Of a stretch of DNA of 64,000 bases, positions 1 through 64,000 are shown piece after piece (positions within the stretch are counted from its first letter, which is position 1; every line of letters starts with the position of its first letter). The translations under genes were made by a program, and so were the position numbers. Origin of the DNA: Candidatus Latescibacterota bacterium (GTDB taxonomy: Bacteria > Latescibacterota > UBA2968); contig OZ242320.1 in NCBI GenBank assembly GCA_965208125.1, positions 4,768,001-4,832,000 of the forward strand. Direction: 5' to 3'. The notes beneath the pieces were generated by a model that had not been told where the DNA came from, did no database searches, and saw only the letters and a list, made by a program, of their open reading frames with translations.

Positions 1-203
1 TATCATACTGTGAATGGGCGCCCGGGCAATGTGCCGAGTGTAACCGGTGCTGATAAACAGGTGGTGTTAGGCTCTATTACACCAGGTGAAATGTAGCCCA
101 ACTATCCACCACAGAGTCGTTATGAGCGTTGTTGAATTGATGATACTGGCGCAGTTGTACCCTGTTCCGTATATTTCTTTGTTACATTGCCGATTGTACG
201 CGG

Positions 204-1037
204 ATGATTCGAGGAAAGGCTATGGTTTTTGACATCTTACTCATTGCAACAGGCGTGGCATACATCACCAGTGCGCTGAGTTATGCGTTGCACTTTCACC
301 AGCCCAAAGCGCACTGGCGCGTTCTCAGCACCTGGGGAATATGGGGGGCCTGGTGTATGCACACTGTGCTTTTGGTCTTTATTACAATTTCTGCTGGTGA
401 GGTGCCTTTGACCAGTCAGGTTTTGCCGTCGCTGTGTGCCTGGCTGGTCACAGTTGTTTATATTTATCTCGAAGTGAGTACGCGAGACCGGTCTTTGGGC
501 GTGCTGATTGTGCCTATTGTGGTGGTTTTGCACGTTTTGACGCTTACAAAATTACTGGGTACTGAGGATATTCAGGTCACGGGATATAGCGGCGGATGGT
601 TTGAACTGCATGTGCTGGCTTATGGCCTTGCGTACACGGCTTTTGCGATTTCCTGTGTTGGAGGCGTGATGTATCTGATGCTTTTAAGCGAAATTCAGGC
701 CAAGCATTTTGGTTTTTTTTATTCCCGTCTGCCTTCACTCGAGGTGCTGAATCAGATTACTAACCGCGCTGCCACCTTTGGATTTGTATTTTTGACGGGT
801 GGGACTGTTGCCAGTTCGGTGTGGGCATTTCAACATCTTTCGCAGTTTTCTATATGGCGCGAGCCGGTATTTTTACCCGTTTTGATTGCGTGGGTCATCT
901 ATGCGGGCAATCTCGCAGCGCGGTGGTGGGGCGGCTGGCAGGGCAAGCGGGCGGCGTTTTTGTCTATCATGGGTTTTGTTCTCGTTATTCTGGCATTTCC
1001 GTGGTGGGCGTTCTCTTTTCTGGTCCCCACAATTTAG
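204..1037 (+). CDS. ccsA: Cytochrome c assembly/HemX-like membrane protein (CcsA family); C-terminus probably frameshifted
   Basis: Multiple TM helices, WFELHV His, LPSLEVL and W-rich WREP..WVIY..WWGGWQGKRAA motifs; first gene of the hem cluster. Likely start is ATG 222. Confidence 0.8.
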   Translation: MIRGKAMVFDILLIATGVAYITSALSYALHFHQPKAHWRVLSTWGIWGAWCMHTVLLVFITISAGEVPLTSQVLPSLCAWLVTVVYIYLEVSTRDRSLGVLIVPIVVVLHVLTLTKLLGTEDIQVTGYSGGWFELHVLAYGLAYTAFAISCVGGVMYLMLLSEIQAKHFGFFYSRLPSLEVLNQITNRAATFGFVFLTGGTVASSVWAFQHLSQFSIWREPVFLPVLIAWVIYAGNLAARWWGGWQGKRAAFLSIMGFVLVILAFPWWAFSFLVPTI

Positions 1038-1048
1038 GGCCTTAAGCC

Positions 1049-1672
1049 ATGCGCTATCCCGTGTTTTTAAAATTGGAAGATAAATTGTGTGTTGTGGTTG
1101 GCGCGGGTCGCATTGCCGAACGCAGAGTGCGCGGGCTGTGCGATGCAAAGGCACAGGTTCGAGTTGTGGGTATAACCGCGACCGAGGGCATTCTGAAATT
1201 GGCCGATGAAGGTACAGTCCATCTCTGTCAACGGGCATTTGAGCCGAGCGATTTGGACGGTAGCACGCTCGTGATTGCCGCTACTGATCAGGCAGATGTC
1301 AATCGGGCGGTACAGGCGGCGGCGAAATGCCGAGCGACTTTGTTTTGCGGTGCGGATCGACATACAGATAGCGATTTTATTGTGCCCGCGGTTGTGCGGC
1401 GTGGCGACTTACAGGTAGCGATTTCCACCGGGGGCAAAAGTCCTGCTTATGCCAGGCTGTTGAGCCGGGAAATTGAGGCTTTTTTGGATGATGGACAGTT
1501 ACTGGATTTGATGGCGGATTTGAGGCGTAGAGTTTATGCGCGATTCCCCAACGCGCCAGAGCGTCGGCAAGCGTTCTGGCAACAGTTGGTGACAGATGAT
1601 ACGCTTGCCCTGGCGCGCAAGGGCAAGTGGGCTGAAATTGAGGAGCGGATTGAAGTATGTCTATCGTCGTAA
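1049..1672 (+). CDS. sirC: Precorrin-2 dehydrogenase/sirohydrochlorin ferrochelatase (CysG N-terminal/SirC-like)
   Basis: YPVFLKL, VVVGAGRIA Rossmann motif, VIAATD, FIVPAVVRRGDLQVAISTGGKSP. Confidence 0.9.
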   Translation: MRYPVFLKLEDKLCVVVGAGRIAERRVRGLCDAKAQVRVVGITATEGILKLADEGTVHLCQRAFEPSDLDGSTLVIAATDQADVNRAVQAAAKCRATLFCGADRHTDSDFIVPAVVRRGDLQVAISTGGKSPAYARLLSREIEAFLDDGQLLDLMADLRRRVYARFPNAPERRQAFWQQLVTDDTLALARKGKWAEIEERIEVCLSS

Positions 1673-2949
1673 TTGGGCTGAGTTACCGCACGGCACCTGT
1701 TGAAATTCGAGATGGGGTCGCGGTATTGCCCCAGGCTCTGGATGCGGTTCTCCAATACTTTTCCAGCGTGCCCGAAATTGTCGAATGCGCGGTTTTATCG
1801 ACGTGCAATCGCTCGGAAGTCTATTGCATTGCGACGGATATTCACGCTGCTCGTGCGGCTGTGATCGCGGGTTGGAGCGAGCAAAGTGGATTGGATGCCG
1901 ACGCGCTGGGACAGCATACGTTTGTCTATCGCGATGCGGAAGCCGTGTGCCATCTTTTCAGGGTCGCCTGTGGGCTGGATTCTATGATAATGGGCGAGCC
2001 GCAAATTGCCGGTCAGGTGAAAGAGGCCGGGGCTGCAGCACTATCTATGGGAACGAGCAAAGCCGTGCTGAATCGATTATTTCGCGCTGCGACTGAGGTT
2101 TCAAAGCGAGCGCGTACGGAAACGGAGATTGCAACGGGTGCCGTTTCCGTCAGTTTTGCAGCAGTGGAACTCGCAAAGAAAATTTTCGGCAATCTCGAAG
2201 GGCGTACAGCCCTGGTGCTCGGCGCTGGCGAGATGAGTGAATTGACGGCGCGACACCTCGCCGATAATGGGGTGAAGTCTTTGTTGGTGACGAGTCGCAC
2301 GTTAGCACGGGCACAAAATTTGGCAATGCGCGTAGGCGGTCGCGCCATTTCCTGGGACGATGGGATAGGCAATTTACATGGAGCAGATGTTGTTATCAGT
2401 TCTACGAGCGCGGAAACTTATGTTCTGGAACGCCACCATGTGGCAGCCGCGATGCAAAGGCGCAATAATCGCTCGATGTTTTTGATTGATATTGCCATGC
2501 CGCGCGATATCGATCCGGTAGTTGGCGATTTGTACAATGTGTTTTTGTATGACCTCGACGATCTGGAGTCTGTTGTTGGTGCGAATTTGGAGAAGCGAAA
2601 AATTGAAGCAGATAAAGTCAGTGTAATTATAGAAGAAGAGGTGGCGAACTTCTCTGCGTGGATAAATTCCCTATCGGTTGTTCCTGCAATTGTGGCTCTG
2701 CGTGGGCATTTTCAATCTTTTATGGATTCGGAACTCGCACAGGCCAGGCTCAGTGAGTTTTCAGACGAGCAACGCGCTCAAGTTGCCAATTTGATGCGTC
2801 GATTTATGAATAAGGTGCTGCACAAACCGGTGACGCGTCTCAGAGAGGCTGGCGAGGAAGAAGATGGTGGGGCTTATGTGGCGGCGCTTTCATATTTGTT
2901 TGATCTGGTGGTTGAGGACATAGAGACTGAAAAGGTACACGACTCATGA
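1657..2949 (+). CDS. hemA: Glutamyl-tRNA reductase
   Basis: LSTCNRSE catalytic motif, GLDSMIMGEPQI, GAGEM, IDIAMPRDID. Confidence 0.97.
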   Translation: MSIVVIGLSYRTAPVEIRDGVAVLPQALDAVLQYFSSVPEIVECAVLSTCNRSEVYCIATDIHAARAAVIAGWSEQSGLDADALGQHTFVYRDAEAVCHLFRVACGLDSMIMGEPQIAGQVKEAGAAALSMGTSKAVLNRLFRAATEVSKRARTETEIATGAVSVSFAAVELAKKIFGNLEGRTALVLGAGEMSELTARHLADNGVKSLLVTSRTLARAQNLAMRVGGRAISWDDGIGNLHGADVVISSTSAETYVLERHHVAAAMQRRNNRSMFLIDIAMPRDIDPVVGDLYNVFLYDLDDLESVVGANLEKRKIEADKVSVIIEEEVANFSAWINSLSVVPAIVALRGHFQSFMDSELAQARLSEFSDEQRAQVANLMRRFMNKVLHKPVTRLREAGEEEDGGAYVAALSYLFDLVVEDIETEKVHDS

Positions 2950-3878
2950 AGGTGGTTATTGGCAGTCGGGGCAGTGCGCTGGCTTTGTGGCAGGCCAATT
3001 GGGCAAAGAGAAAACTGGCGAGCGCATATCCCGATCTCAGTATTGAGATTGAAGTGATTAAAACGGAGGGAGACCGCCTGTCGGAAACACCTGTGTCTCA
3101 AATTGGTGGCAAAGAGGTATGGACAAAGGAGATTGAGCACGCGCTGCTGTCGGGCAGCATTGATCTGGCGGTTCACAGTTTGAAAGATTTGCCGACCAGG
3201 TTGCCAGAGGGATTGGTTTTGGGCGCGGTGAGTGCGCGCGAAGATGTGCGCGATGTGCTGGTCAGCAAAAATAATCGGGCGTTTTGGGATTTGCCAGAGG
3301 GTGCGACGGTTGCAACAGGCAGTTTGCGGAGACAGGCACAGTTGAAACACGCGCGCCCTGATTTGAATTTTGTGGCGATTCGGGGAAATGTAGATACGCG
3401 CGTCAAAAAGCTCGAAACGGAAAATTTGGATGGTATTATTTTAGCCGCAGCGGGTTTGAAGCGGTTGGGATTGGGAGATCGCATTGCGGATTTTATCGAT
3501 CCGGATATCTGTTTGCCCGCGCCCGGGCAGGCCGCGCTGGGGATAGAAATACGAGAAGGGGATGAGCGGATTACAGATCTCGTCGGCGTTTTGAATTGCG
3601 TTGAAACGCAGCAAGCCGTTACGGCAGAGCGCGCGATGCTGGCGGCATTGGGAGGAGACTGTAGCGTTCCAATTGGTGGATACGCAGCCGTTGACAAGGT
3701 TTCTGTGGTCGTTCTAATGCTGTCGGGCGTCGTTGCAACACCGGATGGCCGTCAGGTAATATCAAAGAAGATAGAAGGACAGGCATCATCTGCCGAGCAG
3801 TTGGGCGTGCGCGTTGCAAAGGGGTTGATCGAGCAGGGTGCGGGGGAGATTTTGGATCGGGATGGGAGGATGCGGTGA
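2946..3878 (+). CDS. hemC: Hydroxymethylbilane synthase
   Basis: GSRGSALALWQA, DLAVHSLKDLP, GSLRRQAQL, IRGNVDTR, PAPGQAAL, LGGDCSVPIG. Confidence 0.97.
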   Translation: MKVVIGSRGSALALWQANWAKRKLASAYPDLSIEIEVIKTEGDRLSETPVSQIGGKEVWTKEIEHALLSGSIDLAVHSLKDLPTRLPEGLVLGAVSAREDVRDVLVSKNNRAFWDLPEGATVATGSLRRQAQLKHARPDLNFVAIRGNVDTRVKKLETENLDGIILAAAGLKRLGLGDRIADFIDPDICLPAPGQAALGIEIREGDERITDLVGVLNCVETQQAVTAERAMLAALGGDCSVPIGGYAAVDKVSVVVLMLSGVVATPDGRQVISKKIEGQASSAEQLGVRVAKGLIEQGAGEILDRDGRMR

Positions 3879-5959
3879 GCGAATTTGAACCGCCTGCCTA
3901 CGATGCCAGGGCATTCTGGAGGCAGGTGAAACGCGACATTTCGGGGCTGGTGTTGCCGGAGAATGTGTCGGATCCAAAGCGTGAGGCGGCCGCCTGGCAT
4001 GCGTGGCATGCCTATCTGGCAGGCAGGACCCAACCGACGTGGCATTTCGATTCGGAACGGTTCGGTGACGCCATGCGAACGCACTGGCCGGGGTTGGCAC
4101 GGGTCTGGATTGAAGAGTCGGATCGGCTGATTGATGGAAAAATGGTGTACGGGGAATCCACGGTGCCTTATGTGCCGGGGGTCGGACTGGATTGGAGCGC
4201 GAATCCAGATCGGACGATGAACTGGGGTGGGTTGCATTATATGTTTTTTCTCAGATGGCCGATTCGGGCGGCGATGTTGACCGGCGAGGGGAAATATGTG
4301 CGGGCGGTTGCGGACTGCGTGCAGAGCTATCTCGACCAGATCGATGATATTCGCGACGAGGCGATGGTGTTGAACCGGGGGATGAAGGCGGGGGGAATTT
4401 ATGCGGTTTGGAATACGTTGTCCGTCGGGTTGAAGCTGAAGGCTCTGGGCGAGGCGCTGTATGCGTTGCGTACCCATCCAGCGTGGTCAGTGGCGGATTG
4501 TCGGGCCGCGTCCATTCTGATCTGGCGCCTGGCGCAGCATCTGCATGGGCAGGTGGCTTCACAGACCGCAGTAGAGTGGCAACAGCAGCTAAATTTCATT
4601 GCTTCGGGCAGCGGTGGAATGGGCGGTGTCGGCGCGTTGCTCCCGGAATGGGATGCTGCAGAGGGTTGGCTGGAGACGGGGCGGCAGATTCAGGAAGTGT
4701 TGCTTTTGAACCAGGTGTATCCGGATGGTTTTCAGAAGGAAATCTGCACGCAATATCACAAGACGGTCATCCGGTCATTTGCAACTCTGCAGATGATTCT
4801 GGCCCGTCGCGGGCTACCCAGCTTCTACGATACCGAGCCTTTTCGAACGCGGTTTCTGGCGATGCACCGGTTTCTGGCTGAGATTCTGACGCCGGATGGT
4901 TTTACGCCAGCTATTAATTCGGCGGTGTACGCGCAGGATTGGTCCGCATTCCTGGCTTCTGGAAATACCTTCTTCAAAGACCCGGTGCTTCAGTGGCACA
5001 TCGACCGCGGGTACCATCCCCAGTTTGTGCCGGTACAGAAGGGGGGCGTGGGTTGGGGCAATACGATATTGAACGATCTGTGCGTTCCGAATCCGACAGG
5101 TGTGCAGCAAAGGGCACCTGCATCGGCTTCACACCTGTTTCCCGATTCGGGTATCGCCGTGCTTCGCGACGGATGGGACCGCGAGGCGAACGTGCTGGTT
5201 CTGGATTTCGGGCATCCGGAAGGCGGACATGCTTACGGGGCGCAGGCTTCGTTTTCAGCCTGGGTAAAGGGTCGTCCGGCGGCCCTGTCTCCGGGATCGC
5301 CATTTGCATATAGCGATCCGGATTACCGTACCTGGTATCACAGCACGCGGGGGCAGAATACGGTCTGGATTGACGAAGATGACCAGGACCTCTGGCGCCC
5401 GGGTGAAAAACGAAGAATCTGGGGGCGGTTGCTCGATTGGCGAGAGGAAGAAGGGGAGACGTATGTACGCATCTCCCACGATGGATACCTGCGCTCGAAA
5501 GGGGTGCTGCACGAACGTACGGTGCTGCTGAAAAAGGGGAGATATTTTCTGATTTACGATCTATTGGATGCCGCGGAAAGTGATGTTGGGCATACCCTCC
5601 GCTGGACGCTGCGCTGCCCAAACGAGTTGCGCGAGATAGAAAATCGCACGGTTGTAAGTACCGGTGATCCGGGTATCAGGCTGGCACCTGCGTGGTCGGC
5701 CGCGATTCGCGATGTGGAGATCGGTTGGGGACCGAGCATGGTCCCGTTGACCTATCAACCGGATATGTCGGCACAACAGGCGCAGACCTACCATGTCCGG
5801 TTCGTGCAGAAGATTGATGCCGGGGCGCAGGCGCGGTTTCTGGTGTTGGTGATCTCAGGAGAATGTCAAGACGGAGCGGTTCAAGGCGAGGTCGCTGACG
5901 GTAGAATTGAGGCCACCGTCACGGCGTGGGGAGAAACAGAGCGCATTGTTCTGAAATAA
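3875..5959 (+). CDS. Heparinase II/III-like polysaccharide lyase
   Basis: QVYPDGFQKE...QYH, FPDSGIAVLRDGW, GGHAY, HSTRGQNTVWID, HERTV motifs typical of Hepar_II_III proteins; GTG start overlaps the hemC stop. Confidence 0.75.
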   Translation: MSEFEPPAYDARAFWRQVKRDISGLVLPENVSDPKREAAAWHAWHAYLAGRTQPTWHFDSERFGDAMRTHWPGLARVWIEESDRLIDGKMVYGESTVPYVPGVGLDWSANPDRTMNWGGLHYMFFLRWPIRAAMLTGEGKYVRAVADCVQSYLDQIDDIRDEAMVLNRGMKAGGIYAVWNTLSVGLKLKALGEALYALRTHPAWSVADCRAASILIWRLAQHLHGQVASQTAVEWQQQLNFIASGSGGMGGVGALLPEWDAAEGWLETGRQIQEVLLLNQVYPDGFQKEICTQYHKTVIRSFATLQMILARRGLPSFYDTEPFRTRFLAMHRFLAEILTPDGFTPAINSAVYAQDWSAFLASGNTFFKDPVLQWHIDRGYHPQFVPVQKGGVGWGNTILNDLCVPNPTGVQQRAPASASHLFPDSGIAVLRDGWDREANVLVLDFGHPEGGHAYGAQASFSAWVKGRPAALSPGSPFAYSDPDYRTWYHSTRGQNTVWIDEDDQDLWRPGEKRRIWGRLLDWREEEGETYVRISHDGYLRSKGVLHERTVLLKKGRYFLIYDLLDAAESDVGHTLRWTLRCPNELREIENRTVVSTGDPGIRLAPAWSAAIRDVEIGWGPSMVPLTYQPDMSAQQAQTYHVRFVQKIDAGAQARFLVLVISGECQDGAVQGEVADGRIEATVTAWGETERIVLK

Positions 5960-6002
5960 TACCCATTAGATGCCCTTGTATTTTTCTTTGACTCTCAAAT
6001 TT

Positions 6003-6091
6003 ACCAACATTATATTCTCTGCAAACGTTTCTGTCAGATTATATTCTATGTATTGCAAACGTTGCTACCAAATTATATTCTATGCATTGCA
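6003..6091. repeat. Three ~30-bp direct repeats (core ATTATATTCT), possible operator
   Basis: ATTATATTCT at 6009, 6038 and 6072, each followed by TGCA within a few bases (TGCAAACGTT in the first two). Confidence 0.6.
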
Positions 6092-6159
6092 GGGGGCATC
6101 GTCCCCATCATCCGCAACGCTACGTTGTCGCTGTATCCTACAAGGGAGGGATACAGAAC

Positions 6160-6519
6160 ATGATACACAGGCCAACACCGAATCTGTCCATCCTCATAAA
6201 TTGTCTTAAGTTTTACAAAAACAGTACTTTACCCCCCCCCCCCCCCCCCCCGAATTTTTCAAAATCGACATCACAGTTAGATACGCCCGCCGTACTCGCT
6301 TTCCCAGTCGTTCCTTTCCTCACAGACAAACTTCCTTTCTTTTCCAAATTCTTTTCGATACTCGCCCTGACATTGCTTGTATTTGCAGGGCAGGTGTCTG
6401 CACAGCGTTTGTCGCTCACGCATGATGTTACGGACGGCACAGCAGGTATCAAACTCTATCAAGGAGGAATCCATGTGGTTCATGAAGTCTATAAATTGGA
6501 GCGTGATAACCGCTCTTAA
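6160..6519 (+). pseudogene. Orphan extended leader/signal peptide ORF containing a C20 tract
   Basis: GGGAGG RBS; ends in ILALTLLVFAGQVSAQ..GTAGI, homologous to the N-terminus at 47939; then runs out of frame into the next gene. Confidence 0.55.
6232..6251. repeat. Poly-C homopolymer (20 C)
   Basis: Directly visible; encodes a poly-Pro run in the 6160 ORF. Confidence 0.9.
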
Positions 6520-9500
6520 AACAGCTCTTGCCATTGTCGTATGGCTGGCGATTGGTACGGCGAAAGCAACGCCGATTATGGATCAAGTGTCGGGGCGCGT
6601 GCTGCACTTTGGTGGAACGCCTGTGGTGGATGCCCAGGTGTCCCTGTTCGATTTGACAAATCTGCGTCAGGGACCTGTAGCGCAAGCCACGACAGACGGT
6701 GCGGGTTATTTCACGCTTTCACTGGCCGGGTTGCAAAATCAGGCCGTGTTTCCCGACGGCATTGGACTGGGACAGAACTATCCCAATCCCTTTAATCCTG
6801 CCACGATCATTCCCTACCAGTTGGCAGAGGCATCGCATGTGCGGATTGAGGTGTTCAATGTGTTGGGACAACTCGTTGCGACGCTGGTGGATGCGGAGCA
6901 GGCGGCGGGGTCTCATATTGTGCGGTGGGATGCTCGGGATGCTTCGGGACGAGGTGTGGCTGCGGGGGTGTATCTCTATCGGTTTACGGTTGGTGACATA
7001 ACGCAAGTTCGCCGAATGGTTTTGCTGGACGGCAAAAAGACCCCTGCGCCAATAGGTGGGAGACAGGTTGAAGCAGTGTCCGGTGTGGTGGATGGCCTGC
7101 CCAATCCTATTTATGGTCTGGTGATTTCGGGGCAGAATATGGTCTCCCATGTGGTGTCGGATTTCCAGTTATCTGACAGCTTCATCCCGATGGATATTGT
7201 GATTGACGGGATGGAGAGCGAAAAAAGTACAAAAGTCGTAGCACAGAGCGGAATTTTAGGCGACGCAGACCTCGATGATCAAGTTAATATCGTTGATGCG
7301 TTGCTCGTAGCGGTGTACAGTGCCAATCCCACCGCGATTTCAATTTCCAGTGACGCACATGTTGATGTAAACTGCGACGGTCAAGTCGATATTGTGGATG
7401 CTTTGCTGATCGGTAAGTACAGCATCAATCAGAACGATCCTGATGTACGTCGTGACGCACCGAATATCGGCACATCTAACATTTGTTCTCCCGCGTCCCT
7501 ATCGCCTGATCCATCGACAGTGACGTTTGATACCAACGGCACATGGCATCGGTTTACGATTCAATCGAGTGAGCGGGTTATTGTGGTGGCGAATCCGAGT
7601 GGCACAACCCCGCTTGTGGAGATCAGCACCAGCGGAGGGAGCAACAATTGCCCACCCGAACAAGAGGACGATTATAGCGGCAACAACGGCGAATCCATCT
7701 ACTTGTCTGGTTGTGGTTCAGGGACAGGCACAGTGGAACTGCGTCGGGCTTCGGACAACACAGTTCTTAACACCTATACCTTTGCTATCGGTGTTCAGGC
7801 GTCCCTATCGCCTGATCCATCGACAGTGACGTTTGATACCAACGGCACATGGCATCGGTTTACGATTCAATCGAGCGAGCGGGTTATTGTGGTGGCGAAT
7901 CCGAGTGGCACGACCCCGCTTGTGGAGATCACCACCACCAGCGGAGCGCGCAACCTTTGCCCAGCCGAACAGGATGACGATTATAGCGGCAACAACGGCG
8001 AATCCATCTACTTGTCTGGTTGTGGTTCAGGGACAGGCACAGTGGAACTGCGTCGGGCTTCGGACAACACGGTTCTTAACACCTATACCTTTGCTATCGG
8101 TACTGATTCTCGTGCTTCTCAGCCGCGGGGTATCACATACGCCAACAACCGGTTCTATGTGGTTGATAGGCAGGATGATAAGGTGTATGTGTACACGAGT
8201 TCTGGCGGGCGTGTTTCGAGTGCAGACTTCAATCTGGATAGCAACAACGGTAATCCGCAGGGTATCACATACGCCAATAACAGATTCTATGTGGTTGATT
8301 GGACAGATATAAAGGTGTATGTGTACACGAGTTCTGGCGGGCGTGTTTCGAGTGCAGACTTCAATCTGGATAGCAATAACACTAATCCATCGGGTATCAC
8401 ATACGCCAACAACCGATTCTATGTGGTTGATTACGATGATGCTAAGGTGTATGTGTACAACAGTTCTGGCGGGCGTGTTTCGAGTGCAGACTTCAATCTG
8501 GCCAGTGCCAACACTACTCCGGGTGGTATCACATACGCCAACAACCGATTCTATGTGGTTGATATAGGTGATGCTAAGGTGTATGTGTACAACAGTTCTG
8601 GTCAGCGTGTTTCAAGTGCAGACTTCAATCTGGATAGCAATAACACTGATCCGAATGGTATCACTTATACCAACGACCGACTCTATGTGGCTGATAGGGA
8701 CGATGATCAGATCTATAGTTACGATGTCAGTGGAGGAGGTGGTGGTGGTGGCAGTCCAGACCTGATCGTTGAATCGCCTTCGGTCAGCGATAACACCTTG
8801 ACGACAGGACAATCCTTCACCCTACAGACAACTGTCCGTAACCAGGGCTCAGGATCGTCCGCCTCGACCACGCTATATTATTATCGCTCGTCAAACTCGA
8901 CGATTTCGCCCAGCGATACACAAGTAGGCACAGATTCGGTGAGTGGACTTTCAGCTTCTGGCACGAGTTCTGAGTCTATAAGCTTGAATGCGCCATCCAG
9001 TGCGGGTACGTATTACTACGGTGCATGTGTGGCAAGCGTCAGTGGCGAGAGCGATACAGGAAATAATTGTTCAGATGGCGTTCAGGTAACGGTCAGCAGT
9101 AGCAGTGATGATCACGGGAATAGTCGTTCTACGGCGACACAGGTATCGTCAAATAGTACGACGAATGGGCAGATTTCTCCTGTGGGCGATGTGGACTATT
9201 TTCGGGTTGACGTAAGTGGTTCTGGGACACTAACAGCTTATACGACGGGAAGTACGGATACCGAGGGCCAATTGCAGGATAGCTCAGGCAACCTCCTTGA
9301 TTCCGATGATGATACAGGCGACCTCAACTTCCGGGTTTCAGCATCGGTGAGTGCAGGGACGTACTACATCCGGGTAATCGAACATGCTAATAACGATACA
9401 GGAAGCTACACCCTGCATGTCTCTGTTACTACCTCCACTCCCTCCTCCTTCAATCTGGATAGCTCCAACGGTAATTCGAGTGGTATCACATACGCCAACA

Positions 9501-10072
9501 ACAGATTCTATGTGGTTGATTGGTCGGATGACAAGGTGTATGCGTACACCAGTAGTGGTCAGCGTGTTTCGAGTGCAGACTTCAATCTGGATAGCAACAA
9601 CAGTTATCCGTTGGGTATCACATACGCCAACAACCGCTTCTATGTGCTTGATCACGATGATAGAAAGGTGTATGCGTACACCAGTAGTGGTCAGCGTGTT
9701 TCGAGTGCTGACTTCAATCTGGATAGCTCGGGTGGTGGTATCACATACACCAACAACCGCTTCTATATGGTTGCTCCCTCAGATGCCAAGGTGTATGCGT
9801 ACACCAGTAGTGGTCAGCGTGATGCGAGTGCAGACTTCAATCTGGATAGCAACAACAGTACAGGATCGGGTATCACATACGCCAACAACCGCTTCTATGT
9901 GCTTGATTTTGAGGATTACAAGGTGTATGCGTACACCAGTAGTGGTCAGCGTGTTTCGAGTGCAGACTTCAATCTGGATAGCAATAACGCTGGTGCGAAT
10001 GGTATCACGTATGCCAACAACAGATTCTATGTGGTTGATCAGCGGTATGACAAGGTGTATGTGTACGAGTAG
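6473..10072 (+). CDS. Secreted modular protein: signal peptide, FlgD/T9SS-tail-like, dockerin-like, 2x Ig-like, 5x propeller repeat, CARDB, PPC, 5x propeller repeat
   Basis: AAGGAGG RBS before ATG 6473; LGQNYPNPFNP; GDADLDDQVNIVDA/DVNCDGQVDIVDA; GITYANNRFYVVD repeats; PDLIVESP; GDVDYFRV. Confidence 0.85.
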   Translation: MWFMKSINWSVITALKTALAIVVWLAIGTAKATPIMDQVSGRVLHFGGTPVVDAQVSLFDLTNLRQGPVAQATTDGAGYFTLSLAGLQNQAVFPDGIGLGQNYPNPFNPATIIPYQLAEASHVRIEVFNVLGQLVATLVDAEQAAGSHIVRWDARDASGRGVAAGVYLYRFTVGDITQVRRMVLLDGKKTPAPIGGRQVEAVSGVVDGLPNPIYGLVISGQNMVSHVVSDFQLSDSFIPMDIVIDGMESEKSTKVVAQSGILGDADLDDQVNIVDALLVAVYSANPTAISISSDAHVDVNCDGQVDIVDALLIGKYSINQNDPDVRRDAPNIGTSNICSPASLSPDPSTVTFDTNGTWHRFTIQSSERVIVVANPSGTTPLVEISTSGGSNNCPPEQEDDYSGNNGESIYLSGCGSGTGTVELRRASDNTVLNTYTFAIGVQASLSPDPSTVTFDTNGTWHRFTIQSSERVIVVANPSGTTPLVEITTTSGARNLCPAEQDDDYSGNNGESIYLSGCGSGTGTVELRRASDNTVLNTYTFAIGTDSRASQPRGITYANNRFYVVDRQDDKVYVYTSSGGRVSSADFNLDSNNGNPQGITYANNRFYVVDWTDIKVYVYTSSGGRVSSADFNLDSNNTNPSGITYANNRFYVVDYDDAKVYVYNSSGGRVSSADFNLASANTTPGGITYANNRFYVVDIGDAKVYVYNSSGQRVSSADFNLDSNNTDPNGITYTNDRLYVADRDDDQIYSYDVSGGGGGGGSPDLIVESPSVSDNTLTTGQSFTLQTTVRNQGSGSSASTTLYYYRSSNSTISPSDTQVGTDSVSGLSASGTSSESISLNAPSSAGTYYYGACVASVSGESDTGNNCSDGVQVTVSSSSDDHGNSRSTATQVSSNSTTNGQISPVGDVDYFRVDVSGSGTLTAYTTGSTDTEGQLQDSSGNLLDSDDDTGDLNFRVSASVSAGTYYIRVIEHANNDTGSYTLHVSVTTSTPSSFNLDSSNGNSSGITYANNRFYVVDWSDDKVYAYTSSGQRVSSADFNLDSNNSYPLGITYANNRFYVLDHDDRKVYAYTSSGQRVSSADFNLDSSGGGITYTNNRFYMVAPSDAKVYAYTSSGQRDASADFNLDSNNSTGSGITYANNRFYVLDFEDYKVYAYTSSGQRVSSADFNLDSNNAGANGITYANNRFYVVDQRYDKVYVYE

Positions 10073-10322
10073 TGGGCAATAAGGAAGTGGTGGAGGTAGT
10101 TCGACAAGCGCAACCTTGAGGGATGAAAAAACGGTCTGAAGCGGTGTACAACTGATCGATTTTCAGACCCGTTCATCAGGATGAAAGGCAATGCGCGGTG
10201 GAGGGCTTTCGCGGTTGGCAAGCCTGTCAGCCCTCCGCCGCTTTGACAACAGAGACAGGTCGTCGCCTGCTCTGTTTCTCAATCTAAAACGCCAAAACCG
10301 CAGAATCAAGTTGCTTTTTTTT
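10073..10322 (+). repeat. Structured intergenic repeat, copy 1 of 6
   Basis: Near-identical to 13996, 16319, 18530, 28911 and 35012; contains three hairpins. Confidence 0.9.
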
Positions 10323-10383
10323 ATGCGGATGGATCAGTCCCATGATCAAGGTGGCTTCCATAAACTCCATCAAGGAGGAATCC

Positions 10384-13300
10384 ATGTGGTTCATGAAGTC
10401 TATAAATTGGAGCGTGATAACCGCTCTTAAAACAGCTCTTGCCATTGTCGTATGGCTGGCGATTGGTACGGCGAAAGCAACGCCGATTATGGATCAAGTG
10501 TCGGGGCGCGTGCTGCACTTTGGTGGAACGCCTGTGGTGGATGCCCAGGTGTCCCTGTTCGATTTGACAAATCTGCGTCAGGGACCTGTAGCGCAAGCCA
10601 CGACAGACGGTGCAGGTTATTTCACGCTTTCACTGGCCGGGTTGCAAAATCAGGCCGTGTTTCCCGACGGCATTGGACTGGGGCAGAACTATCCCAATCC
10701 CTTTAATCCAGCCACGATCATACCCTACCAGTTGGCAGAGGCATCGCATGTGCGGATCGAGGTGTTCAATGTGTTGGGGCAACTCGTTGCGACGCTGGTG
10801 GATGCGGAGCAGGCGGCGGGTTCTCATATTGTGCGGTGGGATGCTCGGGATGCTTCGGGACGAGGTGTGGCTGCGGGGGTGTATCTCTATCGGTTTACAG
10901 TTGGTGACATAACGCAAGTTCGCCGAATGGTTTTGCTGGACGGCAAAAAGACCCCTGCGCCAATAGGTGGGAGACAGGTTGAAGCAGTGTCCGGTATGGT
11001 GGATGGCCTGCCCAATCCTATTTATGGTCTGGTGATTTCGGGGCAGAATATGGTCTCCCATGTGGTGTCGGATTTCCAGTTATCTGACAGCTTCATCCCG
11101 GTGGATATTGTGATCGATGGGGTGGAGAGCGAAAAAAGTACAAAAGTCGTAGCACAGAGCGGAATTTTAGGCGACGCAGACCTCGATGGTCAAGTTAATA
11201 TCGTTGATGCGTTGCTCGTAGCCGTGTACAGTGCCAATCCCACCGCGATTTCAATTTCCAGTGACGCACATGTTGATGTAAACTGCGACGGTCAAGTCGA
11301 TATTGTGGATGCCTGGCTGATCGGTAAGTACAGCATCAATCCGAACGATCCTGATGTACGTCGTGACGCCCCGAATATCGGCACATCTAACATTTGTTCT
11401 CCCGCGTCCCTATCGCCTGATCCATCGACCGTGACGTTTGACACCAACGGCACCTGGCATCGGTTTACGATTCAATCGAGTGAGCGGGTTATTGTGGTGG
11501 CGAATCCGAGTGGCACGACCCCGCTTGTGGAGATCAGCGCCAGCAGCGGAGAGAGCAACCTTTGTCCACCCGAACAGAATGATGAGATAACCCGCAACAA
11601 CGGCGAATCCATCTACTTGTCTGGTTGTGGTTCAGGGACAGGCACAGTGGAACTGCGTCGGGCTTCGGACAATACGGTTCTTAACACCTATACCTTTGCT
11701 ATCGGTGTCCAGGCGTCCCTATCGCCTGATCCATCGACCGTGACGTTTGATACCAATGGCACCTGGCATCGGTTTACGATTCAATCGAGCGAGCCGGTTA
11801 TTGTGGTGGCGAATCCGAGTGGCACAACCCCGCTTGTGGAGATTACCGACACCAGCGGAGAGGACAATTTTTGCCCACCCGAACAGGAGGACGATTATAG
11901 CGGCAACAACGGCGAATCCATCTACTTGTCTGGTTGTGGTTCAGGGACAGGCACAGTGGAACTGCGTCGGGCTTCGGACAACACGGTTCTTAACACCTAT
12001 ACCTTTGCTATCGGTACTGATTCTCATGCCCCTCAGCCGCGTGGTATCACGTATGCCAACAACCGCTTCTATGAGGTTGATCACGATGATGATAAGGTGT
12101 ATGTGTACAACAGTTCTGGTCAGCGTGATGCGAGTGCAGACTTCAATCTGGATAGCAATAACGGTAATCCGAATGGTATCACATACGCCAACAACCGCTT
12201 CTATGTGGTTGATCACAATGATGATAAGGTGTATGTGTACAACAGTTCTGGTCAGCGTGTTTCGAGTGCAGACTTCAATCTGGATAGCAATAACGGTAAT
12301 CCGGAAGGTATCACCTACGCCAACAACCGCTTCTATGTGGTTGATTGGATAGATGCCAAGGTGTATGTGTACACCAGTAGTGGACAGCGTGTTTCGAGTG
12401 CAGACTTCAATCTGGATAGCAATAACGGTACTGCAACGGGTATCACGTATGCCAACAACCGCTTCTATGTGGTTGATTACGATGATGCTAAGGTGTATGT
12501 GTACACCAGTAGTGGTCAGCGTGTTTCGAGTGCAGACTTCAATCTGGATAGCAATAACGGTAATCCGCTGGGTATCACTTATACCAACGACCGGCTCTAT
12601 GTGGCTGATAGGGACGATGATCAGATCTATAGTTACGATGTCAGTGGAGGAGGTGGTGGTGGCAGTCCAGACCTGATCGTAGAATCACCTTCGGTCAGCG
12701 ATAACACCTTGACAGCGGGACAATCCTTCACCCTACAGGCAACTGTCCGCAATCAGGGCACTGGTCAATCTGCTGCAACGACCTTGCGGTATTACCAATC
12801 TGCCAATGCGACCATATCTGCCAGCGACACACGGGTAGGCAGTGGTGCGGTAGGCAGCCTGAATGCTTCGAGCAGCAGTGTGGAATCAATCAGTTTGAAT
12901 GCGCCATCCAGTGCGGGTACGTATTACTACGGTGCGTGTGTTACGTCTGTGTCTGGTGAATCGAAGACGAATAACAACTGCTCTGTTGGTGTGCGCGTCA
13001 CGGTCAGCAGTAGCGGTGATGATCACGGGAATAGTCGTTCTACGGCGACACAGGTATCGTCAGGTAGTATGACGAATGGGCAGATTTCTCCTGTGGGCGA
13101 TGTGGACTATTTTCGGGTTGACGTAAGTGGTTCTGGGACACTAACAGCTTATACGACGGGAAGTACGGATACCGAGGGCCAATTGCAGGATAGCTCAGGC
13201 AACCTCCTTGATTCCGATGATGATACAGGCGACCTCAACTTCCGGGTTTCAGCATCGGTGAGTGCAGGGACGTACTACATCCGGGTAATCGAACATGCTA

Positions 13301-13995
13301 ATAACGATACAGGAAGCTACACCCTGCATGTCTCTGTTACTACCTCTACTCCCTCCTCCTTCAATCTGGATAGCAATAACGGTGATGCGTATGGTATCAC
13401 ATACGCCAACAACCGCTTCTATGTGACTGATTATTGGGGTGATGATAAGGTGTATGTGTACAACAGTTCTGGGCAGCGTGTTTCGAGTGCAGACTTCAAT
13501 CTGGATAGCGACAACACTCGTCCGACTGGTATCACGTATGCCAACAACAGATTCTATGTGCTTGATCTTGATGATGACAAGGTGTATGTGTACAACAGTT
13601 CTGGGCAGCGTGTTTCGAGTGCAGACTTCAATCTGGATAGCAATAACGGTGATGCGTTTGGTATCACATACGCCAACAACCGCTTCTATGTGACTGATTA
13701 TCAGGATGCAAAGGTGTATGTGTACAACAGTTCTGGCGGGCGTGTTTCGAGTGCAGACTTCAATCTGGATAGCAATAACGGTGGTCCAACGGGTATCACA
13801 TACGCCAACAACCGCCTCTATGTGGTTGATTACGGGGATGACAAGGTGTATGTGTACAACAGTTCTGGCGGGCGTGTTTCGAGTGCAGACTTCAATCTGG
13901 ATAGCGACAACAGTAATCCAACGAGTATGACATACGCCAACAACCGCTTCTATGTGGTTGATGAGGGGGCTGACAAGGTGTATGTGTACGAGTAG
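10384..13995 (+). CDS. Secreted modular protein, paralog of 6473 with the same architecture and different variable residues
   Basis: Same RBS, leader and domain order; differences cluster in repeat variable positions and CARDB. Confidence 0.85.
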   Translation: MWFMKSINWSVITALKTALAIVVWLAIGTAKATPIMDQVSGRVLHFGGTPVVDAQVSLFDLTNLRQGPVAQATTDGAGYFTLSLAGLQNQAVFPDGIGLGQNYPNPFNPATIIPYQLAEASHVRIEVFNVLGQLVATLVDAEQAAGSHIVRWDARDASGRGVAAGVYLYRFTVGDITQVRRMVLLDGKKTPAPIGGRQVEAVSGMVDGLPNPIYGLVISGQNMVSHVVSDFQLSDSFIPVDIVIDGVESEKSTKVVAQSGILGDADLDGQVNIVDALLVAVYSANPTAISISSDAHVDVNCDGQVDIVDAWLIGKYSINPNDPDVRRDAPNIGTSNICSPASLSPDPSTVTFDTNGTWHRFTIQSSERVIVVANPSGTTPLVEISASSGESNLCPPEQNDEITRNNGESIYLSGCGSGTGTVELRRASDNTVLNTYTFAIGVQASLSPDPSTVTFDTNGTWHRFTIQSSEPVIVVANPSGTTPLVEITDTSGEDNFCPPEQEDDYSGNNGESIYLSGCGSGTGTVELRRASDNTVLNTYTFAIGTDSHAPQPRGITYANNRFYEVDHDDDKVYVYNSSGQRDASADFNLDSNNGNPNGITYANNRFYVVDHNDDKVYVYNSSGQRVSSADFNLDSNNGNPEGITYANNRFYVVDWIDAKVYVYTSSGQRVSSADFNLDSNNGTATGITYANNRFYVVDYDDAKVYVYTSSGQRVSSADFNLDSNNGNPLGITYTNDRLYVADRDDDQIYSYDVSGGGGGGSPDLIVESPSVSDNTLTAGQSFTLQATVRNQGTGQSAATTLRYYQSANATISASDTRVGSGAVGSLNASSSSVESISLNAPSSAGTYYYGACVTSVSGESKTNNNCSVGVRVTVSSSGDDHGNSRSTATQVSSGSMTNGQISPVGDVDYFRVDVSGSGTLTAYTTGSTDTEGQLQDSSGNLLDSDDDTGDLNFRVSASVSAGTYYIRVIEHANNDTGSYTLHVSVTTSTPSSFNLDSNNGDAYGITYANNRFYVTDYWGDDKVYVYNSSGQRVSSADFNLDSDNTRPTGITYANNRFYVLDLDDDKVYVYNSSGQRVSSADFNLDSNNGDAFGITYANNRFYVTDYQDAKVYVYNSSGGRVSSADFNLDSNNGGPTGITYANNRLYVVDYGDDKVYVYNSSGGRVSSADFNLDSDNSNPTSMTYANNRFYVVDEGADKVYVYE

Positions 13996-14184
13996 TGGGT
14001 AATAAGGAAGTGGTGGGGGTAGTTCGGCAAGCGCAACCTTGAGGGATGAAAAAACGGGATGAATGGGATGAAAAGATGAACAGGATGAAAGGCGATGCGC
14101 GGTGGAGGGCTTTCGCGGTTGGCAAGCCTGTCAGCCCTCCGCCGCTTTGACAACAGAGACAGGTCGTCACCTGCTCTGTTTCGC
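13996..14184 (+). repeat. Structured intergenic repeat, copy 2 (first hairpin deleted)
   Basis: Alignment by eye to copy 1. Confidence 0.85.
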
Positions 14185-14282
14185 AACAACACAGGCGACG
14201 ATTGCGGTTTGGGTAAAATGGATTTGAATACGATGCGGGTCAAGTCCAGATAGGACTTAACCGAAAAAGAAGGAGAAAGAAA

Positions 14283-15842
14283 ATGTGTAAGCACTTGACA
14301 CTTGTCGCACTCATTGGACTCTTTTTCGCAGATCAAGTCTCTGCTACTTCTCATACAGATCCAGACTTTAACGACGATGGAATCGTCAATGAATTGGACT
14401 TAAGGCTCCTTATTTCCAATTGGGGAACGCGAGCAGGTGGACCAAATTGGGATGCGAAGATCGATCTGAATAGTGATGGGATCGTCAATGAATTGGACTT
14501 AAGGCTCCTTATTTCCAATTGGGGCAAGACATTTCCAGTGATACTGAGCGAGCGCGATGTACTGGTGGCGCTATACAATGCGACGGGTGGCGCCAATTGG
14601 ACAAATAACACCAATTGGCTCACGAACAACGACATTTCCACCTGGCATGGTGTCAGCGTTTCTAACGGTTTGGTTACAGGCCTGGACCTTAGTAATAATA
14701 ATCTGATGGGGGAGATTCCCGCGGAATTAGGCAACTTGACCAACCTGACAAGGCTGTATCTTTCCGACAACAGTATTTCGGATGTGTCAGCCCTGTCTAA
14801 CCTGACAAACCTGACAAACCTGACAAGGCTGTATCTTTCCGGCAACAGTATTTCGGATGTGTCAGCCCTGTCTAACCTGACTAATCTGACAGAGCTGTGG
14901 CTTTCCTCCAACAGCATCTCGGATGTGTCAGCCCTGTCTAACCTGACAAACCTGACAGAGCTGAGGCTTTACAACAACAGCATCTCGGATGTGTCAGCCC
15001 TGTCTAACCTGACTAATCTGACAGAGCTGTGGCTTCGCAACAACAGCATCTCGGATGTGTCAGCCCTGTCTAACCTGACAAACCTGACATGGCTGTCTCT
15101 TGGAGGCAACAGCATCTCGGATGTGTCAGCCCTGTCTAACCTGACTAATCTGACAGAGCTGTGGCTTCGCAACAACAGCATCTCGGATGTGTCAGCCCTG
15201 TCTAACCTGACAAACCTGACATGGCTGTCTCTTGGAGGCAACAGCATCTCGGATGTGTCAGCCCTGTCTAACCTGACTAATCTGACAGAGCTGTGGCTTT
15301 CCTCCAACAGCATCTCGGATGTGTCAGCCCTGTCTAACCTGACCAATCTGACAACGCTGGGGCTTCAGAATAACAGCATCTCGGATGTGTCAGCCCTGTC
15401 TAACCTGACAAACCTGACATGGCTGTCTCTTGGAGGCAACAGCATCTCGGATGTGTCAGCCCTGTCTAACCTGACTAATCTGACAGAGCTGTGGCTTTCC
15501 TCCAACAGCATCTCGGATGTGTCAGCCCTGTCTAACCTGACCAATCTGACAACGCTGGATCTTTACAACAACAGCATCTCGAACCTTTCGCCTTTGGTCG
15601 CAAATACGGGTTTGGGCAGTGGGGACTATGTTGATGTGAGGAACAACCCCCTGAGTGCTACATCACTCAACACGCACATTCCAGCCCTTCAGGCAAGAGG
15701 GGTTAATGTGCAGTTTGGCGCAGGGAAGCCTGCGGTGGAGGAGATAGAGCGGGGCATGATACCTGAGGAATGGGAGACAAGAACCCCGATCCACCACCCA
15801 ACGGACGGGCACAGGGGCACCGCTCCTTCAATTCAGCGATGA
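14283..15842 (+). CDS. Secreted dockerin/EF-hand plus internalin-type LRR protein (13 near-identical 22-aa LRRs)
   Basis: AAGGAG RBS; MCKHL signal peptide; DFNDDGIVN/DLNSDGIVN; ERDVLVALYNAT cap; SISDVSALSNLTNLT repeats; VDVRNNPLS C-cap. Confidence 0.88.
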   Translation: MCKHLTLVALIGLFFADQVSATSHTDPDFNDDGIVNELDLRLLISNWGTRAGGPNWDAKIDLNSDGIVNELDLRLLISNWGKTFPVILSERDVLVALYNATGGANWTNNTNWLTNNDISTWHGVSVSNGLVTGLDLSNNNLMGEIPAELGNLTNLTRLYLSDNSISDVSALSNLTNLTNLTRLYLSGNSISDVSALSNLTNLTELWLSSNSISDVSALSNLTNLTELRLYNNSISDVSALSNLTNLTELWLRNNSISDVSALSNLTNLTWLSLGGNSISDVSALSNLTNLTELWLRNNSISDVSALSNLTNLTWLSLGGNSISDVSALSNLTNLTELWLSSNSISDVSALSNLTNLTTLGLQNNSISDVSALSNLTNLTWLSLGGNSISDVSALSNLTNLTELWLSSNSISDVSALSNLTNLTTLDLYNNSISNLSPLVANTGLGSGDYVDVRNNPLSATSLNTHIPALQARGVNVQFGAGKPAVEEIERGMIPEEWETRTPIHHPTDGHRGTAPSIQR

Positions 15843-15931
15843 CGGGATGGGAACCGTCCCGATAGTATGAATGGGTATCTCACATGATCTGAGATGCCGT
15901 CCGTTGAACACCATTTACATAGGAGAATCCA

Positions 15932-16378
15932 ATGCGGAATCTAATTCTGTCAACGTTATCTATACTCACACTTCTGATATACCCGCTGTCTCTTTCGGCA
16001 CAGAACAGTTTTTCCCTCTCGTTGGATGTGGATGGTGCAACGGGCGATCAGGCCGTCACATCTTTGAATACTGATCCGAATCAAGTTGTCGCCATTCAGA
16101 TCTTCGGTAGAGACATTCAGAATGCGAATGGTCTTTCTGTGCGTTTTGAATACGATGCGGGTCAAGTGACTTATGACGGCTTTGATACAGGCAATGTCTT
16201 GCCCAATGCCCAGGCGCTCTCACAACAGGGTACAGGTTTTGTTGAAATCGGCATTGGGTCTTTGGGTGGGCAGGCGACGGCTAACAATGGTCTGATCGGC
16301 ACAATACGCTTTTGCACAAAAGGAAGTGGTGGGGGTAGTTCGGCAAGTGCAACCTTGAGAGATGAAAAAACGGTCTGA
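15932..16378 (+). CDS. Secreted cohesin-like domain protein, probably truncated (C-terminus read from the intergenic repeat)
   Basis: Signal peptide; VVAIQIFGRDIQNANGLSVRFEYDAGQVTY beta-sandwich pattern resembling cohesins. Confidence 0.6.
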   Translation: MRNLILSTLSILTLLIYPLSLSAQNSFSLSLDVDGATGDQAVTSLNTDPNQVVAIQIFGRDIQNANGLSVRFEYDAGQVTYDGFDTGNVLPNAQALSQQGTGFVEIGIGSLGGQATANNGLIGTIRFCTKGSGGGSSASATLRDEKTV

Positions 16379-16587
16379 AGCGTTGTACAATTGGTCGATT
16401 TTCAGACCCGTTCATCAGGAGGAATGGGATGAAAGGATGGACAGGATGAAAGGCGATGCGCGGTGGAGGGCTTTCGCGGTTGGCAAGCCTGTCAGCCCTC
16501 CGCCGCTTTGACAACAGAGACAGGTCATCACCTGCTCTGTTTTTCAATCTAAAACGCCAAAACCGCAGAATCAAGTTGCTTTTTTTC
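16319..16587 (+). repeat. Structured intergenic repeat, copy 3
   Basis: Alignment to copy 1; overlaps the end of the cohesin-like ORF. Confidence 0.88.
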
Positions 16588-16816
16588 AGGCGGTGGGATG
16601 TTGTTTTCTCTATCAGGGGTAGGGGATGAAACCAGCACCCACCGCGCCAATGTCTTCGGAATCAAGGAAAGGAGGTATGCGAAGCCTATCTCTCTGTATT
16701 TGGAACGATAGACTTCGGCGAGAATGTCAAGACTACTGACTTTGGCCTTGCCGGGGGGATCGGTGCCGAGATACCGATCTCCGATCTGCACATTTTTCAA
16801 TAAAGGAGAATTTCAA

Positions 16817-18529
16817 ATGTCATCCTTCTACCGTCTTTTAGCTGCGATAGCACTTTGCTCTATCCTCACCACACCAAATGCTTCCTGTGCTGAAGATAGG
16901 CCGGTCCTTTTCCTGGATGGTCGATCTCATGTTGAATTGCCGAGAAATTTTTTTTACCGAACAACACAGGCGACTACACCAGACTTCAATGGCGATGGTG
17001 TGGTCAATTTTGCCGACTTTTTGGCATTTGCAGGTCAGTTTGGGTCTCGTCAGGGCGATGGGCGGTATGAGGCGAAGTATGACTTAGACGGCGATGGCGC
17101 AATAGGCTTTGGTGATTTTCTCATCTTTGGCAAAAGCTATGGTCAACAAGTGCCACCCTCTGGTGGCGGTGGGACGCCTGCCATCTACAAGGAGACCCTC
17201 GATCTGTATGCTTTCAACGGTGATCCGAGGGGTATCACGTATGCCAACAACAGATTCTATGTGGTTGATTGGAGAGATAACAAGGTGTATGTGTACACCA
17301 GTAGTGGTCAGCGAGTAGAAAACGCTGACTTCGACCTGGATAGAGACAACGGTTCTCCGACAGGTATCACGTATGCCAACAACAGATTCTATGTGGTTGA
17401 TTGGTGGGATGACAAGGTGTATGTGTACAATAGTAGTGGTCAGCGAGTAGAAAACGCTGACTTCGACCTATATAGCGACAACAGTGATCCGAGTGGTATC
17501 ACGTATGCCAATAACAGATTCTATGTGGTTGATTGGCGGGATGACAAGGTGTATGTGTACAATAGTAGTGGTCAGCGAGTAGAAAGCGCTGACTTCGACC
17601 TATATAGCGACAACAGTTCTCCGGAGCGTATCACGTATGCCAACAACCGCTTCTATGTGGTTGATCGGGTGGATGACAAGGTGTATGTGTACAATAGTAG
17701 TGGTCAGCGAGTAGAAAACGCTGACTTCGACCTAGATTTGGATAGCGACAATAGTCGTCCGGAGGGTATCACGTATGCCAACAACAGATTCTATGTGGTT
17801 GATATTGATTATGACAAGGTGTATGTGTACACCAGTAGTGGTCAGCGAGTAGAAAGCGCTGACTTCGAGCTGTATGCTTTCAACAGTTCTCCTTTGGGTA
17901 TCACGTATGCCAACAACAGATTCTATGTGGTTGACTACAGGTGGATTGGGGGGGCTGATAAGGTGTATGTGTACAATAGTAGTGGTCAGCGAGTAAGAAG
18001 CGCTGACTTCGACCTGCATAGCGACAACAGTGAGCCGAGGGGTATCACGTATGCCAACAACAGATTCTATGTGGTTGATGATGACTTTTTTGGTGTTCAA
18101 AAGGTGTATGTGTACACCAGTAGTGGTCAGCGAGTAGAAAACGCTGACTTCGACCTGGATGCTTTCAACATTGATCCGAGGGGTATCACGTATGCCAACA
18201 ACCGCTTCTATGTGGTTGACTACAGGTGGATTGGGGGGGCTGATAAGGTGTATGTGTACAATAGTAGTGGTCAGCGAGTAGCAAGTGCTGACTTCGACCT
18301 GCATAGCGACAACATTGATCCGGAGGGTATCACGTATGCCAACAACAGATTCTATGTGGTTGATGAGGAGGATGACAAGGTGTATGTGTACAATAGTAGT
18401 GGTCAGCGAGTAGCAAGTGCTGACTTCGACCTGCATAGCGACAACAGTACTCCGAGGGGTATCACGTATGCCAACAACAGATTCTATGTGGTTGATATTG
18501 GGAATGACAAGATATATGTGTACGAGTAG
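16817..18529 (+). CDS. Chimeric secreted protein: leader of the LamG gene, EF-hand/dockerin pair, 10x propeller repeat
   Basis: First ~53 codons match 29407; then PDFNGDGVVNFADF as in 33401; ten GITYANNRFY units. Confidence 0.85.
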   Translation: MSSFYRLLAAIALCSILTTPNASCAEDRPVLFLDGRSHVELPRNFFYRTTQATTPDFNGDGVVNFADFLAFAGQFGSRQGDGRYEAKYDLDGDGAIGFGDFLIFGKSYGQQVPPSGGGGTPAIYKETLDLYAFNGDPRGITYANNRFYVVDWRDNKVYVYTSSGQRVENADFDLDRDNGSPTGITYANNRFYVVDWWDDKVYVYNSSGQRVENADFDLYSDNSDPSGITYANNRFYVVDWRDDKVYVYNSSGQRVESADFDLYSDNSSPERITYANNRFYVVDRVDDKVYVYNSSGQRVENADFDLDLDSDNSRPEGITYANNRFYVVDIDYDKVYVYTSSGQRVESADFELYAFNSSPLGITYANNRFYVVDYRWIGGADKVYVYNSSGQRVRSADFDLHSDNSEPRGITYANNRFYVVDDDFFGVQKVYVYTSSGQRVENADFDLDAFNIDPRGITYANNRFYVVDYRWIGGADKVYVYNSSGQRVASADFDLHSDNIDPEGITYANNRFYVVDEEDDKVYVYNSSGQRVASADFDLHSDNSTPRGITYANNRFYVVDIGNDKIYVYE

Positions 18530-18796
18530 GAGCCAATAAGGAAGTGGTGGGGGTAGTTCGGCAAGCGCGATCTTGAGGGATGTAAAAACGGTCTGAAGCG
18601 GTGTACAACGGGTCGATTTTCAGACCCGTTCATCAGGATGAAAGGATGGCCAGGATGAAAGGCGATGCGCGGTGGCGGGCTTTCGCGGTTGGCAAGCCTG
18701 TCAGCCCTCCGCCGCTTTGACAACAGAGACAGGTCGTCACCTGCTCTGTTTCTCAATCTAAAACGCCAAAACCGCAGAATCAAGTTGCTTTTTTTC
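18530..18796 (+). repeat. Structured intergenic repeat, copy 4
   Basis: Alignment to copy 1. Confidence 0.9.
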
Positions 18797-18857
18797 ATGC
18801 GGACGGATCAGTCCCATGATCAAGGTGGCTTCCATAAACTCCATCAAGGAGGAATCC

Positions 18858-21800
18858 ATGTGGTTCATGAAGTCTATAAATTGGAGCGTGATAACCGCTC
18901 TTAAAACCGCTCTTAAAACAGCTCTTGCCATTGTCGTATGGCTGGCGATTGGTACGGCGAAAGCAACGCCGATTATGGATCAAGTGTCGGGGCGCGTGCT
19001 GCACTTTGGCGGAACGCCTGTGGTGGATGCCCAGGTGTCCCTGTTCGATTTGACAAATCTGCGTCAGGGACCTGTAGCGCAAGCCACGACAGACGGTGCA
19101 GGTTATTTCACGCTTTCACTGGCCGGGTTGCAAAATCAGGCCGTGTTTCCCGACGGCATTGGACTGGGGCAGAACTATCCCAATCCCTTTAATCCAGCCA
19201 CGATCATTCCCTACCAGTTGGCAGAGGCATCGCATGTGCGGATCGAGGTGTTCAATGTGTTGGGACAACTCGTTGCGACGCTGGTGGATGCGGAGCAGGC
19301 GACGGGTTCTCATATTGTGCGGTGGGATGCTCGGGATGCTTCGGGACGAGGTGTGGCTGCGGGGGTGTATCTCTATCGGTTTACAGTTGGTGACATAACG
19401 CAAGTTCGCCGAATGGTTTTGCTGGACGGCAAAAAGACCACTGCGCCAATAGGTGGGACACAGGTTGAAGCAGTGCCGGGTATGGTGGATGGCCTGCCCA
19501 ATCCTATTTATGGTCTGGTGATTTCGGGACAGAATATGGTTTCCCATGTGGTGTCGGATTTCCAGTTATCTGACAGCTTCATCCCGATGGATATTGTGAT
19601 CGATGGGGTAGATATTTTGTTTGATGGGATGGAGAGCGAAAAAAGTACAAAAGTCGTAGCACAGAGCGGAATTTTAGGCGACGCAGACCTCGATGGTCAA
19701 GTTACTATCGTTGATGCGTTGCTCGTAGCCGTGTACAGTGCCAATCCCACCGCGATTTCAATTTCCAGTGACGCACATGTTGATGTAAACTGCGACGGTC
19801 AAGTCGATATTGTGGATGCCTGGCTGATAGGTAAGTACAGCGTCAATCCGAACGATCCTGATGTACGTCGTGACGCACCGAATATCGGCACATCTAACAT
19901 TTGTTCTCCTTCTGATGAGCACGGGAATAGTCGTTCTACAGCGACACAGGTATCGTCAAATAGTACGACGAATGGGCAGATTTCTCCTGTGGGCGATGTG
20001 GACTATTTTCGGGTTGACGTAGGTCGTTCTGGGACACTAATAGCTTATACGATGGGCAGTACGGATACCGAGGGCCAATTGCAGGATAGCTCAGGCAACC
20101 CCCTTAATTCCAATGATGATCATGGTGGTACAGTCAACTTCCGGGTTTCAGCATCGGTGAGTGCAGGGACATACTACATTCGGGTCCGTGGATTCAATAA
20201 TAACGAGACAGGAAGCTACACCCTGCATGTCTCTTTTAGCAGCGGCACGCCAAAGATGTATTGGGCGGACGCGGGGACGGACAAGATTCAGCGGGCGAAC
20301 CTGGATGGCAGCAGGGTGGAAGACCTCGTCACCTCTGGGTTGAACCATGTACTCAATTTGGCCCTGGACGTGGGCGGCGGCAAGATGTACTGGGCAGACC
20401 AGGGAGCGTCCAAGATTCAGCGGGCGAACTTGGACGGCAGCGGCGTGGAGGACCTCCTCACCGGATTGGACGGTCCGTACGGTCTGGCGCTGGACCTGGC
20501 CGCTGGCAAGATGTACTGGACGCAGGCGTCCAAGATTCAGCGGGCGAACCTGGACGGCAGCAGGGTGGAAGACCTCGTCACCTCCGGATTATCCCGTCCC
20601 AGCGGTTTGGCGTTGGACCTGGTCGCTGGCAAGATGTACTGGACGCAATGGAACAAGATTCAGCGGGCGAACCTGGACGGCAGCAGGGTGGAAGACCTCG
20701 TCACCTCTGGGTTGAATACTTATCGATATGGTCTGGCGTTGGACCTGGCCGCTGGCAAGATGTACTGGACGGCCTTCAACACGGGCAAGATTCAGCGGGC
20801 GAACTTAGACGGCAGCGGGGTGGAAGACCTCGTCACGGGATTGGACACACCGAACGGTCTGGCACTGGACCGAGGTGCCGGCAAGATGTACTGGACGCAA
20901 TGGGAAGGGCGAAAGATCCAGCGGGCGAACCTGGACGGCAGCAGGGTGGAGGACCTCGTCACCTCCGGATTATCCCGTCCCAACGGTTTGGTGCTGGATA
21001 CATCAGGGCGTACTTCGACTTTGGTTTTTGATAAGGCTTTCGCAGCACCAACGCGCAGCGAGAGGGTTGTTGTCAATGGCATTCAGATCGAAGCGGCCGA
21101 AAATGAAATCCTGGTGTTTCTGGATGAAGATATATCGAGTGAAGAGATAAGTGCCACACGGGCTGAAATCCTGGCTCAAGGGGGTAGGGTCAAATCGCTG
21201 AACTTCGACCTGAGGACCATTCAGGTTGGCATTACGGACGCCATTGTGGAGCAAGATTTCATCAATGAATTGTCTCGACGAGCTGGCGTATCGGGGGCAA
21301 ATGTAAATGAAGTGGTCACACCCGGTCAGGCATTCATCACGTCAAACGACCAGGGCTATCGGCAGCGGCGCACCAAGCTCGTTGATACCCACCCTTTGTT
21401 GGTGCCGCCGCCGAGTCCTGTTTCGTTTGCTGGTGATTTCTGGATTAACCAGATTGACGCCACGTCCGCTTGGGCGGCGCTATCCGATCCAGGTGTAAGG
21501 CTGGTACCAAACGCGATAGGCATTATCGATACAGGTGTTCCGAGTTCTCAGGATGTCCTGAATAGCTCGCGAATTAGTCGATATTCAGAAGAAGGCGTCA
21601 GTATGTCCGGCGACGACACATCGGATCCGCACGGATACAATGTGACGGGGTACGCGGCAGGCTACGGCAATGGACCCGACAGGCGGGGCGTGAATCCACA
21701 CAGTGACGTGGTCTTTGTTGATGTACTCGATCCTACTGGTAATGTTTATAATACGACTCTGATGTTAGGCATAAAGACCGCTATCGATAAGAGCGCGGGT

Positions 21801-23312
21801 GTTGTCAACATTTCTTGGGAATCCGGTGCTCTGCACCAGAGTCAACCCCCCTCTGTAAGGCAAGCCGTGATGCAGAAATGGCGGCGAAGCTACAATGGCG
21901 TCGTCCATTACGCACGCAGGCGAGATGTCCTTCTCGTTTGGGCATCAGGCAACCAGAGGGAAAAGCAATATGATCGCCTGCTCCCTCTCAAAAACGGTGC
22001 GATAGATGTTGCCAATACGGATTCCTGGCTCAGCCATTCACTCATTGTCGGGGCATCAACAGAATCGCAGATGGATGCGTGTTTTTCCCTCATGGGTGCG
22101 GCTGTAAATATCATGGCACCCGGAAAAGACGTGGGATTCGGCGTCAAAATCGGAGACGGGACGTCGTATGCAGCACCTATGGTAACAGGCGCAGCAGGCC
22201 TCATAAGGGCTATTGAAAGCACGATCTCGGCGGAGGAGACGCGTTCGATCCTGATTAACTCTGCGAGGAATGCGATAAGTTTCAACACAGATTGCATAGG
22301 GGAGCCTGTCGCAAGTTCACCAGCGGGCCTTTTGAACCTCGGTAGTGCGATTCAGTCGTCGCTGGTGGCCGATGGCATCGGCCTGAACATCGCGGGTAAC
22401 GTCCACCTGGCCAGAGGGCAGATGGCAAACGTGTCGATCGATGTTACAGTACCTGCGGGCGGTGTGCATGCGATTGATGTGGGGTTTGTCATTGACCAGA
22501 GCGGGAGTTATGAGGATGACATCCAAACACTCCAGAATCGGGCAACGGAGATCGTCAATAACTTCAAAGCACGTACAGATGTCGATGTGCAGTTCGGTGT
22601 CGCAGGATTTGCCGATTTTCCTCAGCCCCCTTATGGTGGTTCAGGGGATGTGCCATATCGCCTGTACCAAAGCATAACGGACGACCAGAATGCGCTCGTT
22701 GCGGCAATAGACAAACTGAATAAGCCGTTAATGTGGGGGGATGATAGTCCAGAATCACAGTACGAAGCACTATTTCGTACGGCGCGAGAAATCGGTTGGC
22801 GAGATGGTGCGTTGAGAATCCTGTTGTTGGCAACCGATGCAGACTTCCATGACTCGGATACAGAGTCGGGTTATCCTGGAACAGGGCGGACAGCCGCGCT
22901 TGCAACGCTCGAGGCGGAAAATGTCATTGTCATTGGTCTGCAAAGCGGCGATAACAGTGCGGCGGCTCAGCGCTTGCAGGAACTCGCGGATGCTACGGGG
23001 GGAAGTGTGTTGTCCCTTGATGCAGCGAGTTCGCAAATCGTCGATGCCATCGTGCGTGGCGTCGATGCCGCGCTGGCCAAGGTGGATATAACGCTTGACG
23101 TACTGGCGGGACAAAGTTGGGTCACAGGCATTACCCCGATAGTGCATCAAGACATTCGTCCGGGTGCTACGGTGAGCTTCACCGTTTCATTGCAGGGTCA
23201 ACGAGATCCATCAATAGAAGACCTCCCATACAATGTGTACCTTTGGGCACGAGGCGATGGCTCCGCGCTGTTGTCGCGCACGAAGATCCCTATCATTGTG
23301 CCTAAGGAATAG
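18858..23312 (+). CDS. Secreted protein: FlgD/T9SS-tail-like, dockerin, PPC, 6x YWTD propeller, S8 subtilase, vWA
   Basis: IGIIDTG (Asp), DPHGYNV (His), ASGN oxyanion, GTSYAAPMVTG (Ser); DQSGS MIDAS; KMYW..IQRANLDG x6. Confidence 0.88.
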   Translation: MWFMKSINWSVITALKTALKTALAIVVWLAIGTAKATPIMDQVSGRVLHFGGTPVVDAQVSLFDLTNLRQGPVAQATTDGAGYFTLSLAGLQNQAVFPDGIGLGQNYPNPFNPATIIPYQLAEASHVRIEVFNVLGQLVATLVDAEQATGSHIVRWDARDASGRGVAAGVYLYRFTVGDITQVRRMVLLDGKKTTAPIGGTQVEAVPGMVDGLPNPIYGLVISGQNMVSHVVSDFQLSDSFIPMDIVIDGVDILFDGMESEKSTKVVAQSGILGDADLDGQVTIVDALLVAVYSANPTAISISSDAHVDVNCDGQVDIVDAWLIGKYSVNPNDPDVRRDAPNIGTSNICSPSDEHGNSRSTATQVSSNSTTNGQISPVGDVDYFRVDVGRSGTLIAYTMGSTDTEGQLQDSSGNPLNSNDDHGGTVNFRVSASVSAGTYYIRVRGFNNNETGSYTLHVSFSSGTPKMYWADAGTDKIQRANLDGSRVEDLVTSGLNHVLNLALDVGGGKMYWADQGASKIQRANLDGSGVEDLLTGLDGPYGLALDLAAGKMYWTQASKIQRANLDGSRVEDLVTSGLSRPSGLALDLVAGKMYWTQWNKIQRANLDGSRVEDLVTSGLNTYRYGLALDLAAGKMYWTAFNTGKIQRANLDGSGVEDLVTGLDTPNGLALDRGAGKMYWTQWEGRKIQRANLDGSRVEDLVTSGLSRPNGLVLDTSGRTSTLVFDKAFAAPTRSERVVVNGIQIEAAENEILVFLDEDISSEEISATRAEILAQGGRVKSLNFDLRTIQVGITDAIVEQDFINELSRRAGVSGANVNEVVTPGQAFITSNDQGYRQRRTKLVDTHPLLVPPPSPVSFAGDFWINQIDATSAWAALSDPGVRLVPNAIGIIDTGVPSSQDVLNSSRISRYSEEGVSMSGDDTSDPHGYNVTGYAAGYGNGPDRRGVNPHSDVVFVDVLDPTGNVYNTTLMLGIKTAIDKSAGVVNISWESGALHQSQPPSVRQAVMQKWRRSYNGVVHYARRRDVLLVWASGNQREKQYDRLLPLKNGAIDVANTDSWLSHSLIVGASTESQMDACFSLMGAAVNIMAPGKDVGFGVKIGDGTSYAAPMVTGAAGLIRAIESTISAEETRSILINSARNAISFNTDCIGEPVASSPAGLLNLGSAIQSSLVADGIGLNIAGNVHLARGQMANVSIDVTVPAGGVHAIDVGFVIDQSGSYEDDIQTLQNRATEIVNNFKARTDVDVQFGVAGFADFPQPPYGGSGDVPYRLYQSITDDQNALVAAIDKLNKPLMWGDDSPESQYEALFRTAREIGWRDGALRILLLATDADFHDSDTESGYPGTGRTAALATLEAENVIVIGLQSGDNSAAAQRLQELADATGGSVLSLDAASSQIVDAIVRGVDAALAKVDITLDVLAGQSWVTGITPIVHQDIRPGATVSFTVSLQGQRDPSIEDLPYNVYLWARGDGSALLSRTKIPIIVPKE

Positions 23313-23323
23313 GAATCTACGGA

Positions 23324-23692
23324 ATGAAATGGGTCATTGCTGCTGTTGTAGTGCTCGTGATCGCTTGTGCGGGCTGTTTTTTGCACACACAAGCAGAAGA
23401 ATGTGAGTACGATGGGTTGCCTGCCAAATGCGGGGAACTCATTATACACCTGAACAAAAACTATCGAACAGGTGAGTTACATCCGCTGACCGGTGATTTG
23501 CGAGACCTGATAGCAAAGGATGGAGGTAGCATCCTCTTGGACGATGTCGATCTTGGGATCTTGGTCGCAAAATTTGATAGCGACGAAGAAAAGCTGGCAC
23601 CTATTCTCGATCGCTTGCACAAACACCCGGCCGTGCGCAGTGCGGACTACAACTGGCTTTCGGTTCCATATGGAGGATTGCGCGTTGATTAG
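23324..23692 (+). CDS. Small exported protein resembling a subtilase propeptide/I9 inhibitor fold
   Basis: Hydrophobic leader with Cys; GELIIHL..LIAKDGGSI..LHKHPAVRSADYN resembles the prodomain inside 18858. Confidence 0.5.
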   Translation: MKWVIAAVVVLVIACAGCFLHTQAEECEYDGLPAKCGELIIHLNKNYRTGELHPLTGDLRDLIAKDGGSILLDDVDLGILVAKFDSDEEKLAPILDRLHKHPAVRSADYNWLSVPYGGLRVD

Positions 23693-23868
23693 AAAGATAG
23701 GGGACGCCGTATGTTCTTCCATAGCTGGAGTTTGCGCCGCGCTGTTAACTTCTTTGAGTCGATATAAGCAAGGAGACTAATAAAATGAATTGCTCTGAAT
23801 TCACTGGCTTGATTTTGCAAATTGTTGAAAGTATCTGCAGATTCTTAAGCTCTATCAAGGAGGAATCC

Positions 23869-26800
23869 ATGTGGTTCATGAAGTCTATAAATTGGAGCGT
23901 GATAACCGCTCTTAAAACAGCTCTTAAAACAGCTCTTGCCATTGTCGTATGGCTGGCGATTGGTACGGCGAAAGCAACGCCGATTATGGATCAAGTGTCG
24001 GGTCGCGTGCTGCACTTTGGCGGAACGCCTGTGGTGGATGCTCAGGTGTCCCTGTTCGATTTGAACGATCTGCGTCAGGGACCTGTAGCGCAAGCCACAA
24101 CAGACGGTGCGGGTTATTTCACGCTTTCACTGGCCGGGTTGCAAAATCAGGCCGTGTTTCCCGACGGCATTGGACTGGGGCAGAACTATCCCAATCCCTT
24201 TAATCCAGCTACGATCATTCCCTACCAGTTAGCAGAGGCATCGCATGTGCGGATCGAGGTGTTCAATGTGTTGGGACAACTCGTTGCGACGTTGGTGGAT
24301 GCGGAGCAGGCAGCGGGTTCTCATATTGTGCGGTGGGATGCTCGAGATGCTTCGGGACGAGGTGTGGCTGCGGGGGTGTATCTGTATCGGTTTACAGTTG
24401 GTGACATAACGCAAGTTCGTCGAATGGTTTTGCTGGACGGCAAAAAGACCCCTGCGCCAATAGGTGGGAGACAGGTTGAAGCAGTGTCCGGTGTGGTGGA
24501 TGGCCTGCCCAATCCTATTTATGGTCTGGTGATTTCGGGGCAGAATATGGTCTCCCATGTGGTGTCGGATTTCCAGTTATCTGACAGCTTCATCCCGATG
24601 GATATTGTGATCGATGGGGTGGATATTTTGTTTGATGGGATGGAGAGTGAAAAAAGTACAAAAGTCGTAGCACAGAGCGGAATTTTAGGTGACGCAGACC
24701 TCGATGGTCAAGTTACTATCGTTGATGCGTTGCTCGTAGCCATGTACAGTGCCAATCCCACCGCGATTTCAATTTCCAGTGACGCACATGTTGATGTAAA
24801 CTGCGACGGTCAAGTCGATATTGTGGATGCCTGGCTGATAGGTAAGTACAGCATCAATCCGAACGATTCTGATGTACGTCGTGACGCCCCGAATATCGGC
24901 ACATCTAACATTTGTTCTCCCGCGTCCCTATCGCCTGATCCATCGACAGTGACGTTTGATACCAATGGCACATGGCATCGGTTTACGATTCAATCGAGTG
25001 AGCGGGTTATTGTGGTGGCGAATCCGAGTGGCACAACCCCGCTTGTGGAGATCAGCGCCAGCAGCGGAGAGAGCAACCTTTGTCCACCCGAACAGAATGA
25101 TGAGATAACCCGCAACAACGGCGAATCCATCTACTTGTCTGGTTGTGGTTCAGGGACAGGCACAGTGGAACTGCGTCGGGCTTCGGACAATACGCTTCTC
25201 AACACCTATACCTTTTCTATCGGTGTCCAGGCGTCCCTATCGCCTGATCCATCGACAGTGATGTTTGATACCAACGGCACCTGGCATCGGTTCACGATTC
25301 AATCGAGTGAGCGGGTTATTGTGGTGGCGAATCCGAGTGGCACGACCCCGCTTGTGGAGATTACCACCACCAGCGGAGCGCGCAACCTTTGCCCAGCCGA
25401 ACAGGATGACGATTATAGCGGCAACAACGGCGAGTTCATCTACTTGTCTGGTTGTGGTTCAGGGACAGGCACAGTGGAACTGCGTCGGGCTTCGGACAAC
25501 ACAGTTCTTAATACCTATACCTTTTCTATCGGTACTGATTCTCGTGCCCCTCTTCCGACTGGTATCACATACGTCAACAACCGCTTCTATGAGGTTGATC
25601 ACGATGATGATAAGGTGTATGTGTACAACAGTTCTGGTCAGCGAGTAGCAAGTGCTGACTTCAATCTGGATAGCAATAACGGTAATCCGCAGGGTATCAC
25701 GTATGCCAACAACCGCTTCTATGTGGTTGATCACGATGATGATAAGGTGTATGTGTACAACAGTTCTGGTCAGCGAGTAGCAAGTGCTGACTTCGACCTG
25801 GATAGCAACAACGGGGATCCGATTGGTATCACATACGCCAACAACCGATTCTATGTGGTTGATTGGATAGATGATAAGGTGTATGTGTACAACAGTTCTG
25901 GGCAGCGTGTTTCAAGTGCAGACTTCAATCTGGATAGCAATAACGGTAATCCGGAGGGTATCACATACGCCAACAACAGGTTCTATGTGGTTGATTGGAT
26001 AGATGATAAGGTGTATGTGTACAACAGTTCTGGTCAGCGTGATGCGAGTGCAGACTTCAATCTGGATAGCAACAACGATATTCCGACTGGTATCACTTAT
26101 ACCAACGGCCGACTCTATGTGGCTGATAGAGACGATGATCAGATCTATAGTTACGATGTCAGTGGAGGAGGAGGTGGTGGTGGCAGTCCAGACCTGATCG
26201 TAGAATCACCCTCAGTGAGCAATAGCACCCTGACGACGGGGCAATCATTCACCCTACAAGCAACTGTCCGCAATCAGGGCACTGGTCAATCTGCTGCAAC
26301 GACCTTGCGGTATTACCAATCTGTCAATGCGACCATATCTGTAAGCGACACACGGGTAGGCAGTGCTGCGGTAGGCAGCCTGAATGCTTCGAGCAGCAGT
26401 GTGGAATCAATCAGCTTGAATGCGCCATCGAGTTCGGGTACGTATTACTACGGTGCGTGTGTTTCGTCTGTGTCTGGCGAATCGAAGACGAATAACAACT
26501 GCTCTGTTGGTGTGCGTGTCACGGTCAGTAGTGGTGGTGGAACGACCGTTACCATTCCTGATGTGAATCTTCGCGCGGTGATTACGGATAGTCTGGGCAA
26601 GGCGCGTGGTGCGCCGATCACGCGGGCTGAGATGGCGAGTTTGACGCGCCTTTCGGCACCGAACTCGAACATCAGCGATTTGACCGGACTTGAGGTTGCA
26701 ACTGGTCTGACAAGGCTGGAGCTTGGTAGAGAGTTTGTGTCTGGTAGCTGGGTCAACAGCAACGAAATATCCGACCTCTCGCCCCTATCTGGTCTAACCA

Positions 26801-27594
26801 ACTTGACATACCTCGATCTTACCTCCAACAGCATCTCGGATATATCTGCTCTGTCCAATCTGACTAATCTGACAGGGCTGTTTCTTTTCAGCAACAGTAT
26901 CTCGGATGTGTCAGCCCTGTCTAACCTGACCAACCTGACATACCTCAGTCTTAGCCGGAACAGCATCTCGGATGTGTCAGCCCTGTCTAACCTGACAAAC
27001 CTGACAGTGCTGTATCTTTACAACAACAGCATCTCGGATGTGTCAGCCCTGTCTAACCTGACAAACCTGACAGTGCTGTATCTTGACAACAACAGCATCT
27101 CGGATGTGTCAGCCCTGTCTAACCTGACTAATCTGACAGAGCTGGGGCTTCGGAACAACAGCATCTCGGATGTGTCAGCCCTGTCTAACCTGACAAACCT
27201 GACAGTGCTGTATCTTGACAACAACAGCATCTCGGATGTGTCAGCCCTGTCTAACCTGACAAACCTGACAGTGCTGTATCTTTACAACAACAGCATCTCG
27301 GATGTGTCAGCCCTGTCTAACCTGACAAACCTGACAAGGCTGTATCTTGACAACAACAACATCTCGAACATTGCACCTCTGGCCGCAAATACGGGTTTGG
27401 GCAGTGGCGATGAGGTTGATGTGAGAAACAACCCGCTGAGTGCTACATCACTCAACACGCACATTCCAACCCTTCAGGGCAGAGGAGTTAATGTGAGATT
27501 TGGATCAGGGAAGCCTGCGGTTGTTGATGAGCAAAAGCCGCGTATGGAGGGTATGCTACCGGAGGAAAGAGAATACAATCCTTTCAGGCGGTGA
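23869..27594 (+). CDS. Secreted protein: FlgD/T9SS-tail-like, dockerin, 2x Ig-like, 5x propeller repeat, CARDB, internalin-type LRRs
   Basis: N-terminal ~880 aa as in 6473/10384; then IPDVNLRAVI cap and SISDVSALSNLTNLT repeats. Confidence 0.87.
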   Translation: MWFMKSINWSVITALKTALKTALAIVVWLAIGTAKATPIMDQVSGRVLHFGGTPVVDAQVSLFDLNDLRQGPVAQATTDGAGYFTLSLAGLQNQAVFPDGIGLGQNYPNPFNPATIIPYQLAEASHVRIEVFNVLGQLVATLVDAEQAAGSHIVRWDARDASGRGVAAGVYLYRFTVGDITQVRRMVLLDGKKTPAPIGGRQVEAVSGVVDGLPNPIYGLVISGQNMVSHVVSDFQLSDSFIPMDIVIDGVDILFDGMESEKSTKVVAQSGILGDADLDGQVTIVDALLVAMYSANPTAISISSDAHVDVNCDGQVDIVDAWLIGKYSINPNDSDVRRDAPNIGTSNICSPASLSPDPSTVTFDTNGTWHRFTIQSSERVIVVANPSGTTPLVEISASSGESNLCPPEQNDEITRNNGESIYLSGCGSGTGTVELRRASDNTLLNTYTFSIGVQASLSPDPSTVMFDTNGTWHRFTIQSSERVIVVANPSGTTPLVEITTTSGARNLCPAEQDDDYSGNNGEFIYLSGCGSGTGTVELRRASDNTVLNTYTFSIGTDSRAPLPTGITYVNNRFYEVDHDDDKVYVYNSSGQRVASADFNLDSNNGNPQGITYANNRFYVVDHDDDKVYVYNSSGQRVASADFDLDSNNGDPIGITYANNRFYVVDWIDDKVYVYNSSGQRVSSADFNLDSNNGNPEGITYANNRFYVVDWIDDKVYVYNSSGQRDASADFNLDSNNDIPTGITYTNGRLYVADRDDDQIYSYDVSGGGGGGGSPDLIVESPSVSNSTLTTGQSFTLQATVRNQGTGQSAATTLRYYQSVNATISVSDTRVGSAAVGSLNASSSSVESISLNAPSSSGTYYYGACVSSVSGESKTNNNCSVGVRVTVSSGGGTTVTIPDVNLRAVITDSLGKARGAPITRAEMASLTRLSAPNSNISDLTGLEVATGLTRLELGREFVSGSWVNSNEISDLSPLSGLTNLTYLDLTSNSISDISALSNLTNLTGLFLFSNSISDVSALSNLTNLTYLSLSRNSISDVSALSNLTNLTVLYLYNNSISDVSALSNLTNLTVLYLDNNSISDVSALSNLTNLTELGLRNNSISDVSALSNLTNLTVLYLDNNSISDVSALSNLTNLTVLYLYNNSISDVSALSNLTNLTRLYLDNNNISNIAPLAANTGLGSGDEVDVRNNPLSATSLNTHIPTLQGRGVNVRFGSGKPAVVDEQKPRMEGMLPEEREYNPFRR

Positions 27595-27698
27595 AGGTAG
27601 AACTGGCGGGGTTATATTTGAGGCGTCAGGAAGCGAAGTACGCCATTGGGAAGTTGAAAGACCATTAAGTGGTTGAAATGCCTGCGTTTTTGGTTTTT

Positions 27699-27728
27699 CT
27701 GACTGCTGACTGCTGACTGCTGAGAGCT
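27699..27728. repeat. Heptamer tandem repeat (CTGACTG)n
   Basis: ctgactgctgactgctgactgctgagagct; degenerate copy near 53276-53300. Confidence 0.8.
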
Positions 27729-27738
27729 AAGATGCGGT

Positions 27739-28256
27739 TCATGCGCGTGCGACTTCAAAGGCCGTGATGTTGCGGGTATTTTTGCTGAATTCTACGCCTA
27801 TAAGATGGATTGGCTGGTCAAGGCCGCGATATTTGTCTGCGTAACGCTTTTCCTGCAATTGTGCCATTGCAGCGCCTTCAGATGCCATTTCGACGACTTT
27901 GAACTCGAACAGGTAGATGTTATCGTTGAAGTGAACGGCCATGTCCAGACGACCATGGCTACTGCTGTCTTCTACGGTGATATTTAGTCCCAATCCCGCG
28001 AAATAGGAGTAGAACACGCTGGCGTAGTAGCCTTCGAAATTGGCGATGTCGTTGTTGGTGTACCATTCGTAGGGGATGCTGGCGAAGAAGGCGTGGAATA
28101 AGGTTTCCATGCCAGCAAAGTCGTTGGCTTCCAGCAAACGATACAGGCGCACAGTGTTCGCCATAAGGCGAGTTGAGTCTTTCACCAGATAGCGCAACAG
28201 GCTCTCGTTGAGGCGCGGAAGGTCTGAATGCCGATGGGCAGTCTGCGTCTGGTCAT
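27739..28256 (-). pseudogene. Internally deleted copy of the AAA-ATPase/PD-(D/E)XK gene
   Basis: MTRRRLPIGIQTFR start fused out of frame to the C-terminal third; ~1030 bp missing relative to 41517-43064. Confidence 0.9.
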
Positions 28257-28526
28257 GGTTTCCCTGTATTCAAAAGGTTCTACTTTGCCAGGCATTTTTC
28301 AGCGTCTTTTGCAGAAAGTATCATAAGGATGGCACTTTTGCACAACTATTTTTTTTCTTGATGTTACGCCTGTCTCGCGTTTGGGCAGAAAGCGGAAGCC
28401 TTTGCCCCTTCGCAATCGCGGTTGGATGTCCAAAAGTGCGGTTTTTAACCAGCGTGCTGTTGATTTGAATTTGTCCATCGCTTCACATTTCTGGTCCGTT
28501 GAACACTATTTACATAGGAGAATCCA

Positions 28527-28969
28527 ATGCGGAACCTGATACTGTCATTGTTATCAACCATTGCACTTCTGATATATCCGCTGTCTCTTTCGGCGCAGAA
28601 CAGTTTTTCTCTTTCGCTGGATGTGGATGGCGCAACGGGCGATCAGGCCGTCACATCTTTGAATACTGATCCAGATCAAGTTGTCGTCAGATCTTCGGTG
28701 GAGACATTCAGAATGCGAATGGTCTTTCTGTGCGTTTTGAATACGATGCGGGTCAAGTGACTTATGACGGCTTTGATACAGGCAATGTCTTGTCCAATGC
28801 CCAGGCGCTCTCACAACAGGGTACAGGTTTTGTTGAAATCGGCATTGGGTCTTTGGGTGGGCAGGCGACGGCTAACAATGGTCTGATCGGCACAATACGC
28901 TTTCGCACAAAAGGAAGTGGTGGGGGTAGTTCGGCAAGTGCAACCTTGAGAGATGAAAAAACGGTCTGA
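28527..28969 (+). pseudogene. Frameshifted copy of the cohesin-like gene
   Basis: 4-bp deletion (CCAT) near 28686 relative to the 15932 copy splits the ORF. Confidence 0.85.
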
Positions 28970-29177
28970 AGCGGTGTACAACGGGTCGATTTTCAGACCC
29001 GTTCATCAGGAGGAATGGGATGAAAGGATGGACAGGATGAAAGGCGATGCGCGGTGGAGGGCTTTCTCGGTTGGCAAGCCTGTCAGCCCTCCGCCGCTTT
29101 GACAACAGAGACAGGTCATCACCTGCTCTTTTCTCAATCTAAAACGCCTAAACCGCAGAATCAAGTTGCTTTTTTTC
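28911..29177 (+). repeat. Structured intergenic repeat, copy 5
   Basis: Alignment to copy 3. Confidence 0.88.
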
Positions 29178-29406
29178 AGGCGGTGGGATGTTGTTTTCTC
29201 TATCAGGGGTAGGGGATGAAACCAGCACCCACCGCGCCAATGTCTTCGGAATCAAGGAAAGGAGGTATGCGAAGCCCATCTCTCTGTGTTTGGAACGATA
29301 GACTTCGGCGAGAATGTCAAGACTACTGACTTTGGCCTTGCCGGGGGGATCGGTGCCGAGATACCGATCTCCGATCTGCACATTTTTCAATAAAGGAGAA
29401 TTTCAA

Positions 29407-31161
29407 ATGTCATCCTTCTACCGTCTTTTAGCTGCGATAGCACTTTGCTCTATCCTCACCACACCAAATGCTTACTGTGCTGAAGAGATGCCGGTCCTTT
29501 TCCTGGATGGTCGATCTCATGTTGAATTGCCGAGAAATCTTTTTGACCGAACAACACAGGCGACGATTGAGGTTTGGGTAAAATGGAATCGTTTCAACCA
29601 GTGGTCTCGGGTCTTTGATTTTGGTCATGAAGGTAATGCAGTCGTTCTACAGAATGAGAAATCCTCCAACACGCTCAATTATAGAATTTGGGATAGATCT
29701 GGCAAGCGGCATGGCACCCAGGCCAAAAAGGCTGTCAATACGGGTGCCTGGTATCATATGGCTGTTGTAAGCGGATTTGATGGAATGAAATTTTACATCA
29801 ATGGTCAGCTTGTAGATCGAGACGATTTCAGGGGGTCTCTGAGTGAAGCGGCTGGGGGAACCAATTTTATTGGAAAATCAAACTGGCCCAAGGACAAACT
29901 GTTCGAGGGCTACATTTCAGAACTGCGAATCTGGTCAAAAGTGCGGTCACAATCAGAAATCCGTTCTGCAATGGAGACAGCCCTTGCAGGAACCGAAGAT
30001 GGCCTGCTCGCTTATTACAGATTTACGGAAGCGGCTGATGGCCTCATTCCAAATGTTGTAGATCCAGGTTTCCCAGCGCGGATGGTGGGGACCGCAAGAC
30101 TCGAAAACGTTCGAGCCATCGCCCCTTTGCTGGTACCTGATGCACTTGAAAAAGCGGCTGTCGCCAGTTATGAAAAAGCGAAAGCCGCCCTTGATGCCAA
30201 ACAGTTTGCCACAGCGATTGATGAATTTGAGCGGCTCAACGGCCTTTACCCACAATATATGGACTCTGATAACTTACTTGCCCAGGCGCGTCAACTTGAG
30301 GCAGAACGACAAGCCGAAAATTTCTACCAGACAGGCATGCAACATATTCAACAAGGCAAATTTCGGGAGGCATATTTCGAATTTGAGTCTGCATTAAGCC
30401 AGGTCCCTGCATTTAAGGATGCACAAATGCACATGAAAAACGCGCTTGAAAAGGCCACCTATCGCGTTGCGATTTACCCTTTCAAGACAGCGACTATGAG
30501 TGCCAATATCATGCTTTTGCAACAGGCATTGACAACCAATTTGATGCAAGACAAGTCGGTATTTGTCGAATATGTAGATCAGCAGGTTCTCAATCAGCTT
30601 TCTACACGTCAGGGGACTCATTTTGGCGTGATTGACCCCATGCAAACTTTATCTGCTGCAAAAAATGAAAATATTCGCGTTGTGGTGTTTGGTGATTTGT
30701 TGGCTGCCACAGCTATCCCATCGAATCCTTATATGCGACCTGAAACAGCCTATACAGCACTGACTGTCGGCAGGAAGGTTGTCGGAAAAGGGCCACAGCA
30801 AACGTACTATATCATATCACAAAACGTGCAGGTTCATTGTGAAGCGGTTTACAGAATTCTGGATACACAGACAGGCGCTGTTCTCCACTTTGGCACCGTG
30901 CGTGAAAATTTGAGCGATCAGGTAGAATACGCAGAGTATCATGGAAATAAAAATGCACTTGTGAGTAATGTATATAGGGATGAGAATGCAAAGACGACAA
31001 GATGGATAGTTATACCGCTCCGTGAGTCAAGATTCAATGCTCGAAGAGATCTCAGAAATCCTGGAGAAATGATGAATGAAGCCCTGAGGGGATTGGGAGA
31101 GAAAATCGCTCGAGAAATCAATGGTTTCCTGTCATCACACCTGGCCACGAGTTCACAATAA
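29407..31161 (+). CDS. Secreted LamG/ConA-like plus TPR plus CsgG-like C-terminal domain protein
   Basis: TIEVWVKW, WYHMAVV, FYINGQLV, FEGYISELRIW (LamG); TPR-like helices; RVAIYPF...YRILDTQTGAV. Confidence 0.75.
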   Translation: MSSFYRLLAAIALCSILTTPNAYCAEEMPVLFLDGRSHVELPRNLFDRTTQATIEVWVKWNRFNQWSRVFDFGHEGNAVVLQNEKSSNTLNYRIWDRSGKRHGTQAKKAVNTGAWYHMAVVSGFDGMKFYINGQLVDRDDFRGSLSEAAGGTNFIGKSNWPKDKLFEGYISELRIWSKVRSQSEIRSAMETALAGTEDGLLAYYRFTEAADGLIPNVVDPGFPARMVGTARLENVRAIAPLLVPDALEKAAVASYEKAKAALDAKQFATAIDEFERLNGLYPQYMDSDNLLAQARQLEAERQAENFYQTGMQHIQQGKFREAYFEFESALSQVPAFKDAQMHMKNALEKATYRVAIYPFKTATMSANIMLLQQALTTNLMQDKSVFVEYVDQQVLNQLSTRQGTHFGVIDPMQTLSAAKNENIRVVVFGDLLAATAIPSNPYMRPETAYTALTVGRKVVGKGPQQTYYIISQNVQVHCEAVYRILDTQTGAVLHFGTVRENLSDQVEYAEYHGNKNALVSNVYRDENAKTTRWIVIPLRESRFNARRDLRNPGEMMNEALRGLGEKIAREINGFLSSHLATSSQ

Positions 31162-31183
31162 ATGCCAACAAGGAGAAATTTCC

Positions 31184-31831
31184 ATGAAAAAGCTGATGCC
31201 TCTATTGATGTTTGTTGTCCTCATTCAGCTTGGCTGTGCCTCTGTCAAGCGTCTTCATGACAAGTTGACCCTTACCTACCACCCTGAGTTGATGCGGGAG
31301 CAGGAGCACTTTGGTATCCTGGAGATGGGTTTTCCCAAGGCGTGTATGCCCGTACCCGATAGCCTGCGACAGGAGATGGCGTCCCGGGCCGAACAATTCA
31401 ATCTGCTCGGGTTTCAATACGATATCAAGCACATGTGCAGTTTTGAGGATGGACACGCCCTGGTCCTCAAGCATATTGTCAATCAATGGCCGCGTACAAA
31501 TTTTGCCTACTTGGACGGGTACACGCCTTGGGAATCAGACCCTGGGCAAATCAAAGACCCACAAATCAAGCAGTTGAAGGCTTTTGGGAGTGAACGTACG
31601 ACAAAGGGTACTCGGCAGGCGTATAGTTCGTCCAAACAGATGCATGTGCGGGTATATACGTTTATGCGTTCGGGCTTTATGGTTCAGCAAGCCTTTGCCC
31701 AGTCCGTTGTCCCCATAGAATTCTCGGTGTATCAGTTGGACTTAATCACCGAGAACGTAGAGTTGACAGATATGATGGGTAAGACGTTTGAGTCCGTGGT
31801 CGCTTCAATGAGGAGATCAACTGCGCGTTGA
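31184..31831 (+). CDS. Hypothetical lipoprotein
   Basis: AGGAG RBS; MKKLM...QLGC lipobox. Confidence 0.7.
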   Translation: MKKLMPLLMFVVLIQLGCASVKRLHDKLTLTYHPELMREQEHFGILEMGFPKACMPVPDSLRQEMASRAEQFNLLGFQYDIKHMCSFEDGHALVLKHIVNQWPRTNFAYLDGYTPWESDPGQIKDPQIKQLKAFGSERTTKGTRQAYSSSKQMHVRVYTFMRSGFMVQQAFAQSVVPIEFSVYQLDLITENVELTDMMGKTFESVVASMRRSTAR

Positions 31832-31896
31832 GTGTCTTTATCAAGTCAACAGTCTTAAAACGGCTTCTTAACAGGCATGTAAACAAGGAGTTTGCT

Positions 31897-32256
31897 ATGA
31901 TGAAATGGATAAAGATGTTCACACTGATCGTTGGTGTTGTCATGATGGGTTTTTTAGCATGCGGTAATGATAATCCAGCGTCTTCTGAAACAATTACCCT
32001 GACGATAATAAACGACCTGAGGCGTTTCACGATTCACTTTGTGTATATCTCTCCATCAGAATCGGATTCCTGGGGGAGAGACAGACTGGGGACAGATAAT
32101 ATTCTTGCTCCTGAAGAAAGGATAATGCTGGAACTTGAAAAGGGAACGTACGATATAAGGATCGTTGATGAGGATGGTGAGGAATACATCAAGAGGAATC
32201 TGCAACTGAATAGCGATTACACCTGGCAGGTCAGGCTCTCCGATTTATCTACATAA
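31897..32256 (+). CDS. Hypothetical lipoprotein with a small beta-sandwich domain
   Basis: AAGGAG RBS; FLAC lipobox; VYISPSESDSWGRDRLG...YDIRIVDEDG. Confidence 0.72.
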   Translation: MMKWIKMFTLIVGVVMMGFLACGNDNPASSETITLTIINDLRRFTIHFVYISPSESDSWGRDRLGTDNILAPEERIMLELEKGTYDIRIVDEDGEEYIKRNLQLNSDYTWQVRLSDLST

Positions 32257-32393
32257 GTGATGTTATGCAGCACCTGTATAGCTTGTGATTTATCGGTTTG
32301 TAACGAAATGCAAATGGTCTCTCTGTGCGCTTTGAATACGATGCGGGGCAAGTCCAGACCAGATAGGACTTAACCGAAAAAGAAGGAGAAAGA

Positions 32394-32789
32394 ACACGCC
32401 GGATTTGATGAGCTATTGTGACAAGGACACCTACCCACACAAATGGATCATCGCGTATAACTTTGACAAGGCGTTAAACTACCGGTAGCCTGCGACGTCG
32501 AGCAAACGGACGATTCTGAGCGCCGCGCCGGTCAACGCGCTGCTCCTTTCGGGCGGACAGAGGCCGGATGGGGAGATGTTTCTTTGGCCAGCTTTCGTAG
32601 GGGAAGCCAGTCCACAGCTACCACCAGAAGGAGGCCAGTACAGGATCGGCGGGCAGGACGCGCAGGGTAGGGATCTGTTCTCCTATGACTTCGACATGAC
32701 GGAGGTTGCAGACGGGGAAGGCACCTCGTCTTTTGTGTTCGCGGTTCCGGTACGGCAGGAGCTTGTATTTATACCGTTTCAAAGGTGAA
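32394..32789 (+). pseudogene. Remnant of the C-terminus of an M66-like protease gene fused directly to the MCK leader RBS
   Basis: Matches 39786-40148 with substitutions and an in-frame stop. Confidence 0.85.
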
Positions 32790-32833
32790 TCTGGCAGAAT
32801 CAATAGACAATTCTAAAGAGAGGGTTTACTGGT

Positions 32834-33313
32834 ATGTTCCATAAATTTGCGCTTCTTGTTCTGGTTGTCTGCGTCGGTTGTGGCGACAAGGGTACAGAGC
32901 CGGAGTCTCATCCTCTTGTTGGAAACTGGCGTCTGGTTAATTCGGACTTTCAGGGTCTGAGGAGGGCGATGGTGGATTACACAAGCAGGACCGGTACAAA
33001 TGTTACCGTGGATGAAAGTTTCGTCCATGTAGCCTCTATGCGCTTCAATGACGATTTTACGTGGTCCGATGATCAGGGAGAATCCGGAACCTGGAGTACT
33101 GACAGCGGCGATAGATTAACCATTACCGACTCTGAAGGCGTGAAATTGACAATGTCTTACTCGATCCAGGGCAACAGTCTGACGCTTAGTTTCACAGGTT
33201 CTGATTTTATACAGTCGGGAGCCAACAGTCTGGAAATAGCGTTCTTGCAACAAATTCTGTCCGGTCACGAAAATACGGTTCTTGTTCGTTTTGTCCTCGA
33301 GCGGTCGTCGTAA
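32834..33313 (+). CDS. Lipocalin-like lipoprotein
   Basis: CVGC lipobox; HPLVGNWRLV, MRFNDDFTW, GTWS motifs. Confidence 0.7.
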   Translation: MFHKFALLVLVVCVGCGDKGTEPESHPLVGNWRLVNSDFQGLRRAMVDYTSRTGTNVTVDESFVHVASMRFNDDFTWSDDQGESGTWSTDSGDRLTITDSEGVKLTMSYSIQGNSLTLSFTGSDFIQSGANSLEIAFLQQILSGHENTVLVRFVLERSS

Positions 33314-33400
33314 AAAGCCTGTATTCCTGCACGGCTATATTGACGCGACCATGGCTTCTGTCTTCTAATAGGACTTAACCAAAAAAGAAGGAGAAAGAAA

Positions 33401-35011
33401 ATGTGTAAGTACTTGACACTTGTCGCACTCATTGGACTCTTTTTCGCAGGTCCAGTCTCTGCTGATTCTCATACAGATCCAGACTTTAACGACGATGGTG
33501 TGGTCAATTTTGCCGACTTTTTGGCATTTGTAGGTCAGTTTGGGGCACGTCAGGGCGATGGGCGGTATGAGGCGAAGTATGACTTAGACAGCGATGGTGC
33601 GATAGGTTTTAGTGATTTTCTGATCTTTGCCAACAGTTATGGTCAACAAGTGCCGCCATCTGGTGGTGAGACGCCTGCCATCTACAAGGAGACCCTCGAC
33701 CTGTATGCTTTCAACGGTGATCCGGGGGGTATCACGTATGCCAATAACAGATTCTATGTGGTTGATTGGGCGGATGACAAGGTGTATGTGTACAATAGTA
33801 GTGGTCAGCGAGTAGCAAGCGCTGACTTCGACCTGGATAGCGACAACAGGGGTCCGACAGGTATCACGTATGCCAATAACAGATTCTATGTGGTTGATTG
33901 GGCGGATGCCAAGGTGTATGTGTACAATAGTAGTGGTCAGCGAGTAGAAAACGCTGACTTCGACTTGGATAGCGACAATAGTTATGCGACAGGTATCACG
34001 TATGCCAACAACAGATTCTATGTGGTTGATAATGATGATAACAAGGTGTATGTGTACACGAGTTCTGGTCAGCGCGTAGCAAGTGCTGACTTCGACCTGC
34101 GCAGATACAACAGTTCTCCGAGAGGTATCACGTATGCCAACAACAGATTCTATGTGGTTGATGATGAGTATTTGGATGAGAAGGTGTATGTGTACACCAG
34201 TAGTGGTCAGCGAGTAGCAAGTGCTGACTTCGACCTGAATAGCGGCAACAGTTATGCGACAGGTATCACGTATGCCAACAACAGATTCTATGTGGTTGAT
34301 AATGATGATAACAAGGTGTATGTGTACACGAGTTCTGGTCAGCGCGTAGCAAGTGCTGACTTCGACCTGCATAGCGGCAACAGTGCTCCGGGGGGTATCA
34401 CGTATGCCAACAACAAATTCTATGTGCTTGATGATGAGTTTTTTGGTATTAGTAATATTAGTAAGGTGTATGTGTACACCAGTAGTGGTCAGCGAGTAGC
34501 AAGTGCTGACTTCGACCTATATAGCGACAATAGTTCTCCGACAGATATCACGTATGCCAACAACAGATTCTATGTGGTTGATGGGTTTGATGACAAGGTG
34601 TATGTGTACACCAGTAGTGGTCAGCGCGTAGCAAGCGCTGACTTCGACCTGCATGCTTTCAACGGTGATCCGAGTGGTATCACGTATGCCAACAACAGGT
34701 TCTATGTGGTTGATGTGAGGGATGACAAGGTGTATGTGTACACCAGTAGTGGTCAGCGCGTAGCAAGTGCTGACTTCGACCTATATAGCGGTAATGGTGA
34801 TCCGAGCGGTATCACGTATGCCAACAACAGATTCTATGTGCTTGAGTGGTGGGATGAGAAGGTGTATGTGTACAGTAGTAGTGGTCAGCGAGTAGCAAGT
34901 GCTGACTTCGACCTGCATAGCGACAACAGTAATCCGGAGGGTATCACGTATGCCAACAACAGATTCTATGTGGTTGATTACTATGATGACAAGGTGTATG
35001 TGTACGAGTAG
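33401..35011 (+). CDS. Secreted EF-hand/dockerin plus 10x propeller repeat protein
   Basis: MCKYL leader; DFNDDGVVNFADF/DLDSDGAIGFSDF; ten GITYANN units. Confidence 0.87.
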   Translation: MCKYLTLVALIGLFFAGPVSADSHTDPDFNDDGVVNFADFLAFVGQFGARQGDGRYEAKYDLDSDGAIGFSDFLIFANSYGQQVPPSGGETPAIYKETLDLYAFNGDPGGITYANNRFYVVDWADDKVYVYNSSGQRVASADFDLDSDNRGPTGITYANNRFYVVDWADAKVYVYNSSGQRVENADFDLDSDNSYATGITYANNRFYVVDNDDNKVYVYTSSGQRVASADFDLRRYNSSPRGITYANNRFYVVDDEYLDEKVYVYTSSGQRVASADFDLNSGNSYATGITYANNRFYVVDNDDNKVYVYTSSGQRVASADFDLHSGNSAPGGITYANNKFYVLDDEFFGISNISKVYVYTSSGQRVASADFDLYSDNSSPTDITYANNRFYVVDGFDDKVYVYTSSGQRVASADFDLHAFNGDPSGITYANNRFYVVDVRDDKVYVYTSSGQRVASADFDLYSGNGDPSGITYANNRFYVLEWWDEKVYVYSSSGQRVASADFDLHSDNSNPEGITYANNRFYVVDYYDDKVYVYE

Positions 35012-35251
35012 TGGGTAATAAGGAAGTGGTGGGGGTAGTTCGGCAAGTGCAACCTTGAGAGATGAAAAAACGGTCTGAAGCGGTGTACAACGGGTCGATT
35101 TTCAGACCCGTTCATCAGGATGAATGGGATGAAAGGATGGCCAGGATGAAAGGCGATGCGCGGTGGAGGGCTTTCGCGGTTGGCAAGCCTGTCAGCCCTC
35201 CGCCGCTTTGACAACAGAGACAGGTCGTCACCTGCTCTGTTTCTCAATCTA
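35012..35251 (+). repeat. Structured intergenic repeat, copy 6
   Basis: Alignment to copy 1. Confidence 0.88.
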
Positions 35252-35453
35252 AGAGGAACCTGCAACTGAACAGCGATTACACCTGGCAGGTCAGACTCTC
35301 CGATTTATTTGCATAAGTGATGTTATGCAGCACCTGTATAGCTTGTGATTTATCGGTTTGTAACGAAATGCAAATGGTCTCTCTGTGCGCTTTGAATACG
35401 ATGCGGGTCAAGTCCAGACCAGATAGGACTTAACCGAAAAAGAAGGAGAAAGA
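35251..35453 (+). repeat. Duplicate of 32191-32393 (lipoprotein 3' end, cohesin fragment, MCK leader)
   Basis: Near-identical ~200 bp. Confidence 0.9.
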
Positions 35454-35455
35454 AA

Positions 35456-38400
35456 ATGTGTAAGCACTTGACACTTGTCGCACTCATTGGACTCTTTTTC
35501 GCAGGTCAAGTCTCTGCTACTTCTCATACAGATCCTGACTTTAACGACGATGGAATCGTCAATGAATTGGACTTAAGGCTCCTTATTTCCAATTGGGGAA
35601 CGCGAGCAGGTGGACCAAATTGGGATGCGAAGATCGATCTGAATAGTGATGGAATCGTCGATGAATTGGACTTAAGGCTCCTTATTTCCAATTGGGGCAA
35701 GACATTTCCAGTGATACTGAGCGAGCGCGATGTACTGGTGGCGCTATACAATGCGACGGGTGGCGTCAATTGGACAAATAGCACCCATTGGCTCAGTAGC
35801 AACGACATTTCCACCTGGCATGGTGTCAGCGTTTCTAACGGTTTGGTTACAGGCCTGGACCTTAGTAATAATAATCTGATGGGGGAGATTCCCGCGGAAT
35901 TGGGCAACTTGACCAACCTGACAAGGCTGGATCTTTCCTTCAACAGCATCACGGATGTGTCTGCGCTATCTGGACTGACCAACCTGGCAGTGCTGGGGCT
36001 TGACAACAACAGCATTTCGGACCTTTTGCCCCTAATTGCGAACAGGGGCTTGGGCAGTGGAGATAGGGTTGATGTGAGGAATAACCCACTGAGTGCCGCA
36101 TCGCTCAACACACACATTCCAGCCCTTCAGAATAGAGGAGTTAATGTGCTGTTTGACACGCCGCCAAAGATATACTGGACGGACTTGTGGACGGGTACGA
36201 TCCAGCGTGCGAACCTGGATGGGAGCGGGGTGGAAGATCTGGTTACGCACACGGGGGGAGTCAGTCTGGCGTTGGATTCGGGCGCTGGCAAGATGTACTG
36301 GACGGTCTTAGAATTGGACAAGATCCAGCGTGCGAACCTGGACGGGAGTGGGATAGAAGATCTGGTTACGCAGGCGGAGGCGGCATTCGGTCTGGCACTG
36401 GATCTGGGTGCTGGCAAGATGTATTGGACCGGAAGAGACAAGATTCAGCGTGCGAATCTGGATGGGAGTGGGGTGGAAGATTTGGTCATCACGCGCGGGA
36501 CAGATAACGATCCATTCGACTTGGCGCTGGTTCCGGGTGCTGGCAAGATGTACTGGACGGCCACTGAAGGGGGCACGATTCGGCGTGCGAATCTGGATGG
36601 GAGTGGGGTGGAAGACTTGGTCACGGGATTGGGAGGGCCATTCAGCTTGGCGCTGGATCTGGGTGCTGGTAAGATGTACTGGACGGCCATTAATGAGGGC
36701 AAGATCCAGCGAGCGAATCTGAATGGGAGTGATGTGGAAGATCTAATCACGGGATTGGGAGAGACATTCGGTCTGGCGTTGGATCCGGGTGCTGGCAAGA
36801 TGTACTGGACGGTGATTAAGGAGGACAAGGCCCAGCAGAAAAGCAACACGATTCGGCGAGCGAATCTGGATGGGAGTGGGGTGGAAGACTTCATCACGGG
36901 ATTGTATGCGCCAGGCGGCTTGGCGCTGGACCTGGGCAACCAGGGCGGTGATGTGATCCCGCCACCGCCTGAGGATCGGGAGGCATTGGTGGCACTGTAC
37001 AATGCGACGAACGGTTCCGGCTGGACGGACAAGACGAACTGGCTCAGCGACAGGCCGCTGGGAGAATGGTACGGCGTCACCGCGAATGCCCAGGACCGAG
37101 TGACCAGGCTTGTCCTCGACAACAACAATCTGACGGGCGCGATTCCTTCTGAACTGGGCAATCTCGCCAGCTTAGAGGTGCTGGCCCTCTGGTACAACAA
37201 CCTGACAGGTACGATCCCTGCGGAATTGGGCGACCTCGCCAACCTGCAAAGCCTGTTCCTCAGCCACAATAACCTGACAGGTGCGATCCCGTCTGAATTG
37301 GGCAACCTCGCCAACCTGGAAACGCTGGTCATCAGCCACAACAATCTGACGGGTGCGATCCCGTCTGAACTGGGCAACCTCGCCAACCTGGAAACGCTGG
37401 TCATCAGCCACAACAATCTGACGGGTGCGATCCCGTCTGAACTGGGCAACCTCGCCAACTTGACAGGACTGTACCTGGAAGACAATTCCGATTTGTTCGG
37501 TCCCTTACCTGAGACCTTGACTGCGCTTGGTAAACTCCAGGCACTGAATACTATAAATACGCAGTTGTGCATACCGTCTGATCCCGCGTTTCTGGCGTGG
37601 CTGCAATCGATAGAAGCTGGGGGACGGCTGTGCGTGGTGAGGATGGCGGTTGTGTCGGGTGGTGGGCAGCGCGCCGTTTCCGGAACGCGGCTCCCGCAAC
37701 CTGTGGAGGTGCAGGCCATCGGCGCGAACGACGTACCCGTGGAGTACGCGACGGTGGTGTTCTCGCCCGGAGAAGGGCACGGCACGGCGAATCCGGACGA
37801 GGCCACGACCGACAGATATGGGATCGTGCAGACGTTTTGGACGCTGGGACAGGTCGTGGGTGAACAGACGCTGACCGCGACCGTGGAGGGGCAGTCGGTT
37901 CAGGTGGTGGCCACGGCCACGGCGACGGCGACGGATCGGGAGGCATTGGTGGCACTGTACAACGCGACGAACGGTTCTGGCTGGACGAACAAGGCCAATT
38001 GGCTTAGCGACAGACCTATCGGGGAATGGCACGGCGTGACCACTGACGCATCGGGAAGGGTCGTCCGCCTTTCCCTCGAAGTGAACAATCTTAAGGGGCC
38101 GATCCCGTCTCAACTCGGCAATCTCGCCAACCTGACGCACCTGTACCTCACCACCAACAACCTGACGGGTCCGATCCCACCCTCACTCGGCAATCTCGCC
38201 AACCTGGAGGTCCTGTCCATCCAAAGCAACAACCTAACAGGTCCGATCCCACCCTCACTCGGCCGCCTGGTCAACCTCCAACGCCTGTATCTTGGCAACA
38301 ATCAACTGGCGGGTACAATCCCGCGTGACTTCACGCTGCTGTGCAACTTACGATACTTGTACCTTCATGGGAACGCACTGTCCGAACTGCCGTCGTCCGC

Positions 38401-40396
38401 CCATCCCTGCTTTGGCCAGGAATTGGAAGTGCTACATCTTCACGATAACGATTTTCTGGGGCCATTCCCTCCGTGGCTTGCCAATCTTACGAGCCTAACC
38501 TATTTGACATTGGGTGGTCCAAGCGATACCTGTGTGCCAGCAAACGACGGTTTCAGGGCCTGGGTGCGTGATCTCCACCAGCGCGGAGCTTTGGCTGAAT
38601 CAGACACTCCCACCTATTGCGGAGAGGGCTTCTGGTTCACCTGGCGGTTCGAGCAGACGACAACTGGCCGGAGCTGGACGGGGGCACGGCCGTTTGCCGC
38701 TCACAGAATTCGTGGAAAGCCTATGCTGCTCCGCATTTTCATGGGGATGCAAAACAACAACCACGGCAGTTGGGGCATCCAAAGTCCGCGCATGAAGATT
38801 ATGTTCTATGAGGGCATTGTGATCGATACGAGCGAGCCGACGGTTGACGTACCAGCAGGCGCCATCCCTCTATGGGCGACCCGCGACCAGGCGTTTCTTT
38901 TGGATCCATCCTACCGGCAGTCAATCAACATATTGATTCCGGGCCACCTGCCGATGCGAGGTCGCAGTACATCTATACGCATCGAGTTTGATCCAGATAA
39001 TACGTTTAGAGAAATAGTCGGGAACCGGATGCCTGCTCTTCATCATGATCCGCAATTCGCCCATTCGGATTGGGTTCGCATGATAGACTATGGGCAAACA
39101 TACGAGATACTGTCAGGTTACGACGCGAATCCCCGAGCTGGATGGCCTATTCAAGAAATGCCACCGGCCAAAGTCTATCTGATGCCTTTAATGAAATCGC
39201 AATCGGACGACAGAGGCATGATTCGTGCGATTAATGATCTTGTCAGGAAGGGACCGAGCCACTCGTTCTTCTGGGAAACACAGAATCTGCTCCCCATTAA
39301 GGATCTCACCCTTCACAGCGGGCGTGGTCTGATGTTGGGATATCATCCGACGGACGATAACAAGTTGTTCGTATTGAGTGCGTTGGAGGCGAGCTTGCTG
39401 TTCAGAACGTGGGACAACGAGTTCGATTATATTGTGGGTCTTATACCAGAAGGCGGAGGTATCGCAAATGGCACTGGAGGAAGGCTTTCTGTTGTAGGTT
39501 ATAAAGGAGGTTCGCCGAACAACGCGCTGGCACACGAACTTGGGCACAATATGGACCTTGGTCATGCGCCGTGCGGAGTTACTGGTTTCTTCAACAAAGT
39601 GGTGATCGACGACAGCTACCCGTGGGATGACGGCAAAATCGGTGGTCCCAGCGTTCGCGGGGTTGATCTCGGTATCGAGAGCCTTCGGCGCAACCATGTG
39701 CGGGCATGGGATGGCGAATATGTAAAGTCAATCGATCGTCCGATGTTGTTGGATCCAGATGAAACTGAGTTCATAGTAGATGGGGACACGCCGGATTTGA
39801 TGAGCTATTGTCGCGAGGACACCTATCCACGCCAATGGATCAGCGCGTATCACTTTGACAAGGCGTTAAACTACCGGCAACCAGCGACGAGTAAGCCAGC
39901 TACAAGCACTGCGCCTGTCAACGCACTGCTCCTTTCGGGCGGACAGAGGCCGGATGGGGAGATGTTTCTTTGGCCAGCTTTCGTAGGGGAAGCCAGTCCA
40001 CAACTGCCGCAAGAAGGAGGCCAGTACAGGATCGGCGGGCAGGACGCACAGGGCAGAGAGTTGTTCTCCTTTGACTTCGACATGACGGAGGTTGCAGACG
40101 GGGAAGGCGCCTCATTGTTTGTGTTCGCGGTTCCGGTACGGCAGGAGTGGGCGAACGCACTTGCGCGTATCACGCTCACAGGACCGGAGGGGGCGGCCAC
40201 ACTGGACAGAGACGGTGCGGCGGCTGCGGTTCTTCTGCGGGATTCGACCGGGGAGGTGCGGGGTATCTTGCGTGACTGGAAAGATAGTGCGCTAACGGCA
40301 AGCGCCATTGCTGAAGCATTAGGGGATCCGAACATCAAGGATTGGGATGTCCAGATCAGCCGCGGTATCCCGAACGCCTCCTACTGGAAACGGTGA
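35456..40396 (+). CDS. Secreted protein: dockerin, LRR, 6x YWTD, LRR, Ig-like, LRR, M66-like zinc metalloprotease
   Basis: First ~160 aa nearly identical to 14283; LTGAIPSELGNL LRRs; AHELGHNMDLGHAPCG and DLMSYC Met-turn. Confidence 0.87.
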   Translation: MCKHLTLVALIGLFFAGQVSATSHTDPDFNDDGIVNELDLRLLISNWGTRAGGPNWDAKIDLNSDGIVDELDLRLLISNWGKTFPVILSERDVLVALYNATGGVNWTNSTHWLSSNDISTWHGVSVSNGLVTGLDLSNNNLMGEIPAELGNLTNLTRLDLSFNSITDVSALSGLTNLAVLGLDNNSISDLLPLIANRGLGSGDRVDVRNNPLSAASLNTHIPALQNRGVNVLFDTPPKIYWTDLWTGTIQRANLDGSGVEDLVTHTGGVSLALDSGAGKMYWTVLELDKIQRANLDGSGIEDLVTQAEAAFGLALDLGAGKMYWTGRDKIQRANLDGSGVEDLVITRGTDNDPFDLALVPGAGKMYWTATEGGTIRRANLDGSGVEDLVTGLGGPFSLALDLGAGKMYWTAINEGKIQRANLNGSDVEDLITGLGETFGLALDPGAGKMYWTVIKEDKAQQKSNTIRRANLDGSGVEDFITGLYAPGGLALDLGNQGGDVIPPPPEDREALVALYNATNGSGWTDKTNWLSDRPLGEWYGVTANAQDRVTRLVLDNNNLTGAIPSELGNLASLEVLALWYNNLTGTIPAELGDLANLQSLFLSHNNLTGAIPSELGNLANLETLVISHNNLTGAIPSELGNLANLETLVISHNNLTGAIPSELGNLANLTGLYLEDNSDLFGPLPETLTALGKLQALNTINTQLCIPSDPAFLAWLQSIEAGGRLCVVRMAVVSGGGQRAVSGTRLPQPVEVQAIGANDVPVEYATVVFSPGEGHGTANPDEATTDRYGIVQTFWTLGQVVGEQTLTATVEGQSVQVVATATATATDREALVALYNATNGSGWTNKANWLSDRPIGEWHGVTTDASGRVVRLSLEVNNLKGPIPSQLGNLANLTHLYLTTNNLTGPIPPSLGNLANLEVLSIQSNNLTGPIPPSLGRLVNLQRLYLGNNQLAGTIPRDFTLLCNLRYLYLHGNALSELPSSAHPCFGQELEVLHLHDNDFLGPFPPWLANLTSLTYLTLGGPSDTCVPANDGFRAWVRDLHQRGALAESDTPTYCGEGFWFTWRFEQTTTGRSWTGARPFAAHRIRGKPMLLRIFMGMQNNNHGSWGIQSPRMKIMFYEGIVIDTSEPTVDVPAGAIPLWATRDQAFLLDPSYRQSINILIPGHLPMRGRSTSIRIEFDPDNTFREIVGNRMPALHHDPQFAHSDWVRMIDYGQTYEILSGYDANPRAGWPIQEMPPAKVYLMPLMKSQSDDRGMIRAINDLVRKGPSHSFFWETQNLLPIKDLTLHSGRGLMLGYHPTDDNKLFVLSALEASLLFRTWDNEFDYIVGLIPEGGGIANGTGGRLSVVGYKGGSPNNALAHELGHNMDLGHAPCGVTGFFNKVVIDDSYPWDDGKIGGPSVRGVDLGIESLRRNHVRAWDGEYVKSIDRPMLLDPDETEFIVDGDTPDLMSYCREDTYPRQWISAYHFDKALNYRQPATSKPATSTAPVNALLLSGGQRPDGEMFLWPAFVGEASPQLPQEGGQYRIGGQDAQGRELFSFDFDMTEVADGEGASLFVFAVPVRQEWANALARITLTGPEGAATLDRDGAAAAVLLRDSTGEVRGILRDWKDSALTASAIAEALGDPNIKDWDVQISRGIPNASYWKR

Positions 40397-40454
40397 GTTT
40401 GGACCTGCTCCGCTTTCACGGACGATTGGTTTTCGGGGTTGATAGTGTCTGATG

Positions 40455-40484
40455 TGGACTTGACCCGTTTTGGGGTCAAGTCCA
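40455..40484. mobile_element. Hairpin formed by two IS terminal repeats (collapsed IS footprint; may act as a terminator)
   Basis: TGGACTTGACCC-gttttg-GGGTCAAGTCCA; the first 19 bp are the exact reverse complement of 43897-43915. Confidence 0.6.
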
Positions 40485-40602
40485 TTGGGCAAAATAATCA
40501 GCGTTTTGACACTATGGCACCAGATCAATAGCTTGCAGAGAAATACCACTACTTGGTTTGATAACCTCGATTGACAGGTCAATTGGTTTTATTGTCAATA
40601 GA

Positions 40603-40887
40603 TCAATTGGGGATCAACTCAATGTTGAGCCGACAGCCTACGGCCTCCGCGTATTTTCGCAGCGTTTCTACTTTTGGAGAATGTTGGCTATTGGCAGACT
40701 CTAAGCGGGTGATCGCTGTTGCCTTCGTGCCCATCTTCTCAGCGACCTGCTCTTGAGTCATACCAGCGCGTTTTCGCGCTTCAAGCATCTTGTGTAGCAA
40801 CTCAAATTCAGGTGCTGCTTCATCATACTTTTCTTTGTATTCAGGTTGTGACCGCATTTTTGCGATTAGTGCTTTATGGCTGAGCAT
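40603..40887 (-). CDS. XRE-family HTH antitoxin (HigA-like)
   Basis: ARKRAGMTQEQVAEKMGTKATAITRLES..SPKVETLRKYAEA. Confidence 0.9.
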   Translation of the reverse strand: MLSHKALIAKMRSQPEYKEKYDEAAPEFELLHKMLEARKRAGMTQEQVAEKMGTKATAITRLESANSQHSPKVETLRKYAEAVGCRLNIELIPN

Positions 40888-40940
40888 TTTCCCTCCTGTG
40901 AGGATTATTTTATTTTGCCTGCGACGTGTTCAGAATAATT

Positions 40941-41241
40941 TCATTGTCGAGCATCCCTAAATTCTGACCGCCGTCTTCTTGCGGTATTGAGTTCTTTCTT
41001 CGGTGTCTTTTGAGACTTTTTCACAAAGCAGTGTAGCATCACTATTTTTCTATTGACACCTGTGCTGCGCTGAGGTCCTGTGGACGGGATCTGTGAAGTA
41101 ATTGTGCAAAAGAACACACGACCAATTCCCTCTTTGGCTCTCAGTCTAAGCTCAAACAAACCGTCCCCCAAGGCTCGCGTGTGTGGCATTCCAAGATTGG
41201 GACCAAATTCTTCCATGAGTGAAGTCAGGTGATCATATCGC
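40941..41241 (-). pseudogene. 5'-truncated RelE/HigB (Gp49-like) toxin
   Basis: FGPNLGMPHTRALGDGLFELR..GIGRVFF..MLHCFVKKSQKTP; upstream part of the ORF is antisense LRR-cap sequence. Confidence 0.8.
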
Positions 41242-41482
41242 ACCTCTGGTGGAAAACACAGGATTGGGTAGTGGAGATGAGGTTGATGTGAGAAATAACC
41301 CGCTGAGTGCCATATCACTCAACACGCATATTCCAGTCCTTCAGAGTAGAGGCGTTAATGTGCAGTTTGGCGCAGGGAAGCCTGCGGTTTTGGAGAAAGA
41401 GACGCGCCCGCCCCGTGGTGCGGTGATGAACCCATTTGGGGGTAGGGGGCCAGAAGAAGGGGAGGACATTCACCGCAGGTAG
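41235..41482 (+). pseudogene. Orphan LRR C-cap/C-terminus fragment
   Basis: IAPLVENTGLGSGDEVDVRNNPLS..FGAGKPAV as at the ends of 14283 and 23869. Confidence 0.85.
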
Positions 41483-41516
41483 AAGGTCAAGTGTATTGAT
41501 CCGGCGAATATGCAGT

Positions 41517-43064
41517 TCAGGCGCGTGCGACTTCAAAGGCCGTGATATTGCGAGTGTTCTTGCTGAATTCTACTGCTATAAGGTGGATCGGCTGGTCAAG
41601 GTCGCGATATTTGTCGGCATATCGCTTTTCCTGCAATTGCGCCATTGCAGCACCTTCAGACGCCATTTCGACGACTTTGAACTCGAACAGGTAAATGTTG
41701 TCATTGAAGTGAACGGCCATGTCCAGACGCCCATGGCTACTGCTGTCTTCTACCGTGATATTCAGTCCCAGTCCCGCGAAATAGGAGTAGAATACGCTGG
41801 CATAGTAGCCTTCGAAATTGGCGATGTCGTTGTTGGTGTACCATTCGTAGGGGATGCTGGCGAAGAAGGCATGGAATAAGGTCTCCAGGCCAGCGAAGTC
41901 GTTAGCTTCCAATAGCCGATACAGGCGTACGGTGTTCGCCATCTGGCGCGTCGAATCTTTTACCAGATAGCGCAACAGGCTCTCGTTGAGGCTTTGGCGC
42001 ACTTCCCGATTGGGATAGCCCAACTGATAGAGAGACTTGCCGCCGAGGTCTTCTTGCTCTGTGATGGTGAGGTAGCCTGTCTGGAACAGCAATGCCTCGG
42101 TTGCCATGTCATCGACGTCAAAGGTGGATAACAACGCGTCATCACCGATCATGTTATCCAGTTCGAGGGAACTGACGCGGCGGTTGAAGAGGGTTTCGAT
42201 GAGGAAGGTGGGCGTGCCCGTCTCGAACCAGTAGGCTCCGAACTCGCGGCTGTCAAAGAGCAGGAGGATGTCAAAAGGATTGTACACCTTTTCGTCACCC
42301 AGCCAGCTATAACCGTTGTACCAGTCGCGTATCTGATCTCTGTCCAGTCCGGGCAGTTCTGGTGCGAATATCGTGTCGAGGTCCGCATCGGTATAGCCGC
42401 AAATAGTTGAGTAGCGCGTATCCAGCGTGATGTCGGTCAGGTTGTTGAGACCAGAGAAGATGCTCGCTTTGGAGAATTTGCTGACGCCCGTGAGAAAGGT
42501 GAAGTGAACGTGTGCGTCGCAGCCTTTAATGGTGGCATAAAAGCCGTGCAAGAAGTCGCGATTGGCGCGTGCAATCTCCGGGACTTCGAGTGCGTCTAAA
42601 ATCGGCTTGTCGTTTTCATCAATCAGAACGACAACGCGCTGACCGGCACGACCGTGAAGGATTTTCAAAATAGACGCAAAGCGTCCGGAGGCTGTGGTGT
42701 GCTCGGAGACAATTTTCGCGCGACGTTCTATGGCCGCGAGTTGTTCCATCACATTCGCCTGCAGGTAGCCCACCTCTTTGAAATTGCCGCTGCCAAAGCT
42801 GAGGCGCAGAACAGGATAGCGCACTTGCCAATCCCAGTGGTCGTGAATGTACAACCCCTCAAACAGTGGCTCGTTGCCCTCAAACAGTTCTTTCAAGGTG
42901 TCCAGAAACAGGCTTTTGCCAAAGCGACGTGGTCGCGATAGGAAATAGTGCGTGCCCTCGTTAAGCAATACTCGGATATACTTTGTCTTATCGACATAGT
43001 AGCAATTCTGATCCCGAATTTTGCGGAAGGTCTGAATGCCAATGGGTAGTCTGCGTCTGGTCAT
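41517..43064 (-). CDS. AAA-ATPase-like protein with C-terminal PD-(D/E)XK nuclease domain
   Basis: LPIGIQTF, YYVDKT, RPRRFGKSL Walker A, VLIDENDKP, GRLDM...LFEFK..AMAQL. Confidence 0.92.
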   Translation of the reverse strand: MTRRRLPIGIQTFRKIRDQNCYYVDKTKYIRVLLNEGTHYFLSRPRRFGKSLFLDTLKELFEGNEPLFEGLYIHDHWDWQVRYPVLRLSFGSGNFKEVGYLQANVMEQLAAIERRAKIVSEHTTASGRFASILKILHGRAGQRVVVLIDENDKPILDALEVPEIARANRDFLHGFYATIKGCDAHVHFTFLTGVSKFSKASIFSGLNNLTDITLDTRYSTICGYTDADLDTIFAPELPGLDRDQIRDWYNGYSWLGDEKVYNPFDILLLFDSREFGAYWFETGTPTFLIETLFNRRVSSLELDNMIGDDALLSTFDVDDMATEALLFQTGYLTITEQEDLGGKSLYQLGYPNREVRQSLNESLLRYLVKDSTRQMANTVRLYRLLEANDFAGLETLFHAFFASIPYEWYTNNDIANFEGYYASVFYSYFAGLGLNITVEDSSSHGRLDMAVHFNDNIYLFEFKVVEMASEGAAMAQLQEKRYADKYRDLDQPIHLIAVEFSKNTRNITAFEVARA

Positions 43065-43338
43065 GGTTCCTCTGTATTCACAAGATTCCACTTTGCCAGG
43101 GTATTTTTCAGGCGTCTTTTGCCAGAAAGTATCATAAGGATAGCACTTTTGCACAACTATTTTTTTTCTTGATGTTACGCATGTCTCGCGTTTGGGCAGA
43201 AAGCGGAAGCCTTTGCCCTTTCGCAATCGCGGCTGGATGTCCAAAAGTGCAGTTGCTAACCAGCGCGAGTGTTGATTTGAATTTGTCCATCGCTTCACAT
43301 TTCTGGTCCGTTGAACACTATTTACACAGGAGAATCTG

Positions 43339-43378
43339 ATGCGGAATCTGATTCTGTCAATGTTATCAACACTTGCAC
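43339..43378 (+). pseudogene. Start of a third cohesin-like gene interrupted by the IS
   Basis: AGGAG RBS, MRNLILSMLSTLA, then the IS end. Confidence 0.75.
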
Positions 43379-43915
43379 TGGAGTTGCCCCGCTTCAGTGG
43401 AGAGTTTAGGGCTTGTGTATCAAGCCTGTGAATGATGCAGTTTTTCGTAAACTATCGGCGCATAGTAGGCGATGGAAGAATGCCTGCGATGCGGGTTATA
43501 CCATCCTTCAATGTAGGAGAAGATAGCCAGCCGCGCTTCCTTGTGTGTACGGAAGGACCGGCGATTGATCAGTTCACACTCCAAGGTGGCGAAGAAGCTC
43601 TCGCACAGTGCGTTGTCATAGCAGTCGCCAGCAGCCCCATTGAGGGACGTACGCCTGCTTCACGACAACGCTTTCCAAATGCTATCGAGGTATATTGCAC
43701 CCCCTGGTCAGAGTGGTGGATCACATCTTCGGGTCGGCGCTGGTAAAGGGCCATATTTAAAGCTGACAAGACCAACTCGCTTTGTAGGTGTGTCGCTATT
43801 GCCCAGCCCACGACGCGGCGAGAGAAGGCATCCATGACAACACTGAGATACAAGAAGCCAGACCAAATGGACAGATTCGGAATTCGGCAACAGCATCCAA
43901 AACGGGTCAAGTCCA
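43379..43915 (-). mobile_element. Internally deleted IS3-family element
   Basis: Imperfect terminal IRs TGGAGTTGCCCCGCTT / TGGACTTGACCCGTTT; rve remnant FLYLSVVMDAFSRRVVGW..IHHSDQGVQYTS with frameshifts. Confidence 0.85.
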
Positions 43916-44146
43916 CGTCGCGGGCTACCCAGCTTCTACGATACCGAGCCTTTTCGGGCGCGGTTTCTGGTGTTGATGGTCTCAGGAGAATGTCAAGACG
44001 GAGCGGTTCAAGGCGAGGTCGCTGACGGTAGAATTGAGGCCACCGTCACGGCATGGGGAGAAACAGAGCGCATTGTTCTGAAATGAGACTCATCAGATGT
44101 TCTTATATTTTCTTTGACTCTCAAATCTACCAAATTATATTCTATT
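43916..44146 (+). pseudogene. Deleted duplicate of the heparinase-like gene 3' part and its downstream region
   Basis: 4805-4859 joined to 5833-~6080 via the shared CGCGGTTTCTGG. Confidence 0.9.
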
Positions 44147-44326
44147 GGCACTTGCTCAACTTATGGCATACGAAAATTTTGACCCATACGATGTGTGTCT
44201 TTCTCAATATCATCCGCCATCGAGATCCCCTTGATTTTGATGGCCTCGTTCACTTTTGAAGTCACACATCACGTTATTATTATTTAAGTTTGCAAATGTG
44301 AGATACAATATATAAAAAGGTTCTTT

Positions 44327-47300
44327 TTGATGATCCAATCACTTGACCGTACAGGCACCTGGAGAACTTATTCCATGGCCGATGGCCTGGCCGGGATGCG
44401 CGTTGAACACATAGCCGAAGATAGAGACGGCTATCTCTGGTTCGCCACATGGGACAACGGTGTTAGTCGCTTCGATGGAGACGAGTTTCGAAATTTTACA
44501 CAACAGGACGGTCTTATTGGAGATAGCGTTTATTTTGTTTCAAAAGACTCTCAGAATCGGTTGTGGTTCGGCACATTAAATGGCGTCTGCTGGTACGACG
44601 GTGCAAACTTTCATCATTTGGAAGACGACGGGATAGCAGGCCGTGCTGTGCAGTTCATTTACGAAGACAGCGAGGGGCATATATGGTGTGGTGGTCGCAG
44701 GACTCTGGGATATTATGACGGCATTGTGTACCACGACCTGATGCCGCTCTACCTTGAGCACTACGAGCCGCTACCTTTGTATAAACAGTGCCGGGGTATA
44801 GCCCAGGACCTGGAAGGTTGTCTGTGGTTTGGCTTTAATCACCTCATTCGCTTTGATGGCACATCTTTCTATTGCTACGGAAAAGAAGTGGGATTCCCCG
44901 ATCTCTGGAGGAGCTATGCCGTTGGTCAGGATGATACCGGTAAGGTGTGGGTCGGTCAGCGTGGACCTCAGAACGGCGGACTCTGGTACTATACCGATGG
45001 CTCCTTCCAGCCTGTTCAAGTCGATTTGGATAGTGATCTGCGCAAAATTCAGTGCGACGGTACAGGTCGGATGTGGTTTAGCACTTCAGAAGGCGTGCTC
45101 TATCAAGACGGTGATGGATTCAGCAGGTTTACCCCTGCCGATGGTCTGCCTCATCCCGCAGTCAAAGCCGTGTACCAGGATCGCGAGCATCAGTATTGGT
45201 TTGCTACGTGGGGTGGCGTCGGTCTTTACGATGCGCATAGTATCAGCATTTTCGACTTCAGTGCAAGGGTCTCTGAAGGCGTGAGTGAGGTCTCGCAGAT
45301 CGTGCAAGACAGTCGCGGTGATATATGGGTGGGGTCTGTGTCTCCTGTTTTTCAATATCAAAGCAATAGCGTCTTTCGCTTTGATGGAAAGGCCATTGAC
45401 CTGATAGGCCCTGAGGATGATTTTGATATCAATAACTGTTTTGCCATCTACGAAGACCACGACGGGTATCTGTGGTTTGGTGGCATCAATGGCTTATTCC
45501 GCTACGATGGGCAGAAGCTGAAAAAAATGCAAACAACCGCAGGTTCAAGCAGTATTTGTGCAATTGCCCAGGATCGGGAAGGGCAATTTATTTTTGGTCA
45601 TTGGGAAAAGAAAAAAGACAAAAGAGACACAGACCTTTTTACCAGTCCATTGAGGCTCACTTATCAGCGGGGTGAGCAGTTCCAAACCATTTTTGTAAAA
45701 GATAAAAATCAGGATCCTCGCAGCTACATCGGTACTGTGATTGCCGGGCGCGATGGCGAGGTTTATTTTTATCTCGCTCATCAACATTTCTCTGACATCG
45801 ACAAGGGCTTCGCCCGCTGGCATCCCAAAGATGACCTCAAATTTTACGGGGTTGAAGACGGACTGATCGACGACAGGGTCAGTGACTTGCTATTAGACCG
45901 CCATGGCAACCTGTGGGTGGCTACCCAGGGCGGTCTCGCCTGTTTTAATGGTAGCACCTTCCAGACCTTCACGACTGAAGACGGTTTGCCGAACAACCGC
46001 ATCCATTGCTTGCTTGAGGACTCTCAAGGTCACCTCTGGCTTGGCACAGGCGGCGGCGTAGTTCACTACGATGGCCAGCTTTTCCAGACCATCAAGTCAT
46101 CACACATAGGACCGGTGCTCAAAATACTCGAAGACCGCGATGGCGCCTTCTATTTCGGTACAGCCCAAAACACTCTGGTGCGCTACCGCCAGCGACAGAC
46201 GCCGCCCATGATTCGCCTGATTCAAGTTGTCGCTGGTCAGGTCTATGAGAACCTGAAGGAAGACATCGTCTCTACGATGGATCAAGATGTAATTTTTGAA
46301 TACAAGAGCCTGAGTTTTTCTACACACCCTCGCGACATGCTCTATGTCTATCGCCTGAAGGGCTACGATGCTGACTGGCAGCCTGCGACACGAGAAATGA
46401 GGGTGCATTATCAGAACTTGCCGCCAGGAGACTACACGTTTCAGGTCAGAGCGATAGATCGCGATCTCAATTACTCAGAGATGGCGCAAGTACAACTCTC
46501 AGTAAAGCCAGATCCACGTATTGAGGGCCTGACTGCGACACTCAATACTCAGGGGGATAACGAGTTTATTGGTCAGAGTGCGGCCTTACATGCGTTTCAA
46601 AATCAGCTCAGACAGGTAGCATCGACTGATATAACGGTGCTGATTCTGGGTGAGACGGGTGCAGGCAAGGGACTGGCTGCTCGGATGCTACACGGACTGA
46701 GTGCCCATCGCGATGGTCCTTTTATACAAGTCAACTGCGGTGCTTTGCCAGTAATGCTGATTGATAGTGAACTCTTTGGTCACGAAAAAGGGGCTTTTAC
46801 CAGCGCGGTTTCCCGTAGGCTGGGCAAGGTGGAACTGGCTAAGGGCGGCACGCTCTTTTTGGACGAGGTCGGCGATATGAGTCTGGAAACGCAGGCCAGG
46901 ATGTTGCGATTGCTGGAAGAGGGCACGTTTGAGCGCGTTGGGGGTAGCGAGATACTGAAGGCTCAGACGCGTATTGTGGCAGCGACAAATCGCAATATCA
47001 AGGAGATGGTCAGATCAGAAGCTTTCCGAGAGGACCTCTATTATCGCCTCAATCCCTTTCCAATATATTTGCCGCCACTGCGCGAGCGCAAGGAGGACAT
47101 ACCAGACCTTGCCGAGTATTTCAAGAATCGCATGGCAGCGCATTTGGGCAAGCAAATTGAACCCTTGACGCCAGAGGTTATCGAGGTGTTGCAAACCTAC
47201 TATTGGCCTGGAAATGTGCGGGAACTGGAACATACCATAAACCGAGCCATCATTGTGTGTCGCAGTTCTCAAATTGAAGCGCGGGATCTGGGACTGTATA

Positions 47301-47512
47301 ATTCTCAGCCCGCAGGTGCAGATCCTGGTCATAAGCTATATCAAGACCGAGAAGTCGTGTCTTTGGATGAACTTGAACGGCGCCACATTCTCACAGTACT
47401 CAAAGCGACCAACTATCAGGTAAAAGGTGTTCAGGGTGCTGCGGCACTGCTGGGATTACCGCCTTCTACCCTTTTCAGCAAAATAAAAAGACTGGGCCTT
47501 AAGCGCCCTTAA
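44327..47512 (+). CDS. Sigma-54 enhancer-binding protein with Reg_prop beta-propellers and Y_Y_Y sensor, AAA+ and Fis HTH
   Basis: DGL...[13 protein letters not shown] repeats; [24 protein letters not shown]; [42 protein letters not shown]. Confidence 0.93.
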
Positions 47513-47696
47513 GGGCGAATGATCGCCCAATAGCCATAAATATTTAAAAATAAGCAGGATACGAGCCAGACTAACTTATATCTGGGCGATGTATTGTCCC
47601 TTGATATAAAATTGAGTCTGGCTTTTTGTTTTTAATGATATTTCTATCCTATTAAAAAATAACATGTTGTGAATATATTTTTCTATCCATTTACAG

Positions 47697-47712
47697 TGGC
47701 ACACTTTTTGCT
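47697..47712 (+). promoter_or_regulatory. Sigma-54 -24/-12 promoter
   Basis: TGGCACACTTTTTGCT with correct GG-N10-GC spacing, in an AT-rich region right after the activator gene. Confidence 0.8.
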
Positions 47713-47938
47713 TTTTATGTGGTTTTTCTTTCCGTGATCCTAAGGTCACCCTTAAAACCAAAATACGCTTCGCTTTTGGCTGCACAAAAGCCTTTAGACA
47801 GTGTGGGAAACTCAAAAACTGGCTCCGTTCTAAAAATTTTGCGATTCTATCGCCTTGCCAGTTTACAGATCGGTAAGGGCAGTGCCTTGTGCCTGCCCGA
47901 TAGTGCTGTATTTCTATCCTATAGGGAGGGATTGGAAG

Positions 47939-50900
47939 ATGACACTCAAATATTTCCTTTTGATGATCGCCCTGACGTTGCTTGTGGGTGCAGGTCAGGC
48001 ATCTGCACAGGGTCCGAGTGTGTCGCTCAGGCATGTTCCCGATGCAGGTGGCACCGAAGGCATCATTTCTGGACCGGGCACGACCTTTACGGTCAGGGTT
48101 TCCCAAACAGGTGTTAACGATATTCCTGGGATTGCCAATGCGGCTCGCCTGAATATTGATTTTGCATTTGATACATCTGTTGTAAATCTTACTACTCCGA
48201 TTGGCTTTCGCCGAGCCGATAATGCAACTGGTACTACGCTTACCCTGATCGCTTTTCCGAGACCTACCCTAACAGTGCCAGACTCCGTTGATCTCACTTT
48301 TACGACGAGTGCTGATTATGATGGTTCTGAGTTTACCATTGAAATTACGGGGGTCAGTAGTACAGGGATTGCAATTCCTCTATCAGAAAAGCTCACCTTT
48401 AATTCCGTCCGTCCGCTTCCTCTCGATCCCCAGCTTCATCTGGATACACAGATTGAAAGTCCTGCACAGAACAACAGTGTGCTGACCTTCACGGACAAGA
48501 GGCCGGGTGATACCCTCCAAATTCAGCTTTTTGTGCCAAATGTAGCAGGTCAGGACATCCAGGCTTTCACACTCGAACTGGCCTTACAGGGCAAGACATT
48601 TGCCGATTTTATCAGTAGCATATCCGGCAGTGATTGGACAGGTGGCGACCTATTCCCTGGAACATCTGCATCTAACCTCCCAACGCTGAGTGGGCTGTTT
48701 CTCAATGCTGCGCCTGTACCTATGACGGGGTATCTGGGTCAAATAGACCTTGAGGTGATCGGTGTGCTGAGCGACCAGGACAAGTTGCGCGTCACCAGTG
48801 CTTTCCTCGCTGTTGCGGGTGGGGCACTACAATCTATGGATGTGTCCGATGTGGAGGTTTCCTTTGCGCCAATCTGTCCTGGAGATTTTGACGACAATGG
48901 GATCGTCAACATGGCAGATTTTATGCTCTTTGAGGGGGTGTTTGGCACGCGGTCTTCGGATGCTGCTTACAATGCACTGATGGACATGGACAGCAGTGGG
49001 GGTATAGATGTGGCAGATTTTATGCTCTTTGTCGATGTATTCGACACTACCTGTAAGCAACAACCTCCGGGTGATGGCGGTGGTGGACAAACGGGAGTTT
49101 CTATTCCGGATGCGAACCTTCGTGCTGTGATTGAGGACAGTCTGAGTAAGGCGAGCGGTGCGCCGATCACGCAGGCAGAAATGGCGAGCTTGAGGCGCCT
49201 TGAAGCACCGGACTCGGACATCGGCGATTTGATCGGGCTTGAATTTGCAATTGGTCTGACAGATCTGGGTCTTTACAGCAACAGCATCTCGGACCTCTCA
49301 CCTCTATCTAACTTGACCAACTTGACATGGCTGCGGCTTTCCAGCAACAGCATCTCGGACCTCTCACCTCTATCTAACTTGACCAACCTGACATGGCTGA
49401 GTGTTCACGATAACGATTTATCGGGTGAACTTCCGTCTCCTTTGGGCAACTTGACCAACTTGCGACATCTGGAGGTTGGTTGGAACCGGCTTTCAGGTGA
49501 GCTCCCATCGTGGCTGGGCAACTTCACCAACTTGGAAGTGCTGATACTTAGTAACAACCAGTTTTCGGGTTCTCTTCCGTCGTGGTTGGGCAACCTCACC
49601 AACATGCGATTGCTGTATCTTTCCGATAATAATTTCTCGGGCGCACTCCCTTTGTCTTTGGTCAATCTCAGGTTGGAATCGCTATTTCTGGATAACACGC
49701 AGTTGTGCGTGCCGACGGATGCCGCATTCCAGACGTGGCTGGAAGGCATCGAGAACAAGCGTGGCGTTGTCAACTGCGCGGATGAGAGTAGTGGTAGCGG
49801 AACGCCAAAGATGTACTGGACAGACCATGTGACGGACAAGATCCAGCGGGCGAACCTGGACGGCAGCGGGGTGGAAGACCTCGTCACCGGATTGAGCAGT
49901 CCAACCGACCTGGACCTGGGCAACGGCGGATTTTACTGGACGGACTACGGGACAGGCAAGATTCAGCGGGCGAACCTGGACGGGTCGGGAGTCGAGGACC
50001 TCATCACTTCCGGGTTGCGCGTCCCATCCGGTATTGCCCTGGATATGGGCAACGGCAAGATGTACTGGACGGATGTAGGGACGGATAAGATCCAGCGGGC
50101 GAACCTGGACGGCAGCGGAGTGGAAGACCTCGTTACGGGATTAGATCACCCACACCGCATTGCCCTGGATATGGGCAACGGCAAGATGTACTGGACGGAC
50201 GGGGTGACGGATAAGATTCAGCGGGCGAACCTGGACGGCAGCGGAGTGGAAGACCTCGTCGTCTCCGGTTTAAACGACCCAGTTGGCATTGCCCTAGATC
50301 TGGATAACAGCAAGATGTACTGGACGGATCTGAGGGCCCTTAAGATCCAGCGGGCGAACCTGGACGGCAGCGGGGTGGAAGACCTCGTTACGGGATTGGA
50401 GGGTTATCCAGACGGCATCGCTCTGGACTTGGGCAACGGTAAGATGTACTGGACGACCGCGTTGACGGGCAAGATCCAGCGGGCGAACCTGGACGGCAGC
50501 GGGGTGGAAGACCTCGTTACGGGATTGGGCAATCCACACGGCATTGTGTTGAATATTTCAGGGGATAGTGGCAGTACGTCGGTTACCATCCCTGATGCGA
50601 ACCTGCGCGCTGTTATTGAGGACAAGCTCGGCAAGGCGCGTGGTGCGTTGATCACCCCATCCGAGATGGCGAGCTTGACGAGCCTTGATGTGCCGCCGAA
50701 CTCGAACATCAGCGATTTGACCGGGCTTGAGTTTGCAACTGGTCTGAACAGTTTGGATCTTGGCATCAACAGCATCTCAGATGTGTCCGCACTGTCTAAC
50801 CTTACTAACCTGACAGTGCTGTCTATGAACAACAACAGCATCTTAGATGTGTCTGCCCTGTCTGGTCTGACTAACCTGACAGTGCTGTCTATGAACAACA

Positions 50901-52774
50901 ACAGCATCTTAGATGTGTCTGCCCTATCTAACCTTACTAACCTGACAAATCTGTATCTTGGCGGCAACAGAATCTCGGACGTGTCTGCTCTGTCAGGACT
51001 GACCAACCTGACATGGCTGGAGCTTGGATCCAACAGCATCTCAGATGTGTCTGTCTTGCCTGGCCTGACCAATCTGACATGGCTAAGTCTTGGCCAAAAC
51101 AGCATCTCGGATGTATCGTCACTGTCTTCCTTGACCAACCTGAGAGGGCTGTTTCTTGACGGCAACCAGTTGACGGGCAGTATCCCCTCTTGGCTGGGTA
51201 GCCTCACCAACCTGCAAAGGCTGGGGCTATCTGACAACGCCGGTCTTTCCGGCCTCTTACCAGGTTCGTTCACCAGTCTCGCCAATCTCCAGTATCTGTA
51301 TCTTGCAGATACGGGGTTGTGTGCGCCAACAGATGCGGCGTTCCAGGCATGGCTGGAAGGCATCGAGAACAAGAGCGGCGTTGTCAACTGCGGCGGTGGC
51401 CTGTCAGGTCCTGACTTCGCCAAACATGTGATCGATGATGTGGATCGTCTTCTCAACGTCGAAGACCTCTACGGGCTGGATCTCGACGCCGATGGCGATC
51501 TGGACATCCTCACGGGCGGGGCAAATGCGGACGTGCATTGGCACGAGAACGACGGCGGCGTCTTCACCCAGAGGTTGATATTTAGCGCGGGTAGCGGCAG
51601 GCGCGTGTACCCGGCCGACGTCGATGGGGATGGCGATGCCGACGTGCTCTCCGCCGCCTGGAGCGACGACAAGATCGCGTGGCACGAGAACGACGGCAGC
51701 GGCGTCTTCGTGGAGCGCGTGATCTCGACGAACGCGGACGGGGCCCAATCGGTGCATGCGGCGGACCTGGACGGGGACGGCGATGCCGACGTGCTCTCCG
51801 CCTCCAGTTACGACGACAAGATCGCGTGGTATGAGAACGACGGCGGCGTCTTCGTGGAGCGCGTGATCTCGACCGACGCCGACCGGGCCGAGTGGGTGCA
51901 CGCCGCCGATGTCGACGGCGATGGCGATGCCGACGTGCTGTACGTCGCTTGGGAGGACCACAAGATCGCGTGGTATGAGAACGACGGCGGCGGCGTCTTC
52001 GTGGAGCGCGTGATCTCGACCGATTTCGTCGGCCCCTATTTCGTGCATGCGGCGGATCTGGACGGGGACGGGGACGCCGACGTGCTCTCCGCCTCCGCCG
52101 TGAACCGGGACGCGGAGATCGCGTGGTACGAGAACGACGGCGGCGTGTTCGAGAAGCGGGTCATCTCGACGAATACGAGCGCCGAAGTGCATACGGCGGA
52201 CCTGGACGGGGACGGCGATGCCGACGTGCTCTTCGCCTCCAGTTACGACGACAAGATCGCGTGGTATGAGAACGACGGCGGCGGCGTCTTCGTGGAGCGC
52301 GTGGTCTCAACGGTCCTGTCACTTCGGGGAGTAGGCGCGGCGGACCTAGATGGAGACGGCGACCTGGATGTGCTGTCAGCATCGGGTGGCGACGAGCCGC
52401 TCGCCTGGCACGAGAACCTGTCGAACCACGGCGACGACCACGGGGACGCGCCTGACGCCGCAACGCTGGCGACGGCGCTGCCAGCGTTCCTGCACGGCGT
52501 GCTGGAGTCGGCGGGGGACCGCGACGTCTTCCGCGTGGCGACCGGAAGCGGCACGCTCCGCGTGTACTCGAACGGACCGACCAACACGTACGGAACGCTG
52601 CTGGACGCCAACGGCGCAGTGATGGCCGGGAACGACGATTCCGGCGCGGGGTTGAACTTCGAGATCGAGACGGCGGTCGGGGCGGGGGTCCACTACGTCG
52701 AGGTCAGCAGCTACGCCGATGCAACGACGGGACCCTACACTGTGTCCATCGAGTTCGTTGCCAACCGGCCATGA
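47939..52774 (+). CDS. Secreted protein: cohesin-like domains, EF-hand/dockerin, LRR, 6x YWTD, LRR, 7x FG-GAP, PPC
   Basis: GGGAGG RBS; signal peptide AGQASA; CPGDFDDNGIVNMADF; ADLDGDGDADVL..WYENDG x7; GDRDVFRV. Confidence 0.87.
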   Translation: MTLKYFLLMIALTLLVGAGQASAQGPSVSLRHVPDAGGTEGIISGPGTTFTVRVSQTGVNDIPGIANAARLNIDFAFDTSVVNLTTPIGFRRADNATGTTLTLIAFPRPTLTVPDSVDLTFTTSADYDGSEFTIEITGVSSTGIAIPLSEKLTFNSVRPLPLDPQLHLDTQIESPAQNNSVLTFTDKRPGDTLQIQLFVPNVAGQDIQAFTLELALQGKTFADFISSISGSDWTGGDLFPGTSASNLPTLSGLFLNAAPVPMTGYLGQIDLEVIGVLSDQDKLRVTSAFLAVAGGALQSMDVSDVEVSFAPICPGDFDDNGIVNMADFMLFEGVFGTRSSDAAYNALMDMDSSGGIDVADFMLFVDVFDTTCKQQPPGDGGGGQTGVSIPDANLRAVIEDSLSKASGAPITQAEMASLRRLEAPDSDIGDLIGLEFAIGLTDLGLYSNSISDLSPLSNLTNLTWLRLSSNSISDLSPLSNLTNLTWLSVHDNDLSGELPSPLGNLTNLRHLEVGWNRLSGELPSWLGNFTNLEVLILSNNQFSGSLPSWLGNLTNMRLLYLSDNNFSGALPLSLVNLRLESLFLDNTQLCVPTDAAFQTWLEGIENKRGVVNCADESSGSGTPKMYWTDHVTDKIQRANLDGSGVEDLVTGLSSPTDLDLGNGGFYWTDYGTGKIQRANLDGSGVEDLITSGLRVPSGIALDMGNGKMYWTDVGTDKIQRANLDGSGVEDLVTGLDHPHRIALDMGNGKMYWTDGVTDKIQRANLDGSGVEDLVVSGLNDPVGIALDLDNSKMYWTDLRALKIQRANLDGSGVEDLVTGLEGYPDGIALDLGNGKMYWTTALTGKIQRANLDGSGVEDLVTGLGNPHGIVLNISGDSGSTSVTIPDANLRAVIEDKLGKARGALITPSEMASLTSLDVPPNSNISDLTGLEFATGLNSLDLGINSISDVSALSNLTNLTVLSMNNNSILDVSALSGLTNLTVLSMNNNSILDVSALSNLTNLTNLYLGGNRISDVSALSGLTNLTWLELGSNSISDVSVLPGLTNLTWLSLGQNSISDVSSLSSLTNLRGLFLDGNQLTGSIPSWLGSLTNLQRLGLSDNAGLSGLLPGSFTSLANLQYLYLADTGLCAPTDAAFQAWLEGIENKSGVVNCGGGLSGPDFAKHVIDDVDRLLNVEDLYGLDLDADGDLDILTGGANADVHWHENDGGVFTQRLIFSAGSGRRVYPADVDGDGDADVLSAAWSDDKIAWHENDGSGVFVERVISTNADGAQSVHAADLDGDGDADVLSASSYDDKIAWYENDGGVFVERVISTDADRAEWVHAADVDGDGDADVLYVAWEDHKIAWYENDGGGVFVERVISTDFVGPYFVHAADLDGDGDADVLSASAVNRDAEIAWYENDGGVFEKRVISTNTSAEVHTADLDGDGDADVLFASSYDDKIAWYENDGGGVFVERVVSTVLSLRGVGAADLDGDGDLDVLSASGGDEPLAWHENLSNHGDDHGDAPDAATLATALPAFLHGVLESAGDRDVFRVATGSGTLRVYSNGPTNTYGTLLDANGAVMAGNDDSGAGLNFEIETAVGAGVHYVEVSSYADATTGPYTVSIEFVANRP

Positions 52775-53139
52775 TTCGTTGCGAGCGATCCGGGAAGCCA
52801 GAGCTACACGACCGGCATTGCGGAAGATCGGCATCGATCAAAACGGCGACAGCTGGTGGCAATCTCGTCAGGCTAACGAACAATTCCACACATGATGATC
52901 GTCCCGATTGGTCGCCGGATGGCTCCGAGATCGTTTTCATGTCCAATCGAGACAATTACGCTGGCGGTAAGATATACGTGATGAATGCCGATGGCAGCAA
53001 CTTCGTCCAGTTGACGGAGAGCGGCGACATCAGCGGATATGGAATCGATTGGTCGCCCGATGGTAGCAAGCTTGTTTTTGTCTCCAACCGCGATGGCGAC
53101 GATGATGTTTACGTCGCAGAGTTTGTGATCAGTTCTTGA
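52771..53139 (+). pseudogene. TolB/PD40 repeat fragment
   Basis: RLTNNSTHDDRPDWSPDGSEIVFMSNRD, WSPDGSKLVFVSNRDG; only two repeats and no leader. Confidence 0.65.
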
Positions 53140-53311
53140 GTTCAGGATGTACGCGGGACTTGTGGTCGGATTATGGACCTGACGGGGGGTGTATTTAGGG
53201 GCAGGGAGGCGAGGTGTGCTCTTGGGAAGTTGAAAGACCATTAAAGTGGTTGAAAAGCCTGCGTTTTTGGTTTTTCTGACCGCTGACTACTGACTGCCGC
53301 TAATATGCGGT

Positions 53312-53399
53312 TCATGCGCGTGCGACTTCAAAGGCCGTTATGTTGCGGGTGTTCTTGCTGAATTCTACACCTATCAGGTGGATGGGCTGGTCAAGGCCA
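53312..53399 (-). pseudogene. 3' fragment of the AAA-PD(D/E)XK gene
   Basis: GLDQPIHLIGVEFSKNTRNITAFEVARA*. Confidence 0.85.
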
Positions 53400-53582
53400 A
53401 GGCCGCGGCAGGAAGTACTGCAAATTCTACCAACAGATGTATTGTAGGGTAGTGCCCGCGTGCCCGATAGCGCTGTATTTCTATCCTGTAGGGAGGAAGT
53501 AGAAAATGATACACAGGCCATCAGATCGGGATAACTCCGACAATGCTGATAAATGTCGATTTTTTTATGGAGGAAAACGGCT

Positions 53583-56500
53583 ATGTGGGGTTGTTTGCTT
53601 AAAGGATTCCGGTTTATTGTCGTCCTTGGGTTGCTGGCGTTAGTAGGCCAGGTGTTTACTGGTCCCAACGCCAGCGTCGTTCCGTTGTCGTCGTGTCCCG
53701 GTGATTTCGATGGCAATGGGCGTGTGGATCTTGCTGACTTTCTGGCTTTTGCGGGTGCGTTCGGCGCGCGGTCTGGGGAGGCCAAATATAACGCGGATAT
53801 GGATATGGATGGCAGCGGTGCCATAGATGTGTCGGATTTCCTGGCCTTTGCCGGAGTATTCGGGACCACCTGCCAGGACCCTCCTGACGGTTCGGTCAGC
53901 GGGGACCGGGAGGCGCTTGTGGCGTTGTACAATGCGACAGATGGGCCGAACTGGGTCAATAACGGGAACTGGCTGACAGAGGCACCACTGGGGGACTGGT
54001 ATGGGGTGGACACGGACGAGTCGGGGCGAGTCGTTCGTCTTGTGCTCGCAGGCCACTTTGATGACGAAGTCCGAACCTACGTGTCGTTTGGCCTCCTGGG
54101 CTGGATCCCGCCAGAACTCGGGAATCTAACGCACCTGGAGAAGCTTGATCTACACATCAACGGTCTGGTAGGCACGATCCCGGCGGAGCTCGGGAATCTA
54201 ACGCACCTGAAGGAGCTTTCCCTCGGCTGGAACAGGTTGTCAGGTGTAATACCGCCGAAGCTTGGTGGCCTCACAAACCTGGAAAGGCTTCACATGCGAT
54301 CGAACACTCTGACGGGACCGATTCCGCCAGAGTTGAGGGGCCTCGCTAACCTGAAGCATCTGGATCTATCACAAAACGAACTAACGGGCGGTATTCCCAC
54401 GTCGTTTAGCGGGTTTGTAGAGCTTGAGAGGTTGCAGCTAGGCGGAAACAACTTTACGGGACCGATTCCGCTGGAACTTGCCAACCTTAGCAAGTTGTCA
54501 TCTCTATCTCTCTACGACAACGAGTTGACAGGACCGATTCCGCCGGAACTTGCCAACATCGAGAGGTTGTGGTTCCTGTCGCTGCACAGCAACGGCCTGA
54601 CGGGACCGATTCCACCGGAGCTCGGTAACCTTGGTAATCTGGAGAGCCTGAATTTGGGCAATAACAACCTGACGGGACCGATTCCACCGGAGCTTGGCAA
54701 CCTTGGTAATCTGGAGAGCCTGAATTTGAGCAATAACAACCTGATCGGCCAGGTTCCGCCAGAGCTGGGCAGGCTCACCCAACTGCAGGACCTTGTAATG
54801 TCTGACAACCTGCTGATGGGAGCGCTTCCGTTGAACTTTGTGGAACTCACGAACTTGCAAAACCTTGGCTGCCGAAGGACTGAAGGCGTTTGCGTCCCGG
54901 CGACGGATGAGTTCAGAGAGTGGGCGCGGCAGGTGGAGTCCCGAGGGAACACGCAATGGCCAGTGGACATCCCGTTTTGCGACGAGATTGATGCGGGTGT
55001 CTTGGAGGATCTCTATCAAGCCGCGAACGGCTCTATCTGGACGCGGTCCGATGGCTGGCTCAAGGACGAGAACCTGAGTCGGTGGCACGGGGTGCAGACC
55101 GATCCGATTGGGCGGGTCTCCGGTCTCGATCTGAGCGGCAACGGGCTGTCGGGGTATGTTCCGGAAGTCCTGGGGCAACTGGCGAGCCTGACGAGCTTGA
55201 GGATCGGGGACAACGCGTTGAGTGGCCGGCTGCCCCTGTCGCTGTCTGGCGTGTCGCTGGAAGAGTTCGACTACGGAGGCACGTCTCTGTGTGTGGCAGA
55301 CGATGCCGGATTCCAGAAATGGCTGAACGGCATCCCGCGCCACAGCGGGACGGGGGTGCAGTGTCCTCCTCTCACGGAACGTGAGATTCTCGAATGGTTG
55401 TATCGGAATACGGACGGTGCGAACTGGAACGAGAGCACGGGTTGGCTGACCGAAGTCCCCTTGGCTCAGTGGCATGGCGTGGAGACCGATGCTGCTGGCC
55501 GAGTCGTCGGGCTGCGACTTCCGAACAATGGCCTGACCGGCTCGCTTCCGGTGGAACTCGGAGAGTTATCGCAACTCAGGCAGTTGGATCTTGTCGCCAA
55601 CGGTTTGTCGGGTTCGATCCCGCCGGAAATGGGTGGCCTGGACCGTCTTGAGTGGCTCGCCCTTGCCAGTAATCAACTCAGTGGAAACATTCCTTCGAAA
55701 CTCGGCAAGCTTTCGGAACTAAGGTATCTAAGTCTTAGGCGGAACCGGCTTTCGGGTTCGATTCCGCCGGCGTTGGGTAACCTGGGCAGTCTTGTGTCAC
55801 TCGACCTCGGGTCGAATCAATTCAGCGGCGAGATCCCGCGGGATCTCGCTAGGCTTGTCAACGTGACCCGGTTGGGGCTCGGCAGGAACTTTCTTTCGGG
55901 TCCGGTTCCACCGGAACTGGGTAATCTGATCCGTCTAAGGGTGCTCGCCCTTGAAGAGAATCAACTCAGCGGGGACATCCCTTCGGAACTCGGCAACCTC
56001 GGCGCAATCGAGTCCATCAGGCTTGCCGATAACGAGTTGACCGGCCGCATTCCGCCACAGCTTGGTGCATTGGACCGTCTTTCGGTTTTAGACCTGTCGG
56101 GCAACCAGTTGACCGGTCCGATTCCTGCGGAACTTGGCGGTCTTTCCGGTCTTTCGGAGTTCCAGTTGTTCGGCAACGAGTTGTCGGGATTGATTCCCGT
56201 GGAATTGGGTGATCTGGCCAACCTGGCCACGCTGAATCTGGGCGATAATGAACTCACGGGACCACTGCCCACTGAACTCGGGTACGCCGCAAAGCTGGAG
56301 GGTCTCGACGTGCGGTCCAACGCGCTGACCGGTCCAGTGCCGCCCGAATTTGGCAATCTCACGCTGCTGAAGTCGCTGATTCTCGCTGACAACCCTGGTC
56401 TGTCCGGGCCGCTACCTCCCGGTATTGCGTCATTGGGGCAACTCGAACAGTTCATGGCGGGGGGGACCGCACTGTGTCGTCCGGCGGATTCCGAGTTTAC

Positions 56501-58040
56501 CGCATGGTTCCGTGCCATTGGTGAACGCCGTCTGGTGCGTTGCGAGGGCGGGGCCGCCGTGTATCTCACTCAGGCCGTCCAGTCGTGGGACGATCCGGTG
56601 CCGCTGCTGGCGGGAGAGCCAGCGTTGCTGCGTGTCTTCGTGACGGCGCTACATGGTGGTACGGCCACAATGCCCGATGTCCGGGCTACGTTCTTTGTGG
56701 ATGGCGTGGAGCGGCACACCGTCCATATCGCCGCAGGTACACAGTCTATCCCCCAGGAGGTCTCGGAAGGGGATCTTGCGCTGTCGGCTAACGCCGAGAT
56801 TCCGGCATCGCTCGTGGTGCCTGGCCTGGAGATGGTGATCGAAGTTGATCCAGAAGGTGCTCTGGACCCGGCGCTTGGAGTGACGAAACGGATTCCGGAG
56901 GAAGGCCGAACAGCCGTTGATGTGCGGCGCATGCCGTCCTTGCACTTGACACTGATCCCGTTTCTTTGGGAGGCCGAACCGGACTTGTCACTCATCGAGA
57001 CCGTCTCCGCAATGGCGGCGGATCCGGATGGTCACGAGTTGCTGCGCAATGTGCGGAGACTCCTGCCAATTGCGGGAATCAATGTCATGGCGCGCGAGCC
57101 TGTCACCACATCGACTCAGGATAGTCGCAGAAGGCTGTCGCAGGTTGAAGCCATTCGCATCATGGAAAACGGCTTGGGATACTGGATGGGCGTATCGAGT
57201 TTCAGGCGTGCGCCCGGGTTCCGTACGGTTCCATCAGCCGCCGGGCGTGCCTTCGTCGGCGGACGGGCGAGCATGGCGTTGGCAAACCCTAAGACCATCG
57301 CCCATGAACTGGGACACAACCTCTCGCTCAGGCACGCACCCTGTGGTGGTGCTGGGGGCCTGGACCCCTGGTTCCCGCATCATCAGGGGAGCATTGGGGT
57401 TTGGGGATACGATTTTGACCGGGAGTCATTGGTGCCGCCGGACGCCGCTGACATCATGTCCTATTGCTCGGGAGTCAACTGGATCAGCGATTTCTTTTTT
57501 AACAAGGCGCTCAACCACCGCCTCGCCAACGAAGGTGCCACGACGACCGCATTGACCGCGGAAGCGGATCCCACACGCTGCCTCCTATTCTGGGGCGGAC
57601 GGGATGAAGACGGCGTCCCGTACCTGGATCCCGCCTTCATCGTGGAAGCCACACCGTCTGTTCCAGCTTCAGGCGGAGAGTACACCATTGAGGGAGCGGC
57701 TGCTGACGGGATGCCCGTCTTTTCGTTCAGCTTTGATATGCCTGTCACTGCAGACGCTGCGGGCGAAGAGACGAGCTTCGTGTTCGCGTTGCCTGTCCAG
57801 CGCGAATGGGTAGGAAATCTGGCGAGTATCACGCTTTCTGGACCTGGTGGCTTGGCCACCCTGGACGAGAGCACGGACCGTCCAATGGCTATCCTGCGCG
57901 ATCAGCGAACGGGTCAGGTACGTGGCTTTCTGTCGGACCTTCCTTCAGGGGAAGCGGCTCAGGCGGCTGCGAAAAGCGCGGCTGCGGCGAAACCAGGAGT
58001 GGAAGTGCTCTTCAGCCGGGGTATCTCGGATCTACGGTAA
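53583..58040 (+). CDS. Secreted EF-hand/dockerin, three LRR blocks, M66-like zinc metalloprotease
   Basis: GGAGG RBS; CPGDFDGNGRVDLADF; LTGPIPPELGNL LRRs; AHELGHNLSLRHAPCG, DIMSYC. Confidence 0.88.
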   Translation: MWGCLLKGFRFIVVLGLLALVGQVFTGPNASVVPLSSCPGDFDGNGRVDLADFLAFAGAFGARSGEAKYNADMDMDGSGAIDVSDFLAFAGVFGTTCQDPPDGSVSGDREALVALYNATDGPNWVNNGNWLTEAPLGDWYGVDTDESGRVVRLVLAGHFDDEVRTYVSFGLLGWIPPELGNLTHLEKLDLHINGLVGTIPAELGNLTHLKELSLGWNRLSGVIPPKLGGLTNLERLHMRSNTLTGPIPPELRGLANLKHLDLSQNELTGGIPTSFSGFVELERLQLGGNNFTGPIPLELANLSKLSSLSLYDNELTGPIPPELANIERLWFLSLHSNGLTGPIPPELGNLGNLESLNLGNNNLTGPIPPELGNLGNLESLNLSNNNLIGQVPPELGRLTQLQDLVMSDNLLMGALPLNFVELTNLQNLGCRRTEGVCVPATDEFREWARQVESRGNTQWPVDIPFCDEIDAGVLEDLYQAANGSIWTRSDGWLKDENLSRWHGVQTDPIGRVSGLDLSGNGLSGYVPEVLGQLASLTSLRIGDNALSGRLPLSLSGVSLEEFDYGGTSLCVADDAGFQKWLNGIPRHSGTGVQCPPLTEREILEWLYRNTDGANWNESTGWLTEVPLAQWHGVETDAAGRVVGLRLPNNGLTGSLPVELGELSQLRQLDLVANGLSGSIPPEMGGLDRLEWLALASNQLSGNIPSKLGKLSELRYLSLRRNRLSGSIPPALGNLGSLVSLDLGSNQFSGEIPRDLARLVNVTRLGLGRNFLSGPVPPELGNLIRLRVLALEENQLSGDIPSELGNLGAIESIRLADNELTGRIPPQLGALDRLSVLDLSGNQLTGPIPAELGGLSGLSEFQLFGNELSGLIPVELGDLANLATLNLGDNELTGPLPTELGYAAKLEGLDVRSNALTGPVPPEFGNLTLLKSLILADNPGLSGPLPPGIASLGQLEQFMAGGTALCRPADSEFTAWFRAIGERRLVRCEGGAAVYLTQAVQSWDDPVPLLAGEPALLRVFVTALHGGTATMPDVRATFFVDGVERHTVHIAAGTQSIPQEVSEGDLALSANAEIPASLVVPGLEMVIEVDPEGALDPALGVTKRIPEEGRTAVDVRRMPSLHLTLIPFLWEAEPDLSLIETVSAMAADPDGHELLRNVRRLLPIAGINVMAREPVTTSTQDSRRRLSQVEAIRIMENGLGYWMGVSSFRRAPGFRTVPSAAGRAFVGGRASMALANPKTIAHELGHNLSLRHAPCGGAGGLDPWFPHHQGSIGVWGYDFDRESLVPPDAADIMSYCSGVNWISDFFFNKALNHRLANEGATTTALTAEADPTRCLLFWGGRDEDGVPYLDPAFIVEATPSVPASGGEYTIEGAAADGMPVFSFSFDMPVTADAAGEETSFVFALPVQREWVGNLASITLSGPGGLATLDESTDRPMAILRDQRTGQVRGFLSDLPSGEAAQAAAKSAAAAKPGVEVLFSRGISDLR

Positions 58041-58137
58041 AGAACAAACATTGCCACGATCGGTGGCGGAGGCGCGGTCGTCCCAGGGAACGCCATAAGG
58101 ATGGGATCAGTCAAAGTCTGCCAGATAGGGTGGCGGT

Positions 58138-58579
58138 TCATGCGCACAGTGTTTGCCATAAGGCGGGTTGAGTCTTTCTCCAGATAGCGCAACAGGCTGC
58201 GATTGAGGCTCTGGCGCACTTCCCGATTGGGATAACCCAACCGATAGAGGGATGCGCCGCCGAGGTTCTCTTTCTCTGTAATGGTGAGGTAGCCGGTCTG
58301 GAATAGCAATGCCTTTGTTGCCATGTCATCGACGTCAAAGGTGGATAACAACTCGTCGCCGCCGATCATGTTATCCAATTCGAGGGAACTGACGCGGCGA
58401 TTGAACAGGGTTTCGATGAGGAAGGTGGGTGTGCCGGTCTCGAACCAGTATGTGCCAAAGGTGCGCTTGTCAAAGAGCAGGAGGATGTCAAAGGGGTTGT
58501 ACACCTTTTCGTCACCAAGCCAGCTATAGCCATTGTACCAGTCGCGGATGTCTTCTCTGTCCAGGCCGGGTAGTTCTGG
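58138..58579 (-). pseudogene. Internal fragment of the AAA-PD(D/E)XK gene fused to its own 3' end
   Basis: PELPGLDR...LMANTV joined at GCGC to the terminal bases. Confidence 0.88.
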
Positions 58580-58582
58580 ATT

Positions 58583-58609
58583 GTAGGGGTAGTACCCCTG
58601 TGCCTGTCC
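58583..58609 (+). repeat. GTAG-type REP-like element (related copies at 47873, 53444 and inverted at 15803)
   Basis: GTAGGGGTAGTACCCCTGTGCCTGTCC and variants. Confidence 0.55.
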
Positions 58610-58648
58610 GCTAACGCTGTATTCTATCCTATAGGGAGGGATTGAAAA

Positions 58649-58795
58649 ATGACACGCAAGAATTTCCTTTTGATGCTCGCCTTGACGTTGCTTGTGTGTG
58701 CAAGTCAGGTGTCTGCACAGGGTCCAAGTGTGTCGCTCAGGCATGTTCCCGATGCAGGTGGCACCGAAGGCATCGTTATTTTCACCAATATATAG
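58649..58795 (+). pseudogene. Orphan copy of the 47939 leader (48 aa)
   Basis: MTRKNFLLMLALTLLVCASQVSAQGPSVSLRHVPDAGGTEGI, then divergence and stop. Confidence 0.8.
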
Positions 58796-58806
58796 GGATA
58801 AATACC

Positions 58807-61800
58807 ATGCGCAAATATCTATTGTCCATCCCGATGATTCTGCTTTTGCTCGTCGGGGCTGCCTTTGCACAAACGGTTAATTTTTCTCTAACGGGCCTCG
58901 ACGGCAAGACATATAGTGCCTCTGACTATCGCGGCAAAGTGCTCATACTTGCTATCATCGGATATAGCTGACCATCCTGTAGAGCCGCGGGTCCGCGACT
59001 CGAAAGTTTATGGCAAGATTATAAATCAAACCCCGATGTTGCCATGCTCGGTCTTGATGCCTGGAATGGCAGTCCGTCACAGGTTGAGGCTTTTCGCACC
59101 GCTTCGAGTGTCACTTTTCCCATGCTTCTAAATGCTGGTAGTTCTGCCCCGGCCTCGTATGAGAATCTCGTTGTTGTTGGTCCCGATGGAACTGTGGCAT
59201 TGCCTGCCACGGGTAATCTGAGTTCAAGTTCTGTTACTAGCGTGAAAGCCAAGGTTAATGAACTGTTGACGCAACTACCGCTTCCTCTCGATCCCCAGCT
59301 TCATCTGGATACACAGATTGAAAGTCCTGCACAGAACAACAGTGTGCTGATCTTCACGGACAAGAGACCGGGTGATACCCTCCAAATTCAGCTTTTTGTG
59401 CCAAATGCAGCAGGGCAAAACATCCAGGCTTTCACACTCGAACTGGCCTTACAGGGCAAGACATTTACCGATTTTATCAGCAGCATATCCGGCAGTGATT
59501 GGACAGGTGGCGACCTATTCCCTGGAACATCTGCATCTAACCTCCCAACGCTGAGTGGGTTGTTTCTCAATGCTGCACCTGTGCCTATGACGGGGTATCT
59601 GGGTCAAATAGACCTTGAGGTGATCGGTGTGCTGAGCGACGAAGACAAGTTGCGCGTCACCAGTGCTTTCCTCGCTGTTGCGGGTGGGACACTACAATCT
59701 ATGGATGTGTCCGATGCGGAGGTTTCCTTTGCGCCAATCTGTCCTGGAGATTTTGACGACAATGGGATCGTCAACATGGCAGATTTTATGCTCTTTGAGG
59801 GGGTGTTTGGCACGCGGTCTTCGGATGCTGCTTACAATGCACTGATGGACATGGACAGCAGTGGGGGTATAGATGTGGCAGATTTTATGCTCTTTGTCGA
59901 TGTATTCGACACTACCTGTAAGCAACAACCTCCGGGTGATGGCGGTGGTGGACAAACGGGAGTTTCTATTCCGGATGCGAACCTTCGTGCTGTGATTGAG
60001 GACAGTCTGAGTAAGGCGAGCGGTGCGCCGATCACGCAGGCAGAGATGGCGACTCTGACCCACCTTGATGCTCGAAATAAGATGATTAGCAATTTGACGG
60101 GACTCGAGTTCGCAACCAATTTGGAAACTTTGTACCTTTCCGGCAACAATATCAAGGAATTGTCCTCGGACGTGTTTTCTCGCCTTGGGAAACTGCAAAC
60201 ACTGGATTTAAGTAGCAACCGGGAACTGATGGTGTTGCCACCCAATGTATTCGCTGGTCTCCACAAGCTTAGCTCTCTATCTTTCAGTTATACGCAGATA
60301 GAAGCGTTGCCCGCCAACGTGTTTGCCGGGCTCAACAACCTCGAACACTTATCCTGTTATTCGAATACATCACTCACGTCGTTGCCTCCGGGTATATTCA
60401 ACGGTCTCGCAAATCTCAGACAGCTGGTCCTGGAGACGAATGGATTGACATCATTGCCTTCCGGCGCATTCGATGATCTCACCAATCTGCAATCTTTGTG
60501 GTTGAGAGGGAACAGACTGACGTCGTTGCCTATGGGTGTATTCGACGGGCTCATAAACCTCGAAGATTTGAGATTGAAGAGCAATCTGCTGACTGAGCTG
60601 CCTGGACACGTGTTTTCAGATCTCAACAACCTCAAAGAGCTGAGTCTGGGAAATAATCAATTGAGCGAATTGCCCGACAACTTGTTTGTCGGCCTCAGTA
60701 GTGTTAAAAACCTCTCTTTGGACGGGAATCCGGGTGCTCCGTTTCCGCTCACCGTGGAACTCAAACGTACGGATACGACGAACGAGTTGGCGCCCGGTCC
60801 CGCCGACTTCGCGGTCAGACTAGCGCCTGGAACCCCCTTCGACGTCGATATATTGTTGTTCGTGCACAACGGCACGGCATCCGCTGCTTCGCTGACGATC
60901 GACGCAGGCGACGCCACCAGCAGTGCCTCCGCAAGTGTCACGGCCTCTGCGGGCGCGTCAGGCGCGACCGTGATCAACCTGGGGCCGGTGCCCCGGGTGC
61001 CGGGTGGATTCAGCGGCCTCGAAGTGCGTGCGGGCGCTCCGCTTGTACTGTTCTCGAAATCCGACAACCGGCAACCCGTTGCAGCAGGAAACATACCGTC
61101 CCATGTCCTTCAGGTTGGCAGCCACCAGGCCATATTGGATCTGGGAGATTACTTCTCGGATGAGGACGGCGATCAACTGTCGTTTTCAGTCGTGTCAAAC
61201 GACATTAGTGTTGTCGAGCACGGGGTGGATGACGGATCGATGACGTTGATTCCAATCAACGTGGGCGATGTCTCGGTTGGCGTCACCGCGACGGATTCTG
61301 AAGGATTCAGTGTTTCGCAGAGCATGTTCGTTACAGTGCTGCCCGCGCCGGACCCCGGTTCGTTCGACATTGACCTTGTCTTTGTTACTCCGGTCTCGGA
61401 AGAGACGCGCCTGGCCGCGCAACGGCAGGTCGAACGATGGACCGAAGTCATTAAGGGCGACTTGCCGGAGGTATCCATATCAGGCGACTTCGTCGACTGC
61501 GGGACGTGGATGAGGGGCGCCGATCATCGTTTCTTTGGGAAGGTGGACGACCTTGTGGTCTTCGTGCAAATCGCTACCATTAGTGGAGGTCAAGGACTCG
61601 GAGGTCCGTGCGGATTGCGCGATGGATCCTTCCTACCATACACGGGAGGTCTCGTATTGGACGTGGAGTCGGCGGGCACGCCTGACGGCGGAGCGCAAAC
61701 AATTCTTCATGAGATAGGGCATGTGATAGGAATCGGGACTATATGGGACAAGCTCGGATTTCTGCAAGGAAGTGGCGGGGACGACCCCCATTTCAGCGGC

Positions 61801-62163
61801 CCGCTGGCCATAGCGGCGTTTGACGCAGCGGGAGGCGAGAACTACAGAGGAAGTAAGGTGCCCATTTCAAGCGACCTGGGACATTGGGCTGGGGATGCCT
61901 TTGGTTGGGGGTACCCGCGAGAACTCATGATGGTAAGTGGCGGTACTGTTCTCAGTGCCATTACGATCCAGTCCCTGGCCGATCTTGGCTACGTCGTCGA
62001 CGTCACGAAAGCGGATCCGTTCCGGCTACCAGATGCCGGGGAGACGACCGCAAGCAAGACCGTCATCCTTCGTGACGATATCCCGAGAGGGCCAATGTCC
62101 ATCGTCAATGAAAACGGGCGCGTTCTGCGTGTCGTGGACGACGGAAACAGTTCAGATTATTGA
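58807..62163 (+). CDS. Probable secreted selenoprotein: redoxin (UxxC), cohesin-like, EF-hand, LRR, Ig-like, leishmanolysin/M8-like metalloprotease
   Basis: The ORFs ending at 58971 and starting at 59044 are in one frame with a single TGA: SDYRGKVLILAIIGYS-U-PSCRAAGPRLESLWQDY; LHEIGHVIGIG, HW and ELM motifs. Confidence 0.85.
58982..59001 (+). promoter_or_regulatory. Candidate bacterial SECIS hairpin
   Basis: GAG-c-CGCG-GGTC-CGCG-a-CTC; the GGUC loop starts 18 nt after the TGA. Confidence 0.7.
59278..60052 (+). repeat. ~775-bp module shared with 48413-49188
   Basis: Near-identical DNA encoding PLPLDPQL...QAEMA in two otherwise different genes. Confidence 0.92.
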
Positions 62164-62473
62164 ACGGCGACTTACGCTGCCTTGATCTTGGCTGGGACCG
62201 GCCTGATGTATATGATTCCGGATTGTGACGCTATTATACAACGAAGGAAGTACCAGTGTTTATGAGACGCGAATTCCGGTTTATCGTCATCGTAGAGAAC
62301 TGGCAGGAATTTATATTTCAGGAGGTGAGCTATGTGCCTATGAGGTTGAAAGACCAGCATCTTGCTTCATTGCGCTATCTGTATTATCTTGAGATTGCTG
62401 AGGCTGGATTTTGATTGCAAAATGCTACGACGGCTGTGGAAGCCTACGGTCAAGACCAGAATATGGACTGTTT

Positions 62474-63970
62474 ATGCCAATTGGATGTGTATATCTCATA
62501 GGTGCCGGGCCGGGCGATCCGGAATTGATAACTGTGAAGGGGCTGCGCCTGATTCGGGAAGCCGATGTGATCTTGTATGACGGGTTGGCGAATCCCGAAT
62601 TTTTGAAGGAAGCGCGGCGGGAATGCGAGTGTATCAATGTGGAAAAGCGCCCGGGTTTTCAGCGCGTGCAGCAAGATGAGATCAATCAGATGATGGTCGA
62701 TTTCGCCCAAAAAGGGTTGATGGTGGTGCGATTAAAGGGAGGCGATCCCATTGTTTTTGGGCGTGGTGGAGAGGAAGCTGAAGTTCTGAGAGACCACGAG
62801 ATTCCGTTTGAGATTGTGCCGGGTATTACCAGTGCAATAGCGGCACCCGCTTATGCCGGTATTCCCGTGACCCATCGCGGTATATCCCCACATGTGACGA
62901 TTGTAACGGGAACAACGGCTTCGCTTGAAGGCGATGGGGAAGTTGATTGGGAAGGATTGGCAAAAGTGGGCGGTACGCTCCTGATTTTGATGGGTACGCA
63001 AAAACGCAGTGAAATTGCTCGCCGTCTCATCGCGGGAGGGCGCCCATCAGAAACCCCCGTTGCTGCCGTACAGTGGGGGTCGTTGCCATTGCAACGGACT
63101 GTGAGGACGACGTTGGGGGAGATGGGCGCGGTCGAAATGACCAATCCCGCGGTCATTGTCGTTGGAAAGGTCGCGGCAATGGATCTGGATTGGTTTGCGT
63201 CTAAGCCCCTGTTCGGCAAAACGATTGCTGTGACGCGGGCGCGCACGCAGGCGAGTGAATTGGTACACATGTTGCGGACGTTGGGCGCACAAGTGCTGGA
63301 AGTTCCGACGATTGCATTTGCGGAACCTCAAAATTGGTGCGATGTGGATTGTGCTCTTGCAGATATTCATTCTTATGATTGGCTTGTTCTGACAAGTGCA
63401 AACGGAACCGATCGCTTTTTTGAGCGTCTGTTTAAACAAGACCGCGATGTACGCGCATTAGGTAAAATAAAAATAGCGACTATTGGCGCGGCAACGTCAG
63501 CCCGGGTGCGCGAGTGGCATCTCAATGTAGATCTCGAAGCGGTGAATCGCACGTCAGAAGGCTTGCTCGCGGCTTTTGACGCGGATCTTTCCGGACAGCA
63601 TTTTCTGCTGCCTTGTCCTGAAAAATCTCGGGATGTGCTTGCCAATGGAATCCGAGAGCGCGGTGGTTTGGCTCGTGAAATAGTTGTTTACAAAACGGTT
63701 ACGTCCGAGCGTTTGCCCGAAGAATTTTTGCATCTTTTTAAAAAAGATGCCATTGATCTGATCGCGTTTACGAGTTCTTCTACGGTTTTAAATCTGGTGA
63801 GTTTATTAAAAAAGACGCGGCAAAATTGGGAATACTTGCCAGCGGCGTGTATCGGTCCCATCACAGCCCAAACCGCAGTTGCACAGGGATTTGATGTGGT
63901 CGTGGAACTTGAAGAGACATCGGTATCTATTTCTGGTCTTGTAAAGGCGATTGCAGCGTATTTTAGCTAA
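62474..63970 (+). CDS. cobA: Uroporphyrinogen-III C-methyltransferase/synthase fusion (CobA-HemD)
   Basis: VYLIGAGPGDPELIT, VVRLKGGDP, VPGITSA; then PLFGKTIAVTR, LTSANG, FTSSSTV, ACIGPITA. Confidence 0.95.
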   Translation: MPIGCVYLIGAGPGDPELITVKGLRLIREADVILYDGLANPEFLKEARRECECINVEKRPGFQRVQQDEINQMMVDFAQKGLMVVRLKGGDPIVFGRGGEEAEVLRDHEIPFEIVPGITSAIAAPAYAGIPVTHRGISPHVTIVTGTTASLEGDGEVDWEGLAKVGGTLLILMGTQKRSEIARRLIAGGRPSETPVAAVQWGSLPLQRTVRTTLGEMGAVEMTNPAVIVVGKVAAMDLDWFASKPLFGKTIAVTRARTQASELVHMLRTLGAQVLEVPTIAFAEPQNWCDVDCALADIHSYDWLVLTSANGTDRFFERLFKQDRDVRALGKIKIATIGAATSARVREWHLNVDLEAVNRTSEGLLAAFDADLSGQHFLLPCPEKSRDVLANGIRERGGLAREIVVYKTVTSERLPEEFLHLFKKDAIDLIAFTSSSTVLNLVSLLKKTRQNWEYLPAACIGPITAQTAVAQGFDVVVELEETSVSISGLVKAIAAYFS

Positions 63971-64000
63971 ATAAAAGTGTATATTGGGCGAAAATGCGGT

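Follow-up and report, generated by a model that had tools for sequence, protein, structure and literature searches.

A mosaic array of secreted, mostly dockerin-bearing repeat-protein genes in the hemC-cobA interval of a Latescibacterota genome

Self-comparison of the window, a 64,000-nucleotide stretch of the genome of a Candidatus Latescibacterota bacterium, identified twelve co-oriented secreted genes composed of shared DNA blocks that are 87-99% identical and differently combined (Table 1). These repeat-protein genes form an array of 56 kb between hemC and cobA, and we consider this interval probably to be a recombination hot spot in which a lineage-specific family of secreted, dockerin-tagged repeat proteins expanded by birth-and-death. 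The bacterium is uncultured and its host is probably a sponge; a 2,484-bp contig from a sponge-metagenome run is 96% identical to gene E. Eukaryote-like repeat proteins are known to abound in sponge symbionts, and the locus bears on how such repertoires arise and diversify. It appears to be so young that its DNA still records the process, as multi-gene duplication, fusion by nearly homology-free deletion, conversion and decay.

Shared blocks, genes and remnants

The window ranks first for repeated DNA among the 64-kb bins of the 5.75-Mb genome, holding 29,661 of its 235,463 repeat bases (repeats of at least 300 bp and at least 85% identity); block sharing therefore exceeds chance. The next-ranking bins contain internal tandem repeats in giant genes, a different phenomenon, and the near-identical block copies are all confined to the hemC-cobA locus. 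An earlier reading, made from the letters alone, had proposed that twelve large co-oriented secreted genes reuse near-identical modules, including an MWFMKS leader in four copies, a 775-bp block common to genes M and O (792 bp as measured), and a LamG leader joined to propellers in gene D; every block that it named was recovered by self-BLAST of the window. The order it described, of leader, docking, recognition and effector, agrees with the mosaic genes, in which a leader and a docking module are followed by recognition repeats and at times by a peptidase. Its domain labels were borne out by Pfam for NHL-type propellers, CARDB, PPC, LRR, YWTD, S8, vWA, LamG and FG-GAP, but M66 is weak, the profile scoring 23 bits in N against a cut-off of 20.6 and, under the cut-off, 14 bits in J.

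Table 1. Genes, remnants and shared blocks in the window (positions in the window; ~ marks matching copies).
Feature	Position	Strand	Description
hemC	2946-3878	+	left flank of the presumed hot spot; Pfam Porphobil_deam, E 3.8e-83
heparinase II/III-like gene	3875-5959	+	Pfam; in relatives kept, decayed or missing
gene A	6473-10072	+	MWF handle, propeller, CARDB, PPC, propeller
gene B	10384-13995	+	architecture of A; identity to A and F mosaic
gene C	14283-15842	+	MCK leader, dockerin, LRR
cohesin-like ORF	15932-16378	+	small, secreted, 148 aa; within the 15899-16974 repeat block; signal peptide by eye; Cohesin E 0.0024, under cut-off
gene D	16817-18529	+	chimera: G-type 5' end (to 16974), I-type dockerin/propeller (from 16979)
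gene E	18858-23312	+	MWF handle, PPC, YWTD, S8, vWA
gene F	23869-27594	+	B-like to 26539 (SSGGGG linker), LRR after
K remnant	27726-28567	-	internal deletion; 91-92% to 41504-41992 and 43023-43379
cohesin-like ORF, broken copy	28527-28969	+	split into 77-aa and 79-aa ORFs
gene G	29407-31161	+	LamG-TPR; upstream region and first 53 codons common to D
dead copy of J	32188-32761	+	J upstream region joined to J 3'-part fragment; 32188-32394 ~ 35247-35454 (96.6%), 32394-32761 ~ 39786-40147 (88.9%)
gene I	33401-35011	+	MCK leader, dockerin, propeller
gene J	35456-40396	+	MCK leader, dockerin, LRR, YWTD, LRR, zincin (HELGHN)
Gp49-like (HigB-type) toxin ORF	40941-41318	-	Pfam PF05973, E 1.3e-21
LRR-gene 3'-end fragment	41237-41401	+	84-85% to 15591-15749 and 27370-27526
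gene K	41517-43298	-	AAA-ATPase_like, PDDEXK_9
rve (DDE transposase) remnant	43569-43916	-	truncated, 115 aa; Pfam rve, E 1.3e-18
heparinase, second-copy remnant	43916-44143	+	93-96% to 4805-4859 and 5830-6018
gene L	44327-47512	+	sigma-54 activator, Reg_prop/Y_Y_Y sensor
sigma-54 -24/-12 consensus	47697-47712	+	perfect match, upstream of M
gene M	47939-52774	+	LRR, YWTD, LRR, FG-GAP; dockerin block common to O
LRR/K remnant	53185-53398		LRR-gene downstream region and K 3' end; 87-90% to 27608-27825 and 41504-41601
gene N	53553-58040	+	dockerin, LRR, zincin (weakly M66-like)
K remnant	58139-58579	-	87% to 41922-42362
remnant of M 5' end	58583-58795	+	48-aa ORF
gene O	58807-62163	+	signal peptide, thioredoxin-fold domain, dockerin block, LRR, HEIGH zincin
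cobA/hemD	62411-63970	+	right flank of the presumed hot spot
MWFMKS block	6451-7491 ~ 10362-11402 ~ 18836-19909 ~ 23847-24920		4 copies, 94-99%
genes A~B			3.87 kb at 90%
genes B~F	ending at 13018/26539		2.7 kb at 93%
PPC block	9106-9428 ~ 13017-13339 ~ 19913-20238		90-91%
MCK block	14223-14813 ~ 35391-35986		95%; shorter copy 33368-33508
LamG-leader block	15899-16974 ~ 28494-29564		96%
genes D~I	16979-18761 ~ 33479-35252		87%
M/O block	48413-49203 ~ 59278-60068		792 bp, 97.3%
boundary-spanning unit	9482-11402 ~ 17897-19909		88% over 2 kb
boundary-spanning unit	13446-14813 ~ 34462-35986
boundary-spanning unit	15041-16974 ~ 26826-29564		K remnant inserted

Every array gene is equipped with a start, a signal peptide and a terminator-like hairpin of its own. 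Scattered among the genes are at least eight remnants (three of K and one each of J, the cohesin-like ORF, the heparinase, the M 5' end and an LRR 3' end). Gene K is the sole intact copy of a unit that recurs after F, J, M and N, and the rve remnant has one further partial copy elsewhere in the genome. The duplicated units cross gene boundaries and take in intergenic DNA, at 88-97% identity. Along the array, GC content ranges between 0.47 and 0.61, a spread that counts against purely in-place expansion. Searches with Rfam at the gathering threshold and a tRNA scan returned no matches. Sigma-54 promoters were considered as a feature of the array and discarded, since the window holds 2 against a chance mean of 2.8.

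Gene O contains an in-frame TGA at 58969-58971, within the U-P-S-C of a ResA/TlpA-like domain, and the genome carries tRNA-SeC and SelA. A hairpin follows the TGA, with a folding z-score of only -1.4; this codon is a putative site of selenocysteine-type readthrough.

Junctions, block ages and the origin of the mosaic

At the junctions, near-identity gives way to no similarity within an overlap of 0-4 bp. The suggestion that switches tend to fall at domain borders or Gly/Ser linkers holds for F, which switches at its linker, but not for D, whose junction lies inside the LamG domain. The window contains no working recombinase, as had been stated, but two recombinase-like pieces are in view, the rve fragment and K, with its PD-(D/E)XK domain.

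The blocks are of unequal age. Synonymous divergence between A and B is strongly uneven (chi2 = 118.5, df 22, p = 3e-15; reached in 0 of 2000 permutations): in windows of 50 codons, dS is 0-0.15 in the leader, 0.6-1.15 over 8723-9175, 0 over 9176-9325 and ~0.23 in propeller 2, and identity is unbroken for at most 276 nt; a 225-bp stretch matches at 100%. Orthologues of the flank genes in eight relatives (five for cobA) give dS values of 0.20-0.46; therefore, the leader and PPC blocks postdate the species split and the CARDB stretch predates it. The four leaders differ at 54 singleton, 9 informative and 5 multi-state sites, a star-like pattern. A tree of these leaders was set aside, as the mostly singleton differences hold no tree signal; A and B share two deletions. 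With dN/dS of 0.29 in the leader and 0.5-0.9 in the propellers, the array genes are under constraint.

This uneven divergence, the 0-4 bp junctions, and the lack of inverted (minus-strand) matches in self-BLAST of the window and of a working recombinase support the earlier proposal that the mosaic arose by recombination. As a tentative order and direction of events, we propose the following. Multi-gene units would first have been duplicated in tandem, one of them comprising an LRR gene, antisense K, a small cohesin-like gene and a LamG-leader gene, and others a propeller gene followed by the 5' end of the next gene. Next, deletion would have joined the 5' part of a gene to the 3' part of a different one, with little or no homology where the ends meet; fusions that stayed in frame would survive as chimeras D, E and F, and those that failed as the remnants. 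Finally, gene conversion or unequal crossing-over between paralogues may continue to re-homogenise some blocks, leaders above all. The two halves of D differ in age (96-98% vs 87%), so that a single deletion would be insufficient without later conversion.

The sequence-only reading went further, describing the repertoire as actively reshuffled. A contingency locus in active use, where frequent homologous or microhomology exchange varies the displayed repertoire within one population, would be consistent with the very young exchanges between A and B, the star-like differences among leaders that are 94-99% identical, the hypervariable loop positions of the propeller blades and the first rank of this bin in repeat content, but we consider it unlikely. 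In Logan contigs from four runs, every joint is explained by reference paralogues, and active reshuffling was not upheld; this is a weak argument, because a single sample, possibly the source, supplied three of the four runs, and short contigs drop rare variants and are blind to rare alternative orders. The separate start, signal peptide and terminator-like hairpin of each gene do not resemble one expression site with silent cassettes, and frequent exchange also sits poorly with the missing inverted matches and working recombinase, the abundance of remnants, and the age of some blocks (dS up to ~1). The dead remnants and a block dS of 0 to ~1 fit birth-and-death better than a dedicated diversification mechanism.

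Two such mechanisms were rejected. Cassette or phase variation, or a shufflon, is at odds with a start and signal peptide for every gene, no inverted matches and only a 115-aa rve fragment. As for a diversity-generating retroelement, no RT family was found among the Pfam-scanned ORFs, which included only some of those below 150 aa.

The hemC-cobA interval in relatives

The interval measures 58.5 kb here and between 24 bp and 13.3 kb in 16 relatives, with differing contents. It is reduced to 24 bp in four of the relatives, holds only the heparinase or its remnant in six, spans 0.3-5.8 kb in five, and reaches 13.3 kb in G001; hemC orthologues are 90-94% identical. Content thus varies between conserved flanks (hemC, cobA), as in a hot spot, and this comparison, which the sequence-only reading had suggested, revealed no identical fixed array. 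Relative L012 retains an LRR 3' fragment and a K fragment. J is the one array gene for which an orthologue was found in a relative; it lies in the corresponding interval of G001. Over roughly the final 800 residues of their alignment the two proteins are closely similar (65% across all 1157 columns), whereas the N-terminal modules differ, and the first 590 bp of J are 95% identical to paralogue C; the C-terminal peptidase half has been kept and the N-terminal module swapped.

Alternatively, an insertion hot spot could have received related mosaic genes, ready-made, from other symbionts, so that the shared blocks would reflect relatedness among the donors; this seems to us improbable. The full MWF handle occurs, among 41 genomes, only in the array genome itself; it was not found in the 20 same-genus genomes searched, and its nearest database proteins are ~50% identical. 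The S8-vWA payload of gene E is likewise found in 0 of these 20 genomes, suggesting that parts of the array may be horizontally acquired. The GC range, the IS remnant and toxin ORF within the island, and the different cargo of the G001 interval, which includes an AAA_15 ATPase, point the same way. However, the blocks cover intergenic DNA and cross gene boundaries at 88-97% identity, the near-identical copies all lie at this one locus, and the C-terminal half of J is orthologous at the same locus in G001. In addition, no integrase, tRNA gene or flanking att-like repeat was found at the locus, only the truncated rve remnant.

That the chimeras are mis-joined repeats is very improbable: the genome is a metagenome-assembled genome (MAG) with an estimated contamination of 5%, and the repeats are 0.3-3.9 kb long, but it is a single 5.75-Mb contig without N, all 12 genes are open through the junctions (O if its TGA is selenocysteine), a 692-bp contig of run X2 spans the D junction with 0 differences, other contigs run from E into the following leader as in the reference (as the source sample may have yielded these runs, they are not independent), and paralogues 1-13% apart are, in our judgement, separable by accurate long reads.

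Docking, display and related systems

The "MWFMKS leader" is an N-terminal handle of ~300 aa that recurs, joined to many different payloads, in no fewer than 1,719 database proteins. We found no description of it, and a strongly conserved cohesin protein may be its partner. Most array products bear dockerin modules: Pfam Dockerin_1 is above the cut-off in A, B, C, D, E, F and J, and in the genome search also in N, while I falls just under it (21.8 vs 22.9 bits). The genome has 56 dockerin matches, 10 of them inside the window. Cohesin PF00963 exceeds the cut-off at five places in the genome, with marginal scores (24-38 bits vs 24.1). Just beyond cobA/hemD, two genes past the array, lies the gene for a conserved 268-aa protein with a cohesin (25.3 bits in the genome search; 23.9 vs 24.1 bits by hmmscan) and a T9SS tail, with TIGR04183 at residues 186-265, its C-terminal end. 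No T9SS sorting domain was found at the extreme C-terminus of A, B, E or F; TIGR04183 instead matches residues ~107-187 of these ~1,200-1,500-aa proteins. The genome also encodes a PorU-like ORF (E 7e-79 plus 2e-22, under the curated cut-off).

Judging from these matches, the array dockerins may dock to the 268-aa cohesin protein; a complex prediction for its cohesin and the MWF-handle dockerin scored 0.08 (mark 0.32), which is evidence for neither side. Products would leave the cell via their predicted Sec signal peptides, and their dockerins would probably bind cohesin proteins with a T9SS-type C-terminal tail. Once docked, the products would expose variable surfaces for binding to the host or its matrix, consistent with a presumptive role in host interaction. 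More tentatively, Latescibacterota and their neighbours might use a non-cellulosomal cohesin-dockerin display for host interaction, with the highly conserved 268-aa protein as anchor, a family both very large and fast-evolving that shares the handle, payloads swapped in hot spots, and propeller loops under diversifying selection. If true, this would constitute a bacterial variable-receptor repertoire. The handle would then consist of a signal peptide, CarboxypepD_reg, an internal T9SS-tail-like domain and a dockerin.

Sponge-associated Latescibacterota are described as having eukaryotic-like proteins (ELPs) with many LRR, NHL and TPR copies per genome (PMC12993501), which the array resembles in domain types (LRR, NHL, YWTD and TPR by Pfam), lineage and presumed host role. 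The accessible text of that study counts domains per MAG and does not mention dockerin, cohesin or duplication; beyond such counts, the array adds DNA-level evidence on the origin of new architectures, a common handle at the N-terminus and a fixed hot spot in the chromosome. A search of the open literature turned up no account of arrays of dockerin-tagged ELPs, or of shuffled modules, in Latescibacterota. A cellulosome-like complex with a T9SS-tail scaffoldin has been inferred in Cloacimonadota (PMC8542988); as there, dockerins are attached to varied secreted payloads, and a T9SS-tail cohesin is a possible cell anchor. Unlike in cellulosomes, the array proteins carry their dockerins at the N-terminus, binding repeats and peptidases predominate among the payloads in place of glycoside hydrolases, and the best candidate anchor, predicted from sequence, is a protein with a single cohesin.

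Duplication, gene conversion and domain shuffling shape multigene families such as those of surface proteins and effectors in host-associated bacteria. The array shares with these families tandem paralogues, mosaic identity, concerted conserved ends with variable middles, and pseudogene remnants, but it lacks a single expression site with silent cassettes and a site-specific recombinase, and it exchanges whole domains or leaders at almost homology-free junctions. It would illustrate how host-interaction gene families diversify through duplication, deletion and copy-correction of shared blocks.

Beta-propellers of recent amplification, with near-identical blades, are known. The 27 blades of 44 aa from five array genes are similar to these in their largely invariant framework, but variation is concentrated in 11 loop positions, with pN of 0.43 at the loops against a framework pS of 0.24 (an inflated pN, since the positions were picked after viewing their variability), and the paralogues vary in blade number.

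An array in the hemC-cobA interval

The genome assembly is a single contig of 5.75 Mb (51% GC, zero N), and twelve large genes of the array (A-G, I, J, M, N and O) lie between haem and sirohaem genes, in an interval that begins with a heparinase II/III-like gene. Our preferred reading is that dockerin-tagged eukaryote-like proteins probably expanded here, in a hot spot, by birth-and-death evolution specific to this lineage; the array combines three known kinds: repertoires of eukaryotic-like proteins (PMC12993501), tagging through cohesin and dockerin modules, and multigene families of mosaic build. All twelve genes are on the + strand, with hydrophobic, signal-peptide-like N-termini as judged by eye. 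Self-BLAST of the window gave 473 HSP pairs, none of them a minus-strand match, and recovered every shared block named in the sequence-only reading, whose domain labels were confirmed by Pfam. Among 64-kb bins the window ranks first for bases in repeats of at least 300 bp and at least 85% identity (29,661 of 235,463 such genome bases), followed by internal tandem repeats of giant genes, and a genome search placed nearly all copies of window DNA above 88% identity within the window itself. Gene E is matched at 96% by a 2,484-bp contig from a sponge-metagenome run. Elsewhere in the genome, giant genes at 1,688,906-1,705,663 and 1,706,682-1,710,735 carry long internal tandem repeats of 85-96% identity, whose offsets suggest repeat lengths near 680 and 336 bp.

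Comparison of the interval in related genomes, proposed with the sequence-only reading, gave 24 bp to 13.3 kb in the 16 relatives with both flanks resolved, against 58.5 kb here. It is 24 bp in four (L002, L009, L010, L011), contains only a heparinase in three (L004, L013, L029) or a decayed one in three others (L001, L006, L007), spans 0.3-5.8 kb in five (L003, L012, L014, L015, L017) and reaches 13.3 kb in G001 (L005); in one more relative (L016), cobA is 40 kb away on the opposite strand. L012 keeps an LRR 3' fragment beside a fragment of the antisense gene K, 79% and 89% identical to the F-K' region, and therefore an LRR-K unit was already present here in a common ancestor.

The G001 interval encodes an AAA_15 ATPase, two unknown ORFs, a heparinase and a 2,085-aa gene. 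Over roughly the final 800 residues of their alignment the latter and J match closely, with 65% identity across the full 1157 aligned columns. Their N-terminal modules differ: the G001 gene has one of M/N/O type, and J has the MCK block (the leader of C, I and J), 95% identical to that of C. In this orthologous pair, replacement of the leader is seen directly. Since the interval also holds the ATPase and a 352-aa ORF, the hot spot accepts other cargo too. The AAA_15 (OLD/AbiEii-like) ATPase gene and the 352-aa ORF of unknown function (L041 494-3439) are possibly a defence pair. At high identity, the full MWF handle (the leader of A, B, E and F) was found in the genome under study only, in 4 copies (41 genomes searched), and the S8-vWA part of gene E gave no match in 20 of 20 same-genus genomes (E <= 1e-40).

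Joints and block ages

The repeated units extend across gene boundaries. The 3' end of A, the spacer and the 5' end of B resemble the 3' end of D, its spacer and the 5' end of E (88% over 2,016 bp); B to C corresponds in the same manner to I to J; and the 3' end of C, a cohesin-like ORF and the 5' end of D correspond to the 3' end of F, a K remnant, a broken cohesin-like ORF and the 5' end of G. Terminator-like hairpins occur repeatedly in the duplicated spacers. At the junctions, similarity drops from near-identity to none over a few bases, and because the overlap is 0-4 bp, the joints are illegitimate joins rather than crossovers inside shared modules. Switches had been said to tend to fall at domain boundaries or Gly/Ser linkers; this describes the F joint, which is within an SSGGGG linker, but the D joint is inside the LamG domain, so a joint need not coincide with a domain border.

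Features of the array and its flanks, with positions in the window unless a locus is named
Feature	Position	Strand	Remarks
ccsA-like gene, sirohaem synthase N-domain gene, hemA, hemC	hemC ends 3878		left flank; Pfam
D junction	G-like to 16974, I-like from 16979
E junction	leader to about 19909, PPC from 19913
F junction	B-like to 26539
K remnant	27726-28567		after F
Dead J copy	32188-32761		J upstream region and 3' fragment only
Gp49/HigB-like toxin ORF	40941-41318	-
K	41517-43298	-	AAA-ATPase_like and PDDEXK_9; one intact copy, after J
rve fragment, 115 aa	43569-43916		one other partial copy in genome
Second heparinase copy, remnant	43916-44143
K remnant	53185-53398		after M
K remnant	58139-58579		after N
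cobA/hemD	starts 62411		right flank; Pfam
268-aa gene	L057 1351-2157		signal peptide, cohesin, true C-terminal T9SS type A domain; just past window end after cobA/hemD

Besides the dead J copy, the genes have between them a broken cohesin-like ORF, an M 5' end, the remains of K in three places and a 3' fragment of an LRR gene, all dead products of the process that made the chimeric joints. In addition, 62 bp of the K upstream flank is left after C. The second heparinase remnant points to a larger duplication. K is positioned antisense, after large LRR genes.

Synonymous divergence between A and B, computed per 50 codons, is 0-0.15 in the leader, 0.6-1.15 at 8723-9175 (CARDB region), 0 at 9176-9325 (PPC) and about 0.23 in the second propeller (chi2 = 118.5, df 22, p = 3e-15; 0 of 2000 column permutations as high). 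A perfectly identical run of 276 nt directly adjoins the most diverged stretch, in which B and F are 96% alike and A is the outlier. This unevenness is evidence for recombination over plain duplication. For orthologues of hemA, hemC (8 relatives each) and cobA (5 relatives), dS is 0.20-0.46; the leader blocks (dS 0.03-0.15) and PPC block arose after the nearest sequenced species had split off, the D/I pair (dS 0.27) dates from about the time of that split, and the CARDB stretch predates it.

Module reuse by recombination without a dedicated enzyme, as originally proposed, stands on the heterogeneous dS, the short joint overlaps, the absence of minus-strand matches and the limitation of recombinase-like pieces to the rve fragment and one PD-(D/E)XK-domain gene (K). 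Neither ongoing shuffling, also proposed, nor a programmed form of it was shown: we compared 16000-23800 with contigs of four runs, all short Logan contigs in which rare orders are not detectable, and saw no sign of alternative module orders. The D joint is spanned by a 692-bp contig with 0 differences, contigs pass from E into the following leader in agreement with the reference, and the remaining joints are those expected from paralogues A, B, G and F on D and E.

Dockerin handle and variable propellers

From its signal peptide the MWF handle runs through CarboxypepD_reg, a look-alike of the T9SS type A sorting domain and a short unassigned stretch to a dockerin. The look-alike (residues about 107-187; score 38.8 bits, cut-off 23) terminates in RRMVLL, like a genuine C-terminus. 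At least 1,719 database proteins match the handle at E <= 1e-10 (8,000 scored), the best non-self match having 50% identity. All eight sampled matches have a FlgD_ig domain at about 98-158 and five of the eight a dockerin at about 241-302 (E <= 1e-5), with payloads that vary among LRR, YWTD, P-domain, fibronectin III, cadherin, S8, PD40/DPPIV and ankyrin. Across 25 aligned handle proteins, conservation ends at about residue 345.

The genome has 56 dockerin matches and cohesin matches above cut-off in 5 places, one of these being the 268-aa gene past cobA/hemD. We infer that the array dockerins dock to the 268-aa cohesin protein with its T9SS tail; a T9SS-tailed cohesin scaffold has been inferred in Cloacimonadota (PMC8542988). 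The conservation of the 268-aa protein equals the variability of the array: of 8,000 scored sequences, 4,392 are relatives at E <= 1e-10, in Latescibacterota and Gemmatimonadota; close relatives are 90-96% identical, and most of the 120 that were listed have a length of 266-269 aa. A paralogue at 1,729,277-1,730,102 of the genome also adjoins a dockerin-LRR gene.

The dN/dS is 0.29 in the leader, 0.1-0.27 in the CARDB stretch and 0.5-0.9 in the propellers, locally exceeding 1. From 33 blades found by a simple pattern in A, B, D, F and I, we took the 27 of exactly 44 aa (consensus GITYANNRFYVVDxxDxKVYVYxSSGQRVxSADFxLDSxNxxPx), in which variation is clustered at 11 positions. Non-synonymous difference at these positions, which were picked after the variation had been seen, is 0.43 (0.38 within genes), above the synonymous difference of 0.24 (0.14 within genes) at framework positions, and is suggestive of diversifying selection. 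The propellers of D (17199-18523) and I (33696-35014) have about ten 44-aa blades each, with roughly 85% mutual DNA identity, a likeness that points to recent blade amplification. Blade number varies across A, B, D, F and I.

A candidate selenoprotein and other island genes

The start of gene O (58807-59300) encodes a signal peptide and a ResA/TlpA-like thioredoxin-fold domain, in which an in-frame TGA (58969-58971) replaces the first Cys of the CxxC motif (IIGYS-U-PSC), with a GC-rich hairpin 11 nt 3' of it. As the genome also encodes tRNA-SeC and SelA, O is probably a secreted selenoprotein, and this candidate is fused to dockerin, LRR and zincin domains.

No tRNA genes were detected in the window by a tRNA scan, and no Rfam family matched it. 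The Gp49/HigB-like ORF (region 40603-41318) has next to it 336 bp of DNA with a 91% match at 2,113,574-2,113,909 of the same genome; the two are probably a toxin-antitoxin pair within the island. A perfect sigma-54 -24/-12 consensus (TGGCAC-N5-TTGC, 47697-47712) lies between L, a sigma-54 activator gene, and M, a single site not above chance for the window. L has several paralogues elsewhere in the genome, 77-85% identical.

Follow-up and report, generated by a model that had tools for sequence, protein, structure and literature searches.

Five linked genes and their repeat arrays

The 64,000-nucleotide stretch of Candidatus Latescibacterota DNA that we analysed (the window) carries five genes, O1 to O5, whose products contain arrays of a repeated unit (Table 1). 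A motif scan of the five ORFs counted 45 units, split 10+10+10+5+10, as the first-pass annotation of this DNA had claimed; 38 of them are full and seven are terminal or degenerate. The first unit starts at 8129 and the last ends at 35008, which bears out the span of 8120..35008 put forward there. The unit had been described as 42 residues (126 bp) long, whereas the motif scan and Tandem Repeats Finder gave 44 residues and 132 bp. Tandem Repeats Finder returned a period of 132, with 4.3-9.6 copies per array and 79-89% matches, and exactly 44 codons are found in 30 of the 38 full units, the remaining units having 41-50. The mean identity of whole 132-nt units is 0.81, and the repeat is confirmed as real, far above chance expectation. 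All eleven loop strings cited earlier (RQ, WT, YD and so on) were found in the units.

Table 1. Genes, propellers and loop examples, with positions counted from the first nucleotide of the window
Feature	Position	Strand	Description
Gene O1	6377..10072	+	1231 aa as listed; N-terminus common with O2/O4 starts MWFMKSINW
O1 architecture			N- to C-terminal: signal peptide, CarboxypepD_reg-like, FlgD_Ig/Por_Secre_tail-like, dockerin, two copies of a 103-aa domain, propeller 1, CARDB, PPC-like, propeller 2
O1 propeller 1	8129..8734	+	Four full 132-bp units, then a degenerate closing unit (GITYTNDRLYVADRDDDQIYSYDVSG)
O1 propeller 2	9443..10069	+	N-terminal d-strand piece (SFNLDS..), four units (one of 41 codons), terminal a-b-c unit
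Gene O2	10342..13995	+	1217 aa; architecture as O1
O2 propeller 1	12043..12648	+	Four full units and one degenerate unit
O2 propeller 2	13339..13992	+	218-aa module, modelled alone; five-bladed propeller
Gene O3	16724..18529	+	601 aa: signal peptide, dockerin-like segment, ten units at 17192-18526
Gene O4	23785..27594	+	1269 aa; N-terminal 590 aa as O1/O2, propeller at 25561-26166, then CARDB
O4 LRR array	26826..27366		Replaces the second propeller of the O1/O2 architecture
Gene O5	33401..35011	+	536 aa: signal peptide, dockerin-like segment, ten units at 33689-35008
Patch 1 example	8168..8173	+	Codons 14-15 of the first unit, AGG CAG = RQ; b-c loop
Patch 2 example	8252..8260	+	Codons 42-44 of the first unit, AAT CCG CAG = NPQ; d-a connection

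The terminal a-b-c unit of the second O1 propeller is also the C-terminal end of the protein, and units 6-8 of O3 carry loop insertions of 3-4 codons. The modules recognized in the five proteins are dockerin, FlgD_Ig, CARDB, PPC and LRR, and no NACHT/NB-ARC NTPase was found in them by Pfam. Signal peptides were called by eye; the five products appear to be secreted and are probably displayed on the cell surface as multidomain proteins.

Predicted fold and placement of the variable loops

AlphaFold modelled the 218-residue O2 propeller 2 module as a five-bladed propeller with NHL-type blades (pLDDT 92.8, pTM 0.91), and split O5 into two five-bladed propellers in tandem (residues about 94-310 and 307-536). 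Five-bladed structures superpose on the module with Z-scores of 22.6-24.9, rmsd of 2.2-2.6 Å, 202-211 of 218 residues aligned and TM-scores of 0.75-0.79; they include glutaminyl cyclase 3mbr (Z 24.9, rmsd 2.2 Å, 206 aligned), glutaminyl cyclase 3nok and YjiK (3qqz, Z 22.6). Six-bladed NHL domains gave Z-scores of 17-19.5 and rmsd of 3.4-3.8 Å. The predicted architecture is not the six-bladed one of NHL domains, since the module superposes in full on five-bladed structures and O5 consists of two five-blade halves. A single ten-bladed propeller was also considered for O3 and O5 and rejected: designed 9- and 10-bladed Foldseek matches reached TM-scores of only 0.22-0.30, and the VIA alignment gave two five-blade halves.

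In blade motif and blade structure, the units resemble NHL repeats (Pfam PF01436), as found in Brat, TRIM71/LIN-41, TRIM2/3 and the PknD sensor domain; however, the propellers of the latter are six-bladed, whereas here there are five blades and these are near-identical. NHL scores are 54.2 bits for O2, 29.4 for O4 and 72.0 for O5 against a cut-off of 20, as sums of weak repeats with no single stretch among them. O1 and O3 have no NHL match at E <= 0.01; their repeats match just DUF5128 (41.3 and 57.1 bits against a cut-off of 22.9) and models akin to it.

The likeness to bacterial and plant glutaminyl cyclases (3mbr, 3nok, 3nol, 2iwa) and to the YjiK/SdiA-regulated domain (3qqz) is one of whole-domain superposition; in contrast to our units, their blades are differentiated, and the cyclases have one active site. 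Since bacterial glutaminyl cyclases head the structural matches (Z 24.9 and 23.6), the modules might be catalytic propellers of a glutaminyl-cyclase-like or lactonase-like type, with the variable loops lining an active site. We regard this as very improbable: sequence identity to those cyclases is 12-15%, the Pfam family Glu_cyclase_2 (PF05096) scores 17.1 bits in O3 and 20.5 bits in O5, below its cut-off of 22.3, and one conserved active site is hard to reconcile with five near-identical blades that each differ in loop residues and with nine different modules at this one locus.

In two AlphaFold models (pLDDT 86.3 and 92.8), DSSP placed positions 14-17 of the unit in the loop between strands b and c, and positions 39-44 in the segment that joins strand d to the following blade's strand a. 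The b-c and d-a connections of a four-strand meander lie at the same end of the sheet. In NHL propellers the 'top' is the side formed by these loops, and Brat binds its ligand with this face, according to the available part of PMC4015489. By strand topology rather than measured distances, both variable patches would thus occupy one propeller face, as first proposed, and in the models the variable sites appear confined to the b-c and d-a loops and not scattered over the structure.

Hypervariable codons in a homogenized framework

Four codons per unit, at positions 14, 15, 42 and 44, are hypervariable (HV) and close to saturation. Across 38 units of the five genes, nucleotide identity is 0.38 at the HV codons versus 0.87 at the 37 framework codons, and within two subfamilies it is 0.40 versus 0.91-0.92. 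pN at the HV codons reaches 0.62-0.65, whereas framework pS is 0.16-0.29 (0.29 overall, 0.16-0.17 within subfamilies), and the former exceeds the latter in 654 of the 703 unit pairs. After Jukes-Cantor (JC) correction, the ratio of HV dN to framework dS is 4.1 overall and 6.9 and 7.9 within the subfamilies, in agreement with the expectation that dN/dS at the variable sites lies above background. Mean diversity is 0.67 (minimum 0.60) at first and second HV codon positions versus 0.19 (maximum 0.60) at framework third positions (Mann-Whitney p = 3e-6); the HV columns were picked after viewing the data, a circularity that the comparison with synonymous sites limits without removing.

The extent of the two patches was only partly as first described. 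The 2-5 codons after V-D had been called variable, which holds for position 14 (3.14 bits, 13 residue types) and position 15 (3.40 bits, 14 residue types), with 1-6 extra codons between them in six units, but 33 of 38 units have Asp at position 16, and position 17 varies moderately (2.1 bits). Similarly, two of the three codons before G-I-T are variable (position 42, 2.95 bits; position 44, 3.00 bits), whereas 31 of 37 units have Pro at position 43. The reported richness in aromatic and acidic residues applies to position 14 (63% W/Y/F/H, framework 17%) and position 15 (32% acidic), but aromatics make up 3-8% of patch 2. Patch 1 is flanked by codons invariant even at their third bases (GTG GTT GAT before, GAT GAy AAG GTG after). 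The claimed conservation at most synonymous sites holds only in part: the third base is invariant in 19 of 37 framework codons over the 38 units (22 and 25 of 37 within the subfamilies), and framework pS has the values given above.

The sharp boundaries between invariant and hypervariable codons would suit targeted hypermutation, in which a diversity-generating retroelement (DGR) or a similar mutator is aimed at the HV codons. However, a search of the 5.75-Mb single-contig genome (96% complete) gave no RVT_1 match, whereas control genomes did; the genome lacks a reverse transcriptase, and the system is therefore not a DGR. Moreover, the HV changes spare no base and no codon position and include indels, the neighbouring AAC AAC codons are invariant, and HV positions are stable in orthologues. 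This explanation is largely refuted, and we give it next to no chance of being correct.

The stability in orthologues was observed in a sister gene. Among five close species, pN relative to framework pS is 0.45 at positions 14/15 and 0.30 at positions 42/44, and with a sixth orthologue added the values are 0.72 and 0.69; among the 15 blades of one sister protein, pN at the same positions is 0.63. In these comparisons the HV positions behave as blade-specific determinants, not as mutating loops. The pattern also holds across the family: in 216 distinct 44-residue units from 95 of the 120 listed homologues, positions 14, 15, 42, 44 and 41 are the most variable (3.4-3.8 bits). MAGs with homologues of the proteins studied here bear the labels Poribacteria, Gemmatimonadetes, Gammaproteobacteria, Rhodospirillaceae, Opitutales, Holophagales, Dehalococcoidia and Nitrosopumilus; one or more of them are archaeal.

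HV divergence does not follow framework divergence, the mean HV difference being 0.55-0.67 in every framework-distance bin, and pairs that differ at 1-2 of 111 framework nucleotides differ at 6-9 of 12 HV nucleotides. None of the 15 unit pairs with identical patch 1 has patch 2 in common, and none of the 10 pairs with identical patch 2 has patch 1 in common. In the framework, Val19 is encoded by GTG in 31 of 31 pattern matches of this genome; 13 other genomes of the genus gave 30 matches, of which 3 have GTG and the remainder mostly GTC or GTT. Some variants are specific to one array: the four full units of O1 propeller 2, for example, all have Ala21. The paralogues have diverged in a mosaic fashion, pS being 0.08-0.11 over the N-terminal 566 codons, 0.20-0.26 over the propeller framework and 0.55-0.65 over CARDB (O1 versus O2/O4). 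Within the subfamilies, distances in two framework segments are uncorrelated (Mantel r = 0.02 and -0.05), a test of low power with few differing sites, from which unit O1u7, having no patch 2, was left out. These sequence patterns point indirectly to an exchange, or conversion, of units between copies.

The CARDB domains, where homogenization is weakest in these genes, provide a second yardstick. HV pN (0.42-0.70) is not above CARDB pS between O1 and O2/O4, the ratio being ~1. On this scale the HV codons could be ancient and evolving close to neutrality, in which case their excess relative to the local framework would come from the framework having been homogenized and not from rapid change at the codons themselves.

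An alternative to exchange is the recent amplification of one founder unit, which would explain the common synonymous sites, combined with relaxed surface loops that drift. Highly repetitive propellers are common and are taken as recent amplifications in the portion of PMC9218822 available to us, the gene set of the window is specific to this genome among the genomes of the genus compared (none of 20 others has the 360-residue N-terminal module at full length), and the loops tolerate indels. However, drift cannot proceed faster than the synonymous rate, and uncorrected HV pN is 2-4 times framework pS. The HV codons are saturated even in pairs near-identical in framework, position 14 is strongly biased to W/Y/H/F, and the same positions are under purifying selection in the sister-gene orthologues. 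Amplification followed by drift is already strained as an explanation, and we consider it distinctly unlikely.

Population data were sought in public sequences. Four runs from two studies, examined as contigs (the best containing 0.45 of the sampled words), yielded short fragments, many of them 85-95% alike, whose differences cluster at codons 14-17 and 37-46 and among which alleles, paralogues and other organisms are inseparable; many fragments fit two places, and many joints are repeat collapses. The same sequence search returned no RNA runs containing the locus, and protein-pattern and degenerate DNA-pattern scans of JGI metagenome contigs returned no close alleles.

Proposed role and parallels with known systems

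We consider it probable, with some reserve, that concerted evolution of the framework is combined here with selection for diverse contact residues on a ligand-binding surface. The heads would be five-bladed beta-propellers built of NHL-type 44-residue blades, one per five-unit array and two in tandem in the ten-unit proteins. The 132-bp units would trade sequence within and between the five linked genes through unequal crossing-over and short-tract gene conversion, and this exchange would hold the 37 framework codons at about 90% nucleotide identity. Four codons per blade, a pair in the b-c loop and another in the d-a connection, would escape homogenization, as would the flanking codons 17, 39 and 41 to a lesser degree, all of them on the predicted top face. 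Selection would maintain the HV differences because these codons specify blade-specific contact residues of the ligand-binding surface; with contact residues kept different on a constant scaffold, each propeller would therefore have its own residue combination. The locus would then be a small germline repertoire of binding heads. Ligand binding is the function we infer. Our leading guess for the ligand is host or particle glycans or proteins, because of the aromatic and acidic contact residues and of the literature on sponge-symbiont NHL proteins.

The same loops might instead vary in order to evade recognition by phage receptor-binding proteins, host pattern receptors or predators, by the logic of antigenic variation. 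That the proteins are apparently secreted and surface-exposed, with variation in exposed loops, and that the paralogous cassettes are linked and bear signs of exchange, would fit evasion. However, the differences run from blade to blade within a single molecule and from paralogue to paralogue within the genome, and no allelic or phase variation was seen. Orthologues of the sister gene keep these positions from one species to another, and an aromatic-rich composition is typical of contact residues. Nothing resembling an invertase or a silent-cassette arrangement was noticed in the window. Evasion is rather unlikely in our judgement.

The closest analogue appears to be the HNWD family of WD40 repeats in Podospora anserina (het-e, het-d, het-r), which belong to the 'high internal conservation' repeats of fungal NLRs and in which blades of ~42-44 residues are kept similar by exchange within and between loci, as we propose for the units described here. 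HNWD repeats contain two hypervariable codon pairs that are under diversifying selection, lie on the top face and recombine independently (PMC2873952 and PMC12222747, in the parts available). In our genes too there are two HV codon pairs per blade, placed by the models on the top face and combining independently; nucleotide similarity of the repeats is high within and between loci (framework 0.87), and non-synonymous exceeds synonymous divergence at few positions (JC ratio 4.1-7.9 versus framework). Unlike HNWD, the blades are of NHL type and not WD40, the propellers are five-bladed, the host is a bacterium, and the proteins appear to be secreted and to carry dockerin, CARDB, PPC and LRR modules without a NACHT/NB-ARC NTPase.

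A constant repeat scaffold in which a few hypervariable residues per repeat set specificity is also known from the repeat-variable diresidues (RVDs) of TALEs and from the concave LRR face of lamprey VLRs. TALEs read DNA one base per repeat and VLRs are assembled somatically; their folds differ from the one predicted here. Like that of fungal HNWD repeats or TALE RVDs, the diversity is germline and lies between blades and between paralogues. The comparison with CDRs made at first pass is a loose one: neither a somatic nor a targeted mutator is present, the genome having no reverse transcriptase, and the sister gene retains the HV positions from species to species.

By description only, the proteins can also be likened to the eukaryotic-like NHL proteins of sponge symbionts, such as ELP9, which are secreted bacterial NHL-domain proteins. 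In the available part of PMC13747020, expression of ELP9 altered the uptake of bacteria by sponge cells, and that text on ELP9 does not mention a hypervariable-codon design. In the main text of PMC9218822 the words 'NHL', 'hypervariable', 'five-bladed' and 'sponge' occur 0 times, and our literature search found no description of hypervariable codons in NHL-type or five-bladed bacterial propellers.

The analysis names, residue by residue, likely specificity determinants for a large family of secreted NHL-type repeat proteins that occurs across numerous uncultured bacterial phyla and in one or more archaeal MAGs. Should these four positions determine ligand specificity, the family can be tested by swapping residues and following the change in binding. 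In that case the combination of high internal conservation and hypervariable sites would no longer be confined to the NLR sensors inside fungal cells but would include bacterial proteins outside the cell and a five-bladed NHL scaffold, and a natural, well-folding scaffold with defined randomizable positions would be available for binder engineering.

A broader proposal, which we hold tentatively and consider doubtful, is that the locus is a bacterial germline recognition repertoire with a common stalk and interchangeable NHL-type or LRR heads, in which cassettes are exchanged within the genome and contact codons are reshuffled. The putative anchoring stalk is 97-100% identical in four genes. 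The four contact codons of each blade would be continually reshuffled into new combinations, and the system would apply the logic of fungal HNWD repeats or lamprey VLRs in an extracellular, prokaryotic setting, possibly used by symbionts of many phyla, including an archaeon, to recognize host or particle surfaces. Finally, LRR arrays of 22-residue units in the same window have hypervariable x positions in the LxxLxLxxN motif (23 units), and this shared design suggests a general route of surface-recognition diversification in the lineage.

Repeat units and their variable codons

Five plus-strand genes spanning 6.4-35 kb of the window, O1-O5, carry propeller-blade repeats (Table). A motif scan of these genes recovered the 45 units counted in the first-pass annotation (10, 10, 10, 5 and 10, respectively), of which 38 are full, 4 are C-terminal units that break off after ...KVYVYE and 3 are degenerate closing units identical to one another. 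The repeat is real, and its length is corrected from the earlier 42 aa (126 bp): Tandem Repeats Finder gave a period of 132 bp for the window arrays, and 30/38 full units have exactly 44 codons (41-50 in the remainder). With 24 more units at three other loci of the genome, the motif hits total 69. By Pfam, the blades fall in the NHL/DUF5128 'six-bladed propeller' group, and the non-blade modules comprise a Por_Secre_tail/FlgD_Ig-like sandwich near the N-terminus, a dockerin and CARDB, with an additional LRR array in O4. On visual inspection, the N-termini resemble Sec signal peptides.

The 38 full units were aligned codon by codon and variation was scored per column. The most variable columns are positions 14 (13 residue types, 3.14 bits) and 15 (14 types, 3.40 bits), designated patch 1, and positions 42 and 44 (10 types each, 2.95 and 3.00 bits), designated patch 2. 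Intermediate values of about 2.1 bits occur at positions 17, 39 and 41, and all remaining columns are below 1.7 bits. We refer to the four columns as hypervariable (HV) codons and to the other 37 codons as the framework. The three codons before GIT had also been described as varying, which holds for positions 42 and 44; position 43 is Pro in 31/37 units, so that this stretch contains in effect two variable codons. Position 16 is Asp in 33/38 units. The borders of patch 1, GTG GTT GAT ... GAT GAy AAG GTG, are invariant including third bases. Six units have 1-6 additional codons between positions 14 and 15, and one unit lacks positions 42-44. There are 27 distinct loop strings among the 38 units, and 29 distinct non-empty strings among 37 units at positions 42-44. 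Position 14 is W/Y/F/H in 63% of units versus 17% in the framework, and position 15 is D/E in 32%. The wider family, sampled as 216 distinct 44-aa units (95 of the 120 listed homologues), varies most at positions 14, 15, 42, 44 and 41 (3.4-3.8 bits).

Location of features (positions are those of the window unless stated otherwise)
Feature	Location	Strand	Remark
O1	6377-10072	+	repeat-bearing gene
O2	10342-13995	+	repeat-bearing gene
O3	16724-18529	+	repeat-bearing gene
O4	23785-27594	+	repeat-bearing gene
O5	33401-35011	+	repeat-bearing gene
Strand a	unit positions 43-5		DSSP on models
Strand b	unit positions 8-13		DSSP on models
Strand c	unit positions 18-22		DSSP on models
Strand d, irregular	unit positions about 28-35		DSSP on models
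22-aa LRR arrays	14283-15842, 26826-27366		single units in 35456-40396, 47855-52774
YWTD/Ldl_recept_b and Asp-rich repeats	20277-20971, 36199-36812, 49808-50546, 51605-52312
Sister gene	G000:C1:4017489-4020464		orthologue loci L005, L006, L008, L009, L010
Relatives in Opitutales, Nitrosopumilus sp., Holophagales and Dehalococcoidia MAGs	loci L011-L014
360-aa N-terminal module copies	6470-7550, 10384-11463, 18858-19922, 23869-24981
Leader common to O3 and Laminin_G_3/TPR protein	16724-16980 vs 29314-29570		near-verbatim
Leader common to O5 and two LRR proteins	33401-33500 vs 14283-14380, 35456-35550		near-verbatim
Conserved downstream segments	10070-10160, 13993-14080, 18527-18610, 35009-35100
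T9SS sorting-like domain	6770-7010 and paralogues		Por_Secre_tail 32-34 bits, FlgD_ig 34-40 bits
309-bp duplication	7493-8101, 11404-12015, 24922-25533

Position of the variable codons in the predicted fold

For the five C-terminal units of O2, folded as one module with an alignment of the window's nine modules, the model reached pLDDT 92.8 and pTM 0.91; O5 gave pLDDT 86.3 and pTM 0.60 (29-row alignment). As modelled, the O2 module superposes over its full length on five-bladed propellers: the glutaminyl cyclase 3mbr (Z 24.9, rmsd 2.2 A, 206/218 residues aligned), 3nok (Z 23.6) and YjiK 3qqz (Z 22.6), with Z 17-19.5 for six-bladed NHL domains; Foldseek agreed (3nol, TM 0.79). For O5, the part of the model matched by 3mbr is residues 307-536 (Z 25.4), and residues 94-312 are matched by other chains. 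Since the two halves align separately, the ten-unit proteins are predicted to be two tandem five-bladed propellers.

According to the strand topology of the models, patch 1 is the b-c loop and patch 2 the d-a connection. The arrays open with a d-strand piece and close after strand c, the usual 'velcro' closure. In NHL propellers, the top surface is defined by the b-c and d-a loops; in Brat, this surface serves as the ligand-binding platform (sections of PMC4015489). The predicted topology therefore agrees with the proposal that both patches lie on one propeller face, and the variable sites are not scattered over the modelled structure. The bottom face is conserved in both its a-b turn (N6 N7) and its c-d loop (S24 S25 G26 Q27).

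Divergence of the variable codons and homogenisation of the framework

Over all units, nucleotide identity is 0.38 in HV codons versus 0.87 in the framework, and 0.40-0.41 versus 0.91-0.92 within the two subfamilies of units (O1/O2/O4 and O3/O5). Uncorrected pN at HV codons is 0.62-0.65 versus a framework pS of 0.29 overall and 0.16-0.17 within subfamilies, and pN(HV) exceeds pS(framework) in 654/703 unit pairs. The JC-corrected dN(HV)/dS(framework) reaches 4.1 overall and 6.9 and 7.9 within subfamilies, so that dN/dS at the variable sites is above the local background, for HV columns selected post hoc on data already inspected. Per-site diversity at first and second HV codon positions (mean 0.67, minimum 0.60) also differs from that at framework third positions (mean 0.19, maximum 0.60; Mann-Whitney p = 3e-6). 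A site that evolves neutrally or more slowly could not exceed synonymous sites to this extent. The unit had been described as conserved down to most synonymous sites, which is half borne out: the third base is invariant across all units in 19/37 framework codons (22/37 and 25/37 within subfamilies).

The data point to a homogenised framework rather than to HV codons that change very fast. HV divergence is independent of framework divergence: in unit pairs separated by only 1-2 of the 111 framework nucleotides, 6-9 of the 12 HV nucleotides are different, and every framework-distance bin has a mean HV difference of 0.55-0.67. The two patches also assort independently (Mantel r = 0.03); none of the 15 unit pairs identical in patch 1 is identical in patch 2, and none of the 10 identical in patch 2 is identical in patch 1. 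Positional comparison of O1, O2 and O4 shows that paralogue divergence is a mosaic, with pS of 0.08-0.11 in the N-terminal 566 codons, 0.20-0.26 in the propeller framework and 0.55-0.65 in the CARDB region (O1 versus O2/O4). Measured against this last region, the least homogenised part of these genes, the divergence of HV codons (pN 0.42-0.70) is roughly that of synonymous sites and does not exceed it.

When the two HV codons were masked, a 42-nt framework pattern had 31 matches in this genome, all with GTG at Val19, versus only 3/30 matches with GTG among 13 other genomes of the genus, where mostly GTC or GTT is found, usually as a single variant per genome. This contrast is conservative, because the pattern itself favours GTG. 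Array-specific variants also exist, such as Ala21 in 4/4 full units of O1 propeller 2. Within subfamilies, distances in the two framework segments show no correlation (r = 0.02 and -0.05), a comparison of low power with few differing sites.

One of the genes at the three other loci, a sister gene, encodes about 990 aa with 15 more-differentiated blades, and orthologues of it occur in five or more further species of the genus. Among five close species, pN is 0.105 at positions 14/15 and 0.069 at 42/44 versus a framework pS of 0.232 (ratios 0.45 and 0.30; 0.72 and 0.69 with a sixth species added), whereas between the 15 blades of one sister protein pN at HV positions is 0.63. Blade-specific strings such as FW, VD, RG+SVSDRGDE and FL are identical across the five species. 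HV positions are thus kept between orthologues and do not behave as mutating loops; each blade has its own HV residues, maintained by selection. A diversity-generating retroelement as origin of the HV codons was excluded, since reverse transcriptase is absent from the 5.75-Mb single-contig genome (96% complete). The reading that we somewhat favour combines concerted evolution, which would keep the scaffold of the blades alike, with selection, which would hold four top-face contact codons per blade diverse.

Among described systems, the Podospora HNWD family (het-e/d/r) comes closest: its WD40 repeats undergo concerted evolution within and between loci, and each repeat has two positively selected codon pairs on the propeller's top face (parts of PMC2873952 and PMC12222747). 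In contrast to the WD40 scaffold of HNWD, that of O1-O5 is a predicted five-bladed propeller with NHL-type blades, in putatively secreted multidomain bacterial proteins without an NTPase. This scaffold and setting are new, as is the co-occurrence of HV propellers with LRR arrays of the same design. Highly repetitive propellers are widespread in bacteria (portions of PMC9218822, whose main text mentions neither NHL nor hypervariable positions). A sponge-symbiont NHL-domain 'eukaryotic-like protein' alters sponge-cell handling of bacteria (part of PMC13747020), so host-surface recognition is, by analogy, a reasonable guess for the function of O1-O5.

Relatives, neighbouring repeats and shared modules

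Homologues are numerous: of 8000 candidates scored, 473 proteins have E <= 1e-3. Few of them carry a name, and those that do come from MAGs with the labels Gammaproteobacteria, Gemmatimonadetes, Candidatus Poribacteria and Rhodospirillaceae. A species-genome scan brought in relatives of the repeat protein from MAGs titled Opitutales, Nitrosopumilus sp. (an archaeon), Holophagales and Dehalococcoidia (32-52% identity). This distribution over phyla and domains suggests horizontal spread or a common habitat.

Nearby 22-aa LRR units (66 bp, 85-88% matches) have the same design as the blades. Over 23 units, variation concentrates at the x positions of LxxLxLxxN, which are 9, 11 and 13 (up to 2.6-2.7 bits) and 14 (up to 1.6 bits); there, diversity at first and second codon positions is 0.54-0.73, and the rest of the unit is nearly invariant. 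Further propeller repeats of YWTD/Ldl_recept_b type (126-129 bp, 75-79% matches) lie nearby, and a 144-bp Asp-rich repeat (ADLDGDGDADV...) occurs in ORF 47855-52774.

The locus is a mosaic of modules that its genes have in common. The N-terminal 360 aa of O2 are repeated with 97-100% identity in O1, O4 and ORF 18816-23312, a YWTD/S8 peptidase/VWA protein. This module consists of a signal peptide (by eye) and CarboxypepD_reg-like, FlgD_Ig/Por_Secre_tail-like and dockerin domains, and it carries propeller+propeller (two genes), propeller+LRR (one) or YWTD + S8 peptidase + VWA (one) heads. The full module was found in 0/20 other genomes of the genus, where only a subdomain of ~95 aa matches (<=53% identity). 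The first ~85 residues of O3 are common with ORF 29314-31161, a Laminin_G_3/TPR protein, and the N-terminus of O5 with the LRR proteins at 14283 and 35456. Near-verbatim leaders on unrelated heads suggest that leader, stalk and head modules are shuffled in the locus.

In a six-frame print, ~90 nt past the stop codons are alike in O1, O2, O3 and O5, so the duplicated or converted unit reaches beyond the coding region. A domain that matches the T9SS C-terminal sorting domain lies near the N-terminus, not the C-terminus, of 1200-1500-aa proteins. Finally, a 309-bp tandem duplication (91-95% matches) encodes a 103-aa domain twice; this domain has no Pfam match, and differences between its copies and paralogues cluster in one Cys-flanked loop, ..LVEI[ST].[ST]..G...N.CP.EQ.D....NN..

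Follow-up and report, generated by a model that had tools for sequence, protein, structure and literature searches.

In the 64,000-nucleotide stretch of a Candidatus Latescibacterota genome analysed here (GenBank assembly GCA_965208125.1, contig OZ242320.1, positions 4,768,001 to 4,832,000 of the forward strand; hereafter the window), the TGA at 58969 is almost certainly a true selenocysteine (Sec) codon, located in an exported redox domain that is common in this sponge-associated lineage. We consider it quite probable that the encoded residue, U55, lies in the UxxC site of an exported ResA/TlpA-like module, and that this module came to its present position when a 503-bp fragment was swapped into a leucine-rich repeat (LRR)/protease paralog by illegitimate recombination. 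Judged from sequence, the window protein is a true selenoprotein and belongs to a known type, which public annotation systematically cuts; its gene is a chimera with two breakpoints that was seen in this genome alone. Neither a new decoding mechanism nor a new enzyme class is shown here.

Reading frame and selenocysteine codon

The frame starts with the ATG at 58807-58809, contains a sole internal TGA at 58969-58971 (residue 55, in the context ...GYS-U-PSC-RAAGP...) and closes at the TGA at 62161-62163 (Table 1). A preliminary description of the window had given the ATG at 58807, the TGA at 58969 and a 1118-residue frame with a signal-like N-terminus, and these coordinates and letters were correct throughout; the signal-like N-terminus is also kept in orthologues. 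The TGA appears with 0 differences in a Logan contig of run X1 that covers 58923-59307. It had also been expected that standard gene callers would split the gene, and the database version of the window's product is indeed a 1039-aa protein (P0002) that starts at Met79 (position 59044).

Table 1. Features of the chimeric gene and its surroundings, in window coordinates.
Feature	Positions	Strand	Evidence
Leftover leader of the recipient LRR gene, 48-codon ORF: signal peptide and ~21 residues	58649..58795	+	ORF list, paralog match
Redoxin-derived insert, 503 nt: ~30 nt 5' leader with ribosome site, codons 1-157	58775..59277	+	blastn, three-way alignment
Putative Shine-Dalgarno-like AGGGA, 8 nt 5' of the ATG (AAGGA in orthologues)	58794..58798	+	sequence reading
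Chimeric ORF, 1118 residues, U at position 55, terminal TGA included	58807..62163	+	translation
Signal-peptide-like N-terminus, residues 1-21: MRK, hydrophobic core, AFA before QT	58807..58869	+	sequence reading
Thioredoxin-fold redoxin domain (Pfam AhpC-TSA / Redoxin; ResA/TlpA-like)	58876..59166	+	Pfam, NCBIfam, profile search
TGA as selenocysteine (U55), first position of U-P-S-C	58969..58971	+	sequence, alignments
TGT, Cys58, resolving Cys of the UxxC motif	58978..58980	+	invariant column in redoxin-head alignment
Candidate bacterial SECIS hairpin, 8-pair stem, one C.A mismatch, GGUC loop 58990-58993	58982..59001	+	folding
Internal ATG, Met79, gene-caller start of the 1039-aa product	59044..59046	+	database protein P0002
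Retained cohesin-like domain (residues 158-310), the second of the LRR family	59278..59736	+	77-97% identity to paralogs
Dockerin / EF-hand-like calcium-loop pair, residues 313-362	59743..59892	+	sub-threshold Pfam, NCBIfam
Leucine-rich repeat array	60085..60726	+	Pfam LRR_8 1.1e-63, 7 stretches; LRR_4, LRR_5, LRR_14
Ig-like (Big_9-like) domain before the protease	61066..61320	+	Pfam Big_9 E = 0.0044, 18.3 vs 23.6 bits
Predicted leishmanolysin-like (M8-like) zinc metalloprotease domain	61357..62034	+	family profile, motifs
Protease motifs: HEIGH; GHW His; ELM Met	61708-61722; 61882-61884; 61927-61929	+	

The domain around the TGA is matched by Pfam AhpC-TSA (residues 24-120, 45.1 bits, cut-off 26) and also by Pfam Redoxin (31.8 bits, cut-off 26.6), and both matches run across the TGA. 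In a domain profile search, solved thioredoxin-fold proteins have the first Cys of their CPPC motif at the U/C column. The earlier placement of the TGA on the first Cys of CxxC in a TlpA/AhpC-like redoxin agrees with the Pfam domains, the homologue column and the solved relatives.

Conservation of the Sec codon and architecture of the parent family

Among the best 60 homologous matches, which come from 31 related genomes, 57 carry one in-frame TGA, two carry none and one has a TAA; these genomes belong to the same bacterial family as the window, and their records are titled Candidatus Latescibacterota. When the homologues are reduced to distinct sequences, 37 of the 39 have TGA at the Sec column and the other 2 have TGT, which contradicts the private nonsense mutation that the preliminary description had allowed for. 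Conservation extends over both flanks of the TGA, with the stretch after it as conserved as the stretch before it, and the retention of TGA at the homologous column is far beyond chance. The redoxin head of the window is 60-83% identical to its same-genus orthologues.

These relatives follow a layout of a signal peptide, the Sec-redoxin, 1 to 14 choice-of-anchor-D/DUF1573 Ig-like repeats and a dockerin-like tail, with the largest reaching up to 1691 aa and 14 Ig-like repeats. The combination of redoxin, Ig-like repeats and dockerin-like tail is found in 23 of 23 relatives, and an LRR or protease in 0 of 23. The fused architecture proposed for the window protein thus stands as an 1118-aa frame with its list of domains, but not as a conserved design. 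In Pfam, choice-of-anchor-D/DUF1573 repeats were absent from the window protein, which has only the head of this family.

The called database proteins of close relatives span only the part after the TGA in 44 of 44 cases (43-58% of the query), and those truncated relatives that are named appear as "choice-of-anchor D domain-containing protein". Because the called relatives are without the redoxin half, standard annotation gives no view of what these symbionts do with the redox domain or of how much selenium they require. Overall, public protein sets would truncate at the TGA a whole family of large exported Latescibacterota selenoproteins.

Selenium machinery and other Sec genes

The same genome contains selA (5.4e-148), selB (recognized by its wing domain, within a 648-aa frame), a tRNA-Sec gene (tRNA-SeC; selC) and selD, the last of which itself has an in-frame TGA (Sec-containing). 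All four genes on which the preliminary description had made its Sec reading depend are thus present. Across the bacterial family, SelA was found in 30 of 31 genomes; the exception is a 91% complete genome in 430 contigs. In-frame TGA codons occur in 8 of the 26 AhpC-TSA matches in this genome, and selD and an FdhA-like gene carry TGA as well, so the genome looks rich in selenoproteins. Our literature search found no description of selenoprotein richness in Latescibacterota.

The hairpin downstream of the UGA

Bacterial SECIS elements are stem-loops closely 3' of the UGA, with an apical loop bearing G. The GGUC-loop hairpin that had been described for the window, GAGcCGCG-GGUC-CGCGaCUC, is present, with its loop beginning 18 nt after the UGA. 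By itself, this hairpin is no better than chance. Compared with shuffles, its folding gave z = -0.56 over 81 nt, with equal folding in 50/200, and z = -0.81 over 42 nt, with equal folding in 40/200. When the peptide was recoded synonymously, 31% of the versions equalled the hairpin in folding (p = 0.31). The downstream peptide A-A-G-P is encoded by GC-rich and self-complementary sequence, and the hairpin therefore partly comes for free.

The 37 homologues fold with an average energy of -10.05 kcal/mol, versus -7.36 kcal/mol for synonymous recodings, with 11/37 at p <= 0.05. A fixed-register helix is 67.9% paired in the same 37 sequences and shows a covariation of 0.187, versus 0.161 in shuffles (23/500 reach 0.187). 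It is worth noting that the hairpin apex is displaced by 1-2 nt between paralog groups, which makes column-wise covariation tests blunt. RNAalifold on the 37 homologues did not recover the hairpin and returned another helix, which has 4 pairs and lacks compensatory ones, and an Rfam scan of 58900-59100 at E <= 10 found no SECIS family among 6 chance-level matches (best E = 0.32). In the same genome, GGU-type loops also lie 18 nt from the UGA in the FdhA-like gene and 20 nt in selD. Of the likeness to the E. coli fdhF SECIS that had been suggested, a resemblance remains, but there is no Rfam match and the covariation is weak.

Breakpoints of the chimera and the inserted piece

The insert stands in place of 345-348 nt of the LRR gene, which make up its first cohesin domain. 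In blastn searches, the redoxin paralog of the same genome matches 58772-59279, and the gene for P0003 matches 58583-58777 and 59278-59450; both breakpoints are sharp in blastn and in the alignment, and a three-way alignment reveals CCGC microhomology at the right junction, across which the chimeric protein reads ...LTQLP-LPLDPQ.... Upstream of the insert, the peptide of the stub ORF corresponds to the N-termini of the paralogs P0003 and P0004, and its TAG stop is supplied by the inserted piece. From residue 158 onward, the body is 77-97% identical to the LRR paralogs.

A search of 5.8 billion database proteins found the junction only in this genome's own protein. Full query coverage (100%) was reached by 1 of 101 matches, the window's own, and the runner-up covered 87% without a redoxin. 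The protein P0013 has the same LRR/M8 body (69% identity, 668 aa) with a cohesin N-terminus and without a redoxin, and a search for a second chimera returned P0068 and similar LRR matches, which cover the dockerin and LRR parts only. Two same-genus genomes were compared with the window at their redoxin-Ig loci, and no synteny appeared outside the redoxin piece; the redoxin-Ig locus of same-genus genomes is syntenic with 857-862 kb of this genome. The chimera is known from one genome, and the run that supports it is probably from the same sample; in run X1 the orthologues are far more abundant.

The dN/dS of the redoxin piece against orthologues is 0.32-0.52, and that of orthologue pairs is 0.28-0.41, a comparison with little power for the window's own branch. 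By dN/dS, the redoxin piece has no excess of amino-acid changes, which speaks against its decay. The open frame in turn is no proof of selection, because about 1 in 3 junctions would be expected to fall in frame.

The LRR/protease body

The domain list of the preliminary description held to different degrees. The LRR array is clear from Pfam (Table 1), and the M8-like protease was recovered by way of its family profile, but the dockerin/EF-hand pair is near-threshold and the cohesin is only a language-model lead. For residues 158-310, Pfam at E <= 5 gave no match, cohesin included, and among named ESM Atlas clusters the closest are cohesin (score 0.93, 180 shared features); in the paralogs, the domain whose place the redoxin has taken matches Pfam Cohesin. 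The calcium-loop pair scores 21.3 bits for Dockerin_1 in Pfam (cut-off 22.9) and 20.4 bits for dockerin_GC in NCBIfam (cut-off 29), both under threshold.

Further downstream, Big_9 is matched by 6 of the 23 aligned relatives of the tail. The family profile of the tail (A2) matches leishmanolysin 1LML at 3.6e-8, spanning HExxH, the distal His and the Met-turn region, and Pfam Peptidase_M8 (PF01457) is matched by 17 of the 23 aligned relatives of the tail (best 2.5e-11). With the window's own tail, 0 Pfam families were matched at E <= 0.01, Reprolysin_3 alone appearing at E = 0.11, and a single-sequence PDB search returned only pappalysin (E ~1).

Origin of the chimera and alternative explanations

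In the reading that we prefer, a 503-bp fragment of a Sec-redoxin/Ig gene would have displaced the first cohesin domain in a paralog of the cohesin-dockerin-LRR family that ends in a leishmanolysin-like protease, the fragment being joined by illegitimate recombination with the CCGC microhomology at its right end. The cargo of the fragment would have been a ribosome site, the ATG, the signal peptide, the UGA, the downstream hairpin and codons 1-157; because a bacterial SECIS sits within the coding sequence directly after the UGA, such a fragment would bring all cis needs with it. Transcription would be driven by the promoter of the LRR gene; in a promoter scan, neither 58649 nor 58807 had a sigma-70-like site upstream on the + strand, and 58000-62500 contained 4 such sites, versus 3.1 expected. 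The 48-codon stub would be translated, ending 11 nt before the new ATG, the chimera would be initiated at this ATG, SelB and Sec-tRNA would decode UGA55 at the hairpin, and the 1118-aa product would be exported. Because the Sec codon precedes the protease in the same frame, the full-length product, including the protease, would need Sec insertion, and it follows logically from the gene order that protease expression is predicted to be selenium-dependent. We lean towards regarding the chimera as a domain swap that happened recently and is either neutral or of slight use.

Two alternatives would remove the selenoprotein or the chimera altogether. Gene callers treat the TGA as a true stop, and with a hairpin that alone is not significant one might see in it a nonsense mutation that leaves a 54-aa peptide together with either an independent 1039-aa protein starting at Met79 or a pseudogene. 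Such a stop, however, would break a Pfam domain, would recur at the same column in 37/39 distinct homologues (the remaining 2 have Cys there), and would be followed by sequence as conserved as that before it, in a genome with the full Sec machinery, and the Met79 product would lose the signal peptide and half the fold; we regard this explanation as extremely improbable. It is also very unlikely that the chimera is an assembly artefact, with the Sec-redoxin and LRR genes separate in the cell. Each parent comes from a multi-copy family in which some stretches are nearly identical, and the independent k-mer assembly of run X1 leaves some room for a switch: its contig over the left junction has 12 paralog-type differences further left (58656-58726) and may be a mixed graph path, and its contig at the right junction reaches only 30 letters past 59278, one below the 31-letter bridging rule, so that no single contig bridges this junction. 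In runs X3 and X4, 58774 and 59278 are joined with 348 other letters between them, which corresponds to the intact paralog, and runs X3, X4 and X2 have no contig across 58806-59247, a gap that we count for neither side. Against an artefact, the X1 assembly reproduces 58727-58843, over the left junction, and 58923-59307 with 0 differences, and therefore junction-spanning words are present in the reads. An artefact would also require two switch points 503 bp apart within a single-contig assembly of 5.7 Mb, and the genome has no other full-length gene with this type of redoxin that could have been the true source, the best other copy being 77.7% identical.

Two further explanations would give the fusion a role in the cell. 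Under one of them, which the preliminary description implies, the fusion is a selected design, a secreted LRR/leishmanolysin-like protease with selenium-gated synthesis and an activity tuned by the Sec-redoxin. The 1118 open codons with their in-frame junction are consistent with such a design, as are the ribosome site, signal peptide and hairpin that the fragment brought along, the unexceptional rate of amino-acid change in the redoxin piece, and a dockerin-like module common to both parent families, which may share a surface context. We nonetheless think it distinctly unlikely, as the junction is in no second genome or database protein, LRR and protease are missing from all 23 relatives, and one in three joins would be in frame by chance. 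It is likewise unlikely, in our estimate, that the Sec-redoxin head (ribosome site, signal peptide, UGA and internal SECIS) is a self-contained portable cassette grafted onto various Latescibacterota surface bodies, from arrays of 1 to 14 Ig repeats to the LRR/leishmanolysin-like protease of the window, with the chimera both made and used. If the cassette reading were true, the secreted protease of a sponge symbiont would need selenium for its synthesis, and an N-terminal selenenylsulfide switch would sense or repair the redox state at the host interface. As a domain swap, the chimera would be a natural demonstration that a bacterial fragment of ~500 bp can bring all cis Sec-insertion signals to an unrelated gene, and it bears on the origin of selenoproteins and on the engineering of Sec tags.

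Comparison with known systems

The body of the chimera recalls two known systems. HExxH, the distal third His and the Met-turn of leishmanolysin (GP63, M8, 1LML) align with the family of the tail, whereas the window's tail would be a bacterial module that follows LRR and Ig domains at the C-terminus. Dockerin-like calcium loops in both parent families are shared with cohesin-dockerin surface assemblies (cellulosome-type), but the window's dockerin scores are all under cut-off, and its cohesin-like domain is a language-model lead.

On the redoxin side, the Ig-like repeats of the orthologues match the OS_HP2 / DUF1573 family (NF041425) at 5.1e-51 over 6 stretches, and an OS_HP2 / DUF1573 (seleno)protein family with a UGC motif is listed in Table 1 of PMC13188914. 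In contrast to that family, the Sec of the proteins studied here lies in the redoxin head and not in the repeats, and the window protein is without these repeats.

Among solved structures, the best structural relatives of the window's domain in the profile search are ResA (1e-9) and TlpA (4.6e-4), and the CxxC column of Bacillus subtilis ResA, Bradyrhizobium TlpA and StoA (1st9, 1jfu, 3erw) matches the window's UxxC. Together with ResA, TlpA and StoA, the window's redoxin would belong among exported or membrane-anchored redoxins. Its scores for the NCBIfam equivalogs are 39.7 bits for ResA (cut-off 170), 26.8 for StoA (cut-off 210) and 20.8 for TlpA (cut-off 230), and because these lie far under the cut-offs, the domain is not an orthologue of ResA/TlpA. 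It is predicted to work like ResA/StoA/TlpA while standing outside those equivalogs, from which it differs by having Sec for Cys and by showing no tie to cytochrome maturation.

Prx-like thiol:disulfide oxidoreductase, Redoxin-family and TlpA-type (UxxC) proteins are known prokaryotic selenoprotein families (PMC13188914 Table 1; PMC1088965). As far as the available parts of these sources go, the known UxxC redoxin selenoproteins share PF00578, PF08534 and UxxC, with Sec for the first Cys, with the window protein; as in the window family, Cys homologues exist and a hairpin directly follows the UGA. Multidomain architectures of the present kind were not found in those parts of PMC13188914 and PMC1088965, where families are given by domain only. 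What sets the window family apart from known redoxin selenoproteins is the place of the redoxin, as N-terminal module, in exported proteins of very large size.

The redoxin domain and its in-frame TGA

The frame running from ATG 58807 to TGA 62161-62163 on the forward strand encodes 1118 residues and holds a single internal TGA (58969-58971), read here as U55 in the context ...GKVLILAIIGYS-U-PSC-RAAGP.... Pfam AhpC-TSA (residues 24-120) and Redoxin both span this codon, scoring 45.1 and 31.8 bits for cut-offs of 26 and 26.6, respectively. A profile of the redoxin domain (A3) matched solved structures that all have the thioredoxin fold, namely 3kcm (3.6e-12), B. subtilis ResA (1e-9), and TlpA (4.6e-4), and its U/C column aligned with the first Cys of the CPPC motif in such proteins. 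Sequence, Pfam spans, and profile alignment together confirm the letters, the frame, and the placement of the TGA on the first Cys of CxxC given in the preliminary description.

The redoxin head was searched in six frames against 31 genomes of the same bacterial family, 30 of which gave a match. The 60 top-ranking matches (E <= 2.7e-13) divide into 57 with exactly one in-frame TGA, two with none, and one with a TAA. At loci L011-L030, 22 of the 25 matches to the TGA-x-x-C pattern were redoxin homologues with the TGA in the same place, and the other three were chance occurrences. The preliminary description had taken a Cys codon in close homologues as the mark of a private nonsense mutation or error; among 39 distinct sequences from 42 loci, the U55 column holds TGA in 37 and TGT in two, and residue conservation is as high past the TGA as ahead of it. 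In one homologue (G006:C34:81941-82327, 38% identity), a TAA takes the place of the in-frame TGA and the open frame is just 152 aa long; this gene may be a pseudogene.

The source genome, a single contig of 5.75 Mb, contains complete Sec machinery, with selA, selB, selC, and selD all found (see table). At a compact selenium locus (L008, G000:C1:1004059-1007982), selD, which has an in-frame TGA itself, stands between a TlpA-like redoxin with ...SW-U-GC... just upstream and tRNA-Sec just downstream. SelA is present in 30/31 family genomes; the single genome without it is 91% complete and in 430 contigs. One in-frame TGA also occurs in 8 of the 26 AhpC-TSA-type matches of the source genome, and this sponge-associated lineage may have a large selenoproteome. 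All lines taken together, it is highly probable that the TGA at 58969 is a selenocysteine codon.

Features of the window (window coordinates) and of the source genome (G000)
Feature	Position	Evidence or content
LRR paralog	33401-35011	
LRR paralog	35456-40396	
LRR paralog P0003	47939-52774	cohesin-like x2, dockerin-like, LRR, YWTD/LDL-receptor-B repeats, FG-GAP
LRR paralog, upstream neighbour	53553-58040	LRR, terminal M66-like protease domain unlike that of the chimera
LRR-type sequence, left	up to 58774	blastn and three-way alignment
Redoxin-type insert	about 58775-59277	503 nt; blastn and three-way alignment
LRR-type sequence, right	from 59278	CCGC common at right junction; blastn and three-way alignment
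Protease motif HEIGH	61708-61722	
Protease motif, His of GHW	61882	
Protease motif ELM	61921-61929	
selA	source genome	5.4e-148
selB	648-aa frame adjoining selA	SelB wing domain
tRNA-Sec	source genome	found
selD	source genome	6.6e-109; one in-frame TGA of its own
TGA-bearing AhpC-TSA-type matches	G000 2419514, 5058321, 3783051, 1006863, 4826876, 862084, 1038770, 640709	
FdhA-like gene with in-frame TGA	G000 2700863	

A redoxin-Ig-dockerin family truncated in databases

Pfam scans of 23 homologues read through the TGA gave one layout in 23/23: a redoxin head, a dockerin/EF-hand-like tail, and between them 1 to 14 Ig-like repeats of HYDIN/VesB/DUF1573 type, for which the NCBIfam names are choice-of-anchor D and OS_HP2 (seleno)protein. 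Neither LRR nor protease was present in any of the 23. The source genome's own redoxin-Ig paralog has 14 repeats and 1691 aa counted from the first ATG, and the range from 1 to 14 between species indicates that the arrays expand and contract quickly. By synteny, the usual redoxin-Ig locus of a genome from the same genus corresponds to 857-862 kb of the source genome and not to the window. Some same-genus genomes (G012, G020; loci L031, L033) carry redoxin-Ig genes as tandem pairs, one member having 334 aa and the other 848 or 428 aa. About 60 nt ahead of the redoxin ATG are conserved across species (L037, L041, L043), with similar in-frame read-through, and may be a leader or promoter; just the final ~30 nt of this stretch were carried into the window.

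In a set of 5.8 billion proteins, 44/44 called relatives (299-2000 aa, E <= 1e-8) cover 43-58% of the head, the post-TGA part only. Those that are named among the called relatives (P0048-P0090, P0251-P0258) carry the label choice-of-anchor D domain-containing protein, and some database relatives bear the older name Gemmatimonadetes. Gene callers systematically remove the N-terminus of this selenoprotein family.

The chimeric gene

The likeness of the window protein to redoxin-Ig orthologues ends at residue 157 (...ELLTQLP), past which the body shares 77-97% identity with a large family of LRR proteins. The N-terminus of that family, M-x-x-K-x-FLLM-x-ALTLLV...AQGPSVSLRHVPDAGGTEG..., corresponds exactly to the short ORF 58649-58795 directly upstream of the redoxin ATG. 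The insert consists of a leader of ~30 nt, including the ribosome site, and codons 1-157, and displaces 345-348 nt that in paralogs P0020 and P0101 encode a Pfam Cohesin domain. An intact paralog (P0003) lies within the window, and the metagenomic protein P0013 has the recipient architecture without redoxin, a cohesin N-terminus followed by an LRR-Ig-protease body with 69% identity to the window over 668 aa. Only one of 101 protein matches covers the junction, the window's own product (P0002), and the second-best database match covers 87%, with a cohesin N-terminus. P0068 was considered as a second chimera and rejected, as it matches the dockerin and LRR parts only. The proposed joining of redoxin to LRR and protease stands as a reading frame but not as a family trait: 23/23 relatives have Ig repeats and dockerin, and the fusion to LRR and protease is a chimera private to one genome.

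We consider with good confidence that the chimera is real DNA. Run X1 contains 72% of sampled words and probably represents the source sample, so its support is not independent. One X1 Logan contig matches 58923-59307 with 0 differences, spanning the TGA and the right junction; it reaches 30 letters right of 59278, one under the bridging rule, and an end there is expected where the k-mer graph meets a paralog. Over the left junction, X1 is exact at 58727-58843, in a contig whose more leftward part has 12 letters of paralog type. In X3 and X4, contigs join 58774 to 59278 with 348 other letters between, which is the intact paralog. Runs with the label sponge metagenome contain minor shares of the window's sequence.

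The gene belongs to a cluster of exported LRR paralogs (33401-58040 and 58649-62163). In DNA sequence their N-terminal modules share 88-97% identity and their bodies are unlike, a pattern suggestive of frequent gene conversion or shuffling of modules. A truncated ORF immediately ahead of the stub (57959-58744, reverse strand) resembles a 515-aa ORF (41517-43064, reverse strand); by eye, it looks like an AAA-ATPase/PD-(D/E)XK-type family. The k-mer depth at 58500-58567 is 232-470 in X1, X3, and X4 vs. 2-9 around it, so this stretch is part of an element beside the breakpoint that is multi-copy or widely shared.

The domains listed in the preliminary description fared unequally. LRR_8 is clear (1.1e-63, Pfam), but Dockerin_1 scores 21.3 bits, under its cut-off of 22.9, and the retained domain (residues 158-310) has no Pfam match, its closest named ESM Atlas clusters being cohesin (0.93), a lead only. 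A search with the C-terminal tail yields 4366 relatives at E <= 0.001, and the M8-like assignment comes through the family profile: a 23-row tail alignment matches leishmanolysin 1LML at 3.6e-8, covering HExxH, the distal His, and the Met-turn, and Pfam Peptidase_M8 is matched by 17/23 rows, the window's row not among them.

Candidate SECIS hairpin

The GGUC-loop hairpin described earlier exists (GAGcCGCG-GGUC-CGCGaCUC, 58982-59001), its loop beginning 18 nt past the UGA, and it may resemble the E. coli fdhF SECIS. Its stability is unexceptional: 50/200 shuffles are equally stable for an 81-nt folding (z = -0.56) and 40/200 for a 42-nt folding (z = -0.81), and recoding the peptide synonymously gives an equally stable fold in 31% of cases. 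The stem comes partly for free because of the GC-rich, self-complementary downstream peptide A-A-G-P. Imposing one fixed 8-pair register on the 37 TGA-bearing homologues gives 67.9% pairing and a covariation score of 0.187 vs. 0.161 shuffled (reached by 23/500 shuffles), and their mean energy is -10.05 vs. -7.36 kcal/mol for recoded sequences (11/37 at p <= 0.05); RNAalifold over these 37 did not recover the hairpin, and no Rfam family matches the region. Some stems show compensatory substitutions (e.g., at pair 5 the window has C-G, and L025, a homologous locus, has G-C), and the loop Gly codon is mostly GGU among homologues, vs. 24% GGT among Gly codons genome-wide. GGU-type loops also follow the UGA in the source genome's FdhA-like gene (by 18 nt) and selD (by 20 nt), and the hairpin is gone in L070, one Cys homologue. 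A SECIS function is plausible, with weak statistical support.

Proposed expression and comparison with known selenoproteins

The cis elements and their order are given by the sequence. Transcription would be driven by the promoter of the LRR gene, with a 48-codon stub translated to TAG 58793-58795 and initiation 11 nt beyond it, behind AGGGA. UGA55 would be read SelB-dependently, and full-length synthesis would therefore need Sec insertion. The product would be exported, and the head of the mature protein would be a selenenylsulfide/selenol-thiol redoxin, with parts of cohesin-like, dockerin-like, LRR, Ig, and M8-like type behind it. The dN/dS of the window head against orthologues (0.32-0.52) is near the range among orthologues (0.28-0.41) and, as a weak test, gives no sign of decay. 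One join in three falls in frame by chance, which leaves a function of the combination unproven.

Our literature search returned no Sec-redoxin fused to LRR or metalloprotease and nothing on selenoproteins of Latescibacteria, although supplements could list such cases; in PMC8318568 the phylum appears merely as a bin. The selenoprotein stands in an undescribed large-surface-protein context, missed by public annotation. The UxxC kind itself is familiar: Table 1 of PMC13188914 includes, among known or predicted Sec families, the Prx-like thiol:disulfide oxidoreductase (PF00578, UxxC), described also in PMC1088965 and PMC1976440, and the Redoxin family (PF08534, UxxC), along with thiol-disulfide isomerase-like proteins, UGC-type TlpA proteins, and a DUF1573 family. 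The window protein is, with Sec highly probable, a real selenoprotein of this known kind. The best NCBIfam models for its head are ResA, StoA, and TlpA, all scoring far under their cut-offs, and the head is predicted to act like these proteins, yet it is an orthologue of none of them.
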